Numbered from the stretch's first letter, positions 1 through 64,000 are shown. The stretch is 64,000 nucleotides of DNA from Methanothermococcus sp. Ax23 (GCF_049075655.1 NZ_CP157522.1:1152001-1216000); one strand, 5' to 3'. A program made the numbers and translations. The notes: generated from the letters alone by a model not told the origin.

Positions 1-172
1 GGACATATATGACACCATCGGCACCAATTGAAAATCCTCTCCTACATATTTTCCTTGAAAATTCTTCTTTGTCTTCTTCTTTTATTTTTATCTCATCAAA
101 TTCATTTATTACAATATAGTCATTCCCAAGACCGTGCATTTTTGTAAATTCTAAATCTTTTATGTCCATCAT
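1..172 (-). CDS. dapF: Diaminopimelate epimerase, N-terminal part (runs off the window)
   Basis: Manual translation [22 protein letters not shown]...[16 protein letters not shown] has the DapF FTKMHGxGNDF/Y and R-x-x-x-IGADG motifs; GGTGA RBS upstream. Confidence 0.9.
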
Positions 173-250
173 ATCACCATATTTATTTAATTACTTATTT
201 AAATATTCAATATTTTCAAAAAATTTAAAAAATAAAATAATAATAAAAAA

Positions 251-541
251 TTATTCTGCACTTGGTCTTTTGCTTATGATTTTAACCTTGTTTATTTTTG
301 ATTCATCAATAACAACAACATCCCTTATGGCTAAAACTATTTTATATGGTATTAATCTATAACAGTCATCAGATGGAGGTATAGGGCTCTGGTCTGATGG
401 TTCCACATCTAATGAAATTATTTTTCCAGTATTCTCATCAATTACCACATCAATTACTTTTCCTATAATGCTCCCCATATTTCCTACAATTGATTTTCCA
501 TATAACCTTTTAAATGGAATTTTAGTATCATTCATTCTCAT
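251..541 (-). CDS. PRC-barrel domain protein
   Basis: LYGKSIVGNMGSIIGKVIDVVIDENTGKI...IPYKIVLAIRDVVVI is a typical PRC-barrel pattern. Confidence 0.8.
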   Translation of the reverse strand: MRMNDTKIPFKRLYGKSIVGNMGSIIGKVIDVVIDENTGKIISLDVEPSDQSPIPPSDDCYRLIPYKIVLAIRDVVVIDESKINKVKIISKRPSAE

Positions 542-574
542 AAACTCACCGTATATATTATTATCATTATTATT

Positions 575-1162
575 TTATTCCAGCAGTTGATTTTCAACAA
601 GGTTTCTATCTTCCAAGGTATTTATATTTAATATTGGTTCATCAATTATATATAATTCTTCTCTTTGTTCGCCATACTTTGGACTTAGTATATTAATGCC
701 TAATGGAACATAGCCATTCAGCACGATACTGGGATTACCTGGATAGGCATCTTTTTCAATAGCTACACAGAGGGATTCTAAATTAGTTATTTTAGATTTT
801 ATACTATGGTATTGATTTATAATTTTATTTATGGTTTTTGATTTGATTGTGGGAATATCGCAGGATAGCACCATGAAAGGTTCTGAAAAATATACTATAC
901 ATTCGTTTAAATCATGAACATAATCTATTCCTAATGTTTTAATCAAATGTATATTTTTATTATCGTCGTATTTTTTAGCCAAATACTCCTCGGTTTTTGA
1001 GGTATTTTTTGATACTGCAATATATATATTGTTAATATTAGATTTTAAAAGCGCTTCAATAACATAATCTATCATAGGTTTTTTTAGAATGGGCAATAAA
1101 GGTTTTTCAATAGCTAAATTTAACCTCGTGCCTTTTCCACCAGCCATTATTAACGCATCCAT
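575..1162 (-). CDS. cobY: Adenosylcobinamide-phosphate guanylyltransferase (NTP transferase)
   Basis: MDALIMAGGKGTRL...EKPL, final NINTLEDR; archaeal CobY size and pattern. Confidence 0.8.
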   Translation of the reverse strand: MDALIMAGGKGTRLNLAIEKPLLPILKKPMIDYVIEALLKSNINNIYIAVSKNTSKTEEYLAKKYDDNKNIHLIKTLGIDYVHDLNECIVYFSEPFMVLSCDIPTIKSKTINKIINQYHSIKSKITNLESLCVAIEKDAYPGNPSIVLNGYVPLGINILSPKYGEQREELYIIDEPILNINTLEDRNLVENQLLE

Positions 1163-1259
1163 ATTGTCACAGTTATATTATATGATTATAAATAGTTATA
1201 ATAACATATATCAATAATAAAAATATATATGTATGATGTAAAAAATAAAAAGGGAAATC

Positions 1260-1850
1260 ATGGAATTATTAGGTTATATAGTTATAACAAATTTGATAAT
1301 TTTGGTTGTATTATTATATTTCGTTTTTAATTTGTCAAAGAAAATTGATATATTGGCATTAACCGATAAAACTAATAATTCATCCATAACTAATATAAAC
1401 CCTCAAACCAAAAAAACCAAAATAGAACTATTAAACGATGAGAAATATTATTACTATGTTCTTAATCTCATATCTTCTGCTAAAAAAGAAATAAATATCA
1501 TCATGTTTTCAATATATAAATGTAAAAAAACAGAAGATATACTACATGAACTTATAAATGCTAGAAAAAGAGGCGTAATGGTTAGAGTTATACTTGATGG
1601 AGAGGTAGAATCCAATAAATTAATAAAACATTTACTAAGTAGTGAGCGAATACCTGTAAAACTAACTGAACGCCAAAGAACCCATAATAAACTTATAATT
1701 GTAGATGATGAAATAGTAGTGCTTGGAAGCCATAATTGGACTGATAAAGCACTTTTTGAAAATAGAGAATCTAGTGTTGCTATAATCGATAAAAAAATAG
1801 TTAATAAAGAGAAAGATTATTTTGAGTCAGTATGGGGTTCTATAAAATAA
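1260..1850 (+). CDS. Membrane-anchored phospholipase D/Nuc-like protein with a single HKD motif
   Basis: Hydrophobic N-terminus; THNKLIIVDD...GSHNWT...NRE. Confidence 0.8.
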   Translation: MELLGYIVITNLIILVVLLYFVFNLSKKIDILALTDKTNNSSITNINPQTKKTKIELLNDEKYYYYVLNLISSAKKEINIIMFSIYKCKKTEDILHELINARKRGVMVRVILDGEVESNKLIKHLLSSERIPVKLTERQRTHNKLIIVDDEIVVLGSHNWTDKALFENRESSVAIIDKKIVNKEKDYFESVWGSIK

Positions 1851-1871
1851 TGCAATAATATGGTGAATTAA

Positions 1872-2318
1872 ATGAAAAAAAGTTTAAAGGTCAAGCCAAT
1901 TGAAAACGGAACAGTAATCGACCACATAAACAAAGGAAAAGCATTAAAAGTTTATAAGGTTTTAAACATAGATAAAAATCAAACTGTAACTATTGCCATG
2001 AATGTGTCATCTGAAAAAAATGAAAAAAAAGATGTTTTAAAGATAGAAGGTATAGAGCTCTCAAAAGAAGATGTAAATAAAATAAGTCTTATATCTCCAA
2101 ATGCCACAATAAACATAATAAAGGATGGAGTTGTTGTAAGAAAATTTAAAGTTGAAATACCCGACACCATAGAAGGTATATTAAAATGCACAAATCCAAA
2201 CTGCATTACTCAGATTGAAAATATTGCCGGTAAATTTAAAGTTGAAGAGAAAGAACCTTTAAAAATAAGATGTGCATACTGTGAAAAATTTTTAAATTCT
2301 ATTGAAATATGTCGATAA
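1872..2318 (+). CDS. pyrI: Aspartate carbamoyltransferase regulatory subunit
   Basis: LKVKPIENGTVIDHI; Zn-binding CTNPNCIT and RCAYCE. Confidence 0.96.
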   Translation: MKKSLKVKPIENGTVIDHINKGKALKVYKVLNIDKNQTVTIAMNVSSEKNEKKDVLKIEGIELSKEDVNKISLISPNATINIIKDGVVVRKFKVEIPDTIEGILKCTNPNCITQIENIAGKFKVEEKEPLKIRCAYCEKFLNSIEICR

Positions 2319-2488
2319 GGTGAAGTACCCCTTCCGTAAGGAAGGGGCTTCCTGCTTCACTGAACGAGCTTGCCATCATCGGTAGTTATTAACACCTAGG
2401 TAGAGGCTCACTTCTCCACAGGCTCACCCCCGCCTCCCGCAGGTGTATGGAGATAGTGTAGAATGGGCTTGGTTTTCACCCATTAACA
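2300..2488 (-). ncRNA. Putative TnpB omegaRNA/sotRNA scaffold plus flanking guide
   Basis: Minus strand reads GAGCCTGTGGAG...GGCAAGCTCGTTCAGTGAAGCAGGAAGCCCCTTCCTTACGGAAGGGGTACTTCAC, the pattern found at tnpB 3' ends; TATA-like AAAAATATAAATA lies about 25 nt upstream; boundaries approximate. Confidence 0.65.
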
Positions 2489-2574
2489 TATTATATCTTA
2501 TGATATCTATTATTTATATTTTTGGTCGGCTCTCATCCCCGCCATTACGGACGGGGTCTTCCCGCCGATATTGG
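2320..2574 (-). mobile_element. Non-autonomous IS200/IS605 (IS1341-like) derivative with both end hairpins and no tnpA/tnpB
   Basis: GC-rich island. Left-end bulged hairpin at 2537-2556; right-end perfect hairpin CCCCTTCC-GTAA-GGAAGGGG at 2328-2347, followed on the minus strand by TACTTCAC; candidate target motif TTTAT (minus strand, 2579-2575) abuts the left end. Confidence 0.8.
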
Positions 2575-2694
2575 ATAAATTAATTGAAATAAAAATAATA
2601 ATAGATAAAAAATAAAAAATGAAATATAACGAAAAAGATATAGATGAAAGATAAGAAAGATATATGAAAGGATATGGAATATTAAGGTGATATT

Positions 2695-3780
2695 GTGAAA
2701 TTACATGAATATGAAGCAAAGGAAATATTTAAAAAATATAAAATACCTGTTCCAGAAGGATTCATAACATCAACAGAAATCGAAAAATTAGACAAACCTG
2801 CTGTAATAAAGGCACAAGTTCTTGTAGGTGGAAGGGGAAAAGCCGGTGGAATTTTATTTGCGGATACCGTGGATGAAGCTAATGAGAAAATCAAGGAATT
2901 ATTAAACAAAGATATAAAAGGAGAAAAAGTTGAAAAAGTCCTCATTGAAGAGAAAATTCCTATTAAAAAGGAATATTATTTAGGAATAACAATAGATAGG
3001 GCAGAGAGAAAGCCAGTAATCATGTTTTCAACAGAAGGTGGGGTAGAAATAGAGGAAGTTGCAAAAACCAATCCTGAAAAAATAATAAAATACCATGTTA
3101 ATCCACAGGATGAATTTTTACCATATATTGCGAGAAATATTTTAAAAGATGCAGAAATTCCTTCAAATGAAATTCCGAAGGTTGCAGATATAATTTACAA
3201 ATTATACAATGTATTTAAAGATATGGATGGAATGCTTGTGGAGATAAACCCTGTTGTAATTACAGAAGATGGAAGAGCTCTCGCAGCTGATGCAGTTTTG
3301 AATGTGGATGATGATGCATATTATAGGCATGACTACACCCAATTTGAAGAATATAGTAAAAAAGATAAACTTGAATTTGCCTATGTAGAGCTCGATGGAG
3401 ATATTGGAGTCATAGGAAATGGTGCTGGCCTCACACTTGCAAGTATGGATATGGTAAAAGAATATGGTGGAAATCCAGCATGTTTCTTAGATATTGGAGG
3501 CGGAGCAAATGAAGAGACCGTTAAAAAAGCACTTGAAAAGGTATTAGAAAGGGATGTAAAAGGTATATTTATAAATGTGCTTGCAGGTATTACAAGGTGC
3601 GATGAAGTTGCAAAGGGCATTGTTGAAGTATTGAAAAAACATCCAGATGTAAAGTTTGCCGTAAGGATGATGGGGACAAACGAAGAAGAAGGAAGAAAAA
3701 TATTAACTGAAAACGGCATCCCATTTGAACGCTCAATGGAAGGTGCCGCTAAAAAATTGATGGAAATGATTAATTCATAA
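2695..3780 (+). CDS. sucC: Succinyl-CoA synthetase beta subunit
   Basis: MKLHEYEAK, KAQVLVGGRGKAGGI, GNGAGL, PACFLDIGGGA. Confidence 0.95.
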   Translation: MKLHEYEAKEIFKKYKIPVPEGFITSTEIEKLDKPAVIKAQVLVGGRGKAGGILFADTVDEANEKIKELLNKDIKGEKVEKVLIEEKIPIKKEYYLGITIDRAERKPVIMFSTEGGVEIEEVAKTNPEKIIKYHVNPQDEFLPYIARNILKDAEIPSNEIPKVADIIYKLYNVFKDMDGMLVEINPVVITEDGRALAADAVLNVDDDAYYRHDYTQFEEYSKKDKLEFAYVELDGDIGVIGNGAGLTLASMDMVKEYGGNPACFLDIGGGANEETVKKALEKVLERDVKGIFINVLAGITRCDEVAKGIVEVLKKHPDVKFAVRMMGTNEEEGRKILTENGIPFERSMEGAAKKLMEMINS

Positions 3781-3970
3781 CTTACAATAATATTTCATAA
3801 AAATCTATTTATTAATATATTATAATATCACACTATTTTAAAATTAAAAATTAAAGTTAAAAATAAATACTATTTGTTATAACCATAATGAGAAATATAT
3901 TTAATTTATAATTTATTATAATTATTATAATTTTTATAGCAATTACAAATATATCATCACAGGTGGAATT

Positions 3971-5410
3971 TTGAAAAGGAATGATATACAGAAGGTAATG
4001 ATATTAGGTTCCGGACCTATCGTAATAGGTCAGGCGGCAGAATTCGATTTTTCAGGTTCTCAGGCGTGTAAGTCGTTGAGAGAAGAAGGAATATATACTA
4101 TTTTGGTAAATTCAAACCCTGCAACAATCCAAACTGATACCAATATTGCAGATAAAGTTTATCTTGAACCACTTCATCCAAAGATTGTGGAAAAAATTAT
4201 AGAGAAGGAAAGGCCTGATGCCATACTTCCAACGATGGGCGGTCAGACTGGATTAAATCTAGCCATGGACCTCCACAGAATGGGAGTTTTAGAAAAATAC
4301 GGCGTAGAATTGCTTGGTTCAAAAGTGGAAGTAATAGAAACAAGTGAAGATAGGGAGCTCTTCAACAGAGCTATGGAAGAAATAGGTGAGCCAGTAACAA
4401 AATCTTATGCTGTAAATTCAATTGAAGAGGCATTGGATGCAGTAGCTGAGCTCGGTTATCCTGTGATAGTTAGACCTGCATTCACACTTGGAGGAACTGG
4501 TGGAGGTATTGCCCACAACGAAGAGGAACTAATAGAAATTACTGAAAAAGGTCTTAAATATTCTATCATCAATCAGGTTTTAATAGATGAAAGCGTTCTT
4601 GGATGGAAAGAATATGAATACGAAGTAATGAGGGATGCAAAGGATAACTGTATTGTTGTATGTAATATGGAAAACATAGACCCTATGGGAATACACACAG
4701 GAGAAAGTATTGTTGTAGCTCCATCCCAGACCCTAAGTGATGAAGTGCATCAAAGACTTAGAAATGCGGCATTGAAAATCATAAGACACTTAAAGATAGA
4801 AGGGGGCTGTAATGTCCAGTTTGCCGTAAATAAAGACATGACTGAGTATAGAGTAATCGAGGTAAATCCAAGAGTAAGTAGGAGCTCCGCACTTGCAAGT
4901 AAGGCAACAGGATATCCAATTGCTAAGATAGCTGCTAAGATAGCCATTGGAATGACCCTTGATGAGATTAAAAATGATGTTACAAAGGAAACTCCTGCGA
5001 GCTTCGAGCCAACTCTTGATTATGTTGTTGTAAAGATACCAAGATGGCCATTTGACAAGTTTAGAACTGTTGATAAGCACTTAGGAACAAGTATGAAATC
5101 CACAGGAGAAGTAATGGCAATAGGTAGGACCCTTGAAGAAGCACTTCAAAAGGCAATTAGAAGTTTAGATATTGGAAGACATGGTTTAATTGGAGATGGC
5201 AAGGGTATAAGCTATACCAACGAGGAAATCAACGATATATTAAAAAATCCAACTGATGAAAGAATATTTGTAATAGCTGAGGCACTTGATAGGGGCTGGA
5301 CAGTTTCAGAAATATGCGAATTAACAAACATAAATGAATTTTTCATTAAGAAAATAAAAAATATTGTTGATATGAAGAAGGAGCTCGAAGTTTTATCTAA
5401 GTTAATTTAA
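3971..5410 (+). CDS. carB1: Carbamoyl-phosphate synthase large subunit, N-terminal half
   Basis: [41 protein letters not shown]. Confidence 0.95.
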
Positions 5411-5455
5411 AGAATTAATTTAATAATTATCATTATATTATTTATGGTGAAACAC

Positions 5456-7270
5456 ATGGTAGAAAACGAAAAACTAAAAGAAGTAATACTTAAAGCAAAA
5501 ATGCTTGGTTTTTCCGATGTTCAATTGGCGAATTTATTAAACAAGGACGAGAAGGAAATTAGAGAATTAAGAAAAGAGCTCAATGTAGTGCCAGTTTATA
5601 AAATGGTAGATACCTGTGCTGCTGAATTCGAAGCAAAAACACCATACTATTACTCCTGCTATGAAAATCTATTTTATGACGAACAGAACGAAAGCGTTCC
5701 ATCGGACAGGAAGAAGGTAATAATTTTAGGTTCAGGACCTATAAGAATTGGTCAGGGTGTAGAATTCGATTATTCAACAGTTCATGCAATATTTGCTTTA
5801 AAAGATATGGGAATTGAGGCAATAATTGTAAATAACAACCCTGAAACAGTATCCACAGATTACGATACCTCAGATAAACTCTATTTTGAGCCGCTTACCT
5901 TTGAGGAAATTATGAATATTATTGAAAACGAAAATAAAAACGGCGAGTTGTTGGGAGTAGTTGTTCAGTTTGGAGGGCAGACCGCAATAAACCTTGCTAT
6001 GAAGTTATACAATGCTGGTGTAAATATACTTGGAACATCACCTCAATCCATTGATTTAGCAGAGGATAGAGAGCAGTTCTCCGAGATATTGAAAAAATTG
6101 AATATACCTCAGGCTGAGGGAGCTACGGTATATAATGAAGAAGATGCCTTAAAAGTTGCTGAAAAAATCGGTTATCCTGTGCTTGTTAGACCGTCCTATG
6201 TTCTCGGTGGAAGGGCAATGGAAATCGTATATAATGAGGATGAATTAAAGGACTATATGAAAGAGGCTGTAAAGGTATCCTCCGAGCATCCTATATTAAT
6301 TGACAAGTTTTTAGATGATGCAGTTGAAGTTGATGTGGATGCTATTTGCGACGGCGAAGATGTGTTTATTGGAGGAATTATGGAACACATCGAAGAAGCC
6401 GGAGTTCATAGTGGAGATAGTGCCTGCGTAATACCACCTCAGACACTTTCAAAGGATATCGTAGATACAATCGTAGATTACACAACAAAACTTGCAAAAG
6501 AGTTGGGTGTAGTTGGATTGATAAATATACAGTATGCCATAAAGGATGGAATTGTTTATATTATTGAGGCAAACCCAAGGGCAAGTAGAACAATACCTTA
6601 TGTAAGTAAATCCGTTGGAGTTCCTCTTGCAAAGATTGCCACAAAGGTTATAATGGGACACAAACTTAAAGACATGGGATATGTTGGATTGGCAGAGGCA
6701 AAGTATGTAAGTGTTAAAGAGGCAGTATTCCCATTCCAAAAACTACCTGGCGTGGACCCTGTCCTTAGTCCAGAGATGAAATCAACAGGGGAGGCAATAG
6801 GTATTGATACCGACTTTGGTAAGGCATATTATAAAGCACAGCTATCTGCAAACATGGAGCTCCCAACTTCTGGAACAGTGTTCATAAGTGTTAAAAAGAA
6901 AGACAGAAAACATGTCCTTAAAATAGCCGAGAAATTTAATGAATTGGGATTCAATATTGTGGCTACAAGGGGAACAGCGGAAGAGATTAGAAATGGAGGA
7001 ATAGATGCAAAAGTTGTTAAAAAGATATCCGAGGGCATGACTGGAAATATTCTTGAATTAATTCAGAAGGGAGAAATCGATTTAATTATAAACACCTCCT
7101 CAGGAAGCAAGGCAAAATCAGACGGATACTACATTAGAAGGGCAGCAGTGGAGTTTAACTTGCCATATATTACAACAATTCAAGGGGCACTATCCACAAT
7201 TAAGGCGATAGAATCCATTAAAAAAGGAGATTTAGGAGTTTATTCTTTGAATGAGCTTGAAAATAAATAA
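5456..7270 (+). CDS. carB2: Carbamoyl-phosphate synthase large subunit, C-terminal half
   Basis: YKMVDTCAAEFEA, GSGPIRIGQGVEFDY, C-terminal MGS-like domain; own GGTGA RBS before ATG 5456. Confidence 0.95.
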   Translation: MVENEKLKEVILKAKMLGFSDVQLANLLNKDEKEIRELRKELNVVPVYKMVDTCAAEFEAKTPYYYSCYENLFYDEQNESVPSDRKKVIILGSGPIRIGQGVEFDYSTVHAIFALKDMGIEAIIVNNNPETVSTDYDTSDKLYFEPLTFEEIMNIIENENKNGELLGVVVQFGGQTAINLAMKLYNAGVNILGTSPQSIDLAEDREQFSEILKKLNIPQAEGATVYNEEDALKVAEKIGYPVLVRPSYVLGGRAMEIVYNEDELKDYMKEAVKVSSEHPILIDKFLDDAVEVDVDAICDGEDVFIGGIMEHIEEAGVHSGDSACVIPPQTLSKDIVDTIVDYTTKLAKELGVVGLINIQYAIKDGIVYIIEANPRASRTIPYVSKSVGVPLAKIATKVIMGHKLKDMGYVGLAEAKYVSVKEAVFPFQKLPGVDPVLSPEMKSTGEAIGIDTDFGKAYYKAQLSANMELPTSGTVFISVKKKDRKHVLKIAEKFNELGFNIVATRGTAEEIRNGGIDAKVVKKISEGMTGNILELIQKGEIDLIINTSSGSKAKSDGYYIRRAAVEFNLPYITTIQGALSTIKAIESIKKGDLGVYSLNELENK

Positions 7271-7418
7271 AAATAAATAATAAAACATAATAATTTTTAT
7301 TTTTTAATCTAATTATTATAGTTATAATTATTATAATTATTATCAATTAATTTACTAAATTTTTTTATTTTATTGAATAAATATCAATTACTTAGCAATT
7401 AAACTTAACTGTGATAAA

Positions 7419-8501
7419 ATGGAAAGTTATTTAAAAGAACTCAGAAATAAGCATTTAAAAAAGAGAAAAAAGAAAAATCCAAACATGCCCATAGCCACAT
7501 GGGTTCAGGATGATATATTTTTGGATAAAACTATTGGAAAGAGCTTAACAATCATATTGAGAACTGTTGGTTGTAGATGGGCATACGAAAGCGGCGGATG
7601 CACAATGTGCAGTTATTTAATGGATAGCTCCCCTATAAAAATAAGTGCTGAGAACATTATAAACCAGTTTGAGCATGCCCTAAATAAATACAAAGAGGAA
7701 ATAATAAAAAATCCAAAAAATTATTCAATAAAGTTATTTACATCAGGTAGTTTTTTAGATGAATTCGAGGTTCCAAAAGAGGCGAAGGAACATATTTTCA
7801 AAAAAATAGGGGAGCTCCCCATAAAAGAGGTAGCAGTTGAATCAAGACCTGAGTTCATTACAGATGATAATTTAAAAATAATACGAAAATATATCGATAA
7901 TGAGATAAATGTGGAAATAGGAGTGGGAATCGAGACATTAAATGAAAAAATAAGAAATGTATCAATCCATAAAGGAGTATCTACTGAGGACATTAAAAGT
8001 GCCATAGAAACTGCGAAAAAATACAATATTGGAATAAAGGCATATCTATTAATAAAACCGCCGTTTATTACTGAAAAGCAGGCGGTTGTTGATTCAATTC
8101 ATTCTGCAAATGAGTGCATAAGGATGGGATGCAGTAGAATATCATATTGTCCAGCAACAGTTCATAAGGGAACTTTAATAGAATTACTCTGGAAAAAGAA
8201 CCAATACAGACCGCCGTTTTTATGGAGTGTTTTGGAAATATTGAAGGAGGTAAAATCTCAAAACCCTGATAAACTTATCATGTGTGATACATCAGGAATT
8301 CCATCCAATAGGGGAGCTCATAATAAGATGGACTGTAAATGCAACTATGAAATAAAAGAGATACTTAACGACTTCACAATTACTCAGGATTTGTCATTGA
8401 TTGAAGGAGCTCTCGATATGGGATGCGAATGTAAAAAATACTGGGAAGAATTTATAAACTTTGAAGAAAAGAACATTGTTCCATTGGGAGATAATAAATA
8501 A
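7419..8501 (+). CDS. Archaeosine biosynthesis radical SAM protein (RaSEA-like)
   Basis: RTVGCRWAYESGGCTMC (CX8CX2C), KLFTSGSFLD, YLLIKPPF, YRPPFLWS, RGAHN. Confidence 0.8.
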   Translation: MESYLKELRNKHLKKRKKKNPNMPIATWVQDDIFLDKTIGKSLTIILRTVGCRWAYESGGCTMCSYLMDSSPIKISAENIINQFEHALNKYKEEIIKNPKNYSIKLFTSGSFLDEFEVPKEAKEHIFKKIGELPIKEVAVESRPEFITDDNLKIIRKYIDNEINVEIGVGIETLNEKIRNVSIHKGVSTEDIKSAIETAKKYNIGIKAYLLIKPPFITEKQAVVDSIHSANECIRMGCSRISYCPATVHKGTLIELLWKKNQYRPPFLWSVLEILKEVKSQNPDKLIMCDTSGIPSNRGAHNKMDCKCNYEIKEILNDFTITQDLSLIEGALDMGCECKKYWEEFINFEEKNIVPLGDNK

Positions 8502-8555
8502 TAAAAAAGAAAATCTAAAAAAGAAGTTTAAAAAATTCTATATATTATTTTTATT

Positions 8556-9530
8556 TTATTCCAATTCTTTGTATTTTAATGATTGCTTAATTACATCGAT
8601 ATTTGGTTTTCCGTAGCTCACAAGCTTTCCTGTTCTCATGTCGTTTATTGTAACAACAGCTGGTGCAAACATACCTTTGTCTATTTTATAGAAGTCGTAG
8701 TTTGCAGCTTTGAATGTTTCTAAGAATGGTTTTCCGTAGTCTGATGATGAGCAGGAAGGCAATGCTTTACATAAAGCTTCAATATCATCGTTTTCATCAC
8801 TTTCTATGTAGTAGTATGTTCTTCCACCATAAAGCACCATATCGTTTGTAGCCCCCATCATAACTAAATCATCACCGACAATTGGTGCAACTGGTGCAAT
8901 TCCTGCTGCAAATTTAACTTTATTTACATCGAAGTGAAGAGCTTCGAGCATTTTGTAGGTTCCGTTTTCTACAACTCTACCACTGATTTGTATTGAACCT
9001 ACCAATGATGCTGTTGGAGCTACTAAGAGATATACATTTTTAGGCTCAACGCCACATTTTTCAGCAACGTAATCTGCAACTTCTTCATTTGGAAGTTCTG
9101 ATGCTTCTAAACATAATATAGCAACATCTGCATCATCTTCGTATCCAATTTCTTCGTAGGTTGCCTTAGGCATTTTTGCAAGAGCTCTTGCAGGACCTGA
9201 ACCCATGGCGAAGTATTTACCAACTTTAACACTCCAGCCAGCTTTCTGAGCTCCGAGTGTTGCTATTGCTGGATGAGATGTTTTTATTTTAACGGATGGT
9301 AATACTAACTCATCATTTAATGTTCCTGTTATGCTGACACCAACATGTGCCAATCCACCCAAACATACCTTTGTATATGCCTTTCCTGCTTCAAAACTAC
9401 CTGCTACATTAACTCCACAGTCAAGAACAGTTGCTCCATTTTCAAGTGTTATTACTTCAATGTTCATGTCATCTTTTCTTTTAATCATATCTTCAACTAT
9501 TGGAAGAGCCTTTAAATTTACACTTACCAT
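8556..9530 (-). CDS. mch: Methenyl-H4MPT cyclohydrolase
   Basis: [48 protein letters not shown]. Confidence 0.96.
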
Positions 9531-9687
9531 TCTTTCACCTGATTTTTATTTATATAATATGTATCATACATATATATTTGATAATATTTTTTATATGTTT
9601 TGATTTGGTTTTAATCAATCTTGCAAGTGCATCAATTCCTTCACAATTAAAAAATAAGGTTTTACCCAAATTTAAAATGGTGATATT

Positions 9688-10215
9688 ATGATAAAAGTTC
9701 TTTATGATGGTATTTTAATAAGAGATGGCAATAGGATAACGGAAGCATCTTCTTCTATAACATTCATAAAAACAAAAAAACATAACATAATAGTCGATAC
9801 AGCTACAAAGGATAAAAAAGATTTAATTATAAGGGAATTGGATAAATTAGGATTAAAACCAGAAGATATTGATATAGTCATAAATACCCACGACCATTGG
9901 GACCATGTGGAGAATAATGATTTATTTAAAAATGCAAAACTCATAACCTATTATAATTATAGGGAGCTCGACGATGAGGAAATAGAAATTATGGAAACCC
10001 CCGGACATACAGAGGATAGTATTTCAGTAATATATAAAGACTATATCGTTGTTGGAGATGCTTCTCCTTTAAAGGATAATATATTAAAAGACATTGAACC
10101 TAAATTAAACATTGATGAAGAGCTCGCTCTGAATACTCTTAAAAAGATAAAAAGTCTAAAAAAGAATATTATTACAGGTCATGAAGGAATATATTATAAA
10201 GATTCTTATCTATAA
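9688..10215 (+). CDS. Small metallo-beta-lactamase-fold hydrolase
   Basis: THDHWDHVEN, TPGHT, VGDA, TGH. Confidence 0.85.
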   Translation: MIKVLYDGILIRDGNRITEASSSITFIKTKKHNIIVDTATKDKKDLIIRELDKLGLKPEDIDIVINTHDHWDHVENNDLFKNAKLITYYNYRELDDEEIEIMETPGHTEDSISVIYKDYIVVGDASPLKDNILKDIEPKLNIDEELALNTLKKIKSLKKNIITGHEGIYYKDSYL

Positions 10216-10384
10216 AATAGTTTAATTTAAGGTTAGCCATACAATTAATTCTTTATTTTGTGTTTATATTTTTTTAGTTTATTCTTTTTCTATTTTGTAT
10301 TCGTTGAATCAAGTATAATAACGGTTTTAATTAAATATTATGCTTTTGTAGTGTTTCCCCCCACTATGGTCTGATTTTAACTTC

Positions 10385-11539
10385 CTGACAGTGTGAATTA
10401 ACAATACCATCTTTAAAATCAAAAAATAGAAATAGGTAGTAGTTAAATATCTCATTAAAAAACGGTGAATTCAGCATGCTAAAGACATTAAGTAATATGC
10501 TCACTAATTCTATAAATAGTTTAGGATTTAACTGTTCGGAAGAATTATCTAAGTTTGCATTGGTTAGAACGTTAACGCCGATAAAAACTATTAAAGCATT
10601 TTCAGAAAGTATTTCAAAAATCCACAGAACAACTATCGTTAAAAACTTGCAAAAACTCTTCGAAGAAGAGTTTTACTTATACGCTCAATTATTAAACCTT
10701 CCCGACATTTTGAATGACAATAGATTTAAATACGCTGCAATAATCGATTCAACATTATTAAGAAGATGGAGTGAAAATATTTATGGTTGTAGTATTAGAT
10801 ACAATTACATCGAAAATCATAGCAAACTATATCAAGAGCAAATAAACTGCTGTATCTATCACAAAAAAAAGGGCTTTATACTATTCACACTACGATAAAA
10901 CCACTCGACAAAAAATCCACAAACATATTTATTGAAATCATTGAATTTTTATCTCAAACTAACATCAGGACGGTTATAGGGGACAGTTTTATCACAACAA
11001 AGAAAATTCTAAAGGGATGTAAGGGATTGGGAATCGAATACATTGGCAAACTTAGGAAAAACATTATAATCGAGTTTTTCAGTAAGAAGGTTAAAGTGGA
11101 AGAATTGTTCGAAAAGGATTTTCAAAAAAGAAAGTTCAAATTAAGGACGATTAATGGAATAGAGTTCAAATTATCCGATAGGATTGTGAATATTCCAAAT
11201 GTTGGCAAGGTTAAAATCGTTGCTGTGCAAATGGAAAATCAGAAAAAACCTAAGTATTTAGTCTCTACAAACTATAAAAAGAAGGCAGAGAACATTATAA
11301 TCGAGTATATGAAGAGACCAAAGATAGAAGAAAAACATAAAAGGGATAAATCGATTTTAGAAGTTGAAGGGAATTACATAACTTCTGAAAAGAGTAATAT
11401 TGGATTCATTAGATTTATGGCGGTAGTATCAAACTGCATCGAATACTTAAGCTACAACTATGGATTATCGTTTTATGAAATCGTTAAAAAGTGTGGTAAA
11501 GAACTAATAAAGAAAGGAATATCATAATCACACTGTCAG
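10385..11539 (+). mobile_element. IS element (IS4-superfamily DDE; IS701/ISH3-like), 1155 bp
   Basis: 12-bp perfect TIR CTGACAGTGTGA (10385-10396 and 11528-11539); 7-bp target duplication TAACTTC (10378-10384 and 11540-11546). Confidence 0.92.
10476..11527 (+). pseudogene. DDE transposase split by a -1 frameshift at the A8 run near 10863-10870
   Basis: ORF1 has AIIDST; the -1 frame continues KKGLYTIH...VIGDSF...YMKRPKIEEKHKRDK (Y-R-E-K motif). Confidence 0.85.
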
Positions 11540-14293
11540 TAACTTCAAATACAGTGAGTTCCGCAGTCTCAACAGTAAGTAGCTATTTCCATCCCACTAT
11601 GGTCTGATTTTAACGATATTATGGCATTTAGTTTTAAAGAGATAATCGACTATTTCCATCCCACTATGGTCTGATTTTAACATCCCTGCCTTGATTGTCA
11701 CTATAATATTTACATATATATTTCCATCCCACTATGGTCTGATTTTAACGCTTTTCTTACGAATCCTTTTTTATCCTCTAATGTCATTTCCATCCCACTA
11801 TGGTCTGATTTTAACCCAAGATGTCGTAAAATCATTGAATAAGAAAAAAATAATTTCCATCCCACTATGGTCTGATTTTAACAATTCTTCATCATTTCTT
11901 TTTAGTATTAATTTATATTCTTCCCAATTTCCATCCCACTATGGTCTGATTTTAACTTTTTTTATAAACCTTTTTAGGCGGTTTTTATGACATGTGGAAA
12001 ATTTCCATCCCACTATGGTCTGATTTTAACGGAACTGGCAAGCCAAGGGATAAAGTGCCCTATCCAAATTTCCATCCCACTATGGTCTGATTTTAACTTC
12101 AACTGATAATGTATAAGTGCTACCTTTTGAGCTATTTCCATCCCACTATGGTCTGATTTTAACGCAGAAAAATACGCTGAAAGGGTTATGGATTATGATT
12201 TCCATCCCACTATGGTCTGATTTTAACTTCGACACAATGGCTGTCGAGATGTTTAAAACTGCATTTCCATCCCACTATGGTCTGATTTTAACACTGTAAT
12301 ATATGACGTCTCAGGAAATAACTTTAAATTTCCATCCCACCATGGTCTGATTTTAACGTATATATGTCAGTATTGCACAAAATATTATACAATTTCCATC
12401 CCACTATGGTCTGATTTTAACAATTTTTCAAATTCTTCTTCTGCTGTTTTTCTGTCAGATTTCCATCCCACTATGGTCTGATTTTAACCAGAAACTATAT
12501 TATAGAGTATATAGAATTTGAAATTTCCATCCCACTATGGTCTGATTTTAACAGCTCAATAGCGAAATTAATGACTTTATTGAATACTATTTCCATCCCA
12601 CTATGGTCTGATTTTAACCTCATTATACTCCAAGTCTTTAAATTCATAAATTAATTTCCATCCCACTATGGTCTGATTTTAACTAATATGATACAGCGAG
12701 AATACATAGAAAACGCAATAAATTTCCATCCCACTATGGTCTGATTTTAACTGATTCCGACACAGTAGATTCATACGCTGTGGGAGATGATTTCCATCCC
12801 ACTATGGTCTGATTTTAACATGTATTTATCATATGTCGCAACAATATCAAAGAAAGCATTTCCATCCCACCATGGTCTGATTTTAACTTCGTTTTTAATG
12901 TTTCGTATGACTCGTTATAGCAAACATTTCCATCCCACTATGGTCTGATTTTAACTTTGAGATAGCATAGAATATACCGCCACCTATTAACAATTTCCAT
13001 CCCACTATGGTCTGATTTTAACATATTTCCTGATATGTTGTTCTGTATGTTCTTTTTAATTTCCATCCCACTATGGTCTGATTTTAACTAAAGAAGTTGC
13101 AAATAAATATGGTATGAGTTATATGATTTCCATCCCACTATGGTCTGATTTTAACCTTTTAGGAGCTCCCGCACAATCCTTTTTCGAATTAGATTTCCAT
13201 CCCACTATGGTCTGATTTTAACGAACCGTTAAGCTTTCCAGCCGATTATATGGCAATAGAATTTCCATCCCACTATGGTCTGATTTTAACCTCATTATAC
13301 TCCAAGTCTTTAAATTCATAAATTAATTTCCATCCCACTATGGTCTGATTTTAACTAATATGATACAGCGAGAATACATAGAAAACGCAATAAATTTCCA
13401 TCCCACTATGGTCTGATTTTAACCTAAATAAAATGTTTTTAATGGTGTTAAATCAACATTTCCATCCCACTATGGTCTGATTTTAACGTTGAAAAATGCA
13501 TTATAGAACCGAAAGGAATAACAATTTCCATCCCACTATGGTCTGATTTTAACGAGACCATTTCCAGCATTCACTTGTAGGCGGTTGTTAGATTTCCATC
13601 CCACTATGGTCTGATTTTAACGAAGAAGAGATTCAAAGAATTAAAAAAATCTTAGATTTCCATCCCACTATGGTCTGATTTTAACAGCATTTACATCAAG
13701 AAGTTGTAAAAAGATATTAGAATTTCCATCCCACTATGGTCTGATTTTAACAGCATTTACATCAAGAAGTTGTAAAAAGATATTAGAATTTCCATCCCAC
13801 TATGGTCTGATTTTAACATCTGACCCAGTATGGAAGTAGGCGGTAGGTCCAGGAAGATTTCCATCCCACTATGGTCTGATTTTAACTTCATACGCACGGT
13901 TCTTAAAGAAGATGAGGGTATAAAATTTCCATCCCACTATGGTCTGATTTTAACAAAAAATAAAATTATATGGGTAATAGATAGATTTTCATATTTCCAT
14001 CCCACTATGGTCTGATTTTAACCCCAGAAATGCACGAATACAACACGATACCAACTCCTGATTTCCATCCCACTATGGTCTGATTTTAACATCATGAATG
14101 TAATAAAGGAGACTTTTTAATCGGATTTCCATCCCACTATGGTCTGATTTTAACAAATATCACCTTTGCATATTATACTAATACATAATAATATATTTCC
14201 ATCCCACTATGGTCTGATTTTAACCATAAACATCTTTTTCTTTATCCTTGATAAAATCAATATATTTCCATCCCACTATGGTCTGATTTTAAC

Positions 14294-14550
14294 AGTTTAA
14301 AATATTCCTTATTTTACACTAAATACCTTTGCATTTCTTCTATTTAAAACTTTCGAGTCTCGAATCACGTTGATTTTTAGAGTATATATAGTATTAGGGT
14401 TCGTCTACGACAGATAATTTACAAATATTTAAAGAAATAAACGATATTTTATAAGTATTTTTTAAAAATTTAAAAAATTAGCAAGGAAAACCATAAAATA
14501 ACTAAATATAGTATAGATATTTTAAAAATCCCCATAATTTCATTTATTTA
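14294..14550 (-). promoter_or_regulatory. CRISPR leader with BRE/TATA-like element and a palindrome
   Basis: AT-rich; minus-strand AAAGTTTTAAATA at about 14341-14353; palindrome TTCGAG-T-CTCGAA at 14352-14364; second copy at 31175. Confidence 0.85.
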
Positions 14551-14753
14551 AATTTATTAATTATATCAAAAATAATAGACATTTACGACGAAAGTAGGGG
14601 AGATATTTTCAAAAATAGAAAAAGAATAACCAATATTATAAAAAAATAATAGTTAATAGTAAGGATTTAAAACCTACACATTTTACTCATGGAATTTTTT
14701 CACGAAATTATCTTAAAGAATTAATATATTCAGAGCTCCGACCACCAATAAAA

Positions 14754-15392
14754 TCATGCCCTTTCATTTTTACTTAATGCTATAATTCCATTGGCAATTG
14801 ATACTGCAACAGGAGTTCCGCCTTTTGCCCCCACTGTGGTTATGGATGGAACATCGGTATTTCTTAAAGCCTCTTTTGACTCACTCGCCTTTACAAAACC
14901 AACCGGAGCTCCGATAACAAGTTTTGGTTTTATGTTCTCTTCATTTATCAACCTAATTACTTCAAATAGTGCAGTGGGTGCATTGCCTATTACAACAATA
15001 CCTCCATCAATAAGTTCTTTTGCAACCCTCATGGATGCCACTGCCCTTGTGATTTGCTCCTCCTCAGCCATTTTATAAGTTTCTTCATCGTTAATGAAAT
15101 TATATAAATTATTATACCTAATGCCTGCTTTAACCATGCCCACATCAACAACTATTGGTTTATTATTTTTAATTGCTTCGATACCGTTATTTATTGGGTC
15201 GTTTTTAAATGTTAAGAGTTTTGCATATTCTTCATCAGCAGTGGCATGCACAACTCTTTCCATTATTACCAATTCTTCATTGGAGTAATTCTTTAATTTA
15301 TCCCCTAAAACACTTTTTATTTTATTTCTTACAATTTCCCTAGATTTTTCAGCAATATTTAGTCCCTCTTTTGTTGTAGCTCCCATAAACAT
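14754..15392 (-). CDS. cbiC: Precorrin-8X/cobalt-precorrin-8 methylmutase
   Basis: ERVVHATAD, IGNAPTALF, GAPVGFVKASESKE, KGGTPVA; start 15392 preferred over 15419. Confidence 0.92.
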   Translation of the reverse strand: MFMGATTKEGLNIAEKSREIVRNKIKSVLGDKLKNYSNEELVIMERVVHATADEEYAKLLTFKNDPINNGIEAIKNNKPIVVDVGMVKAGIRYNNLYNFINDEETYKMAEEEQITRAVASMRVAKELIDGGIVVIGNAPTALFEVIRLINEENIKPKLVIGAPVGFVKASESKEALRNTDVPSITTVGAKGGTPVAVSIANGIIALSKNERA

Positions 15393-15469
15393 AATATCAT
15401 CTTTTTCATCCTTTTCCATTGAATATGATTCAAAATTTAAATATAATTTTACATTTTATTTATTATAAT

Positions 15470-15748
15470 TTATTCTACCATTTTTAAAACTACCTTTACT
15501 TCATCCGATTTAGTATGGACGAGCTCTATTAAATCATCAACTACACTGGATAGTTCGAGCTCTACAAGTCCCATCAAATCATTGTCAGAATCCAATCTAA
15601 AAAATGTGCCGTCTTTACTAATAACAGTGCCTTCCAAATGACATCTTCCAAAATATGCCTCTACATAATCTCCTTCGTCAATAGTGTCAATATATTTATA
15701 TAATTCATCTTCCTCGTTAATAATCATTTCAATAACTTTCATAATCAT
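15470..15748 (-). CDS. Small conserved methanogen protein (DUF2097-like)
   Basis: EGDYVEAYFGRCHLEG motif; acidic 92-aa ORF. Confidence 0.6.
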   Translation of the reverse strand: MIMKVIEMIINEEDELYKYIDTIDEGDYVEAYFGRCHLEGTVISKDGTFFRLDSDNDLMGLVELELSSVVDDLIELVHTKSDEVKVVLKMVE

Positions 15749-15837
15749 CCCTTTTGGTATTTTATATTTTTATATAATATGGGCACGTCCAGATATTAGT
15801 GTTGGTATTCTTATGCATATATTCAATATATATTGTA

Positions 15838-16659
15838 TTAAACGCCCATAACTGTTCTAAACAAATCTCTAAGTCCTGGGGCAAGTCCCAAAGCCATTAT
15901 AGTTATTTTTAGAATATTTCTCAAATCTTTATTATCTACTTCCTCGTTTATGATATATAATACAGATATAACCACAATCAGTTTTAAAGGTATCATTACA
16001 TAAGGTCCAAAGATGTCCATAAAAAATCTTGGTATAGGGTGCTGTTCCCAATATCCATATACTCCTATACCAATGGCTGTTGCTGAGGCATCTGTTAATT
16101 GTGAGAATATAGCATATTTGTCTATGCTGTCAAATTTTAATTTATTTTTTAAAACTTCTATTCTTTCAATAAGATATATCATAATACCATAAGTAATACC
16201 TATTATACCAAATACATAAAACAGTGCTTCTATATGCACCATATTTTTTAAAAATATACTTAATAGATAGATTGTTGGAATTATTGCCATTAACATTGCT
16301 GAAATATGGTATTTCTCTTTTTTAAATAATATTCCCGAAAGGATTATTGAAATTATATAATATAATCCCACCGAAACCACAATACCCGGGGTTACTGTAT
16401 AATATGTATGTGGAACATATCCTGCATCAACCAGAGCTCTTATTAACGATATTAATATAACATAAAAAATTGTAATCAATGCAAACTTTCTGTCTATATC
16501 AATATTTAATAATTTACAGACTCTATAAAATCCATAAACCATAACAAACAGTAATATACCATATGTAATCTCTTGAATAAGATTATATCCAGATTTTGTC
16601 TCAATAGGATTAATATAATATTTATAAACGAACTCCAAAAATGCTTCTTTTAAGTCCAT
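15838..16659 (-). CDS. DUF63-family multi-pass membrane protein
   Basis: GYNLIQEITYG, TPGI, DASATAIG, YWEQHP, LGLAPGLRD; RBS supports start at 16659. Confidence 0.85.
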   Translation of the reverse strand: MDLKEAFLEFVYKYYINPIETKSGYNLIQEITYGILLFVMVYGFYRVCKLLNIDIDRKFALITIFYVILISLIRALVDAGYVPHTYYTVTPGIVVSVGLYYIISIILSGILFKKEKYHISAMLMAIIPTIYLLSIFLKNMVHIEALFYVFGIIGITYGIMIYLIERIEVLKNKLKFDSIDKYAIFSQLTDASATAIGIGVYGYWEQHPIPRFFMDIFGPYVMIPLKLIVVISVLYIINEEVDNKDLRNILKITIMALGLAPGLRDLFRTVMGV

Positions 16660-16738
16660 TAAATCACCACATAAATATATATTACTTATATGATTTAATG
16701 ATATATAAATATAAATAATAGTAAAATCTGGTGGTGTT

Positions 16739-17059
16739 ATGAAAATCATGAATGCTAAAATGTTAAGAATATATTTGAAAGAAACTGATAAACATGAAGG
16801 AATGCCCCTATATAGATACATATTAAAAAAATTTAAAGAAAATGAAATTGCAGGAGCTACTGTTTTGAGAGGATTTTGTGGCTATGGAGTAAGGGGCATA
16901 TCTGAAATTGATGTTGTAAGACTTTCTATGGATTTACCTGTAATAATTGAATGTATTGAATACGAGGAGAAATTGGTAAAACTACTGCCTGAATTAACTG
17001 AAATAATAGGGGAAAATGGGATTATAAGCCTTATAGATGCCAGTATTATAAAGAAATAA
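16739..17059 (+). CDS. DUF190 (PII-like) protein
   Basis: LRIYLKETDKHEGMPLY, IAGATVLRGFCGYG, LSMDLPVIIE. Confidence 0.88.
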   Translation: MKIMNAKMLRIYLKETDKHEGMPLYRYILKKFKENEIAGATVLRGFCGYGVRGISEIDVVRLSMDLPVIIECIEYEEKLVKLLPELTEIIGENGIISLIDASIIKK

Positions 17060-17204
17060 AGAGGTAAATGAATAAAAATAAAATATAAAATAAAAACTGA
17101 AATAAGAGAAAAAAAGAATAATAGATAAAAAGAAAAAAACAGTAATGAGAAAAATAAGGATGTAATAAAAAAAGAAAGAAAAAGAAAGAAAAAGAGAAAT
17201 AAGG

Positions 17205-18284
17205 GTGTTTAGTTTGGATTTTTCATATTTACTTAGTAAAAAACATAAAATTTGCAAAAAAATAAAATCCATTGATAGGGAATTTGATATTGGCGGATAT
17301 TGGATTTCGCAGGATTTTGAAAATCTATCAGATTGTGTATTTGCTGGCGGAGATGGTAGTTTTAATAAAATAGATTATATCGACTACTGTCTTTATTCAA
17401 TAGGTGCTGTTTCATATATAAACAAAGTTGGAGAAAAAATAGAAGAATCCATTTCCTATTGGGATACCGATATAATACTACCTTATAAGTATATATCAAA
17501 TAGACTTAGGCTTTATATGATAAATATGGAGTTAAAAACTGCACTGTGGAATTTTAAAAATAAAAATATCGATTATTATCTATTTGATGGCTCGTTATAT
17601 TCTCTTTTAATCCAAACTCACACCTATGGAACCATTATTGAAAATGAAAATAAAGAAGATGAAAAATCAATTGTAGATTACTATAATGAATACAGCAAGG
17701 AAATTAAAAGTAGAATTCTTGAAAATATCCATGAGAATCAGCTTGCTCCAACTATTACCATAGAATGTAAAAATGATAAGGAAAGGATAATACTTGAACA
17801 ACTTGAATATATAGTTCTTTTAACGGAGCTCCTACAAAAGTATGACAAAAAAATAATTGGTATCTCAAAAACTTCAAAAATGAATTTGTATTTTAAAGAA
17901 TCGAATATTCCTGATATTGCAGTGTTTTCAAAACTAAAAGGAGCAGGATATTCAAAGCCATTAAATTTAGCGGATGAAAAAATAAAGGAGATAAATAGGA
18001 ATGTATATTACAATACAAATCACTTAAAAAAATTTGGATACAGCGTTGATGAATTATACTACCAATTTGTAAGGTTGGATAATAACTCAGGTATGTTAAA
18101 TATTACTTCATTTTCAAAACTGAATAATGAAATCTTTTCAAATTTAAGGGAAATATCCATTGCAGGATATCCATATATATTAAAAAAATCCCATGAAACT
18201 GTAAAGATAGGAGATAAAGATATGGAGCTCTGTGCTAAATTATTGGGAATATACAATAAAAGCGATAGAAATTTGATACTTTAA
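17205..18284 (+). CDS. nurA: DNA double-strand-break repair nuclease NurA
   Basis: AGGDGS, LFDGSL, GISKTS, GYPYILKKSHE. Confidence 0.85.
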   Translation: MFSLDFSYLLSKKHKICKKIKSIDREFDIGGYWISQDFENLSDCVFAGGDGSFNKIDYIDYCLYSIGAVSYINKVGEKIEESISYWDTDIILPYKYISNRLRLYMINMELKTALWNFKNKNIDYYLFDGSLYSLLIQTHTYGTIIENENKEDEKSIVDYYNEYSKEIKSRILENIHENQLAPTITIECKNDKERIILEQLEYIVLLTELLQKYDKKIIGISKTSKMNLYFKESNIPDIAVFSKLKGAGYSKPLNLADEKIKEINRNVYYNTNHLKKFGYSVDELYYQFVRLDNNSGMLNITSFSKLNNEIFSNLREISIAGYPYILKKSHETVKIGDKDMELCAKLLGIYNKSDRNLIL

Positions 18285-18363
18285 CTTTAATTTTTATATT
18301 CATCGACATATAACGAACAAAAGTTTGTTTTAAATCGAAACTTTTATATAATATACAATATAA

Positions 18364-19110
18364 TTGAAATTCATGGAAAAAATAAAAGTGCATATTATCG
18401 GGGACATTGTATTGTCCGAAGATATAGGAAAGAGCATGAAGAAATGGAGGGAGATGTTCAATATCCCGCAGATAGATATCGCAAGATATTTAGATTTATC
18501 TCCATCAGTTATAAGTGATTATGAAACTGGTAGGAGAAAAAATCCAGGAGTAAATATCGTAAAAAGATATGTTAATGCATTAGTTGAACTTGACAAAGAA
18601 AACGGAGGGCACACAATCAGAGCTCTTCAAAAGGTTTTAAATCCGCCATCAATGAAACCCATTCTTCAAATAAGGGAATATAAAAACCCAAAGTCCATCA
18701 AAGACCTGTTAGATGTTATCGAAGGGGAGATTGTATGTTATGGAAATCGAAAAATTTCAAAATCTTCTGAGGATACTCAGGAGATAGAAAGTAAGTTGAA
18801 CAGCCAAATATTTGGTCACACTGTTGTAGATAGTGTAAGGGCAATATTGGAAATGGATGGGCAGGATTTTTTAAATTTATACGGTTGGACTACTGAGAGA
18901 GCACTGATATTTACAAATGTTTCGTCTGGGAGAAGTCCAATGGTTGCCATAAGGGTGAGCTCTATAAAACCAAGGTTGGTGGTTTTTCAGGGAGTATCTC
19001 ACTTGGATAAATTGGCACTAAAAATAGCAGAAATTGAGGGAATACCACTGATTATAACAAAACTTAACATTGATGAACTGTTAAAGAGATTAAAGGGAAT
19101 ATCCAATTAA
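18364..19110 (+). CDS. XRE-type HTH transcriptional regulator (COG1709-like)
   Basis: MKKWREMF...[17 protein letters not shown]; [26 protein letters not shown]. Confidence 0.85.
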
Positions 19111-19186
19111 TATTATCTATTATTGTTATTTTTGTTTTATTATTATTTTTTTAATTTATTTGATTATTATTAAAAAAGGTGATTAC

Positions 19187-20233
19187 ATGAAAGTTGGTAT
19201 TGTAGGTTATGGAAGTTATATTCCCAAATATAGAATAAAAGTAGAGGAAATTGCAAAAGTTTGGGGAAAAAATCCAGAATCCATAAAAAATGGATTGGTG
19301 GTCAATGAAAAAAGTGTCCCTTCACCAGATGAAGATACTGCAACAATAGCTGTTGAAGCAGGTAGAAACGCCTTAAAAAGAGCTGGCATAAATCCGCAAG
19401 ATATTGGGGCAGTTTATGTGGGTAGTGAAAGCCACCCCTATGCAGTAAAACCAACATCTTCAATAGTGGCAGAGGCATTGGGAGCTACGCCAGATTTAAC
19501 AGCGGCAGATTTGGAATTTGCATGTAAGGCAGGAACTGCGGGAATCCAGATGTGCATGGGTCTTGTTAGTAGCGGGATTGTAAAATACGGTATGGCAATT
19601 GGTGCAGATACAGCCCAGGGAGCTCCGGGAGATGCACTTGAATATACCGCAGCAGCAGGCGGTGCAGCATATATTATTGGAAACAATAAGGATGAATTAA
19701 TTGCAGAAATAAACGACACCTGTTCTTTTACAACAGATACTCCCGACTTTTGGAGAAGAGAGGGGGAGTCCTATCCAAGACATGGTGGGAGATTTACAGG
19801 AGAACCTGCATTTTTTAGACATGTATTATGTGCGGCTAATAAAATAATGGAAAAAATGGGAACTATGCCAGAAGATTACGATTACTGTGTATTCCACCAA
19901 CCAAATGGAAAATTCTACATAAAGGCGGCAAAATCATTAGGATTTACAAATGAACAGTATAAATACGGACTTTTAACTCCTTACTTGGGAAATACCTATT
20001 CAGGTGCTGTTCCACTGGGGCTTTCAAATGTTTTAGACCATGCAAAAGAAGGAGATAGGATTTTGGCAGTATCTTATGGAAGTGGTGCAGGTAGTGATGC
20101 CTTTGACATTACCGTAACGGATAGAATCGAGGAAGTTAAAAACAAGGCTCCAAAAACAATGGATTTACTCAATAGGAAGAAATATGTAGATTATGCAGTT
20201 TATTTGAAATACAGAGGCGGGATAAAGATTTAA
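19187..20233 (+). CDS. Hydroxymethylglutaryl-CoA synthase
   Basis: [37 protein letters not shown]; start follows GGTGA RBS. Confidence 0.95.
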
Positions 20234-20293
20234 TTTAAAATAAATAAAAATAAAATAAAAAATCCATATGAAAAAATAAAATAAAAAAATTAA

Positions 20294-21511
<1,218 letters not shown>

Positions 21512-21532
21512 AATATAATTAAATTAAAATAA

Positions 21533-22461
21533 TAGTATGGGTCAAAATATATAACCTATACTAAATATAATATTATAAAAAAGACGATATTATGAAGGCT
21601 GAGGAAGTGGTAAATAAGATAATTACATCAGATTTAATTAATAGAATCCCTAAACGAAGAAAGGTAGGGAGGAAAGGATATAATTTAGAGTTGAGGCTTA
21701 AACTATTAGTGTATGCCTTTTTAAAAGGCATACACTCAAATAGAGCGTTAGTATTACACTTACAAAATAATCCTCAGATTTTAAAAACATTGGGATTTAA
21801 ATCTTGTCCTGGTAGGAGAACCATCGATAGATGGAAAAAATCCCTTGATGAAGAATTGCATGCAATAATTACTTTATTAGGTGATAAATATATTGAACTG
21901 AATAATCCTGAATGGTCAATATATGATAGTACTCCAATAAGGGATGAAATGGACAAAGATGGAAAAATAGGATACAATAGTGAAGGGATATTCAAAGGCT
22001 TTAAATTACACTTAGCAGTGGATAAGCGAGGAATACCATTGAGAGCAGAATTTACCGCGGCAAATACTCATGACGTTAAAGTGGCTGATAAATTGTTAGT
22101 ATCTACCAAAAAATCCTGCGCAGATGCGGGCTATGATTCAAAAGATTTAAAAAAAAGCTAAGGAGTTATACCAAAACGAACTAATAACTGCCCATAATCC
22201 ACGGAGATTAGGTAAGAAAAACAAAAAGAAACTTCCGAAAGAAGTCTCTAAGATAAGAGTTAAAATAGAACATACCAATTCGATATTAAAGAATAGATTT
22301 ATGAATAAGTATTGGACAAATGTTAAGGGTTATGTTCGTAAAAAAATATTCTGCTTCTGTGCAGTGGCTTCTGCACAGGTTTTAGCATTATATAATCTAA
22401 TTACCAGAGGTTATCCTTATATGAAAGTCTTAGAGGTTAGGGTGTAATATGACCCACACTA
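21533..22461 (+). mobile_element. IS5-like insertion sequence, 929 bp
   Basis: TIR TAGT(A/G)TGGGTCA at both ends; 11-bp direct repeat AATTAAAATAA at 21522-21532 and 22462-22472. Confidence 0.88.
21592..22447 (+). pseudogene. IS5-like DDE transposase with a +1 frameshift at the A8 run near 22149-22156
   Basis: IYDSTPI, GFKLHLAVD, ANTHD, ADAGYDS; the +1 frame continues AKELYQNELITAHNPR...KIRVKIEHTNSILK to TAA at 22445-22447. Confidence 0.85.
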
Positions 22462-22622
22462 AATTAAAATAAATATAAATAGCATAAATATAAATTAAAA
22501 TTATGTTAAAATTAAATAAAATAAAAAACTTAAATGAAATGAATAAAAAGTAAAATAAAAAGTAAAAAACTTAAAATAAATAACCAAAATAATCTAAAAA
22601 ACAAAACTAAAAAAGTGAGACT

Positions 22623-22940
22623 ATGGTTATGGGAATGGGTGTAAAATCTAATTTCTTCACTAAAAAGTTGGTAAAATTCATAAAATTCACACTATTTGAT
22701 AAATCAATAGAAATGAAAAGATTTAGAAAAATTATGCTTAATATTCTATTATTGGGCATGTTCATGGTTATATCATCCTATATATTACTTGGAGATTTGG
22801 CAATATATATTTTAGTGTGTGAATTTATAATAATTATTTTAATGGTCATAGGGATTGGATTATATATTCAATATAGGGAAAAATTAGAAGAATTTAGTGA
22901 TAAATTAAAAAACTCCTCCTTAATTAATAAGGTGAAATAA
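22623..22940 (+). CDS. Hypothetical membrane protein (two TM helices)
   Basis: Two hydrophobic segments; stop overlaps the next start (TAATG). Confidence 0.6.
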   Translation: MVMGMGVKSNFFTKKLVKFIKFTLFDKSIEMKRFRKIMLNILLLGMFMVISSYILLGDLAIYILVCEFIIIILMVIGIGLYIQYREKLEEFSDKLKNSSLINKVK

Positions 22941-23113
22941 TGTGTAATCTCAACCTGTATGTAAATGACGAGCTCACCATGGAGGATGTCATGGTTGTTG
23001 AAAAAAAGGATGGTAAAATAATAGCAGTTGATTTATTTGGTGATGTGAAGGAGCTCGACGGGGAAATAATAAAGATTGATTTAAATGAAAATAAAATAGT
23101 AATAAAAAATTAA
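22940..23113 (+). CDS. CooT-family nickel-binding protein, 57 aa (below the ORF-track cutoff)
   Basis: MCNLNLYVNDELTMEDVMVVEKKDGKIIAVDLFGDVKELDGEIIKIDLNENKIVIKN; N-terminal MC, MEDV and DLFG; GGTGA RBS. Confidence 0.85.
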   Translation: MCNLNLYVNDELTMEDVMVVEKKDGKIIAVDLFGDVKELDGEIIKIDLNENKIVIKN

Positions 23114-23125
23114 TGGTGATAATAT

Positions 23126-23521
23126 ATGGTGGTAAGAAGTTGGAGACATATTAATGAAAGATACAATCTTATAGGAACAAGATGTAAAACTTGTGGGACA
23201 GTTTATTTTCCTTCAAGAAATGTATGTCCAAAATGTAGGAGGAAAGGAGATATTGAACAATACAAACTCAGCGGAAAAGGAAAAATATATACATATTCCA
23301 TAATACACACACCACCAAAGGATTTTGAAAAATTGGCACCTTATGTAATAGCAATAATAGAATTAGATGAGGGTCCAAAACTAACTGCACAGGTTGATTG
23401 CGATATTGATAAAGTTCAAATTGGCATGCCTGTGGAAGTGGCATTCAGAAGGATAAAAGAAGATGGTAAGGATGGAGTGATTAATTACGGATATAAATTC
23501 AGACCTGTTGAAGAATTATAA
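23126..23521 (+). CDS. DUF35 Zn-ribbon/OB-fold scaffold of the thiolase-HMGCS complex
   Basis: RCKTCGTVYFPSRNVCPKC, GKIYTYS, YGYKFRP. Confidence 0.92.
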   Translation: MVVRSWRHINERYNLIGTRCKTCGTVYFPSRNVCPKCRRKGDIEQYKLSGKGKIYTYSIIHTPPKDFEKLAPYVIAIIELDEGPKLTAQVDCDIDKVQIGMPVEVAFRRIKEDGKDGVINYGYKFRPVEEL

Positions 23522-23578
23522 TTAATTATTTATATTATTTTTAAATTATTTTTAGTTATTATCTATTAAGGTGTAATA

Positions 23579-23962
23579 ATGCACGAATTGTCCTATGCAA
23601 CATCAATATTGAATACAATTTTAGATTCAATAAATAATCAAGATTTAGAAGGTAAAAAAGTTAAAAGGGTTTCTAAAATAAATTTAGAGATTGGAGAATT
23701 GACATTTATAAACTTTGAGCAGTTAAAATTCGCATTTGAAGTAATTGCAGAATCCACAATATGTGAAGGTGCAGAGATGGTGGCAGAATTTGTAAAAGCG
23801 CATATTGTATGTAATAATTGTGGATATGAAGGAGATTTAGAAGCAAAAGATGAATTTGATGTTTCATGTCCAAGATGTGGGAGTTTATCTTTGAGGATAA
23901 AAGGTGGAAAAGAGTTTAACATAAAAAATGCAGTTGTAGAATTCGAAGATGAAGATAAATAA
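23579..23962 (+). CDS. hypA: Hydrogenase maturation nickel chaperone
   Basis: MHELSYA, CNNCG, CPRCGS, GGKE. Confidence 0.95.
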   Translation: MHELSYATSILNTILDSINNQDLEGKKVKRVSKINLEIGELTFINFEQLKFAFEVIAESTICEGAEMVAEFVKAHIVCNNCGYEGDLEAKDEFDVSCPRCGSLSLRIKGGKEFNIKNAVVEFEDEDK

Positions 23963-23967
23963 AAAAA

Positions 23968-25251
23968 TTATATTTTTATTTTATCACATAACCTTGGAGT
24001 AAATGTATTAAATCCTTCTCCAATTGCCCATTCTTTAAATGCATTTATAGAATCTTCTTCTCCATGCTGTATTATTAGATTCTCAGGATTTGTCTTTTTT
24101 ACGATTGTTCTTAATTCGTCCATACCTGCATGTGCGGAGAATTCATAAAAGGATATTTCAAATTTTGGCTCTATTAACATCTCTCCAATTGGAAATTTTC
24201 CAGTTTCAAGAAGTATCCTTCCAGCAGTATTTTTTACTTGATAACCTGTGAATATCAAGGAGCTCCTATGGTCATTCCAGAAGTTGCTTATATATTTTAT
24301 CACAGGTCCTCCATTAAGCATCCCAGCAGTGCTGACTACTACACCACCATTTTCCTTTAAATCTTTCATCACATGGTGCCTCTCATCACTTTCCACTACA
24401 TAGGTATTTGAAAATACTCTTTTAAGCTTTTTATGGTTCCGAATGTATTTAGGGTGCTGCCTTAACATAATCCTTGTTATCTTTGCCCCCATTCCATCAA
24501 GGTATATTGGATTATCCAAATTCAAATTGCTGAGCATTAAAATTGCCTCCTGACTTCTATCAACTGCAAAGGCAGGAATTATTGCAGCCCCTCCCCTTTC
24601 CACAGTTTCTTTTACTTTATCTAAAAATTCTTTTTCAAGCTGTTTTCTATCAGGATGACATCTGTTTCCGTATGTTGATTCAATAATTAAAATATCTATA
24701 TCATTATCGCAAAAACTTAAATCTGCCCCATTTGTGAGCCTTGTTTTTGAAAGCTTAATATCGCCAGTGTATAGAACCTTCTTGTTATTGGCATAATTTA
24801 AATAAATTGAAGCACTTCCTGGAATATGTCCAGCATCAAAAAATGTATATTCAAAATCCCTCATGGCATATGTGATTCCATATTCCACATTTTTATTATG
24901 GTGGAGTGTTTTGTTAATATCTCCCTTATTAAATGGGAGCTCTCTATTTTCCTCTATGCCTATTTTTAATGAATCTTTTAGGAGCTCCTTTGTCAGAGCC
25001 TTTGTCATTGAAGTTGAATATATTGGACAGTGCATCTGCAAATGAGATAGTATAGGTAAAGAACCTGTATGGTCAAGATGAGCATGTGATACAAAAACAG
25101 CATCAGGATACAATTTATTTAATATTGGATATTCCGAATTATCCTCAGACAATTTTACCCCGCAGTCAAGGAGTATATTGCTGTTATCACTTCTAATTTC
25201 TATACAACTTCTTCCTACTTCCATTGCTCCTCCCCTAAATAAAATATCCAT
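23968..25251 (-). CDS. beta-CASP metallo-beta-lactamase ribonuclease
   Basis: EVGRSC, SHAHLDH, AGHIPGS, ESTYG, FSAHA, HGE. Confidence 0.9.
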   Translation of the reverse strand: MDILFRGGAMEVGRSCIEIRSDNSNILLDCGVKLSEDNSEYPILNKLYPDAVFVSHAHLDHTGSLPILSHLQMHCPIYSTSMTKALTKELLKDSLKIGIEENRELPFNKGDINKTLHHNKNVEYGITYAMRDFEYTFFDAGHIPGSASIYLNYANNKKVLYTGDIKLSKTRLTNGADLSFCDNDIDILIIESTYGNRCHPDRKQLEKEFLDKVKETVERGGAAIIPAFAVDRSQEAILMLSNLNLDNPIYLDGMGAKITRIMLRQHPKYIRNHKKLKRVFSNTYVVESDERHHVMKDLKENGGVVVSTAGMLNGGPVIKYISNFWNDHRSSLIFTGYQVKNTAGRILLETGKFPIGEMLIEPKFEISFYEFSAHAGMDELRTIVKKTNPENLIIQHGEEDSINAFKEWAIGEGFNTFTPRLCDKIKI

Positions 25252-25427
25252 ATAATCCCCTCTTTTACTTTTTAACCTATCAGTATATATCTATCTATAT
25301 CTATTATTATATATTGTGTGGTTATCATATAATTACATAGCGGTTTAAAACTATATTGTGTTATATTTATATACCATTTAATATCAAAAATGGTATTTAT
25401 GAAAATTTTAAACGAGAAAGTGAAATC

Positions 25428-28400
25428 ATGACTGATTTGATAATCTGTGAGAAACCAAATGTGGCAAAAAAAATAGCAAATGCACTGGGGAATCCTAAAA
25501 AGAAATCAGACAACGGAGTTCCATACTACGAATTGGAAAGGAATGGAAAAAAAATAATCGTTGCATCTGCTGTTGGACATTTATTTACATTGGAAGAAGT
25601 AAAAACCGATAAAAAGAAAAAATTTGGAGAATATCCTGTTTTTGACATACGATGGGCTCCTGCTTCAACTATAAAGGGGAAAGAATATGTTCAAAAATAT
25701 ATAAACACGCTGAAAAAACTTGCAAAAGAAGCTGATGAGTTTTACATAGCATCAGACTGGGATATTGAAGGAGAATTAATTGGTTATCATGCACTATATT
25801 ACTGTTGCGGAAAAAAAGATGCAAAAAGAATGAGATTTTCAAGTTTAACTAAAAATGAAATTGTTAAAGCATACGAGAATCCCGATAAAATAGATTTCGG
25901 GCTTGTTGATGCGGGGGATAGCAGGCATAAGGTAGATTGGTATTATGGTATAAATGTTTCAAGAGCTCTGATGCAGTCCATAAGGGCAGTCAATAGATGG
26001 CAGACAATGAGCACAGGTAGGGTTCAAGGTCCTGCACTATCATTTTTAGTTGATAGGGAGCTGGAAATAAGAAAGTTTGTCCCAACACCATACTGGGTAA
26101 TCGGAGCTCTCTTAAAGGACGAAATAACGGCAATTCATGAAAAGGATAAATTTTGGGATGAAAAGGAAGCTAATGAAATTTACAATAAAATAAAGGGTGA
26201 AAAAGAGGCAGTAGTTTCAAGTGTTAAAAAAACTAAGAAAAAGATAAAACCAAATCCACCATTTGATTTGGGGACATTGCAAAGGGAAGCACATAGGGCA
26301 TTTAGATTCTCACCAAAAAAGACGCAGGAGATTGCACAGAAACTTTATGAGCAAGGATTATGCCTTCATCCTGATACATTAGTAGCACTACCAAATGGAA
26401 TTAAAAAAATCAAGGATTTGGATGAAAAAGGGGAAGTTTTATGTTTAGATGATGATTTAAAATTAACAAAATCCAGATATAAACTTTTAAAAAGGACTGT
26501 AAAAGAAAAATTAATAAAAATTACATTAAATGATGGAACTGAGCTCATCACAACAAAAGAACATCCAGTTTTGGTATATAGGGATGGATTAATATTTGTC
26601 CCTTCCGAGGAACTAAAAGAAAACGAACAGACAATAATGTTTATAAATATTTCCGAAAAAAGATTTAATTCTAAACTACAAAAATCAAAGATTTTCGAAT
26701 CCAGTAGGAAAACTAAATTTATTGATTTTATATTGGAAAATTTAAATGGCGATAAGGATTACATTCTTATAGAACCATCGCTCACAAAAAAGATTCAAAA
26801 ATTAATAGCAAGTGATAAATCAAGAAAACAAATTATGGAGATATTTGGAATTAAAGAACCGACATACTATAAATATTTAAGGACAGGAAAAATACCAATA
26901 AAGATTATAAAATACTTAATTGATAAAGATGTTATTTCAAAAAAAGACATAGAAAGTAATTATTTAGGATTTTGCTATGGAACTTCCACAATTCCCGTAA
27001 ATATTGAATTCACCAATGATTTTTGGTATCTTTATGGGTATGTCATTGGAGATGGGCATTTGGCGAATAAGGGGAAGATAACAATACCTGCAAAGGACAG
27101 GAGTAGGGAAAAAGAAATAATAAACGCTATAATACAATCATGCGAAAGTCTTAACTTAAATTGGAGATATGATAAATACAAGGTAATACACATATCTTCA
27201 AAATCACTAACAAGGATTTTTGAAGTATTGGGCTGTCCATATGGAAACAAAACGGAGATATTCGATATTCCAAATATTGTGTTTGAAGATGTTAATTATA
27301 TTGCATCACTATTGGCGGGATACTATGATGCTGATGGACATTTTAGCATTAAAAAAACAGGATGTAATAACAACTCACCACAAATAAAACTAACATCAAA
27401 AAATATAAATGTTTTGAGGAAAATAAAAAACATATTGCAGTTTTTAGGAATCGGCGGATATATATGGACAAAGAGAAATAATACTGGAGAAATTGAAGGA
27501 CACGACTTAAATATATATTCAAAAGATGCAGGTAAGTTTTATGATTTAATGATAAATCATATCAGAGTTAAAAGAGATGAATTACAAAAAGTTAAAGAAT
27601 TATCCATTAGGGATTATAAAAAATACTCTCATCATTACAGCATTATTTATGCAAATTGGGAAAATAAATTTAAATCAGGAATAATACAAAAATTCAATTT
27701 ATCAAACCAAGTTTCAAAAAATAAAGGGTTAAGTTTAAACAAATTAAGGGAACTTTCTGAATATTTAACAGATAACGATTTAAAAAGGATATCGAAAGGC
27801 GATGTGTATATATCAAAAATTAAAGAAATTAAAGAAATTGAATATGAGGGTGAAGTCTATGACTTAACAGTTGAAACATATCATAATTTCATAGCAAATG
27901 GGGTAATTGTCCATAACTGTTCATATCCAAGAACAAGCTCTCAAAAACTTCCAAAGGATGAAAATTACATAAAGGATATTTTAACTAAAATTTTAAAACA
28001 TGGGGATTATAAAAAATATGCCGAGCTCATTTTAAATGAAAATAGGAAGCCAATAGAAGGTAAAAAAAGCGACCCTGCACACCCTGCAATACACTTTGTA
28101 GATATTCCAAAAGAGCCGCTGGCTGATGACGAGAAAAAATTATACGATTTAATTGTAAGAAGAACATTAGCAACCTTTTGGGATGATGCAGAAAGGGAAT
28201 ATATCAATGTAGTATTGAACATTGGCGGTGAAAACTTTAAACTCAGCGGTTCAAGAACTGTAAAAGAAGGATGGCATGAGATATATTACTTCACAAAGTT
28301 TGATGAAAAGGAGCTCCCAAGTTTAAGAAAAAACAATAAAATACCTGTTGAAAAGATAACCATTGAAAGAAAGGAAACAAAACCACCTAAAAGATATACA

Positions 28401-31004
28401 ATGGCATCAATTATAAAGGAGTTGGAAAATAGACAGTTGGGGACAAAATGTTTAACTTCTGATACACTAATTAAGGTCAAGATTAACGATAAAATTGAAA
28501 ATTTAAAAATTGGAGAATTATTTGAAATGCTAAACGAGAAATTTTGCAAAAATAATGTTGAATTTGCCACCAACAATAATAAAATTAAATGTATCTCATA
28601 TAATGAAAATGGAAACATTGTAGAAAGTGAATTTGAATTCATTAGTAGAAGAAAATTATGTGATAATGAAAGAGTTTATAAAATTGAATTTAATGATGGC
28701 AGTTATATTGAAGCTACTGACGAACATCCAATTTTAATATACGATAATAAAGAGCATATTAAATATGTTAGAACCAAAGATTTAGATAAGGGGATGAAGT
28801 GCATATATTCAATAAAATACTCTGATAAAGAAGGAAAAATATTTTGTAATTGGGATGAATTTGTTGAAAAATGCAATGAAAAATCAAAGTTATACGGTTT
28901 AACTGATGAAGTTAAGGATTTAAGAGAAAAATTAAACCTATCAAAACATAAGTTTTCAGAGAGATTTGGAATTAGTTATACTCAAACTTGGAAATATGAA
29001 GAAAATAAAAGAGTTCCGTTGTATTTGTTTAATCGATTAGGGCTGAAAAAGCCAAAATATATAACTTCTACAAACCCAAAACTATCAATTAAAAACCCAT
29101 TTCCATTAGGATATTCAAGTTCATTGATTAGAATTATATCTCATTTAGTAGGGGATGGCTCTATCTATAAAAAAGGAATAACAAAGGAGAATGTTTATGA
29201 TTTTAGATACCACAACACAGATATGGATTTAATTACTCAGTTCGTTGATGATGTGGAAAATGTATTTGGTATTAGATTAACCGTTAAAAAAGCAAAACCT
29301 AAATTGGTAAAAAATAAAACAAGATACTGCAAAGAAAAATATTATGTGCAAATCCCAGCAGTAGTTGGAAGAGTGCTTGCAATACTATTTCCTGAAATTG
29401 TCAATAAGAATGCCCCTAAGTTCCCAAAAGAATTCTATCCAGAATACATTGGAGCGTTGTTTGATGATGAAGGATGCGTAGTTGAGAATGAATGCAAATT
29501 GTTTATATCAAATACAAATTTTGATTTGTTAGAAGATATTAAAAAGATGCTGTTAGAATTAGGCATCGAATCAAGACTTGATAAAAATCAATTTAAACTA
29601 TATATTAAAGGAAGAAAAAATACTCAGAAGTTTTTAAATAAAATACCATTCATTTCAGTTGATAAAAAACAGAAGTTAATTAATGCACTATCTAATAAAT
29701 ACGCTGGAAGCGATGAAAAGAATTCGATTGTATGGAAAGAAAAATCCATAATAGCGGCATTGGGACACAATGAAATGGGACTAACTTCAAAAGAAATAAG
29801 AGATATTGCTAATATATCTGATTCAATTATTGGAGATTATTTGAGAGAATTAATTAACAATGGAATTGTGGAGAAAATTACCGTTGGTATTAGCGAATAT
29901 CCCAGAAAAAAAATTATCTACAAATGTAAATTAAATCCTAATGATTTATTTTATAAATACATTGGTGAAAAAGTCATAAATAAGGACTTTATTACAAAAA
30001 CAATATCAAACATTGAAATTATTGACTATAATGGATATGTTTATGACATAGTAAATTCAAAGTATTCAAATTTTATAGCAAATGGCATTGTGGTTCATAA
30101 CTCAACCAGAGCCGACATTGTAGAAAAACTTGTAAAAAGAGGATATTTAATCGATGACGGCTCATTAAAAGTGACTGATTTAGGAATAGCAGTAATTGAA
30201 ACCCTTAAAAAATACTGCCCTGAAATAATCGATGAGCAGATGACAAGAGAGCTGGAAAAGAAACTGGATAGATTGCAGAAAGGAACTATAAAAAAAGAGA
30301 CCGTTTTAAAAGATGCTGAAAATAAGTTAAGGGCGATACTTGAAGAGGTTAAAAAGAAGGAAAAAGAGATTGGAAAGGAACTGGTGGAAAAGATAGATGC
30401 AACAAACAAATCTTTAAAAACTGTTGGTAAGTGCGAATGTGGCGGGGATTTGATAATAATCAGGACAAAAGGCAAAAAAAGATTTATAGGATGCACAAAC
30501 TATCCAGAATGCACAAAAACTTATCCATTACCTCAGAAGGGAAGAATAAAGGTTTTAAATGAAACCTGTGAAGTTTGCGGAGCTCCGGTGATAAGCATAG
30601 ATAAACAGAAAGTTTGTATAAATCCAGAATGTCCTTCAAAAATATCCAGTGAAGAGAAAAAAGAAATAGAAAAAGCTGAAAAAGCTGAAAAAACCTGTCC
30701 AAAATGTGGTGGAAAGCTAATAATTAAAAAAGGAATTTATGGCGTATTTTTAGGTTGTGAAAATTATCCAAAGTGTAGATATACGGAAAAGCTGAACGGT
30801 AAAAATGAAGCTGAAAAACATGAAAAAGTAATAGTAGGTAAATGTCCTGACTGCGGCGGAGATTTAATAATAAGGAAGGGAAGATTTGGGGAATTTATAG
30901 GATGTTCCAATTACCCAAAGTGCAGGCATACTGAAAAAATCAAAAAGAACGATGATAATAAAGAGAAGAAAGGGAAGAAAGAAAAAGAGGAGAATAAAAA
31001 ATAA
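25428..31004 (+). CDS. topA: DNA topoisomerase I (type IA) precursor with two inteins; about 788 aa after splicing; C-terminal Zn ribbons
   Basis: LIICEKP, ASDWDIEGE, STGRVQGP, catalytic SYPRT, LGTK|STRA, repeated C4 zinc fingers. Confidence 0.96.
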   Translation: MTDLIICEKPNVAKKIANALGNPKKKSDNGVPYYELERNGKKIIVASAVGHLFTLEEVKTDKKKKFGEYPVFDIRWAPASTIKGKEYVQKYINTLKKLAKEADEFYIASDWDIEGELIGYHALYYCCGKKDAKRMRFSSLTKNEIVKAYENPDKIDFGLVDAGDSRHKVDWYYGINVSRALMQSIRAVNRWQTMSTGRVQGPALSFLVDRELEIRKFVPTPYWVIGALLKDEITAIHEKDKFWDEKEANEIYNKIKGEKEAVVSSVKKTKKKIKPNPPFDLGTLQREAHRAFRFSPKKTQEIAQKLYEQGLCLHPDTLVALPNGIKKIKDLDEKGEVLCLDDDLKLTKSRYKLLKRTVKEKLIKITLNDGTELITTKEHPVLVYRDGLIFVPSEELKENEQTIMFINISEKRFNSKLQKSKIFESSRKTKFIDFILENLNGDKDYILIEPSLTKKIQKLIASDKSRKQIMEIFGIKEPTYYKYLRTGKIPIKIIKYLIDKDVISKKDIESNYLGFCYGTSTIPVNIEFTNDFWYLYGYVIGDGHLANKGKITIPAKDRSREKEIINAIIQSCESLNLNWRYDKYKVIHISSKSLTRIFEVLGCPYGNKTEIFDIPNIVFEDVNYIASLLAGYYDADGHFSIKKTGCNNNSPQIKLTSKNINVLRKIKNILQFLGIGGYIWTKRNNTGEIEGHDLNIYSKDAGKFYDLMINHIRVKRDELQKVKELSIRDYKKYSHHYSIIYANWENKFKSGIIQKFNLSNQVSKNKGLSLNKLRELSEYLTDNDLKRISKGDVYISKIKEIKEIEYEGEVYDLTVETYHNFIANGVIVHNCSYPRTSSQKLPKDENYIKDILTKILKHGDYKKYAELILNENRKPIEGKKSDPAHPAIHFVDIPKEPLADDEKKLYDLIVRRTLATFWDDAEREYINVVLNIGGENFKLSGSRTVKEGWHEIYYFTKFDEKELPSLRKNNKIPVEKITIERKETKPPKRYTMASIIKELENRQLGTKCLTSDTLIKVKINDKIENLKIGELFEMLNEKFCKNNVEFATNNNKIKCISYNENGNIVESEFEFISRRKLCDNERVYKIEFNDGSYIEATDEHPILIYDNKEHIKYVRTKDLDKGMKCIYSIKYSDKEGKIFCNWDEFVEKCNEKSKLYGLTDEVKDLREKLNLSKHKFSERFGISYTQTWKYEENKRVPLYLFNRLGLKKPKYITSTNPKLSIKNPFPLGYSSSLIRIISHLVGDGSIYKKGITKENVYDFRYHNTDMDLITQFVDDVENVFGIRLTVKKAKPKLVKNKTRYCKEKYYVQIPAVVGRVLAILFPEIVNKNAPKFPKEFYPEYIGALFDDEGCVVENECKLFISNTNFDLLEDIKKMLLELGIESRLDKNQFKLYIKGRKNTQKFLNKIPFISVDKKQKLINALSNKYAGSDEKNSIVWKEKSIIAALGHNEMGLTSKEIRDIANISDSIIGDYLRELINNGIVEKITVGISEYPRKKIIYKCKLNPNDLFYKYIGEKVINKDFITKTISNIEIIDYNGYVYDIVNSKYSNFIANGIVVHNSTRADIVEKLVKRGYLIDDGSLKVTDLGIAVIETLKKYCPEIIDEQMTRELEKKLDRLQKGTIKKETVLKDAENKLRAILEEVKKKEKEIGKELVEKIDATNKSLKTVGKCECGGDLIIIRTKGKKRFIGCTNYPECTKTYPLPQKGRIKVLNETCEVCGAPVISIDKQKVCINPECPSKISSEEKKEIEKAEKAEKTCPKCGGKLIIKKGIYGVFLGCENYPKCRYTEKLNGKNEAEKHEKVIVGKCPDCGGDLIIRKGRFGEFIGCSNYPKCRHTEKIKKNDDNKEKKGKKEKEENKK
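26361..27917 (+). mobile_element. Intein 1 of topA (519 aa) with LAGLIDADG homing endonuclease
   Basis: Starts CLHPDT; block B TKEHP; LYGYVIGDG and LAGYYDADG; ends HNFIANGVIVHN followed by Cys. Confidence 0.95.
28449..30101 (+). mobile_element. Intein 2 of topA (551 aa) with LAGLIDADG homing endonuclease
   Basis: Starts CLTSDT; ATDEHP; ISHLVGDG and IGALFDDEG; ends NFIANGIVVHN followed by Ser. Confidence 0.95.
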
Positions 31005-31077
31005 AAAAGAAGAATAAAATAATTTGCTATTTTTTGTAAGTTATTATTTTTTTAGTTGATATTTTAAATAAATTTTT

Positions 31078-31174
31078 ATTTCCATCCCACTATGGTCTGA
31101 TTTTAACTTTTCAATGCTTTTACAAACCAATCAAAGTCATCTTTATTTCCATCCCACTATGGTCTGATTTTAAC
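31078..31174 (-). CRISPR. Mini CRISPR array: 2 perfect repeats and one 37-bp spacer
   Basis: Repeats at 31078-31107 and 31145-31174 identical to the main-array repeat; spacer TTTTCAATGCTTTTACAAACCAATCAAAGTCATCTTT. Confidence 0.95.
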
Positions 31175-31430
31175 AGTTTAAAATATTCCTTATTTTACAC
31201 TAAATACCTTTGCATTTCTTCTATTTAAAACTTTCGAGTCTCGAATCACAATGATTTTTAGAGTATATATAGTTTTAAGATGATTTACGACAGGTAATTT
31301 ACAAATGTTTAAAGAAATAAATGGTATTATATCCATATTTTTTAAAAATTTAAAAAATTCACAAGGAAAAACTTAAAACAGCCAAAGATACGGCATACCT
31401 AATAAAAATCCCTATAAATTATTAAATTTA
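31175..31430 (-). promoter_or_regulatory. Second copy of the CRISPR leader
   Basis: First 75 bp identical to 14294-14368; alignable with divergence for about 180 bp more. Confidence 0.9.
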
Positions 31431-31822
31431 AATAAATAAAATAATATTAAAAAAGCATCAATCCGAGATTACATATTAATCCTTAAAATAACAAATAATA
31501 AACATAAAATCAATAAAATCAAAAATAAGATTATTTGCCAAGGATAAATACTAATTTAAGAAATTCTAACTATTCCAAAGAACCGTGAAATCCCCCATCT
31601 CCCATCTTCAAAACCATATTTTATAACTAAAATCTAATCAGTAGTAGAGCTCCTACAATCATATTTAATCTAAGTATAAATTGTGAAAAACTTATTAGTT
31701 TTTTATTTTCTATTATCAATATTTTTATACAATAAAAAACAAATTATAAAAGTAAATATGTTATTAATACTAATGTTCATAATAATGACACATACAAAAA
31801 TATATAAAAAGAGGATGATAAT

Positions 31823-33274
31823 ATGGGGTTTTTTGATACAATCACGTCTATTTTTAAGAAAGCTCCTAAAATACACTACGCAAAGTCGCAAACAGTGGAT
31901 TTAATAGAATTAAAGAAAAATCCATATTATATAGTGGCATCCGTTGAATTGGGGAACACCACAACAAAATCCATCATTACCGGAACAAACATGGAAACAG
32001 GAATTACTTACTTAATAAGCAAAGATGTAAAGATGACAAGAGATGTGCGAGCTCCTAAAAAGGGAGAAAAAGTATTTGGAAAAACACTTTGGGGAGTAGA
32101 ATTGACAAAAGAGGCAGTTTCTGACATGGTTAAAGATGTTTTAATCGGAGCTCTAAACAAGGGAAATCTAACAATTGATGATTTGCATTTTGTTGTTAGA
32201 AGTACTGGGGTTACAGCAGGATTTGCATCTCCTGAGGAAATAAGCAACATGATTATAGCACTTGCAGATGGCTGTTTAAAGGCAGGAATTCCACCATCAA
32301 AAATGGCTCCCGCAATGACCAAAAATCAACTTCCGAAACCTTTTGATAACTATACATTAATGGATAAGATAATATTTGATGGTGCAGTTACTGGGGTTGT
32401 TCCACCAACTGGCAAGGAAGTCGTGGCAAATGAAATGGAAGGTGAGCTCGTTACAGCAGGAATAAAAGTAGGTGCAAAATGGACAGATGTTGATTTCAGA
32501 AATCCATGTATGAGTATTGATTTTGGAACTACGCTTGCAGGTAGGATTACAAATGATAATAAACCTTATGCAAATGTTGTTGGAAACCTGTGCGGTTTAG
32601 CTGGGGCTATTGCCGATGCCATTGTTAGAGGTAGTGGATTAGTAAATAAAAACAAAGGAGCCGCATTAGATATTAAAAAGGAAAAGGGCAAGGTAGATAT
32701 AAAACTTGCTGAAAAATATGCAGAAGAGGCACATAATTATATAAAAATATGTGAAGTTCCAAAAAATATGGAAAGATTTGGAACTGTTCCGGTAAATCCT
32801 GAAAGTGCAGAGAAAGCGGGAACTGCATTAATAGGTTGTGATGTTGGGGAGAATGGAAGCGATATTCCTAAACTGGAAGAGATTGGAAGAAAAGTTATGG
32901 AGGAAAGCAATATTCCAACACTGCTATATACTCTTGATATAGTATCGGCTGAAATAACCAAGAAACTCGTGCAGCTTGCAAACCAAAAAGGTCTTGTAAA
33001 TGAAAAAACTGCAATTGGAATAACTGGAAGGGCAGGTATCACAGGAGATAAGCCTAAATTGATAATCGAAAAGTTAGGGGAATTAAATATTTGGGAAAAA
33101 CCAGAGGAAAATATTGTGTTTGTTGAAGATGGTCTTGCATTAGGTTCCAGCATTATGGCAAGATGTATGAATTGCCTTGGAACGCCAAAAAATCCAATTG
33201 GAGGAAATAGAGGAGATAGATGTATATTAGGTGAAAGAAGAAAATGGCAGAAACAGAGAGGAATGATAAAATAA
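31823..33274 (+). CDS. Methanogenesis marker protein 14
   Basis: YYIVASVELGNTTTKSI, FVVRSTGVTAGF, ANEMEGEL, MARCMNCLGTP. Confidence 0.85.
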   Translation: MGFFDTITSIFKKAPKIHYAKSQTVDLIELKKNPYYIVASVELGNTTTKSIITGTNMETGITYLISKDVKMTRDVRAPKKGEKVFGKTLWGVELTKEAVSDMVKDVLIGALNKGNLTIDDLHFVVRSTGVTAGFASPEEISNMIIALADGCLKAGIPPSKMAPAMTKNQLPKPFDNYTLMDKIIFDGAVTGVVPPTGKEVVANEMEGELVTAGIKVGAKWTDVDFRNPCMSIDFGTTLAGRITNDNKPYANVVGNLCGLAGAIADAIVRGSGLVNKNKGAALDIKKEKGKVDIKLAEKYAEEAHNYIKICEVPKNMERFGTVPVNPESAEKAGTALIGCDVGENGSDIPKLEEIGRKVMEESNIPTLLYTLDIVSAEITKKLVQLANQKGLVNEKTAIGITGRAGITGDKPKLIIEKLGELNIWEKPEENIVFVEDGLALGSSIMARCMNCLGTPKNPIGGNRGDRCILGERRKWQKQRGMIK

Positions 33275-33354
33275 AAGATAATAAAAATAATAAAAATATT
33301 ATAAAAAATAAAAATACACTTATTAATTTTTTTATAAAATTAAAAAAATATATT

Positions 33355-34323
33355 TTAATCATGAATTCCTTTTTCCGTTATTCTGAATATTGCCTCAGCA
33401 TCTGGGAGATGAGGGGAATCGTATAATTTTGCAACCCTTTTATCTCCTTTTCCTTTCCTTAAAAAGAATCTAAATGTTGCAGCGTGTCCAACGATATGTC
33501 CTCCAATTGCCTGCTCAGCAGCTCCAAAGAATGCGTCAGGTCTTGCTGAAACTTGGTTTGTAATAAGAACAATACAGTTGTGGAGGTCAGCGAGCTTATT
33601 TAAAACTGCCATATGCCTTCCAAGTTTTTGCTGTCTCTCTGCAAGTTTTCCTCTTCCAGTATATTCATTTCTAAATGTGCTTGTCAGTGAATCTACAATT
33701 ACCAACTTTATGTTGTTTCCTGATTTTATGAGCTCTTCAATTTTTTCTGCAAAAAGCATCTGCATATCTGAATTGTATGCCCTAGCTACAAATGTATTAT
33801 CAAGCACCTTTTGGCCATCTATACCAAGAGCTTCGGCCATCTGAGTAATTCTTTCAGGCCTAAATGTTCCCTCTGTATCTATATAAACTGCTTTTGGATT
33901 TGATAATTCACCATCATTTATCCATTCATCATCTGCAAAAATTGTATCCTCACATTGAAGATTTACACATGCCTGATGCATGATTTGTGTTTTCCCACTT
34001 CCAAATATGCCTGCAAATTCAGTAATGGATTGACTTTCCAATCCACCGTTTAATATCCTATTTAATTCATCACTACCTGTGGATAATCTCCATACACTCT
34101 TTCTCTGGTTTAAAAGGTCTGCACCACTTTTAAAACCTAAATCACATAATTCTCTCGCTCCCATTATCATTTTGGCAGCTGCTTTCTCGCTAATTCCTTC
34201 AATGTCTGTGAGCTCGCCAATAGTTGCAGTAGCGATTTTCATAAAATCTATATATCCAGCTTCAATAAGTTTCTCAGCAGTTGAAGGTCCTACACCAGGT
34301 AAATCTGTTAAATTATCAGTCAT
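33355..34323 (-). CDS. radA: DNA repair and recombination protein RadA (no intein)
   Basis: LPGVGP Hh[31 protein letters not shown]. Confidence 0.97.
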
Positions 34324-34472
34324 ATATTCACCTATATTTATTAATCATAATTATTAACGAATATTATATCAATATATTTATATTTTGAGTGATAAATATT
34401 TAACACATCTCACTAAATATAGAATATATGACGAACTATTTATAATTTTTCACTATATAAATAGGTGCAAAA

Positions 34473-35027
34473 ATGATTAAAGATGACGATTTTTTTAGAA
34501 TGGACGGCGTTCCACTTACAAAAGAAGAAATAAGGGCGATAAGCACTGGTAAATTACAATTAAAACCTGATGATGTTGTTGTTGATATTGGATGCGGTAG
34601 TGGAGGAATGACTGTTGAAATAGCCAGAAGGTGCAAATTTGTCTATGCAATCGATAGCGTAGATGACGCCATAACCACTACAAAAAAGAATTTGGAAAGA
34701 TTTAATATTAAAAATTGTGAAGTAATAAAAGGGAATGCAGAGGATGTTTTATTTGATTTAGAATTTAACAAGGCATTTATTGGTGGAACAAAAAATATAG
34801 TTAATATTTTAAATATATTAAAAGAAAAAAATGTGAAACACATTGTGGCAAATACAATAGTGCTTGAAAATGCTGTGAATATAATAAATAATTTTAATAG
34901 TGATGATGATATATATGATGTAGATGTTGTAAATGTTTCTATTAGTTATGGGAAAAAAATAAATGCGGGACATATGATGATATCAAGAAATCCTATAACT
35001 ATAATAACGTGTAAAATGAAAAAATAA
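34473..35027 (+). CDS. cbiT: Cobalt-precorrin-6B C15-methyltransferase (decarboxylating)
   Basis: PLTKEEIRAI, DIGCGSGG, FIGGT, RNPITII. Confidence 0.9.
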   Translation: MIKDDDFFRMDGVPLTKEEIRAISTGKLQLKPDDVVVDIGCGSGGMTVEIARRCKFVYAIDSVDDAITTTKKNLERFNIKNCEVIKGNAEDVLFDLEFNKAFIGGTKNIVNILNILKEKNVKHIVANTIVLENAVNIINNFNSDDDIYDVDVVNVSISYGKKINAGHMMISRNPITIITCKMKK

Positions 35028-35149
35028 AAATAATTAAAAATAACTAATAGGTATGAAATAACAATTAAAACAAATTAAAAAATATGGTATAAAAATCCAA
35101 TCTCAATTTTTATTTTAATATATTTTTACAATATAAGGGGGAAGATTTT

Positions 35150-36709
35150 ATGAAACCTACGGCTTATTTTTGTATGGAGTTTGCAATAGACCAGCCTTTA
35201 AAAACTTATGCGGGAGGATTAGGGTTCTTAGCAGGTTCCCATTTCAAAGCTGCCAAAAGATTAAAGTATCCAATTGTTGGAGTATCAATGTTATGGAGCT
35301 ACGGATATTACGACCAGGTGCGAGATAAAGAAGGCAGAATGAAGGTTGATTATATCAGAAAATATTATGAATTTTTGGATGATATCAAATTAAAAATTCC
35401 AGTAACTATAAATAACACCACAGTTTGGGTAAAGGTATATAAACTTGAAGAAGATGTGTTTGGAACATGCCCAATATACTTTTTGACAACGGACATTCCT
35501 GAAAATGACCATCTATCAAGAACAATATCCTATAATTTATACGATGGAAATAATTTAACACATATCGCCCAAGAAATTGTTTTAGGAATAGGTGGCTACA
35601 AAGTCATAAGAGAATGTGAAGATGTTAAACTGTATCATATAAATGAGGCCCATCCTCTGCCATTAGGATTTAAAATGATTGAAGAATACGGTCTTGATTA
35701 TGTAAAAGAGCATTTAGTTTTCACAACCCATACCCCAGTCCCCGCAGGAAATGAAACACAGGATATTAATCTACTTAAAAATATGGGATTCTTTGGAAAT
35801 GTTGATATAAAACTTGCTGAAAAACTTGGAGGAAATCCATTTAATTTAACTGTTGCAGCATTAAGAATGTCTAAAAGGGCAAATGCAGTTTCAAAATTAC
35901 ACAAGAAAACAACTGAAGACATGTGGAGTTGGGTAAAAGATAAATGTCCTATAACATATATAACAAATGCTCAGGATAAATATTATTGGCAGGACCCCAT
36001 TATAAGAGATGCTGCAAAAGATTATGATTATAATAAATTAAGAAAAAGAAAGATGCAAATGAAAAAATTGCTGTTTGAAGAGGTTGCTGACCAAACTGGA
36101 AAGTTATTTGACCCGAATGTAATGACGGTGGTATGGGCGAGGAGATTTGCAGGATACAAAAGACCCTACTTGCCATTGTATGATGAAAATCGACTAAGAA
36201 AACTTTTAGAGGATAAGAAAATTCAAATAATTTGGGCTGGGAAGCCACACCCAAGCGATACAAATGCTCAGATTACGTTTAATTGGATAGTGTCAAAAAC
36301 AAGGGATTTAAAAGGTGCAGCGATATTAACGGGATATGAATTAAAATTAAGCAAATTATTAAAGATGGGCTCTGATATATGGTTAAATACTCCAAAACGA
36401 CCTAATGAAGCCTCAGGAACATCCGGAATAACAGCCTCAATGAATGCCTCTATACACATGAGCTCACTTGATGGTTGGCATGTTGAATGGACTGAAATGT
36501 ATCCAGATGATAGTTTCACAATAGGAGATGGAGTGCATACAGATGATGACTATGAGGCAAAGTGCATGTATGAACAGCTTGAAAAAGCATCAAATATGTA
36601 TGATACAGATGAATGGTGGAAAAAGGCATGCGACTGTGTGAATCATGTGGTTGAATATTTCGATGCAGAGCGAATGATTAAGGAATATGCTGAAAAAATG
36701 TATAAATAA
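35150..36709 (+). CDS. glgP: Alpha-glucan (glycogen) phosphorylase
   Basis: YAGGLGFLAG, HINEAHP, FTTHTPVPAGNE, ARRFAGYKR, EASGTSG. Confidence 0.92.
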   Translation: MKPTAYFCMEFAIDQPLKTYAGGLGFLAGSHFKAAKRLKYPIVGVSMLWSYGYYDQVRDKEGRMKVDYIRKYYEFLDDIKLKIPVTINNTTVWVKVYKLEEDVFGTCPIYFLTTDIPENDHLSRTISYNLYDGNNLTHIAQEIVLGIGGYKVIRECEDVKLYHINEAHPLPLGFKMIEEYGLDYVKEHLVFTTHTPVPAGNETQDINLLKNMGFFGNVDIKLAEKLGGNPFNLTVAALRMSKRANAVSKLHKKTTEDMWSWVKDKCPITYITNAQDKYYWQDPIIRDAAKDYDYNKLRKRKMQMKKLLFEEVADQTGKLFDPNVMTVVWARRFAGYKRPYLPLYDENRLRKLLEDKKIQIIWAGKPHPSDTNAQITFNWIVSKTRDLKGAAILTGYELKLSKLLKMGSDIWLNTPKRPNEASGTSGITASMNASIHMSSLDGWHVEWTEMYPDDSFTIGDGVHTDDDYEAKCMYEQLEKASNMYDTDEWWKKACDCVNHVVEYFDAERMIKEYAEKMYK

Positions 36710-36811
36710 AATATATCATTTACTTTTTTTATAATTATTATTTAGCATTGTTATCTATTCCATCGATTCATTTTTATAACTTTAAATTTATTTTATTTTT
36801 TTGGTGATTTA

Positions 36812-38845
36812 ATGGATAGAGGCATTTATGAATTTAGAGAATATTATAAAAATAAATTTCCATACTACAATATAAGAGCTCAGCAAATAAAGATGATGGA
36901 AACCATATTTAACAGCGTGAATAATAAAAAGAATTTGGTGGTTGAAGCACCAACAGGAGTTGGAAAAACCCTTTCATATCTCATTCCATCGCTATATTTT
37001 GCAGAGAAGGGAAAAAGAGTTATGGTACTTACTGAAACAATTGACCAACAGGAAAGAATTTTTGAAGATTTGAATTCACTGAAACACAATTTAAAAGTAT
37101 CCTTTATGATGGGAAAAGGCAATTTCTTCTGCAAATCAAAAGGAGATAAAGCGAATAGACTATACTGTCAATTAAATAAAAAATGTCCCCACAGACCAAA
37201 TAAAAAACCATACTGTGTATGTGGAACAAAAAAGGAACCCCTTACAATAGACGGGATTACAAAATATTTCTGTCCATTTTGTATATGCGATTATCAAAAA
37301 TCAAAAATTGAATGCCTAAATGCCGATATAGTTGTAATGAACAACAGCATCTACTACTACATAAAGGAAGAAATTGATGCAAAAAGAAACACTGATATAA
37401 TAATCTGCGATGAGGCTCATAAGCTTGAAGGGAGCATAAGAAATTCCGCAACCATATCTATAAATCCAGAGATAGCACTTAACAGACTGAGGTTTATGGC
37501 ATACCATTTTGCGCCAAATACTTTGAGGAAGTATTTTAAACGACTTAGCGATAAATACAACAGCAATAACAATTCAAATAATTTAAATATATATAATGAT
37601 GAATATAACGAAGGTTTTTGGAAGATTATTCACAATTATGTCTCAAATTATGCAAATATTGAGGATTGTAAAAATACATTGATATTTGATGGAGAACACA
37701 TTACTTCTTGGAAGTTAAAGGAGGATGTGGCAATATTGGGAACTCTTTTAGATGGATACTATCAAATATTGGATATAAAGAAAAAAATAGAATCTCTTGA
37801 AGAAAATAAAGAACTGGATAAAAAAGACCTTAAATTTAAGATAGATAATAAGGCACTGGTTCCTTTGGAATTTCAATTTATATTCAATAAAAAAATATCT
37901 GATATGCCACTTATGGAGTTTATAGACAATATAAAGAACTTAAAAACTACAAACAGCAACTTTGTAATATACAGGAATGGGAGCTCACTACTATGTGAGC
38001 CAGTCCTTGTTTCATCCTACCTTAAAAAACTTTATGGAGATGCAACAGTAATACATTGTTCAGCCACTATTGGAAATTTAAAGGTTCATGCCCTTAAAAC
38101 TGGAATGGGGGCGTCCAATACACTTGTTTTAGATAGTCCTTTTTCGGAGCTCAGGAAAAAAATCATCGCTCTAAGTGATGGAGAGGATATGAAGTATGAC
38201 GGTAGAAAAGAATTAAAACGAAAAAAGGCAAATGAAAATATATTTAAACTGTTAAAATCTGCAAAATGCAACAGTTTGGTATTGTTTAAAAGCTTTGAGG
38301 ATTTAAACAGTACATACAAATATTTAATAAATAACAGCAACAAATTGAATCAACAAATATATTGTTATGAGTCAGGCATGGATGGAAAGGAGGCTAAGGA
38401 ATTAAAGGAACGCTTTGAAAGAGACGGAGGAATACTTCTTGCAACAGGAAGATTTGCCGAAGGTGTGGATATACCGGGAGACGCCTTAACAATGGTGATA
38501 ATTGACAGCCTTCCTTTTCCAGTTCCAACACCCTTATTGAATCGTGAGCAGAAACTACTTGAAGAGGGATTGAAAAAGAAAAATGTAAGTAGTAAAAATG
38601 CCCATTGGACGGCGTTTTTAATGACTTCATTCCATATTATGTCAAGAACAATCGTTCAGATGATTGGTAGATTGATTAGAACTGAGGATGATTACGGCGT
38701 TGTGGTTGTTCAGGATAAGAGATTCAATGATTGGGTTGCCGAGGAGATGAAAAAAAGAGGATATTTAAAGGATAATTATGTATCTATGAATATAGACAAA
38801 GCAGTTGAATATATCCCTAAGTTTTTGAATGATTTTAAATCTTAG
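36812..38845 (+). CDS. DinG/Rad3/XPD-family ATP-dependent DNA helicase
   Basis: EAPTGVGKT, Cys cluster, DEAH, EGVDIPG, QMIGRLIR. Confidence 0.92.
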   Translation: MDRGIYEFREYYKNKFPYYNIRAQQIKMMETIFNSVNNKKNLVVEAPTGVGKTLSYLIPSLYFAEKGKRVMVLTETIDQQERIFEDLNSLKHNLKVSFMMGKGNFFCKSKGDKANRLYCQLNKKCPHRPNKKPYCVCGTKKEPLTIDGITKYFCPFCICDYQKSKIECLNADIVVMNNSIYYYIKEEIDAKRNTDIIICDEAHKLEGSIRNSATISINPEIALNRLRFMAYHFAPNTLRKYFKRLSDKYNSNNNSNNLNIYNDEYNEGFWKIIHNYVSNYANIEDCKNTLIFDGEHITSWKLKEDVAILGTLLDGYYQILDIKKKIESLEENKELDKKDLKFKIDNKALVPLEFQFIFNKKISDMPLMEFIDNIKNLKTTNSNFVIYRNGSSLLCEPVLVSSYLKKLYGDATVIHCSATIGNLKVHALKTGMGASNTLVLDSPFSELRKKIIALSDGEDMKYDGRKELKRKKANENIFKLLKSAKCNSLVLFKSFEDLNSTYKYLINNSNKLNQQIYCYESGMDGKEAKELKERFERDGGILLATGRFAEGVDIPGDALTMVIIDSLPFPVPTPLLNREQKLLEEGLKKKNVSSKNAHWTAFLMTSFHIMSRTIVQMIGRLIRTEDDYGVVVVQDKRFNDWVAEEMKKRGYLKDNYVSMNIDKAVEYIPKFLNDFKS

Positions 38846-38961
38846 TAAATGAATAAAATAAAATTATTTATTAATTATTATTGATATTATTGGTATTATT
38901 CATTGTCATTAATATTATTAGTATTTATTAACCATTATTTAACTATTTATTCGGTGATAAA

Positions 38962-39939
38962 ATGATTACAGTTGGAATAGACCATGGAACATCGGGTATA
39001 AAGGCATGTATAAGGGAAAATAATAAAAACACATTTTTTAAAATGGGAAGGACTGAATTAAAAAATAAATCTTTTTTAGAGGAATTAAAAAATTATATCA
39101 ATTTAAAGGATATAGACCTTATTTCAGTATGCTACTCTATGGGAGATGGGATAAATAAAATACTTCCGATAGAGAAGGTAAAAAACAGAGGAGTAATAAA
39201 CATAGAAGGAGTTGGAGAAAAAATAGGCGGAGGAACAAAGGTTTATGATGAAATAAAAAACTCAGGGATTCCTGCGGTAGTAATTCCCGGACTGCATAAA
39301 AATACGGAATGTATGGATGAAAGATTCAGAGCTCTATTCTCTCATGTGGCATCACCAGAAAAAATATCCATAGCATACACAGCATATAAAACATTTGGAT
39401 TTAATGATTTTATATTATCGGATATTTCTTCAAATACTGTGAGCCTATTAATAAAGGATAAAAAGATTTTTGGGGGATTCGATGCCTGTATTGGTGCCAT
39501 AGGGCTATTACATGGTCCAATCGATTTGGAGATGATAAGGGACATCGACAGCCACAAAATCACAGCAAATGAAGCATTTTCAACTGCTGGGGCGATAAAA
39601 ATAGTTAGGGATAGATACAAAGGTGTAGAGGATACTAAGGCAGAAATTTTAAAAAACTACAAAACAGATGAAAGATGCCGCCTTGCAATAGATTCCCTTA
39701 TTTTAAGCGTTGCTATGGAAATAAGTTCCCTAATGTTCTTAAATAAAGGTAAAAATATAATTTTAGCAGGTTCTATTGCTACTACGGAAGAATATGAAGT
39801 TCCAGAGAAATTAAAAGAATATTTAGGTGGAAATGTATTTGTTTTGGAGGGGGAAAGCGGAGCTCTTGGGGGAGCTCTGATAGCTGAGGATATATTGAAA
39901 GGGGAAAGAGATATTTTAGGAATAAGTGTGGATTACTAA
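38962..39939 (+). CDS. Methanogenesis marker protein 12
   Basis: VGIDHGTSGI, YSMGDGI, SHVASPEK, SDISSNTV, HGPIDLE. Confidence 0.85.
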   Translation: MITVGIDHGTSGIKACIRENNKNTFFKMGRTELKNKSFLEELKNYINLKDIDLISVCYSMGDGINKILPIEKVKNRGVINIEGVGEKIGGGTKVYDEIKNSGIPAVVIPGLHKNTECMDERFRALFSHVASPEKISIAYTAYKTFGFNDFILSDISSNTVSLLIKDKKIFGGFDACIGAIGLLHGPIDLEMIRDIDSHKITANEAFSTAGAIKIVRDRYKGVEDTKAEILKNYKTDERCRLAIDSLILSVAMEISSLMFLNKGKNIILAGSIATTEEYEVPEKLKEYLGGNVFVLEGESGALGGALIAEDILKGERDILGISVDY

Positions 39940-39952
39940 CACTATTCTTTTT

Positions 39953-41182
39953 TTATTTTTTCCTTTTTCTTATGCTTTTTAAACTTCGTTTTTTAACGAT
40001 TAACGGCGTTCTTTCCACTTCCAGCCCGTCGCTTGTTGGGTATCTCTCGGAAATATAGGCACTGAAATTTATATCATAATCTATATTTTTTAATTCGTCA
40101 ATCAAATCCTCCAAAACATAAGAATTTAAATATAAATTATTGCCGTTTATTTCATACGGAATTTCGTTATATTCTAATATATCAATTATTTCATTAATAT
40201 CATCCAAATTTTTAAAGGATATTATGCCCCTTAATATTAGCCCTTCATCAGTGATTATGTCATAATCCTTTGCTATGTTTTTTGCTCTATTTATAAGTCG
40301 ATTTTTCATCTGTATGCCGTCTTTTAAAGCAGATGGGCAGTAATGGATAATAAGGTTAAATCCATAATTGTTATCTTCGCTTTCTTCTTCTTTTTTCTTT
40401 TCCCCTTTTTCTTTGAAATAATTAATTACCTTTTGGGCTGTTTCTTCACTCCCTAAAATCTCTGATGCAAAATCGTTTTTTTCTGTAAATCCTTTCTCTT
40501 TTAAAATGTTGTAGTTGGTTTCAGAGTATTCCAATTCGTTAATATTTAGGAATTTTACGCCGATTTTGTTCAATTCTTCCGCTAAATAAATAATCTCTTC
40601 TTTATAGTTTGGTATTGCAGGGATTTCTACGCCCACATCTTTTATATATTCAATACATAATTTTAACTTATTTAGGAAATCATCCATGTAGTTTTTAAAC
40701 TCATCACTATCAAAGTCTTTTTTGCTGTATCTGTTGAAGAATTTTGTAGGATGAAGCCTTATTTCATCGAGTCCTGCCTCTTTAAGCATTTTTAATTTAT
40801 CCTCATCCAAATGAGTTGGTGTTGTGTATAAATGAGCGTGAAAGTTTGAGCCTTTAAATTCATTTTTCAGAGCTCCGATATATTCGCAGGTTCGTTCTAT
40901 TTTTAACAGTGGATTACCGCCAGTAATGCCTACTCCTTTACTTCCGCATAGGTGAGCTTCGTCAATAGCTTCTTCAACTGAGTTTATTTTCCGTTCGTTT
41001 GCATAGATAACATCTTTTTCTTTTCTGTTCTCTGAAACTGGGCAGTAAAAGCAGTTCTCGCCACATAGCCCTGTAATGAATAAAACGAGCTTTTCTCCTT
41101 TTATACAGTATTGACATCCAACTGGAAGGTTTTTAATATTTTTAAATAAACATCTTTGTAAGTCTTCAATATCCATAATCAT
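39953..41182 (-). CDS. Radical SAM protein (COG2108-like)
   Basis: GCQYCIKGEKLVLFITGLCGENCFYCP, GITGGNPL, DEIRLHP. Confidence 0.85.
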   Translation of the reverse strand: MIMDIEDLQRCLFKNIKNLPVGCQYCIKGEKLVLFITGLCGENCFYCPVSENRKEKDVIYANERKINSVEEAIDEAHLCGSKGVGITGGNPLLKIERTCEYIGALKNEFKGSNFHAHLYTTPTHLDEDKLKMLKEAGLDEIRLHPTKFFNRYSKKDFDSDEFKNYMDDFLNKLKLCIEYIKDVGVEIPAIPNYKEEIIYLAEELNKIGVKFLNINELEYSETNYNILKEKGFTEKNDFASEILGSEETAQKVINYFKEKGEKKKEEESEDNNYGFNLIIHYCPSALKDGIQMKNRLINRAKNIAKDYDIITDEGLILRGIISFKNLDDINEIIDILEYNEIPYEINGNNLYLNSYVLEDLIDELKNIDYDINFSAYISERYPTSDGLEVERTPLIVKKRSLKSIRKRKK

Positions 41183-41196
41183 ACCTTAATTTATTT

Positions 41197-41955
41197 TTAT
41201 TTAATTTCTTCTAAAATCATATTCAGCAATTTTTCATCATTTGCAACAATTATATTATATCTATCTGTTGCGTTTAAATCGAATTTGAATTTAAATTCAT
41301 CTCCGTTTTCATCGGTAATTATTGCCCCAGCTTCCTTACAAATAATATAGGAAGATGCAATGTCCGTTGTTCTCACATAGGGTCTTATGTCAAATATACC
41401 ATCGAGAGCTCCCCTTGCAACATACGCCATCTCGATACCAAATGCCCCCATAATCCTTACCCGCCTAACCTTTCCGATTAAATTTAAATTTTTCCTTGAA
41501 TAATAACTTATTACCGCTTCTTTTTCATTGTATTCCTTTACCTTGATTTTTTCCCCATTTAAAAATGCTCCCTTCCCAGCAAATGCTTCATAGGTGTTTT
41601 TTGTTAAGAATTCATAGGTTAAACCATAATAGGGATTGTTATCTTTGAATACTGCAAAACAAAATCCAAAACATGGAAATCCCGTTGTAAAATTAAAGGA
41701 ACCGTCTATTGGGTCGATTACCACAGTCCATTCACTATTGTTATCTATTGTCCCAGTTTCTTCGCTCACGATATTAACATTTAATGGTTTTAAGTGTTTT
41801 AAAACATTATCTTCACTTATTCTATCCACTAACTCGGTAGTGTCTCCGCTTGGGGAATATCCGACAATTTTGGCTCCTTCTTTTTTACCAAAATATGGCA
41901 TTACATCTTTTTCAATTTCTTTTGCTATTTTCAATCCGAGCTCATTCCAGTTCAT
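41197..41955 (-). CDS. suhB: Bifunctional fructose-1,6-bisphosphatase/inositol monophosphatase
   Basis: VSEE, IDPIDGSFN, TTDIAS. Confidence 0.88.
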   Translation of the reverse strand: MNWNELGLKIAKEIEKDVMPYFGKKEGAKIVGYSPSGDTTELVDRISEDNVLKHLKPLNVNIVSEETGTIDNNSEWTVVIDPIDGSFNFTTGFPCFGFCFAVFKDNNPYYGLTYEFLTKNTYEAFAGKGAFLNGEKIKVKEYNEKEAVISYYSRKNLNLIGKVRRVRIMGAFGIEMAYVARGALDGIFDIRPYVRTTDIASSYIICKEAGAIITDENGDEFKFKFDLNATDRYNIIVANDEKLLNMILEEIK

Positions 41956-42121
41956 ATTTTCTCCTTCATTTTTAATGGATTATTAATTCTTAAAAAATAA
42001 AAAATAACTTGTAATATACTAAATATAATATTTATCAACGGTACTTAAAATAATATTTGAAAAATAAAATTTTTTGATATTATCGGTGGATTTCTTTTCT
42101 ATTGCTATTGGTGTAAATATA

Positions 42122-43423
42122 TTAATTGCTATTCAAATACTCTTCTATCTTCTCCGCAAGGATTTCATAAGTCCATTTTAATTTATTTTCATCCCTTTCA
42201 AGAAGTGTTGTTCTAAATCCATTTAGTTCAGAGTTAAAGGACGACATCGGAACAATACATAAACCTGATGATGCCAGCAAATTATAAACAAATCTCATAT
42301 CATGAGGTTTTCCCTTTGATATTTCATCAACATATTTTCTGAGCTCAGGGTTTTCTATTTTTAGCTTTTGATTATCATTTAAATATTCTTCGTCAAACAC
42401 GACCCCCATGTAAAAGGCACCGTTTGTTTTATTTACGATGAGCCCATCAATAGGTTTTAATTTATTGTATGCAAAGTTTGAAGCTTTTTCATAGTAATTT
42501 CTTCTTTCATCCAAGTATTTATGGAATTTCGGATTGCTCATAATCTTAGGTATGACCTTTTGAGGTAAGGTTGTAGAGCACACTTCAATCATCTTAAATT
42601 TACAGATACCTTCAACATATTTTTTAAATATTGGGTCTTTATCTGCGTTATAGGTTTCCATCCATCCACATCTTGCACCAGGCCACGGGAGCTCCTTTGA
42701 TATTCCCTTTAAAGATATTCCGCACACATCATCTATTACTTCTGATAAGTATGTGTGCTTTTTGCCATCATAAACTAAATGATGGTATATCTCATCGCAT
42801 AGTATAAACAAATCGTATTCATTTGCAATATCTACAACTTCATCCAATACATTTTTTGAATAAACTGCACCAGTTGGGTTTCCGGGGTTTATTACCAATA
42901 TTCCAGATACTGAGGGGTTGTATTTAACCTTATTTCTTAAATCGTCCATATCAGGATACCAGTTGTTGTTTTCATCCATCTTATACATAAGGGGCGGGCA
43001 TCTTGCATGTAGTCCTTCTGCTGATGAATGGGTTGGATATGCGGGCGAAGGTCCAATTACTCTTGATTCCTTTTTTAATAATCCATATATTTTTGTAATT
43101 GCATCACCAAGCCCATTGAAAAATATTATATCATCTGCTGTAATCTGAGCTCCGTTCTTTTTATTGTTCTCTTCTGCAAGAAATTCCCTAGTCTCTAAAA
43201 GTCCCTTTGTTGGGCAGTATATGTATGAATCATCTTCCATAACTGTTTCTGCAATTATCTCTTTTATCCAGTCTGGAACTTTCTCTCCCTTTATAATCGG
43301 GTCTCCTATGTTTTCCCATGTAATGTTTAGTCCGTAGCTCTCCACTTTTTTTGCAACTTCAACAATTTCTCTTATTTCATAGGTGAGCTCGGTTGCTCCT
43401 TCGTGTATAATATTTGTTCTCAT
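42122..43423 (-). CDS. Class I/II PLP-dependent aminotransferase
   Basis: NIGDP, INPGNPTG, DEIY, KGISKELPWPGARCGW. Confidence 0.9.
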   Translation of the reverse strand: MRTNIIHEGATELTYEIREIVEVAKKVESYGLNITWENIGDPIIKGEKVPDWIKEIIAETVMEDDSYIYCPTKGLLETREFLAEENNKKNGAQITADDIIFFNGLGDAITKIYGLLKKESRVIGPSPAYPTHSSAEGLHARCPPLMYKMDENNNWYPDMDDLRNKVKYNPSVSGILVINPGNPTGAVYSKNVLDEVVDIANEYDLFILCDEIYHHLVYDGKKHTYLSEVIDDVCGISLKGISKELPWPGARCGWMETYNADKDPIFKKYVEGICKFKMIEVCSTTLPQKVIPKIMSNPKFHKYLDERRNYYEKASNFAYNKLKPIDGLIVNKTNGAFYMGVVFDEEYLNDNQKLKIENPELRKYVDEISKGKPHDMRFVYNLLASSGLCIVPMSSFNSELNGFRTTLLERDENKLKWTYEILAEKIEEYLNSN

Positions 43424-43698
43424 CCTATCACATTGTTATATTATTATTGATTTTATTATTATTTTCATTTATGTTAAATAGAGTCCTATTTAATTACCTT
43501 TCCTTAAAAAATTAAATGTATTTAAGGAAAAATGAGTTTATAGTATATAATACTTTCGATTATTTAATTAAAATAGAGCGGTATTATATAACAGGTATTT
43601 TTTATATATTTCTAAAAAATAGCATATTAATGGTTATTATATAAAAATTTAAATAATAATAGGTATTATTTAATTTCATACATAAATTGGTGAAAAAC

Positions 43699-46600
43699 AT
43701 GGTGCATTTATCCGAGATTCATTTAAAAAATTTCAAATCATTTAAAAACGCCAAATTAAAAATACCTTCTGGATTTACGGCAATATTGGGTCCCAACGGC
43801 TCAGGGAAGTCAAATATAATCGACGGAATATGTTTTGTTCTTGGAAAAACATCTGCAAAATCACTGAGGGCAGGAAAATTCAATGAGTTAATTACCTATC
43901 ACAAAAACAAAAGAGCAGATTATGCAGAAGTGATTTTATTTTTTGATAATAAGGATAGAAAGATTCCAATAGATTCTGACAAGGTTGGAATATCGAGAAA
44001 GGTAAAATTAAAGGGAGATAACAATTACTATTTAATATGGTATGAGAAGAAAGAAGGGAAGGAAGGTAAAGAAGAGAAAGAAGGAAAAGACAACAAACCA
44101 ATAGAAAAACGAAAAAAAATGAAAAAATCCCAAATAATAGACATATTCAACAGAATTTCACTAAGTGGGGATGGATTAAATATTATTCTTCAAGGAGACC
44201 TTATAAGATTAATTGAAATGTCCCCAAGGGAAAGAAGAAAGGTAATTGATGAAATAAGCGGGATTTCGGAATATGATGAAAAAAAGGAAAAATCACAAAA
44301 AGAATTGGAAAAAGCGAGGGAATATATTGAAAAAATAGACATAAGAATAAACGAAGTAAGGGCAAACCTTGAAAAACTTAAAAAAGAAAAGGATGATGCG
44401 GAGAAGTATCTAAAACTAAGCGAGGAGTTGAAAACTACAAAATACATACTTACTTCAAAAAAGGTAGAGCTCCTAAAAGTTGTGCTGGAAGATACTGAAA
44501 AAAATATAAATGCCCTAAAAGAATTAAAGGAAAAATTTCAGGGCGATATGCATAATATAGATGGTGAAATACTTAATTTAAAAAATAAGCTTGAAAATAT
44601 TATAAATGAATTAAAGGAAAAGGGAAACGAGGAAGTAATGGAGCTCCACAAGTCCATAAAGGAACTTGAATTAAATATTGAAAATGATAAGAAACAGCTT
44701 AACAATAGTTTGGATGATTTAAAGAATTCAAAAACTCAGTTAGAAATTAAAGAAAAGGAATTAAATGAAACTCGGGAAAAGATAGACAATATAAGAAAAG
44801 AAACGATGGAAAAGGAAAAGGAAATAAAAACCATCAAAGAAACCATAAAAAATTTAGAGGATGAAAGGAGCTCCTTAAAATCATCTGTGGAGAAAAGTGA
44901 AACTCACATAAACATACTCAAACAGCAAGAAAGAAAGCTTTCCGAGAGATTAAATGAATACCAAAAGGAACTGCACAAGTTAAGAACTGAATTAAACGAT
45001 GTAGATGGGAAAATAAATAAAAAATCCTTTGATTTAAAACGAAACAATGAAACTATTGAAAAACTGAAAGAAGAGCTTAATTTAATAAATAAAAATACCG
45101 ATGATACAAAAACTCTTTATAAGGAACTTGAAGATATTGTTGTGGAATTGGAATTTTCAAAGAAGATGTTGCAAAAATATGAGGATGAGAAGAAGGAGCT
45201 CCAAAGTAAAAGAGATAACTTATACTCAGAATACGCCAAGGAAAATGCAAAAATTAAGGCATTAAAGGAGATGGAAAATTTCAATGTAAATAGCACAATA
45301 AAAAGCATATTGGACGCTAAACTTCCCGGCGTTGTGGATATTGTTGGAAATCTCGGAAAAACAAAAAATGAGTATAAAACAGCAATTGAAATTGCAGGGG
45401 GAGGAAGGTTAAACCATATCGTAGTTAAGAGGATGGATGACGGAGCTCGGGCGATAGAGTATTTAAAAAGAAACAAACTTGGAAGGGCTACATTTTTACC
45501 TATGGACAGAATAAGGGGAAATGAACCACGCCACATAAATGAGGATGGAGTAATTGGAAGAGCCGTTGATTTGGTGGAATTTAAGGAGGAATATAGAAAC
45601 ATATTCAATTATGTGTTTGGAAACACCATTATTGTAAAGGATTTGGAAACTGCGAAGAATCTTTCAAAAAAGTATAAAGTTAGGTTCGTATCTCTTGAAG
45701 GGGATGTTGTGGAGGCTTCTGGTGCTATGGTTGGGGGAAGTATCAGGCGGTCTTCAAATATAAAGGTTGAAATAGACACTTCAAAGCTTGAAAAACTTGC
45801 AAATGAGTTAAAGGAAATAGAAAATAAACTAAACGGTGCTGATGGAATAAATAACAAGATTGACGAGATTAGCAGAAAGATAAACATATATTCCGCTAGG
45901 AAGATGGAATTAGAAAATAAATTGAGACTTATAAAAGAAAATGAAAATAGAAAAATGGATATTATTAAAAATAATAATACAAAAATAAAAGAAATTGAGC
46001 TGATAAATAAAAAACTTGGGGATGAACTGGAAGAACTGGAAGATTTAAAAGAAGAATTAGAGCATAAAATAAAAAATCTTGAAAATAAAATCGATGAGAC
46101 AATATCCACGAGGGAAAGGGTATTGAAGGAACTGAAATCATACGAAGACTCCACACTTATAAAAAGAATTAGGGATGTGGAGGGTGAAATAGAAACACTT
46201 AGTAAAAAGAAGGATGAACTGGAAAATGATACAAAACGAAATGCAGTTCTTATAAAAGAAGTTCTCATTCCTAAGATGGCAGAAACTACTGAGAAAATAA
46301 AAGAATTAAATGAAAAAATAGCCATGCTTCAAAAAAATATAGAGTTTTATAAGAACAATATTGAAAAAAATGTGCAAGTTTTGAGGGATAAGAAGGAGAG
46401 ATATGTAGAGCTCACCAAAGATTTGGAAGAGCTCACTGAGAAAAAGGCAATGTATGAAAAGCAAATAGAGGAACTAAACAATAACAAAAAAGAACTTATT
46501 GAAAAGATTGGCGGTATTAATAAAGAAATAAACACACTATTGATTGATAAGGCAAAATACGAAACTCGATTGGAAGATGAAGAGAAAAAACTTTATTTAT

Positions 46601-47289
46601 GTGAAAAAATCGAAGATGTGTCTGATGAATTATTTAATAAAATAAGTGCTATGGAAATAAATGAGCTGGAAAAGTATGTCATAAAACTTGAAAATAGTAT
46701 AAAAAGACTTGAACCAATAAACATGAGGGCTATTGAGGATTACGAGTATATAGAAGAAAGATATAAAGAGTTATTTGATAAAAGGAAAGAATATGAAGAA
46801 GATGAGAAAAAATATCTTCAATTAATCGAAGAAGTTGAGAAGAGGAAGAAAGAGGTATTTATGGAAGTATATGAAAAGATTGCCAAAAATTACGAGGAGA
46901 TATATAAGGACATTGGAGGAACTGGAAAATTGAGTTTAGAAAATCCTGAAAATCCATTTGAAGGAGGACTTTTAATCGATGCCTCACCGAGAAACAAAAG
47001 CCTTCAAAGTTTAGATGTGATGAGTGGTGGGGAAAAATCCTTAACTGCACTGGCATTCCTCTTTGCTATTCAGAGATTAACTCCTGCACCGTTCTATGTG
47101 CTTGATGAGGTTGATGCGGCACTTGATACAAAAAATGCGACGCTAATAGGTGATATGATTAAAAATGCGTCAAAGGAATCTCAATTTGTAGTAATATCTC
47201 ATAGAGAACAGATGATAAGTAAGGCGGATACACTTTATGGAGTTTATATGGAAGATGGATTAAGTAAGATTGTAGGTGTTAAGTTATAA
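43699..47289 (+). CDS. smc: Chromosome segregation protein SMC
   Basis: NFKSF, GPNGSGKSN, hinge GRATFLP, MSGGEKS, LDEVDAALD. Confidence 0.97.
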   Translation: MVHLSEIHLKNFKSFKNAKLKIPSGFTAILGPNGSGKSNIIDGICFVLGKTSAKSLRAGKFNELITYHKNKRADYAEVILFFDNKDRKIPIDSDKVGISRKVKLKGDNNYYLIWYEKKEGKEGKEEKEGKDNKPIEKRKKMKKSQIIDIFNRISLSGDGLNIILQGDLIRLIEMSPRERRKVIDEISGISEYDEKKEKSQKELEKAREYIEKIDIRINEVRANLEKLKKEKDDAEKYLKLSEELKTTKYILTSKKVELLKVVLEDTEKNINALKELKEKFQGDMHNIDGEILNLKNKLENIINELKEKGNEEVMELHKSIKELELNIENDKKQLNNSLDDLKNSKTQLEIKEKELNETREKIDNIRKETMEKEKEIKTIKETIKNLEDERSSLKSSVEKSETHINILKQQERKLSERLNEYQKELHKLRTELNDVDGKINKKSFDLKRNNETIEKLKEELNLINKNTDDTKTLYKELEDIVVELEFSKKMLQKYEDEKKELQSKRDNLYSEYAKENAKIKALKEMENFNVNSTIKSILDAKLPGVVDIVGNLGKTKNEYKTAIEIAGGGRLNHIVVKRMDDGARAIEYLKRNKLGRATFLPMDRIRGNEPRHINEDGVIGRAVDLVEFKEEYRNIFNYVFGNTIIVKDLETAKNLSKKYKVRFVSLEGDVVEASGAMVGGSIRRSSNIKVEIDTSKLEKLANELKEIENKLNGADGINNKIDEISRKINIYSARKMELENKLRLIKENENRKMDIIKNNNTKIKEIELINKKLGDELEELEDLKEELEHKIKNLENKIDETISTRERVLKELKSYEDSTLIKRIRDVEGEIETLSKKKDELENDTKRNAVLIKEVLIPKMAETTEKIKELNEKIAMLQKNIEFYKNNIEKNVQVLRDKKERYVELTKDLEELTEKKAMYEKQIEELNNNKKELIEKIGGINKEINTLLIDKAKYETRLEDEEKKLYLCEKIEDVSDELFNKISAMEINELEKYVIKLENSIKRLEPINMRAIEDYEYIEERYKELFDKRKEYEEDEKKYLQLIEEVEKRKKEVFMEVYEKIAKNYEEIYKDIGGTGKLSLENPENPFEGGLLIDASPRNKSLQSLDVMSGGEKSLTALAFLFAIQRLTPAPFYVLDEVDAALDTKNATLIGDMIKNASKESQFVVISHREQMISKADTLYGVYMEDGLSKIVGVKL

Positions 47290-47346
47290 GCAAAGATGCA
47301 ATTTAAATAAAAATTCTATTTTTAAAAATAGGTTGGTGGTGATAAT

Positions 47347-49449
47347 ATGAAAAAAGAGCAAATAACAAAAAATATTACAGTTCCAAATAAAAATATGGAA
47401 ATCCTTAAAAAATATTTTTCTCATTGTTTTGATAAAAATGGAAATTTTGATTTTGAAAAATTCAAAAAAGAACTTTCTAAAAATGAAATGGACTTTTCCA
47501 AAGAATCTTATGGTATGGATTGGTTGGGAAAATCTTATGCTCGACTTTTAGCAAGTGATGAAGCAAGGACTCTTTTAAAAGAAAATGAAGAATGGAATAA
47601 AAAAGAGGAACATAAAAATTCTGAAAATCTTCTTATTAAAGGGGATAATTTAGAAGTTTTAAAGCACTTATCAAATGCTTATTATGAAAAGATAAAGATG
47701 ATTTATATTGACCCGCCATATAATACTGGAAATGATGGTTTTGTTTATCAGGATGATAGAAAATTTACAGTTGAAGAATTTTCAAAGTTGGCAGGAGTTG
47801 ATGAGGAAAAGGCAAAAAGAATTTTGGATTTTGTAGATAGCAAAAGTAATTCCCATAGTGCATGGCTTACCTTTATGTATCCAAGATTATACATTGCAAG
47901 GCAACTTTTAAGAGATGATGGAGTTATTTTTGTAAGTATTGATGATAATGAGGTTGCACAATTAAGAATTTTAATGGATGAAATTTTTGGGGAAGAGAAT
48001 TTTGTTGGAATTATTACAAGAGTCACTAAAAAAGGAGGAAATAAAGGTGATTTCTTAAAACCAAAAAAAGACTTCATCATTACTTTTTTCAAAGATTTAA
48101 GTAAGGTTTCTAAAGAAAATTTTGGAAAGCAAATACTAATTGATAAAGACAAAATAGATTGGAAAGAGGAAATTTTTAACGGTAAAAAAAGAAGATTTAT
48201 AATTGGTGATATACCTTATAGAGAAAAACTAGAGGTAAGAAAAAATCAAAGGTATTATATAGAAGCCCCAGATGGAACACTTTTAATTCCCAAAGGAAAT
48301 GTTTTTCCAAAAGAAAAAAAAGATGGAGCAACGGTTGAACCGCAATCTGAAGAAGATAAATGCTGGACTTGGTCGGTAGATAGATATCTTGAAGAAAAGA
48401 AAAAAGGTAGATTCTATTTTTTAAAAAGTGATAAATCACCTTTTTTAGATGAAAATGGAAAACAAGCAAAATGGACTGTATATAAAAAAATATTTGAAGA
48501 TGAACTAACGACAAAAACAGAAGTTTTAACAGATTTACTCGTAGATAACAAATTTGAAAACTCAAAAGGAACTAAGGAGTTAGACCTTTTAAAAATTCCG
48601 TTTAGCAATCCTAAGCCAACAAATTTAATTAAATACTTGATAGATATATCTTGTAATAAAAACGACTTAATCCTCGACTTCTTCGCAGGTTCAGGAACAA
48701 CAGGAGATGCTGTAATGCAACTTAACGCCGAAGATGGAGGAAACAGAAAATATATTTTAGTTCAACTTGATGAACCTATTGACCCAAAGAAAAATAAAAC
48801 CGCTTACGATTTTGTGAAAAATGAATTAAAAGTTGAAAATCCTACAATTTTTGAAATTACAAAAGAAAGATTAATTAGAGCAGGAAAGAAAATAAAAGAA
48901 GAAATAAATAAATCCATTGAAGAAAAAGAAAACGAGATAAAAAAACTTAAAAGTCAATTAACAGACAATAGCGAAAAAATAGAAAAACTTAAACAAGAAA
49001 TTGAAAACTTAAAAAATCAAGATTTAGGTTTTAAAATATTTGAAACAATTCCAATTTGGGAAGATTATAATTTTGAAGCAGAAAAATTTGACCCACAATT
49101 AAAACTTTTTGACGAAAGCAAACTAACCGAAGAAGATTTAAAAACACTTCTTACAACATGGAAAACTTATGACGGCATACCTTTAACAAAAAACCTAAAT
49201 GAAATAGATTTAGACGGATACAAAGGATATTATTATGAAAATAAACTTTATTTAATACATAAAGGATTTACTACAAAAAACCTAAAAAAATTATTAACTG
49301 AAATTGATGAGAATGAAAATTTCAACCCTACAACAATCATATCTTTTGGATATAATTTTGAAAGTAAATCTTTAAGAGAAATCGCAGAAAATGTAAAAAA
49401 TTACGCTAACAAGAAACAAATAAATATTGATTTTATAATTAGATACTAA
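47347..49449 (+). CDS. mod: Type III R-M methyltransferase subunit Mod (amino-MTase, beta arrangement)
   Basis: IKGDNLEVLK, IYIDPPYNTG, WLTFMYPRL, LDFFAGSGTT. Confidence 0.93.
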   Translation: MKKEQITKNITVPNKNMEILKKYFSHCFDKNGNFDFEKFKKELSKNEMDFSKESYGMDWLGKSYARLLASDEARTLLKENEEWNKKEEHKNSENLLIKGDNLEVLKHLSNAYYEKIKMIYIDPPYNTGNDGFVYQDDRKFTVEEFSKLAGVDEEKAKRILDFVDSKSNSHSAWLTFMYPRLYIARQLLRDDGVIFVSIDDNEVAQLRILMDEIFGEENFVGIITRVTKKGGNKGDFLKPKKDFIITFFKDLSKVSKENFGKQILIDKDKIDWKEEIFNGKKRRFIIGDIPYREKLEVRKNQRYYIEAPDGTLLIPKGNVFPKEKKDGATVEPQSEEDKCWTWSVDRYLEEKKKGRFYFLKSDKSPFLDENGKQAKWTVYKKIFEDELTTKTEVLTDLLVDNKFENSKGTKELDLLKIPFSNPKPTNLIKYLIDISCNKNDLILDFFAGSGTTGDAVMQLNAEDGGNRKYILVQLDEPIDPKKNKTAYDFVKNELKVENPTIFEITKERLIRAGKKIKEEINKSIEEKENEIKKLKSQLTDNSEKIEKLKQEIENLKNQDLGFKIFETIPIWEDYNFEAEKFDPQLKLFDESKLTEEDLKTLLTTWKTYDGIPLTKNLNEIDLDGYKGYYYENKLYLIHKGFTTKNLKKLLTEIDENENFNPTTIISFGYNFESKSLREIAENVKNYANKKQINIDFIIRY

Positions 49450-49481
49450 CATTTAGATAGATTTACAGGGAGCGGATTAAA

Positions 49482-52361
49482 ATGACAGTATTTAATTTTG
49501 AAAAAAATTTAGAGCATCAAACTAAGGCAGTAAAATCAGTTGTTAGCGTTTTTGATGGAGTAGAAATAATAAAACCAACGGGAATAAAAAAGGACTATGT
49601 TAATCCAATATTTAATAAAGATACCAATTTTAGATATGTTCAAAACATTGGAAACATTCAAGAACAAAACAATATTGAAAGAAGCGTAAAAGGAAAAAGC
49701 AACATCATAGATGTTATGATGGAAACAGGGACAGGAAAAACCTATACATATACAAAAACCATTTTTGAATTAAATAAACTTTATGGAATTTTTAAATTTG
49801 TTATTGTAGTACCAACAATACCTATTAAAGCAGGAACGATTAATTTCTTAAAATCAGAAAGTGCAAGGGAACATTTTAAAGAACAATACGGAAAAACAAT
49901 AGAACTCCATATTGTAGAAAGTAAAAAAAACAGTAAAAATAAAAAATCTTATATGCCACAGGCAGTAAGTAGTTTTGTAAATGCTGGAAGTTTTGAAAAA
50001 AATAAAATCCATGTTTTAATTATAAATAGGGGCATGATTAATTCCAAAACAATGCAACAAAAATTTGATAGGACTTTATTAGATGAATATACAACACCAT
50101 TTGAGGCAATATCATCTACTAAACCATTTATGATTATTGACGAACCACATAAATTTGACAAAGATAAAAAGACATGGCAAAATATCCAAAAAATGAAGCC
50201 CCAATTTATCATCAGATACGGAGCTACCTTTAAAGAATATGAAAACCTTGTTTATACCCTAACGGCGGTTGATGCATTTAATAGAAATTTAGTAAAAGGT
50301 GTTGAGGGACACATTATTGATTTCGAAGAAGGAAAAAATGTTTTGGTTAAGTTTGTTAATTCTGACGGAAAAGAAGCAACATTTGAACTTATTGAAAACG
50401 GTAAAAAAAAGAAGTTTAAACTAATTAAGGGGGAAAGTTTAGAAAAAATACATAATAACATGAAAGATTTGTTTATTGAAAAAATCAATAAAACAACTGT
50501 TGTTTTATCTAATGGTTTAGAGTTAGTAAAGGGTCAAAAAAGCAGTGAGATAAATCCATATTCTTATAGTGAAACATTAATGGAGTTAATGATTAAAAAG
50601 GCAATACAAAAACATTTTGAATTAGAGAAACAATATTTAACAAGAGAAGTAAAAATAAAACCACTAACATTATTTTTTATAGACAATATTAAAGAATACA
50701 GAAATGAAAATGGATATATTAGAAAAACAGTTGAAAAATACATAGAAGCAGAAGTTAAAAAGTTATTAAAAACTGAAAAAGATGAATTCTACAAAGCATA
50801 TTTAAAAAAGACATTAGATGATATTTCAAAAACTCATGGAGGATATTTTGCCGAAGATAAAAAAGAGACTGATGAGGTGATAGAAAAAGAGATTAATGAA
50901 ATTTTACACGATAAACAGGCAATTCTTGATTTAGAAAATCCAAGAAGATTCATTTTTTCAAAATGGACTTTAAGAGAGGGCTGGGACAATCCAAACATTT
51001 TCCAAATCTGTAAATTAAGAAGTAGCGGTTCTGAAATTTCAAAATTGCAAGAAGTGGGAAGGGGTTTAAGATTACCTGTAAATCAATACGGAAATAGAGT
51101 AAAAGACGAACAGTTTTATTTAAATTATTTTGTCGATTTTACAGAAAGCGATTTTGTAGATAAATTAGTAAATGAAATAAATGAAAAATCTGGAACTCTA
51201 TCAATAAAAAATATTCCTAAAAAACTAAATGATGAAATGATTAAAAAAATTTGTGAGATTTACAAATTGGATGAAGAAGAATTATTAGAAGAATTGGACA
51301 ATAAAAATGTCATTAAAAGAAATAATGAATTTAAAGAAGGTGGATTTGAATATATAAAAGCAAATTATCCACTTATCTTTAAAGGAATTGATTCAAATAA
51401 AATAAGAAATGCAAAAGATAAAAAGAAAAAGGTTAAAATAAGAACAGAAAAATATAGCGAATTAAAAGAACTCTGGGAAAAACTTAATGAAAAAGTCATC
51501 TTAGAATATAAAATTGAAAATGAAGACAAATTTAAAGAACTTTTCAAAAACTTTTTAGAAAACAATACTTCTTTTTCAATTAAAGGAATAAATGAGAAAA
51601 TAGCGAAAATATCTATTGAAAATAATCAAGCTACCACCATGGAAGAAACTACCATTTCTGAAAATGAAGTAATACCTATTCCAACAATGAGATACGACGA
51701 GTTTTTAAAACAACTATCGGAGCTCCTACATACAAACCTAAAAACATTACATCAATGTTTCGTAGAAACAAAAATAAATATAAATAAATATTTAAATCAA
51801 TCTACAATTAGAATCATTAAACAAAAATTTGATAATTACTTAATGTATAATGCAATTGATAAATTTGGCATTGAATATCAAAAAATAACAAATACAATTC
51901 ATCCAACAAAATTTACTGATAAAAATGGAAATGTAATAAATGAAATTGATGCTTCCCTAATTGGAACTTTGTATTCTAACGAGAAAGTAGCAGAAAATTA
52001 TTTTTTTAATGAATTGTTTTATGATTCAGAATTAGAAAAAGAAAATATAACAGAGAGAATAAAAGAAGTAATTGTTTTTACAAAAATACCTAAAAATTCA
52101 ATTAAAATTCCAATTGCAGGAGGTAAAAGTTATTCTCCTGATTTTGCCTATGTTTTAAATTTTGAAGACGGGCAGAAAAAACTATATTTTATTGTAGAAA
52201 CAAAAAATGTAGATGATGAAGATAAATTGAGACCTGAGGAAGCACAAAAAATAAAATATGCCGAGAAATTTTTTAATAATAATATAAAAATAAAGTTTAA
52301 AACACAATTTAGCAGTAAAAAAATAGCAGACCTAATCCAAGAAATATATACAGAACCATAG
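49482..52361 (+). CDS. res: Type III R-M restriction subunit Res
   Basis: METGTGKT, IIDEPH, LREGWDNPN, QEVGRGLRL, C-terminal SPDF...VETK nuclease motif. Confidence 0.93.
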   Translation: MTVFNFEKNLEHQTKAVKSVVSVFDGVEIIKPTGIKKDYVNPIFNKDTNFRYVQNIGNIQEQNNIERSVKGKSNIIDVMMETGTGKTYTYTKTIFELNKLYGIFKFVIVVPTIPIKAGTINFLKSESAREHFKEQYGKTIELHIVESKKNSKNKKSYMPQAVSSFVNAGSFEKNKIHVLIINRGMINSKTMQQKFDRTLLDEYTTPFEAISSTKPFMIIDEPHKFDKDKKTWQNIQKMKPQFIIRYGATFKEYENLVYTLTAVDAFNRNLVKGVEGHIIDFEEGKNVLVKFVNSDGKEATFELIENGKKKKFKLIKGESLEKIHNNMKDLFIEKINKTTVVLSNGLELVKGQKSSEINPYSYSETLMELMIKKAIQKHFELEKQYLTREVKIKPLTLFFIDNIKEYRNENGYIRKTVEKYIEAEVKKLLKTEKDEFYKAYLKKTLDDISKTHGGYFAEDKKETDEVIEKEINEILHDKQAILDLENPRRFIFSKWTLREGWDNPNIFQICKLRSSGSEISKLQEVGRGLRLPVNQYGNRVKDEQFYLNYFVDFTESDFVDKLVNEINEKSGTLSIKNIPKKLNDEMIKKICEIYKLDEEELLEELDNKNVIKRNNEFKEGGFEYIKANYPLIFKGIDSNKIRNAKDKKKKVKIRTEKYSELKELWEKLNEKVILEYKIENEDKFKELFKNFLENNTSFSIKGINEKIAKISIENNQATTMEETTISENEVIPIPTMRYDEFLKQLSELLHTNLKTLHQCFVETKININKYLNQSTIRIIKQKFDNYLMYNAIDKFGIEYQKITNTIHPTKFTDKNGNVINEIDASLIGTLYSNEKVAENYFFNELFYDSELEKENITERIKEVIVFTKIPKNSIKIPIAGGKSYSPDFAYVLNFEDGQKKLYFIVETKNVDDEDKLRPEEAQKIKYAEKFFNNNIKIKFKTQFSSKKIADLIQEIYTEP

Positions 52362-52516
52362 TTTCCACCATGCTTAATATTTATTATTTCTCTCTAAGGA
52401 GCTCATAGCAACATCATAATTATAAAAATTAATGCTATCTTAATCATAAGTGAAAAGAAAAATAATATATAATAATAATAAAAAAAGGAAATGGTATAAA
52501 AATTAACGGTGAAAAC

Positions 52517-53866
52517 ATGGCAGTACATCCAATTGATTTTAGATATGGTTCAAAGGAAATGAAAGAAGTTTGGGAAGAAGAAACAAAACTTCAAAAAATG
52601 CTTGAAGTTGAGGCAGCTATCGCAAGAGCTCAGGGTGAGCTCGGCATAATTCCAAAGGAAGCAGCAGAAGAAATAAATAGAAAGGCATCAACAAAATATG
52701 TAAAACTGGAAAGAGCAAAGGAAATTGAAAGAGAAACAAGACACGATATTGTAGCTATGGTAAAGGCATTTGCAGAAGTATGCGAAGGAAATGCAGGAGA
52801 ATACATACATTTCGGTGCAACATCCAATGATATTGTTGATACATCCCAATCACTCCAATTTAAAGATGCCATTGCCATATTATTGGATAAATTAAAAACA
52901 TTGAGGGATGAGTTAATTAAAAAGGCAGAGGAGCACAAATATACAGTATGTATTGGAAGAACACACGGACAGCATGCTATCCCCACAACATACGGCATGA
53001 AGTTTGCACTATGGGCAGCTGAAATTCAGAGGCATATCGATAGATTGGAAGCATGCAAAGAAAGATTATGCGTTTCAATGATTACAGGTGCCGTTGGAAC
53101 AATGGCGGCTCTTGGAAAGGACGGTATAAAAATCCACAAAAGAGTTGGAGAGATACTTGGATTAAATCCAGTTTTAATATCAAATCAGGTAATTCAAAGG
53201 GACAGGCATGCTGAATTTATGGCAATTCTTGCATTAATTGCCCAAACTCTTAACAAAATAGGTATCACAGTAAGAAGTATGCAGAGAACGGAAATAAAAG
53301 AACTTGAAGAAGAATTCGATGCATCAAAACAGACAGGTTCATCAACAATGCCACATAAAAGAAATCCAATTACATTTGAACAGATTTGCGGGCTTTCAAG
53401 AGTGATTAAAGCAAATGCTCTTGCTGAATTTGACAACATACCACTATGGGAAGAGAGGGATTTAACAAATTCATCTCCTGAAAGGTGTTTATTCCCTGAA
53501 TCCTGCGTTCTCTTAGACCATATTTTGAACCTTGCAATTAAAGGTATGAGAAAATTAACTGTAAATATTGAGAATGTAAATAGAAACCTTGAATTAACAA
53601 AAGGACTTATAATGGCAGAAAGGGCAATGATTACTCTTGCTAAAAAAGGTATGGGAAGGCAGACTGCTCATGAAGTTGTAAGGAAGTGTGCAATGAAGGC
53701 TCATGATGAAAACAGACATTTAAAAGAAGTTTTAAGAGAGAATGAAGATGTAATGAAGTATCTATCTGAGAATGAGCTCGACGAATTATTTGACTACAAA
53801 ACATACATTGGTCTTGCTCCTGAAATAGTTGATGAAGTAATTACCACATTGAAAAACAAGGAATAA
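52517..53866 (+). CDS. purB: Adenylosuccinate lyase
   Basis: HFGATSND, GRTHGQHA, GSSTMPHKRNP. Confidence 0.97.
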   Translation: MAVHPIDFRYGSKEMKEVWEEETKLQKMLEVEAAIARAQGELGIIPKEAAEEINRKASTKYVKLERAKEIERETRHDIVAMVKAFAEVCEGNAGEYIHFGATSNDIVDTSQSLQFKDAIAILLDKLKTLRDELIKKAEEHKYTVCIGRTHGQHAIPTTYGMKFALWAAEIQRHIDRLEACKERLCVSMITGAVGTMAALGKDGIKIHKRVGEILGLNPVLISNQVIQRDRHAEFMAILALIAQTLNKIGITVRSMQRTEIKELEEEFDASKQTGSSTMPHKRNPITFEQICGLSRVIKANALAEFDNIPLWEERDLTNSSPERCLFPESCVLLDHILNLAIKGMRKLTVNIENVNRNLELTKGLIMAERAMITLAKKGMGRQTAHEVVRKCAMKAHDENRHLKEVLRENEDVMKYLSENELDELFDYKTYIGLAPEIVDEVITTLKNKE

Positions 53867-53874
53867 GGAAGAAT

Positions 53875-54036
53875 ATGGGCTGGATAGATGATTATTTACA
53901 CATCCTCCAATGCCCTTTTTGTAAGGGGGATTTGGAACTAATTAAAGAAAATGGAAAGGAAGCATTAATCTGTAAAAAATGCAAAAAAACCTTTAAAATA
54001 GTGGATAATATACCCATACTGCTAAAAGAAAAGTGA
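53875..54036 (+). CDS. Trm112-like Zn-finger protein, 53 aa (below the ORF-track cutoff)
   Basis: MGWIDDYLHILQCPFCKGDLEL...LICKKCKKTFKIVDNIPILLKEK. Confidence 0.85.
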   Translation: MGWIDDYLHILQCPFCKGDLELIKENGKEALICKKCKKTFKIVDNIPILLKEK

Positions 54037-54040
54037 AATT

Positions 54041-54556
54041 ATGAGATGCTTTTTAGCAATTGAATTAAATGAGGATATAAAAGAAAAACTTGAAGAATTA
54101 AAATCCCACTTTAAAATAAATGGTATCAAATTGGTTGAAAAAGAAAATCTCCACATAACAGTTAAATTTTTAGGAGATATTGACGAAGAAATGGTGGAAA
54201 AAATAAAAAATTTAGATTTATCCATTAAACCAGTTAAAAGCGATGTAAAATACATGGGCGTTTTTCCAAATGAAAATTACATAAGGGTAATATGGATAGG
54301 TGCCACCAATCTAATACCCATTTTTAAAGAAATTGACAAAAAACTTTTAGAGCTCGGCTTTAAAAAAGAAAAGGATTATGTTCCGCACATAACCATTGGA
54401 AGAGTTAAATTTACCAAAGATAAAAAACTGCTAAAAAATAAAATTGATAAGTATAAACATGTAGAGCTCGGCACACTTGAAGTTAAAAATATTGTTTTAA
54501 TGAAAAGCGAATTAACAAGAGAAGGTCCAATTTACGAAGTAATTAAAAGATGGTAA
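54041..54556 (+). CDS. thpR: RNA 2',3'-cyclic phosphodiesterase (2H family, LigT)
   Basis: MRCFLAI, two HITx motifs (NLHITVKFLG, PHITIGR). Confidence 0.92.
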   Translation: MRCFLAIELNEDIKEKLEELKSHFKINGIKLVEKENLHITVKFLGDIDEEMVEKIKNLDLSIKPVKSDVKYMGVFPNENYIRVIWIGATNLIPIFKEIDKKLLELGFKKEKDYVPHITIGRVKFTKDKKLLKNKIDKYKHVELGTLEVKNIVLMKSELTREGPIYEVIKRW

Positions 54557-54571
54557 TATGGAAAATACATT

Positions 54572-54600
54572 TTCCAACCTCGCTATCCCTTCGGTTGGAA
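54572..54600. terminator. Stem-loop between the convergent thpR and lig genes
   Basis: TTCCAACC-N13-GGTTGGAA inverted repeat; role inferred from position only. Confidence 0.35.
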
Positions 54601-54622
54601 CCTATAATTTTTGCATAATACC

Positions 54623-56356
54623 TTATTTTTTATTTTTACCCTTACCTTTCTGGATTGCGAATATCCTTTTTATATCTTCCAATGTGTTTATATCATCAAT
54701 GGATTTATCCTCTCTTATCCTAACAACTCTTGGGAATCTAAGGGCATAACCACATTCATATTTATCAGATTCCTGAATTTCTTCATAGGATACCTCTAAA
54801 ACGATTTTTGGCTCTACAATTGCTTCTCCATCTATTTCATTTATCTTAATTGATTCTATCATTTCCGTTAATCTGCCGAGTTCCTCCTCAGTCAATCCAC
54901 TTCCAACATGACCAATTGGATATAAGTTTCCTTCTTCATCCTTAACAGATATTTCAAATGAGCCATACCAATCCTTTCTCTTTCCCATGCCCATTTTTGC
55001 CCTTGTAATTACCACATCAAGGCTTTCCAATGTAGGTTTAAATTTATACATTGTTCTTACTCTACTTCCGGGCGTATATGGTGCATTTGGATTTTTAATC
55101 ATTATGCCCTCATGACCAATGTTTAAACTCCACTTATAAAACTCCATTGCTTTTTCTAAATTGTCTGTTGTTAATTTGTAGGATATATCTATTTTCTTTT
55201 TGGATTTTATTTCATTTTCTATCTTTGCTTTGTCTCTTTCCCAATCGTTTGTTCCAATTATATTTTCAAGTATTTTTCTTCTCTCTTTTAGCGGTAAATC
55301 AATTAGTGATTCATTGTAATATAATATATCAAATAAATAAACCCTTAAATTAATCTCCTCTTTCATCTTATCAATATCGTATTTTCGCCTAAATCTTCGT
55401 AATATGTCCTGAAATGGTCTTGGATGTCCAGTTTTTAGGTCAATAGCCACACATTCCCCTTCCACTATTATATTGTCCTCTTCCATGTTTTTTACTTCTT
55501 CCACTATCTCTGGAATTGAATTTGTAATATCTTCCAGTTTTCTGCTGTATATTTTAACATTTTCATCTTTTTTATGGATTTGAACCCTTGCACCATCATA
55601 TTTTGTTTCAAACTGCGGAGCTCCCATTTCAATTATGGCATCATCGATTGAAGATATAAGTTGGGCAAGCATGGGTTTAATTGGTCTAAATATTCTTAGT
55701 TTTAAATCCTCATCTTTATCAATATCTACATTTAACATCAACTTTTCCGCAATAAGCCCAATATCATTTACAACTGCATAGATTTTTTCCAATTTTTCCT
55801 TTGGAATATTAAAATATACTGAGAATGCACTTAAAATTGTTGGAACGCTCATTCCTATTCTCATATCCTCTAAAATAAGTCTTGCAAGGTATCTTCGCTC
55901 TATTGGTGAAGATTTTAAAAGTAAGCTTGAAATATGCCTTATCTTTTTTTTCTGGGAATTTGTTCCTTCAATCTCCGATATTTTTTTTAAGGTATCATAT
56001 ACATCGTCAAGTGTTGGGGGCGTTTGAAAGAGAGAAACCTGCTTTATCTCGGAGCTCAGTTTTTCAACTGCTACCCCAATATCCCCAGTTTCTTTAATGC
56101 TGTTTAATAATTTTTTTTCATTTATTCCTATGGTTTTAACTGCCTCTATCAATAGGTTTGGACCTATGCCGAGCTCCTTATTTTCATACTCTGCAAACAC
56201 TCTCCCAATGGCGATATAACATATTTTTTTCAAATCTTCTGCTGAACCCTTTTCCTTTGTTAATCTTATTAACTCAACAAAGTAGTCCATTTTTTCCAAT
56301 CTTTTTGTCGTGCTTTCTATTTTGTAAAATATATCGCATACATCTTTAAATAGCAT
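54623..56356 (-). CDS. lig: ATP-dependent DNA ligase
   Basis: KPMLAQ, ETKYDGARVQIH, EGIMIK, ALRFPR. Confidence 0.96.
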   Translation of the reverse strand: MLFKDVCDIFYKIESTTKRLEKMDYFVELIRLTKEKGSAEDLKKICYIAIGRVFAEYENKELGIGPNLLIEAVKTIGINEKKLLNSIKETGDIGVAVEKLSSEIKQVSLFQTPPTLDDVYDTLKKISEIEGTNSQKKKIRHISSLLLKSSPIERRYLARLILEDMRIGMSVPTILSAFSVYFNIPKEKLEKIYAVVNDIGLIAEKLMLNVDIDKDEDLKLRIFRPIKPMLAQLISSIDDAIIEMGAPQFETKYDGARVQIHKKDENVKIYSRKLEDITNSIPEIVEEVKNMEEDNIIVEGECVAIDLKTGHPRPFQDILRRFRRKYDIDKMKEEINLRVYLFDILYYNESLIDLPLKERRKILENIIGTNDWERDKAKIENEIKSKKKIDISYKLTTDNLEKAMEFYKWSLNIGHEGIMIKNPNAPYTPGSRVRTMYKFKPTLESLDVVITRAKMGMGKRKDWYGSFEISVKDEEGNLYPIGHVGSGLTEEELGRLTEMIESIKINEIDGEAIVEPKIVLEVSYEEIQESDKYECGYALRFPRVVRIREDKSIDDINTLEDIKRIFAIQKGKGKNKK

Positions 56357-56475
56357 TATTCCACCAGCAAAATTAAAAATAAAAATAGAATTAAATAAAA
56401 TAAAAATAATAAACTATTAACTCAAAACATAAAAAATTAGATTAAAATATCATGCTATATTTAATTATTTATTAA

Positions 56476-56802
56476 TTATTTACTTAAATTCATTATGGTG
56501 CTTAATGTATTGTTGAATTCATTAATACTGCGGTTAATCTCTTCCAAACTACCATTATCAACGGAGCTCAGATTGCCACTTAGCACATCACTACTCAGTA
56601 TCTTTTCCGTAGTATTCAGTGATTTTTCAGTAAGTTTTACGTAGTTATCTACATTAAATAGGTTAGTTATATCAGCAGTATTTTTTTGAGAATTTTGCAA
56701 TATATCGGCATACCCTGTATTTGACATAAATTTGGCAAAATACCCTAGTGTAATCAATATAATTATTAAGGTTATTATGTTTTTATAAAACTTTAACAGC
56801 AT
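56476..56802 (-). CDS. Hypothetical protein with an N-terminal membrane anchor
   Basis: Hydrophobic N-terminus; GGTGA RBS before ATG 56802. Confidence 0.55.
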   Translation of the reverse strand: MLLKFYKNIITLIIILITLGYFAKFMSNTGYADILQNSQKNTADITNLFNVDNYVKLTEKSLNTTEKILSSDVLSGNLSSVDNGSLEEINRSINEFNNTLSTIMNLSK

Positions 56803-56854
56803 AAAAATCACCAAAAATAAATTAAAAATATTTTTGATACATTTATAATTGTTG

Positions 56855-58138
56855 TTAAATTAATCTTTTTCTTACAGATTCAGCATGATTATACAACCCC
56901 TCTGCCTCTGCAAGTGTAATCACAATATCTGCTATACTTTTTAATCCTTCCTTTGTGAGCTCCTGCACAGTGGGTTTTTTTATGAATGTATCAACGCTTA
57001 AACCAGAATACATCTTTGCACATCCGCTTGTTGGCAGAACATGGTTCGTTCCGCTTGCATAGTCCCCAACTGGAACAGGAGCATAACTTCCTAAGAATAT
57101 GCTTCCAGCATTTTTTATATCTTTTAAAACTTCCCTTGGATTTTCAGTAATTATCTCCAAATGCTCTGGTGCATATTCATTTGATAATTTTATGCACTCA
57201 TCTAGCTCCCCATACACTATTGCAGAGTTTTTTAATGACTCGTTGATTATTTCTGTTCGTTTTATGTTATTTTCATTATTTATTAATTCCATGATTTTAT
57301 ATTTAATACTTTCTGCCTTTTCCTTTGATGTGGTTGTGATTATACATGAAGAATTTGGGTCGTGTTCCGCCTGAGCTAAAAAGTCCATTGCAATATATTC
57401 ATCATTTGCTGTTTCATCGCATATTATCAATACCTCAGAAGGTCCTGCTGGGAAGTCAATTGCCACATTACCATAAACCATCATTTTAGCCGCAGTTACA
57501 AAGATATTTCCCGGTCCAACGATGATATCCACTTTTGGAACTGTTTCTGTTCCATAAGCCAGAGCTCCTATTGCCTGAGCTCCTCCAATTTTATATATCT
57601 CATCAGCCTTTGCTATGTCTGATGCCACAAGTGTTGCAGGATTGCCTTCCGTCCCATTTGGTGGTGAAACCACAACAACCTTTTCCACGCCTGCAACCTT
57701 TGCAGGAACCACATTCATTAAAACAGTTGATGGATAAAATGCTCTTCCCCCGGGAACATAACATCCTGCTTTTTCTATTGGTCTTATTATCTGCCCTGCC
57801 TTTATTCCATTGTTGTTTATCTCCCATTCTTTAAGATTTTTAAACTGAATTTCGTGGAATGATTTTATATTATCGTGTGCCTTTTCAATTGCTTCTATGA
57901 TTTTATAATCTATCTTATTGTATGCCTGTTCAATTTCTTCCTTATGGACCTTAAAATCATCAATATCAACTTTATCAAACTTCTTTGTATATTCCCTTAA
58001 CGCATTATCTCCGTTATTTTTTACATTGTCCAATATTTCCTTTACAATGGGGAATATATTTTCAAGGTTCATTTTATTTCTATTGAATATTATATTTTTT
58101 TCTTCGTCTGTTAAATCGGTTATTTTTTTAATTATCAT
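56855..58138 (-). CDS. hisD: Histidinol dehydrogenase
   Basis: YVPGG, GGAQAIGALAYGTE, AGPSE, QAEHD, APEHLE, GTNHVLPT. Confidence 0.97.
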   Translation of the reverse strand: MIIKKITDLTDEEKNIIFNRNKMNLENIFPIVKEILDNVKNNGDNALREYTKKFDKVDIDDFKVHKEEIEQAYNKIDYKIIEAIEKAHDNIKSFHEIQFKNLKEWEINNNGIKAGQIIRPIEKAGCYVPGGRAFYPSTVLMNVVPAKVAGVEKVVVVSPPNGTEGNPATLVASDIAKADEIYKIGGAQAIGALAYGTETVPKVDIIVGPGNIFVTAAKMMVYGNVAIDFPAGPSEVLIICDETANDEYIAMDFLAQAEHDPNSSCIITTTSKEKAESIKYKIMELINNENNIKRTEIINESLKNSAIVYGELDECIKLSNEYAPEHLEIITENPREVLKDIKNAGSIFLGSYAPVPVGDYASGTNHVLPTSGCAKMYSGLSVDTFIKKPTVQELTKEGLKSIADIVITLAEAEGLYNHAESVRKRLI

Positions 58139-58174
58139 GTTGTTCCTCCTTATCGTGTTTTTCCTTTTTTTATT

Positions 58175-58648
58175 TTACATTACTTCTATAATGCTTATTT
58201 TCTCGCATACTCGTTTAACTAAATCATCTTCATTATTATATTCATTATTATCATCTAATCCTTTAATATTGTATGTCCTTTTTATATTTTCCATTTTTGA
58301 TGGGGTGAGCTCTAAAACTGAGTCATCAATTTCTCCACCAACAGTATTTAATAATTTATTTAGTGTTTCTTCATCTTCGCACACTATACAGATGTTTGAT
58401 TTTTTCCTTTCGTCTGGCTTTACACCGATAATTTTTATGGCATTAGATATTTGCCGTTGTGCCGATGCCCTTACAAGTATTTCCATCCAAAAGCTGTTTG
58501 TAATTGGTTTTTTTGATTTTGCCTGATTTACAGCATGAATTATATGTTTTTTTGTAGCAATTAAATCGGCATTCAGTATTTGAAATGGAAGTTTCAAATT
58601 AAATATATCGTTTATTATTTTTGCATCCCTTACTCCAACTATTATCAT
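58175..58648 (-). CDS. cgi121: KEOPS complex subunit Cgi121
   Basis: QILNADLIATKKHIIHA, MEILVRASAQRQISNAIK. Confidence 0.88.
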   Translation of the reverse strand: MIIVGVRDAKIINDIFNLKLPFQILNADLIATKKHIIHAVNQAKSKKPITNSFWMEILVRASAQRQISNAIKIIGVKPDERKKSNICIVCEDEETLNKLLNTVGGEIDDSVLELTPSKMENIKRTYNIKGLDDNNEYNNEDDLVKRVCEKISIIEVM

Positions 58649-58785
58649 TTTTTATCCCTTTAATAGGTATATCTATTTTATATCAATAATTATTATATCA
58701 TTTAACTTATAATAACTTTTTTATTTAAGTTTTTAGAATACCTAAATAACTAAAATGAAATAAAATTAAAATACATGGTGAAAAA

Positions 58786-59502
58786 ATGAAGGTAATCTTG
58801 GTTGGTGCTGGACCTGGTGATGAAGAATTAATTACATTAAAGGGACTAAATGCAATAAAAAATGCCGATGTAATTGTTTATGATGATTTAATTGGTGAAA
58901 ATCTCCTTAAATATGCAAAAGAAGGTGCAGAGTTAATATATGTTGGTAAAAGAAAGGGGAAGCACTCGCATAAGCAGGAAGAGATAAATCAAATACTTGT
59001 CGAAAAAGCGAAAGAAAATAAAACCGTAGTTAGATTAAAAGGTGGGGATTCCTTTATATTTGGAAGAGGGGGTGAAGAAATACTTGAATTGAAAAAACAC
59101 AGCATACCTTATGAATTAATCCCCGGCATTACATCATCAATAGCAGTTCCAGAAGTTGCAAATATCCCCCTAACCCATAGAAAGGTGGCAACTTCATTTA
59201 CAGTGGTTACAGGACATGAAGCAGAAGATAAGGATAAAAAACAGGTTAAATTAAGCGAATTGAATGCAGATACTATTGTAATACTCATGGGCATCACAAA
59301 CTTAAAGAACCATGTTGCCGAGCTCCTAAAAAATAGCCGCAGAAATGAAAACACACCAGTGGCCATAATTACAAACGGGACACGACCAAATCAGAAGGTA
59401 ATAAAAGGAACATTGGGAGATATTGTAAAAAAGGCAGAAGAAAACAACATTGCACCGCCGGGAATTATTGTAGTAGGGGACGTTGTAAATGTTTTGGAAT
59501 AA
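58786..59502 (+). CDS. cobA: Uroporphyrinogen-III C-methyltransferase
   Basis: LVGAGPGDEELITLKG, VRLKGGDSFIFGRGGEE, VVTGH. Confidence 0.93.
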   Translation: MKVILVGAGPGDEELITLKGLNAIKNADVIVYDDLIGENLLKYAKEGAELIYVGKRKGKHSHKQEEINQILVEKAKENKTVVRLKGGDSFIFGRGGEEILELKKHSIPYELIPGITSSIAVPEVANIPLTHRKVATSFTVVTGHEAEDKDKKQVKLSELNADTIVILMGITNLKNHVAELLKNSRRNENTPVAIITNGTRPNQKVIKGTLGDIVKKAEENNIAPPGIIVVGDVVNVLE

Positions 59503-59630
59503 TAATTTATACGATAAGAGTAATAAGATAGTGAGTGAGGAAAATAAAAAATAAAACAATAAACAAAATAAATAAAACAGAACATAAAAAAATAAAAAAA
59601 TTAATGTAAAAATGTAAAAAAGGTGAATAT

Positions 59631-60209
59631 ATGGATGAAGATTTAAAAAAGACAATAGAATTTCACGGTCATTTCTGTCCTGGTTTAGCTATGGGGTATA
59701 GAGTGGCAAAATATGTTAAAAACCACTACAAAAAATCAGAAGATGAAGAGCTCGTGGCAATAGTATATAACAACTCATGCGGTGTTGATGCAATCCAATA
59801 TTTGCTTGGATGCACATTTGGAAAGGGAAATTTAATATTTAGGGACTATGGAAAGCATGTTTATGTCTTTTATTCAAGAGAGCATAAAAAAGGTATTAGA
59901 GTTTCATTTAAAGACGAAATAAATAAGGAAATGAATAGTATGTGGGATAAATTAAAGAATGTTTCAGAAGAAGAAAGAATGGAACTTATGAAGGAATTAA
60001 AAGGTGAATGTGCTGAAAAAATATTAAACTTATCCGATGAGGAGCTCCTAAATATTAAGGAGGTGGATATTCCAGAACCTAATAAAGCCAAAATATACTC
60101 ATCCCTTAAATGTGAAGAATGTGGAGAGTATTTTATGGAAATTAAGGGAAGATTAATAGATGGAAAAGTTGTATGTATGGAATGCTTTGAAAAATTAGTC
60201 AATCAATAA
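59631..60209 (+). CDS. FmdE/FwdE-family protein with C-terminal Zn finger
   Basis: FHGHFCPGLAMG, CGVDAIQ, GCTFGKGNL, CEECGE...CMEC. Confidence 0.9.
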   Translation: MDEDLKKTIEFHGHFCPGLAMGYRVAKYVKNHYKKSEDEELVAIVYNNSCGVDAIQYLLGCTFGKGNLIFRDYGKHVYVFYSREHKKGIRVSFKDEINKEMNSMWDKLKNVSEEERMELMKELKGECAEKILNLSDEELLNIKEVDIPEPNKAKIYSSLKCEECGEYFMEIKGRLIDGKVVCMECFEKLVNQ

Positions 60210-60223
60210 ATTCAATGAAAGTA

Positions 60224-60985
60224 TTAATATAGATTTATTAATTTATTTATCATTTCATAGATTTTATTATTTTTTAATAATTTTAAGCGAATTTTGACAT
60301 CTGCTGAATTTCCCAGGGCTGACCAGAGTATGGAGTCAATATGAAGGGGAGGAATTCCTGTTTCTTTCGATATGTTATTCCAAAATTTTATTACATTGTT
60401 ATCCGTAAATCTTTTCGTGTATTTTTCTATTCTACTGTCTTTTGGTATCTCAATTTCATAAGGATATGGGATAAATTTTTTAAAGACCATCCTTGAAGCA
60501 TATCCAAACATTTTAACAGCAAATACAACAGTTTTTGATTCCTTTTTCGTGTTTAACTGCTTTGCAATACTGTCCCTAAACAGATTCATATTTAAATAAT
60601 AATTCTCTAAATCTGCAATAGATAAATCATCTAAAAATGGCTTTATTTTATTGATTCTCTTTATTTTTATGTTGTTCAGTCGTTTGTTTCCTTTTGAATT
60701 GGATAAAAATAATATATACTCTTCAAATAAATCATTTTTGTTTTTGGAGACGTTATCCCAGTTATATTCTGAAAATTCCTTCCACCAGTTTTCACCAGTG
60801 GTTGAGAGCTGATAGGATACAATGGCGTTAATTATTACCAATTTTAAAAATAATTCATCGTTGTTTAATGTTTTTTGAAGATTTTCTAAATAATGATATT
60901 GTAAATCCACATTTTCTTCAATGGTTTTTGCAGACTCTATGCCCAATTCTTTTAATATTGTTTTTAGGATACTTATATTATTCAT
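60224..60985 (-). CDS. N-glycosylase/DNA lyase, AGOG family (8-oxoguanine)
   Basis: EENVDLQY, VSYQL...GENWW, KTVVFAVKMFGY, IPKDSRI, IPPLHIDSILW. Confidence 0.85.
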   Translation of the reverse strand: MNNISILKTILKELGIESAKTIEENVDLQYHYLENLQKTLNNDELFLKLVIINAIVSYQLSTTGENWWKEFSEYNWDNVSKNKNDLFEEYILFLSNSKGNKRLNNIKIKRINKIKPFLDDLSIADLENYYLNMNLFRDSIAKQLNTKKESKTVVFAVKMFGYASRMVFKKFIPYPYEIEIPKDSRIEKYTKRFTDNNVIKFWNNISKETGIPPLHIDSILWSALGNSADVKIRLKLLKNNKIYEMINKLINLY

Positions 60986-61129
60986 ATTATCACATCAATA
61001 TACTATAAATATAACTAAAAAATATAACTATTTATGTTATATATTATCCAATTTTAATCATTATTTTCATTTTCATTATTTAATGTATATTATAATTTAA
61101 ATAACCCAAATAATTTAAAGGTGTAGAGT

Positions 61130-62779
61130 ATGGCAGTTAAGGTCAAAAATTTATCTAAAAATTACGGTAAAAAAAAGGTGCTCGATAATATTAGTTTTGA
61201 AGCTAAAAAAGGAGAAGTATTAGGGATAATCGGTAAATCAGGTGCAGGGAAATCCACACTGATTAGAATTTTAAGAGGGACCGATAAGGAATACAGCGGC
61301 GAGATTGAAATTTGCGGTAGAACCGATAATTTTAGGGAAATTACTGCGATACATTTACAAAGGAACTTTGCACTATGGGCTGAACCTGCAATATACAACA
61401 TAATAAGGAAATTATATGCCATAAGAAACAATTCCGACGAATCCCTACCTATGGAAGATGAATGGGAAGAATACGAAAAAACCGCAATAGAGATTTTGAA
61501 ATTAGTTGGATTGGAGCATAAAAAGGAAGCATTTTCAAACATACTCAGCGGTGGAGAGAAACAGAGGTTAATATTGGGAAGGCAGATAGCTAAAATATAC
61601 GAAAAAGGAGAAGGAGTTTTACTACTTGATGAACCAGCTACAATGTCATGTCCAGCTTCAAAACAGATTTTGTTAGATGTTTTAAAAAATATCAATGAAA
61701 AATTAAATATTACAATGGTAATCACATCCCATCTTCCAGAAATTCACGAATACCTATGCGATAGATGTATTCTTTTAGAAGAAGGAGTTATAAAATTGGA
61801 GGGGGAACCAAAAGAAGTAATTAATGAATTTTTGAGAGATATGGAAGAACCATATGTTAGAAAAACCACTCCAAATGACAAGAATATTATAAGTGTAAAT
61901 AATGTATCCAAAAGATATTTTGTTGTGCATGGTGGAGAAACCCTTAATATGAAGGATGTTTCCTTTAATGTGAAAGAGGGCGAGATATTATCTATTATTG
62001 GACCAAGTGGAACTGGAAAATCCGTTCTTTTAAGACTTCTCGGCGGTGTTGAATCCCCTGACAAAGGAAATATAATTGTTGATGGAATAGATTTAAACGA
62101 CTATGGATGGGAAAGAGTAAATTTAAGAAGAAGAATGGGAATTATGCATCAGGAGTTTTCATTAACTCACTATCTACCTGTTGAGGATATGCTAAAATAT
62201 AGACTTGGAATTAAAGGGGAAAAAGCGGTGGCAAATGCAAAATTAAAATCCCAAGAGCTCGGCATATCTCCAAAAGTTGTAGATGCCATCTATCAGTTGA
62301 TTGACCTTCCAGAACAGGAAATGAAAAACAAACTTGGAAAATTGGGCATATCTGAGGATGTAGTAAAAATGCTCTTCCCTGCTGTTGTGGATGAGTTCCA
62401 TCCAAAAGATGTCCTTAGAGCTCTTGACTTGGATGAGGAGATTTTGAAGAAAACACCATTGGAACTAAGCGGCGGTGAAAAGGTAAGGGTTGCTCTTGCA
62501 TTGCAGCTTATAACAAAACCTAAAATTTTATTACTTGATGAGCCATTTGGTGATTTAGACCCGATTACACTTAGGGATGTTTCAAACTATCTTAAAAAGA
62601 TAAATGATGAGTTTGGAACTACTATGGTATTGATAAGCCACCATATCCAGCTAATTAAAGAAATAAGCGACAGAGCAATATTAATAGATGAGGGAAAAAT
62701 AATAATGGATGGAAAGCCAGAAGATGTCTGCAATACATTTATTGAAAGAAGCAATTCAAAGTTTTCACTTACGAAGTAA
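61130..62779 (+). CDS. Dual-domain ABC ATPase related to methyl-CoM reductase component A2 (AtwA paralog)
   Basis: GKSGAGKST and GPSGTGKS, two LSGGEK signatures, no TM segments, AIHLQRNFALW. Confidence 0.8.
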   Translation: MAVKVKNLSKNYGKKKVLDNISFEAKKGEVLGIIGKSGAGKSTLIRILRGTDKEYSGEIEICGRTDNFREITAIHLQRNFALWAEPAIYNIIRKLYAIRNNSDESLPMEDEWEEYEKTAIEILKLVGLEHKKEAFSNILSGGEKQRLILGRQIAKIYEKGEGVLLLDEPATMSCPASKQILLDVLKNINEKLNITMVITSHLPEIHEYLCDRCILLEEGVIKLEGEPKEVINEFLRDMEEPYVRKTTPNDKNIISVNNVSKRYFVVHGGETLNMKDVSFNVKEGEILSIIGPSGTGKSVLLRLLGGVESPDKGNIIVDGIDLNDYGWERVNLRRRMGIMHQEFSLTHYLPVEDMLKYRLGIKGEKAVANAKLKSQELGISPKVVDAIYQLIDLPEQEMKNKLGKLGISEDVVKMLFPAVVDEFHPKDVLRALDLDEEILKKTPLELSGGEKVRVALALQLITKPKILLLDEPFGDLDPITLRDVSNYLKKINDEFGTTMVLISHHIQLIKEISDRAILIDEGKIIMDGKPEDVCNTFIERSNSKFSLTK

Positions 62780-62808
62780 GTGAGCAACGAAAACCGTAAG
62801 GTTTTCGT
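62765..62808. repeat. Two adjacent perfect hairpins overlapping the stop codon of the ABC ATPase gene
   Basis: TCACTTAC-GAA-GTAAGTGA (62765-62783) and ACGAAAACC-GTAA-GGTTTTCGT (62787-62808). Confidence 0.7.
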
Positions 62809-62894
62809 CTAATTGAGTAAATAAAGGAAATAACCTTTATTTTTTTATATTTTTATTAGTATATTATTTATTTTATCATAATAGGGTGATTTTA

Positions 62895-64000
62895 TTGATA
62901 GAGATTGATAAAAGGGCATACAATTCTATTTTAAATTTTTCAAGAATTATCTACAAAAATGCAGTATTAAATAAAGAGGATTTGCCAGATAAGGAGCAGA
63001 TAATAAAATTATATTATAAAAATAAATTTGTAGCTAAGGCAATATATGATAGCGGAGCTCCGACAATTAAAATACTAACTCTAAAAGATGAAGAGATAAA
63101 CAAGGACTTTTTTTACAATAGAATAAAAAAAGCTAAGGAATATAGGGAGTATATATTGAATTATAAAGATACATACAGGATGATATATGCAGAGGCGGAT
63201 TGTTTGCCTTCAATCATACTTGATAAGTATAACAACATAGCATCAATGCAGGTGTCTTCAAAAGTTATGGAAAAATACATTCCTATTATATTTGAATGTT
63301 TAAATGAACTTACTGATATCAATACACTCTATGTTCAAAGTGCAAAAAAAGGAAGTAAAATAAAATCAAAAATATATGGAGATAAAAACAATATTGAAAC
63401 CATAATAAATGAAGGAAATGCGAAAATTAAGGTAAATTTAAAGGGACATAAAACTGGATTCTTCTTAGACCAAAGAGAAAATAGGATAGATTTAGAGAAT
63501 TATGTTAAAAAAGGAGATAAAGTTTTAGATATTTGTTGTTATACTGGTGGTTTTTCTGTCCATTGTGGCATAAAAGGGGCGGAAGTCGTAGGAGTTGATA
63601 TGTCAGATAAGGCGTTGGAGGTTGCAGAGGAAAATATGGAACTGAATAATATAAAGAATTATAACTTCATTGTAGGAAATGCCTTTGATGTAATGAGGAA
63701 AATGATTGATAAAAACGAAAAATTCGATATTGTAATTTTAGACCCGCCGGCTTTTACAAAATCGTCAAAGGATGTTAAAAATGCGTTGAAGGCATACAGC
63801 ACAATGAATTACTTAGGATTAAAACTTGCAAAGAGGATGTTTATCACATGTTCCTGTTCTCACCATATCGATAGAGAGATGTTTAAAAACATGGTGGTCT
63901 CTTCTTCATTAAGGGCTAAAAAAGAAATTAGGCAAATTGGAGGATACAGAACTCAATCCCCCGACCATATAATAACAATGGCGAATAAAAATTTGGAGTA
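62895..64000 (+). CDS. RlmI-like class I SAM-dependent rRNA methyltransferase (runs off the window)
   Basis: Manual translation from TTG 62895 after a GGTGA RBS: GHKTGFFLDQRENR, VLDICCYTGGF, VILDPPAF, TCSCSH. Confidence 0.9.
   Translation, partial: MIEIDKRAYNSILNFSRIIYKNAVLNKEDLPDKEQIIKLYYKNKFVAKAIYDSGAPTIKILTLKDEEINKDFFYNRIKKAKEYREYILNYKDTYRMIYAEADCLPSIILDKYNNIASMQVSSKVMEKYIPIIFECLNELTDINTLYVQSAKKGSKIKSKIYGDKNNIETIINEGNAKIKVNLKGHKTGFFLDQRENRIDLENYVKKGDKVLDICCYTGGFSVHCGIKGAEVVGVDMSDKALEVAEENMELNNIKNYNFIVGNAFDVMRKMIDKNEKFDIVILDPPAFTKSSKDVKNALKAYSTMNYLGLKLAKRMFITCSCSHHIDREMFKNMVVSSSLRAKKEIRQIGGYRTQSPDHIITMANKNLE

Follow-up and report, generated by a model that had tools for sequence, protein, structure and literature searches.

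This archaeon has a genuine highly iterated palindrome, GAGCTC, which is about 17 times too common genome-wide and is an archaeal counterpart of the cyanobacterial HIP1 palindrome (GCGATCGC), with its cause unproven. A sequence-specific force acting at the level of DNA very probably keeps these HIP-like sites as units, in whichever frame they fall within coding DNA and also outside it. No prior report of GAGCTC hyper-abundance was found in the literature, and we know of no hyper-abundant short word established in Archaea. Rare words of this kind, such as HIP1, uptake sequences and Chi, reveal sequence-specific machinery acting genome-wide. As the machinery behind GAGCTC we favour, at a probability of about 0.35, a chromosomal Dpd-type system of which the palindrome would be the recognition site; the link is unproven.

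The window, that is, the whole 64-kb stretch of DNA analysed, holds exactly 87 copies of GAGCTC, the first at 2055 and the last at 63055-63060, against a mean of 3.97 (sd 1.93, largest 9) in 100 dinucleotide-preserving shuffles, none of which reached 87. The initial annotation had put the number of sites at about 87, with about 4 expected, and that of the six end-variants at about 40, of which we counted 39; the sites it cited in the xxG-AGC-TCx frame (18957 and 37981) and in intergenic DNA were found as described.

2055..63060: GAGCTC, 87 copies, 44 as GAG-CTC, 27 as xGA-GCT-Cxx, 8 as xxG-AGC-TCx and 8 not within ORFs of 90 aa or longer
14733..14738: intergenic GAGCTC
31647..31652: intergenic GAGCTC
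52399..52404: intergenic GAGCTC

The excess is not confined to the window. The 1.67-Mb genome (G000) contains 2,089 copies, and GAGCTC ranks at the top of the 4,096 hexamers by observed/expected ratio (O/E), with values of 16.8 under base composition and 19.7 and 13.1 under Markov models of order 1 and 2, respectively. Under the maximal-order Markov model the ratio is only 1.6, because the pentamers GAGCT and AGCTC are themselves mostly copies of the motif (5,138 GAGCT versus 4,178 GAGCTC, counting both strands). GAGCTC makes up 41% of all AGCT in the genome, the remaining NAGCTN words having O/E values of 0.32-1.28, and its one-mismatch neighbours are not depleted as a group (0.65-1.39 of the null; 0.65-1.2 for transition neighbours). 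The sites are evenly distributed, at 49-78 per full 50-kb bin and a mean of 1.25 per kb, or about one per 0.8 kb; spacing between next neighbours is near-Poisson (CV 1.09), with an excess of GAGCTC-free gaps over 5 kb (11 observed vs 3.9 expected). A plasmid-like contig of 7.7 kb (C2) has four. Flank preference is weak and symmetric, with G at -1 in 34-38% of sites, noncoding DNA included, and the octamer GGAGCTCC is about 105-fold above composition expectation; no longer repeat surrounds the sites, and the comparison of orthologs found no conservation beyond the hexamer.

That the excess is not one codon-pair effect, as had been proposed, was confirmed in three frames and in noncoding DNA after codon control. 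In 30 synonymous shuffles over 1,555 crude ORF calls, 191 coding copies were expected (maximum 229), and about 119 under an alternative null, versus 1,941 observed; a null in which existing sites were frozen yielded only about 43 extra, and the excess remaining under codon-aware nulls is 10- to 45-fold. Noncoding DNA has 145 copies against 8.5 expected, a ratio as high as that in coding DNA. GAGCTC occupies 28%, 72% and 19% of the positions permitted by the amino-acid sequence in frames 0, 1 and 2, respectively, with similar odds ratios over codon-usage expectation of 41, 33 and 13. The per-site strength of the force is thus moderate (odds ratios 13-41), yet it bends protein sequence: motif pressure inflates Glu-Leu (O/E 1.14-1.25 vs 0.92 in the congener G005) and Gly-Ala-Pro (O/E 6.8 in G010).

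Enrichment in GAGCTC is found in only five of 40 Methanococcales genomes (G000, G003, G010, G012 and G013). The closed genome G012 (99% complete) has 2,070 copies, and G003 has, by rounded genome sizes, about 25% fewer per Mb than its close relative G000. In G010 the word takes the form of the octamer GGAGCTCC, at 317 of 415 sampled sites and 1,259 of 1,645 genome-wide, the flanking G/C having been gained at 37 half-sites versus two in the reverse direction. A derived clade of congeners has lost the excess and some of its members avoid AGCT entirely; G005 has been purged to 14 sites. The force, with sharp edges at six bases (eight in G010), predates the split of genera g1 and g2, and a single genus provides natural controls in the form of hexamer, octamer, neutral and AGCT-purging genomes.

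Alignment of orthologs, which had been suggested as a check, revealed 5-10 times better survival of GAGCTC sites than of identical codons that are not part of the motif. Between G000 and G012 87% of sites are retained, where non-motif GAG and CTC codons would predict 11-19%; against G010 the values are 36-66% versus 4-8%, and against G013 28-51% versus 5%. Where the encoded amino acids are the same, presence of a site in G000 predicts its presence in the genome compared (odds ratios from 2.8 to more than 100), and of 14 alignable noncoding sites eight are intact in G012, versus 16% expected. Turnover between G000 and G012 is symmetric (35 vs 31 discordant same-amino-acid positions). The DNA around discordant sites is locally more diverged, most strongly within 20 nt, and site differences of three nucleotides are commoner than predicted (12 of 54 vs about 6%).

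Young acquired DNA lacks the motif. Its density is 1.48 per kb in core genes versus 0.94 per kb in genes absent from G005, and it is missing from islands and from copies of an IS-like gene pair, all five genomic copies of which have none. The relevant parts of the window are:

46435..51719: 5.3 kb with GC 27.6%, the window's longest interval devoid of GAGCTC, including most of a type III restriction-modification (R-M) cassette
47347..52361, + strand: type III R-M genes, one GAGCTC in 5 kb
47347-49449, + strand: Mod, with N6_N4_Mtase and EcoP15I C-terminal domains
49482-52361, + strand: Res, with ResIII and endonuclease domains
10126..13162: motif-free 3 kb with one copy of the five-copy IS-like gene pair
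10476-10898 and 11027-11527: ORFs of the IS-like pair, the second with a weak match to an ISC1217-type transposase

We read the stretch 46435..51719 as recently acquired DNA in which the motif has not yet accumulated. The R-M cassette was rejected as the agent of the enrichment, being absent from the other enriched genomes. In these methanogens GAGCTC distinguishes native DNA from DNA acquired recently, and the motif may matter for genetic tools, through the design of donor DNA, in Methanothermococcus and its relatives.

The initial annotation had proposed a process that creates or retains GAGCTC. Retention by a DNA-level, frame-independent, HIP1-like process stands, but not the orphan methyltransferase with mismatch repair that it had named: a HIP1-type scheme, in which such an enzyme marks GAGCTC or AGCT and linked mismatch repair turns near-sites into sites, now appears very unlikely. 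Its phenomenology matches HIP1, and since m5C is not visible to SMRT sequencing a mark of that type would escape it. AGCT-specific m4C methyltransferases are described as common in archaea (PMC11033074, in part). On the other hand, phylogenetic profiling of methyltransferases, Vsr and glycosylases gave no family that tracks the trait. No PF00145 methyltransferase and no strong PF01555, PF02384 or PF02086 enzyme is common to the five enriched genomes, so that a shared methylase would have to be of a distant or unknown family; G000 and G003 have no C5 methyltransferase, and G010 has only one strong PF01555/PF02384/PF02086 candidate; the D12 enzyme of G012 adjoins a DpnII nuclease and therefore belongs to a GATC system. 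Vsr and NucS were not found, none of the HhH-GPD paralogs correlates with enrichment, and the flat one-mismatch pattern means that there is no repair halo. The motifs given in the portion of PMC10113651 that deals with the methylome of M. aeolicus PL15/Hp, perhaps not an enriched strain, are CTAG, GTNAC, GCACY, CGAG and ACGT only, without GAGCTC. A search for the SacI family (PF09566) had no match in the five enriched genomes and was uninformative, as the control also matched none of 14 reference genomes. It is still less probable that the signal is read in RNA, as GAGCUC in transcripts from either strand selected by an RNA-binding or -cleaving factor. Strand symmetry and the 93% of sites that lie within called ORFs are compatible with this, but the noncoding sites are as enriched as the coding ones and are conserved, and it gives no reason for a self-complementary signal or for the similar density on the plasmid. 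The view that the word has no present function, being a relic of past mutational bias or a by-product of codons or amino acids, could appeal to the low maximal-order ratio, which has the explanation given above; the codon-aware excess, the retention at 5-10 times the matched neutral expectation and the purging of G005 leave it effectively refuted.

The uptake-bias and binding-site options, also raised in the initial annotation, gained no positive support and both stay under consideration. It is possible, if rather unlikely, that a protein present in all five enriched genomes reads GAGCTC as a signal for uptake or recombination, independently of Dpd, giving either a transformation bias of the DUS/USS type or a Chi-like hotspot in these polyploid, gene-converting archaea, so that alleles bearing the word are preferentially imported or repaired and the word spreads and is kept. 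The DUS of Neisseria and USS of Pasteurellaceae occur at about one per kb in all frames, distort peptides, have dialects and are depleted in recent DNA; they are 9-12 nt long and non-palindromic. GAGCTC is alike in its density, core enrichment, absence from recent acquisitions and lineage dialects, and unlike in being a palindrome of 6-8 nt. Its near-Poisson spread, its moderate per-site strength, the divergence around discordant sites and the three-nucleotide differences also suit an uptake signal, which would explain G012 as well; that divergence, however, may merely reflect weaker constraint. We know of no uptake specificity in archaeal transformation. Natural transformation does exist in Methanococcales (PMC10133366), a case has been made for HIP1 too as a signal of this type, and co-variation of DUS and receptor is described (PMC3868556). 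Against this, nothing that could serve as the reader protein emerged. The TctA-like gene that M. maripaludis requires for transformation does not co-vary, being intact in G005 and G004, which have lost the motif, and apparently split in the enriched G012; the PLD-family nuclease of the membrane occurs in non-enriched genomes too. More doubtful is the idea that an abundant chromosomal protein of nucleoid organisation, segregation or replication binds GAGCTC, with selection keeping the many copies of the word. The palindrome with its symmetric flanks, the even coverage, the conserved sites and those on the plasmid-like contig would fit such a protein, but spacing is Poisson-like and not regular, long gaps are in excess, the footprint does not extend past six bases and no candidate protein was found.

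The Dpd-type system that we prefer is encoded outside the window:

G000:C1:1537329-1542521: cluster of a DpdC-like gene, a UvrD-type helicase, a PD-(D/E)XK nuclease and DpdA

The DpdA of G000 scores 426.6 bits over its full length on the NCBIfam equivalog NF041059 (cut-off 200) and 411 bits on PADLOC DpdA. The first gene of the cluster (150 aa) matches DUF6884 and, weakly and partially, YaaA (1.4e-7) and PADLOC DpdC (7.9e-7; about a quarter of the profile). DpdA is above the cut-off in three of the five enriched genomes (G000, G010 and G013), the identities of DpdA, nuclease and helicase to those of G000 being 81, 77 and 84% in G013 and 70, 67 and 66% in G010. DpdA and the nuclease were searched in all 31 genomes and the helicase in five besides G000; outside the enriched set only G028, one of the 26 others, has the cluster, and DpdA and the nuclease are absent from all eight congeners that lost the motif. 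In G000 and G013 the nuclease adjoins DpdA, with no DpdB-like gene between them, which counts against Dpd, as the Salmonella enzyme needs one. Only the cluster of the octamer genome G010 has, between nuclease and DpdA, an extra 552-aa GmrSD_N/DUF262 gene with SspE-like matches (DpdB-like); no DpdB model scored. The Salmonella DpdA/B modification blocked only PvuII (CAGCTG), requires C after the target G and has the partial motif CxGCxG, in the portion of PMC10164549 that describes it; GAGCTC and CAGCTG belong to the same class of palindromes with an AGCT core.

If this link holds, DpdA, a transglycosylase, would swap G for 7-deazaguanine at GAGCTC, and the modified palindrome might be a 'self' mark for the linked helicase-nuclease or for a recombination or uptake machinery, like Chi or methylated HIP1. 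Each added site would give a small advantage to resident DNA, so that sites would build up slowly and last, and DNA that had only just arrived would have none. The full proposal, which we hold only tentatively, is that archaeal DpdA reads GAGCTC, or GGAGCTCC with a DpdB-like partner, as a Chi- or HIP1-like self mark, making this the first archaeal HIP, and that selection may have multiplied the word about 20- to 45-fold and reshaped proteins. An archaeal DpdA would then have its recognition sequence for the first time, read from genome statistics alone, compact Dpd clusters would gain a function, and base-exchange modification would be tied to motif evolution. Several observations weigh on the other side. 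DpdA, nuclease and helicase were not found in G012, where no decay of the motif is evident, turnover against G000 being symmetric and transition neighbours not above those of G000 (398 vs 475 per Mb); if Dpd is the agent, the loss from G012 must be very recent. G028 carries the cluster, yet its GAGCTC count is ordinary (130) and 8.7 kb of it showed no palindrome of its own; DpdA is thus not enough to cause the excess. For a classical restriction system, avoidance of its own site would be expected and not an excess, and a single partial phyletic match is unremarkable when about ten families and gene sets have been screened. In favour of Dpd, G003 (90% complete), which also lacks the cluster, has fewer sites and more transition neighbours (576 vs 475 per Mb in G000), and a comparison of loci gave 10 shared, three G000-only and no G003-only sites; this could be a sign of decay, as judged from rounded genome sizes and 13 sites, although an assembly gap could explain the lack of the cluster.

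Among known systems, HIP1 is a close one. GAGCTC shares with HIP1 a short GC-rich palindromic form, an excess of at least 15-fold genome-wide in all frames and noncoding DNA, conservation across genomes beyond codon and amino-acid effects, variant words among lineages and loss in some of them (HIP1 properties from parts of PMC4390886 and PMC5861425), and differs in the word (6 to 8 nt), the archaeal domain, the AT-rich genome, the flat one-mismatch pattern and the candidate modifier, a guanine transglycosylase and not a methylase, no cognate methyltransferase having been found. Very-short-patch repair by Dcm/Vsr drives an excess of a modification site, CCWGG, in E. coli, a mechanism of the kind named in the initial annotation; here no Vsr was found, G000 has no C5 methylase and transition neighbours are not depleted beyond 0.65-1.2 of the null. 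Chi is an over-represented self word of core DNA that modulates a helicase-nuclease (RecBCD/AddAB), and is asymmetric, co-oriented with replication and far less dense. The pairing of an SF1 UvrD-type helicase with a PD-(D/E)XK nuclease recalls it, but the pair is missing from G012 and G003, and we know of no archaeal Chi. To our knowledge, bacteria with Dpd systems have not been described as having a hyper-abundant target word. In such hosts less than 0.1% of G is modified, according to part of 10.1101/2023.04.13.536721. The archaeal cluster resembles dpdA-K of Salmonella Montevideo in its full-length DpdA equivalog, its small gene, possibly DpdC/YaaA-like, its helicase and nuclease partners and, for the target, the N-AGCT-N' form with G followed by C (PMC10164549, in part); it differs in comprising four genes (five in G010) instead of about 20 kb, and in its chromosomal location in an archaeon with vertical-looking inheritance. 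The cluster itself carries 18 GAGCTC in 5.2 kb, against the genome mean of 1.25 per kb.

The initial annotation had put GAGCTC by eye at about 87 copies in the window and its six one-end variants at about 40; exact counting gives 87 and 39, as compared with a mean of 3.97 GAGCTC (s.d. 1.93, largest value 9) in 100 dinucleotide-preserving shuffles. The frame-2 sites at 18957 and 37981 and the intergenic ones at 14733, 31647 and 52399 are all as described there, and the sites of the window are distributed 44, 27 and 8 in frames 0 (GAG-CTC), 1 (xGA-GCT-Cxx) and 2 (xxG-AGC-TCx), with 8 more outside ORFs. The window is C1:1152001-1216000 of genome G000, which belongs to Methanothermococcus by comparison of its Mch region with named loci, the nearest record being 97% identical. 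The excess extends to the whole of this source genome (1.67 Mb, 31.9% GC), where 2,089 sites correspond to observed/expected ratios (O/E) of 16.8, 19.7 and 13.1 under models of order 0, 1 and 2, and where GAGCTC ranks first of the 4,096 hexamers. A maximal-order Markov model gives an O/E of 1.6, a figure that is uninformative because 4,178 of the 5,138 GAGCT pentamers (both-strand counts) are themselves motif copies. GAGCTC makes up 41% of all AGCT in this genome, the remaining NAGCTN words having O/E of 0.32-1.28. Each full 50-kb bin holds 49-78 sites, an even distribution (spacing CV 1.09), and the sites have a weak preference for G at position -1 (38%). A longer repeat or mobile element was rejected as the source of the motif, the commonest 10-mer spanning just 54 of 2,085 sites. 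Contig C2 of the same genome, plasmid-like and of 7,732 bp, contains 4 GAGCTC against a fraction of one expected by composition; it is either long resident or under the same motif pressure.

In the comparison with 31 relatives from the Methanococcales, only five genomes are enriched: G000 (2,089 sites), G012 (2,070), G010 (1,645) and G003 (1,321), all of one genus, and G013 (1,515), of a sister genus. Most other relatives have 26-229 sites, and G005, G008, G007 and G002 have 4-16; a survey of all 40 genomes of the order singled out the same five. In 400-kb samples the O/E was 21.7 in G012, 16.8 in G010 and 10.4 in G013. A tree of a single gene, CarB (30 rows), places G012, G003, G000 and G010 as basal branches of their genus, G013 outside it, and eight non-enriched congeners in one derived clade (support 100/99). 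Taken with the genus labels, this tree makes the enriched set paraphyletic; the enrichment is ancestral and was lost later.

An origin of the excess in codon choice, against which the initial annotation had argued, was not borne out by synonymous shuffling. In 1,555 ORFs of 90 aa or more, called crudely rather than taken from curated gene models and covering 85.7% of the genome, 1,941 coding sites were observed and 191 expected, that is, 1,098, 620 and 223 in frames 0, 1 and 2 versus 83, 82 and 26, while noncoding DNA holds 145 versus 8.5. When existing sites were frozen and taken out of the codon pool, the null added only about 43 sites. GAG-CTC spells 28% of the Glu-Leu pairs of G000 (1,098 versus about 37-66 expected), and 39% of its CTC codons come directly after GAG. 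Where the amino acids allow GAGCTC, it is present in 28%, 72% and 19% of cases in frames 0, 1 and 2, with odds ratios of 41, 33 and 13 (10-63 in the other enriched genomes), and such similarity across frames is what would be expected of a single, moderately strong force acting on DNA. The protein sequences are also affected: Glu-Leu has an O/E of 1.14-1.25 in the enriched genomes versus 0.92 in G005, and G010 has 6.8 times as many Gly-Ala-Pro (GGA-GCT-CCN) as expected.

Codon alignments from reciprocal best hits (244-300 genes per genome) showed the sites to be conserved well beyond their surroundings, 80% of the G000 sites being intact in G012 versus 43% for arbitrary hexamers. Where the amino acids are identical, 87-97% of G000 sites are matched by a site in G012; in frames 0, 1 and 2 the corresponding values are 36, 61 and 75% for G010 and 28, 66 and 64% for G013, and 0-19% where G000 lacks the site. 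Outside the motif, GAG survives between G000 and G012 at 50% and CTC at 22-39%, and joint survival predicted from such codons is 11-19% versus 87% observed (for G010 and G013, 4-8% predicted versus 28-66% observed). In a small sample of alignable noncoding sites, 8 of 14 are intact in G012 versus 16% expected from flank identity. Conservation does not reach past the six bases, the flanks having an identity of 0.92-1.13 of expectation, mostly 1.0-1.1. The low-count G005 keeps 1 of 341 aligned G000 sites.

As to how sites arise and are lost, insertion of 6 bp was set aside as their likely origin, since substitutions are found at most aligned orthologous positions. A Vsr-like halo of neighbours was likewise discarded, being absent among the one-mismatch words, which are at 0.65-1.39 of the null with the exception of GATC- or GCGC-containing words (avoided) and GGGCTC (2.1). 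Changed sites with three differing positions number 12 of 54 versus about 6% predicted (p=7e-5), an excess driven by one comparison direction. Identity near discordant sites rises from 0.834 within 10 nt to 0.855 at 50-60 nt, with 0.87 at concordant sites; this divergence is compatible with patch-wise replacement or with weaker local constraint.

These results indicate that GAGCTC is a genuine, actively maintained HIP-like palindrome, a reading to which we assign a probability of about 0.9. Statistically and in its evolution it has the characteristic features of HIP1, and like HIP1, DUS and Chi it is a preserved 'self' word. It differs from HIP1 in that no cognate methyltransferase was found, and is therefore not filed as a member of the HIP1 family. 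The accessible text of recent work on HIP1 makes the case for a role in transformation that depends on modification, so that a modification-dependent self-mark would be a natural reading for GAGCTC too. An excess of GAGCTC or of GGAGCTCC was not found reported for any archaeon in the literature searched, although the supplementary tables of PMC4060949, PMC4390886 and PMC10113651 lay outside the search and may list it.

The motif has been extended in G010, where it amounts in effect to GGAGCTCC, found at 317 of 415 sites sampled and at 1,259 of 1,645 in the whole genome. G occupies position -1 in 84% of its sites and GGGAGCTCCC has 81 copies; at sites shared with G000, flanking G/C was gained in G010 at 37 half-sites versus 2 in the reverse direction. 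G005, on the other hand, avoids every AGCT word (AGCT O/E of 0.14 in a 400-kb sample), with 535 AGCT and 14 GAGCTC in its complete genome of 1.50 Mb. AGCT is almost absent from two named Methanothermococcus records and scarce at the congener loci L012 (5 in 15 kb) and L013 (1 in 13 kb). A PF01555 methylase of about 255 aa is present with near-identical scores in the low-count G005, G015, G021 and G029, which may point to an R-M system of AluI type. In all seven genomes sampled from family f2 (8.7 kb each; loci L002-L010 and L107-L114), TAGCTA and AAGCTT have about 2-4 times the counts expected from composition, whether or not DpdA is present. Many palindromes are strongly avoided in G000, including all GATC-, GTAC-, CTAG- and ACGT-containing hexamers and the GTNNAC and CTNNAG sets (the latter with 18 CTGCAG, 8 CTCGAG, 20 CTTAAG and 29 CTATAG); CTCGAG, with the half-sites of the motif in swapped order, does not occur in the window.

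With regard to the agent, the DNA methyltransferase proposed in the initial annotation found no candidate, no PF00145, PF01555, PF02384 or PF02086 enzyme being common to the five enriched genomes, and repair partners fared no better: Vsr and NucS were not found in these genomes, and a small HhH-GPD paralog is scattered. The D12 methylases of G012 and G003 were rejected as complementary agents, because the G012 gene adjoins a DpnII nuclease and is therefore part of a GATC system. A search for a SacI-family nuclease (RE_SacI) found none, but its control was silent and the search is uninformative. According to the accessible text of PMC10113651, the methylome of M. aeolicus PL15/Hp, possibly a non-enriched strain, comprises CTAG, GTNAC, GCACY, CGAG and an inferred ACGT, GAGCTC being absent. 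A TctA-like gene, homologous to one that M. maripaludis needs for natural transformation, is uncorrelated with the motif; in G012 it is split into two ORFs of 149 and 305 aa (G012:C1:516935-518076). A nuclease-like gene of the window was also considered:

Window 1260-1850: membrane-anchored PLD-family (Nuc-like) protein, 196 aa.

It occurs in 11 of 18 relatives of family f1 beside G000 and was not found in f2 or in high-GC congeners; it was rejected, being present in all enriched genomes yet also in non-enriched ones (g3 and g4 genomes, G002, G007 and G008).

A lead came from the 319 ORFs of G000 without a G005 homolog, of which 32, from clusters also present in G010 or G013, were annotated:

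G000:C1:1537329-1542521: Dpd-like cluster with a DUF6884/YaaA-like gene, a UvrD-type helicase, a PD-(D/E)XK nuclease and a full-length DpdA, the transglycosylase of the 7-deazaguanine DNA modification system.

The cluster contains 18 GAGCTC in 5.2 kb; its DpdA matches NF041059 with 426.6 bits (cut-off 200), and its DUF6884/YaaA-like gene is weakly DpdC-like. The available portion of PMC5699537 describes DpdC as DUF328 and DpdB as ParB-like. DpdA, nuclease and helicase are found together in G000, G013 (81, 77 and 84% identity to G000; genome median 76%) and G010 (70, 67 and 66%; median 76%). Elsewhere, cluster genes were detected only in G028, DpdA and nuclease having been sought in 31 genomes and the helicase in five beside G000. 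The G010 cluster is flanked by housekeeping genes and has an additional DUF262/GmrSD_N, SspE-like gene, which matches a description of DpdB in the literature; a search of five other genomes, for which there was no positive control, did not detect this gene. A chromosomal Dpd system in Methanococcales was not found reported in the literature, supplementary files being outside that search. McrBC-type genes (G000:C1:1527725-1531046; McrC of 427 aa and AAA_5 McrB-like protein of 675 aa) are located some 6 kb upstream of the cluster and form with it a small defence neighbourhood.

We regard this cluster as a candidate agent behind GAGCTC, with a putative specificity of its proteins for the word, but hold the link to be less likely than not. 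The Salmonella DpdA/B modification has been placed in the PvuII site CAGCTG, with a C needed after the target G, according to the part of PMC10164549 available, and both palindromes belong to the AGCT-core class. The cluster has a history like that of the motif, being ancestral and later absent from the derived clade through loss, and the octamer genome G010 carries a distinct version of it. However, DpdA, nuclease and helicase were found in neither G012 nor G003, and G012, devoid of the whole cluster, has a motif as rich and as stable as that of G000. Relative to G000, G003 is poorer in perfect sites and richer in transition neighbours per Mb, and over 9.8 kb compared between them 10 sites are shared, 3 are present only in G000 and none only in G003, as would fit decay after loss of the cluster, but its assembly is 90% complete. 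G028, moreover, has the cluster and no GAGCTC enrichment, nor was a private palindrome found in 8.7 kb of this DpdA-bearing genome.

Motif density also varies with the history of the DNA. Core genes have 1.48 sites/kb versus 0.94 in genes without a G005 homolog, gaps longer than 5 kb number 11 in G000 versus 3.9 expected, and several of its low-GC islands lack GAGCTC. Two features of the window are of this kind:

Window 47347-52361: type III R-M pair, Mod of 700 aa with an EcoP15I C-terminal domain and Res of 959 aa; low-GC, one GAGCTC in 5 kb.
Window 10476-11527: one copy of a five-copy IS-like gene pair, the others being near 55.5, 794.4, 1084.0 and 1327.7 kb of G000.

The R-M cassette coincides with the longest GAGCTC-free stretch of the window and is likely a recent acquisition. 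The IS-like pair, also present in G012, encodes 140 aa without Pfam match and 166 aa with a weak ISC1217-type transposase match, and all five copies are GAGCTC-free. Elsewhere in the window (25356-31004), a topoisomerase I gene of 1,882 codons contains two matches to intein splicing and two homing-endonuclease domains of the LAGLIDADG type. At about 280-303 kb of G000:C1, some 30 small ORFs in a row have few GAGCTC and no G005 homolog and include a 184-aa ORF (291.4-291.9 kb) that is tyrosine recombinase-like by eye; this region looks like an integrated element. A third TGT/DpdA-like match, very weak (18.5 bits; G000:C1:813850-814371), lies in a 7-kb GAGCTC-free island (about 809-816 kb) of genes without G005 homolog and is possibly a viral-type transglycosylase.
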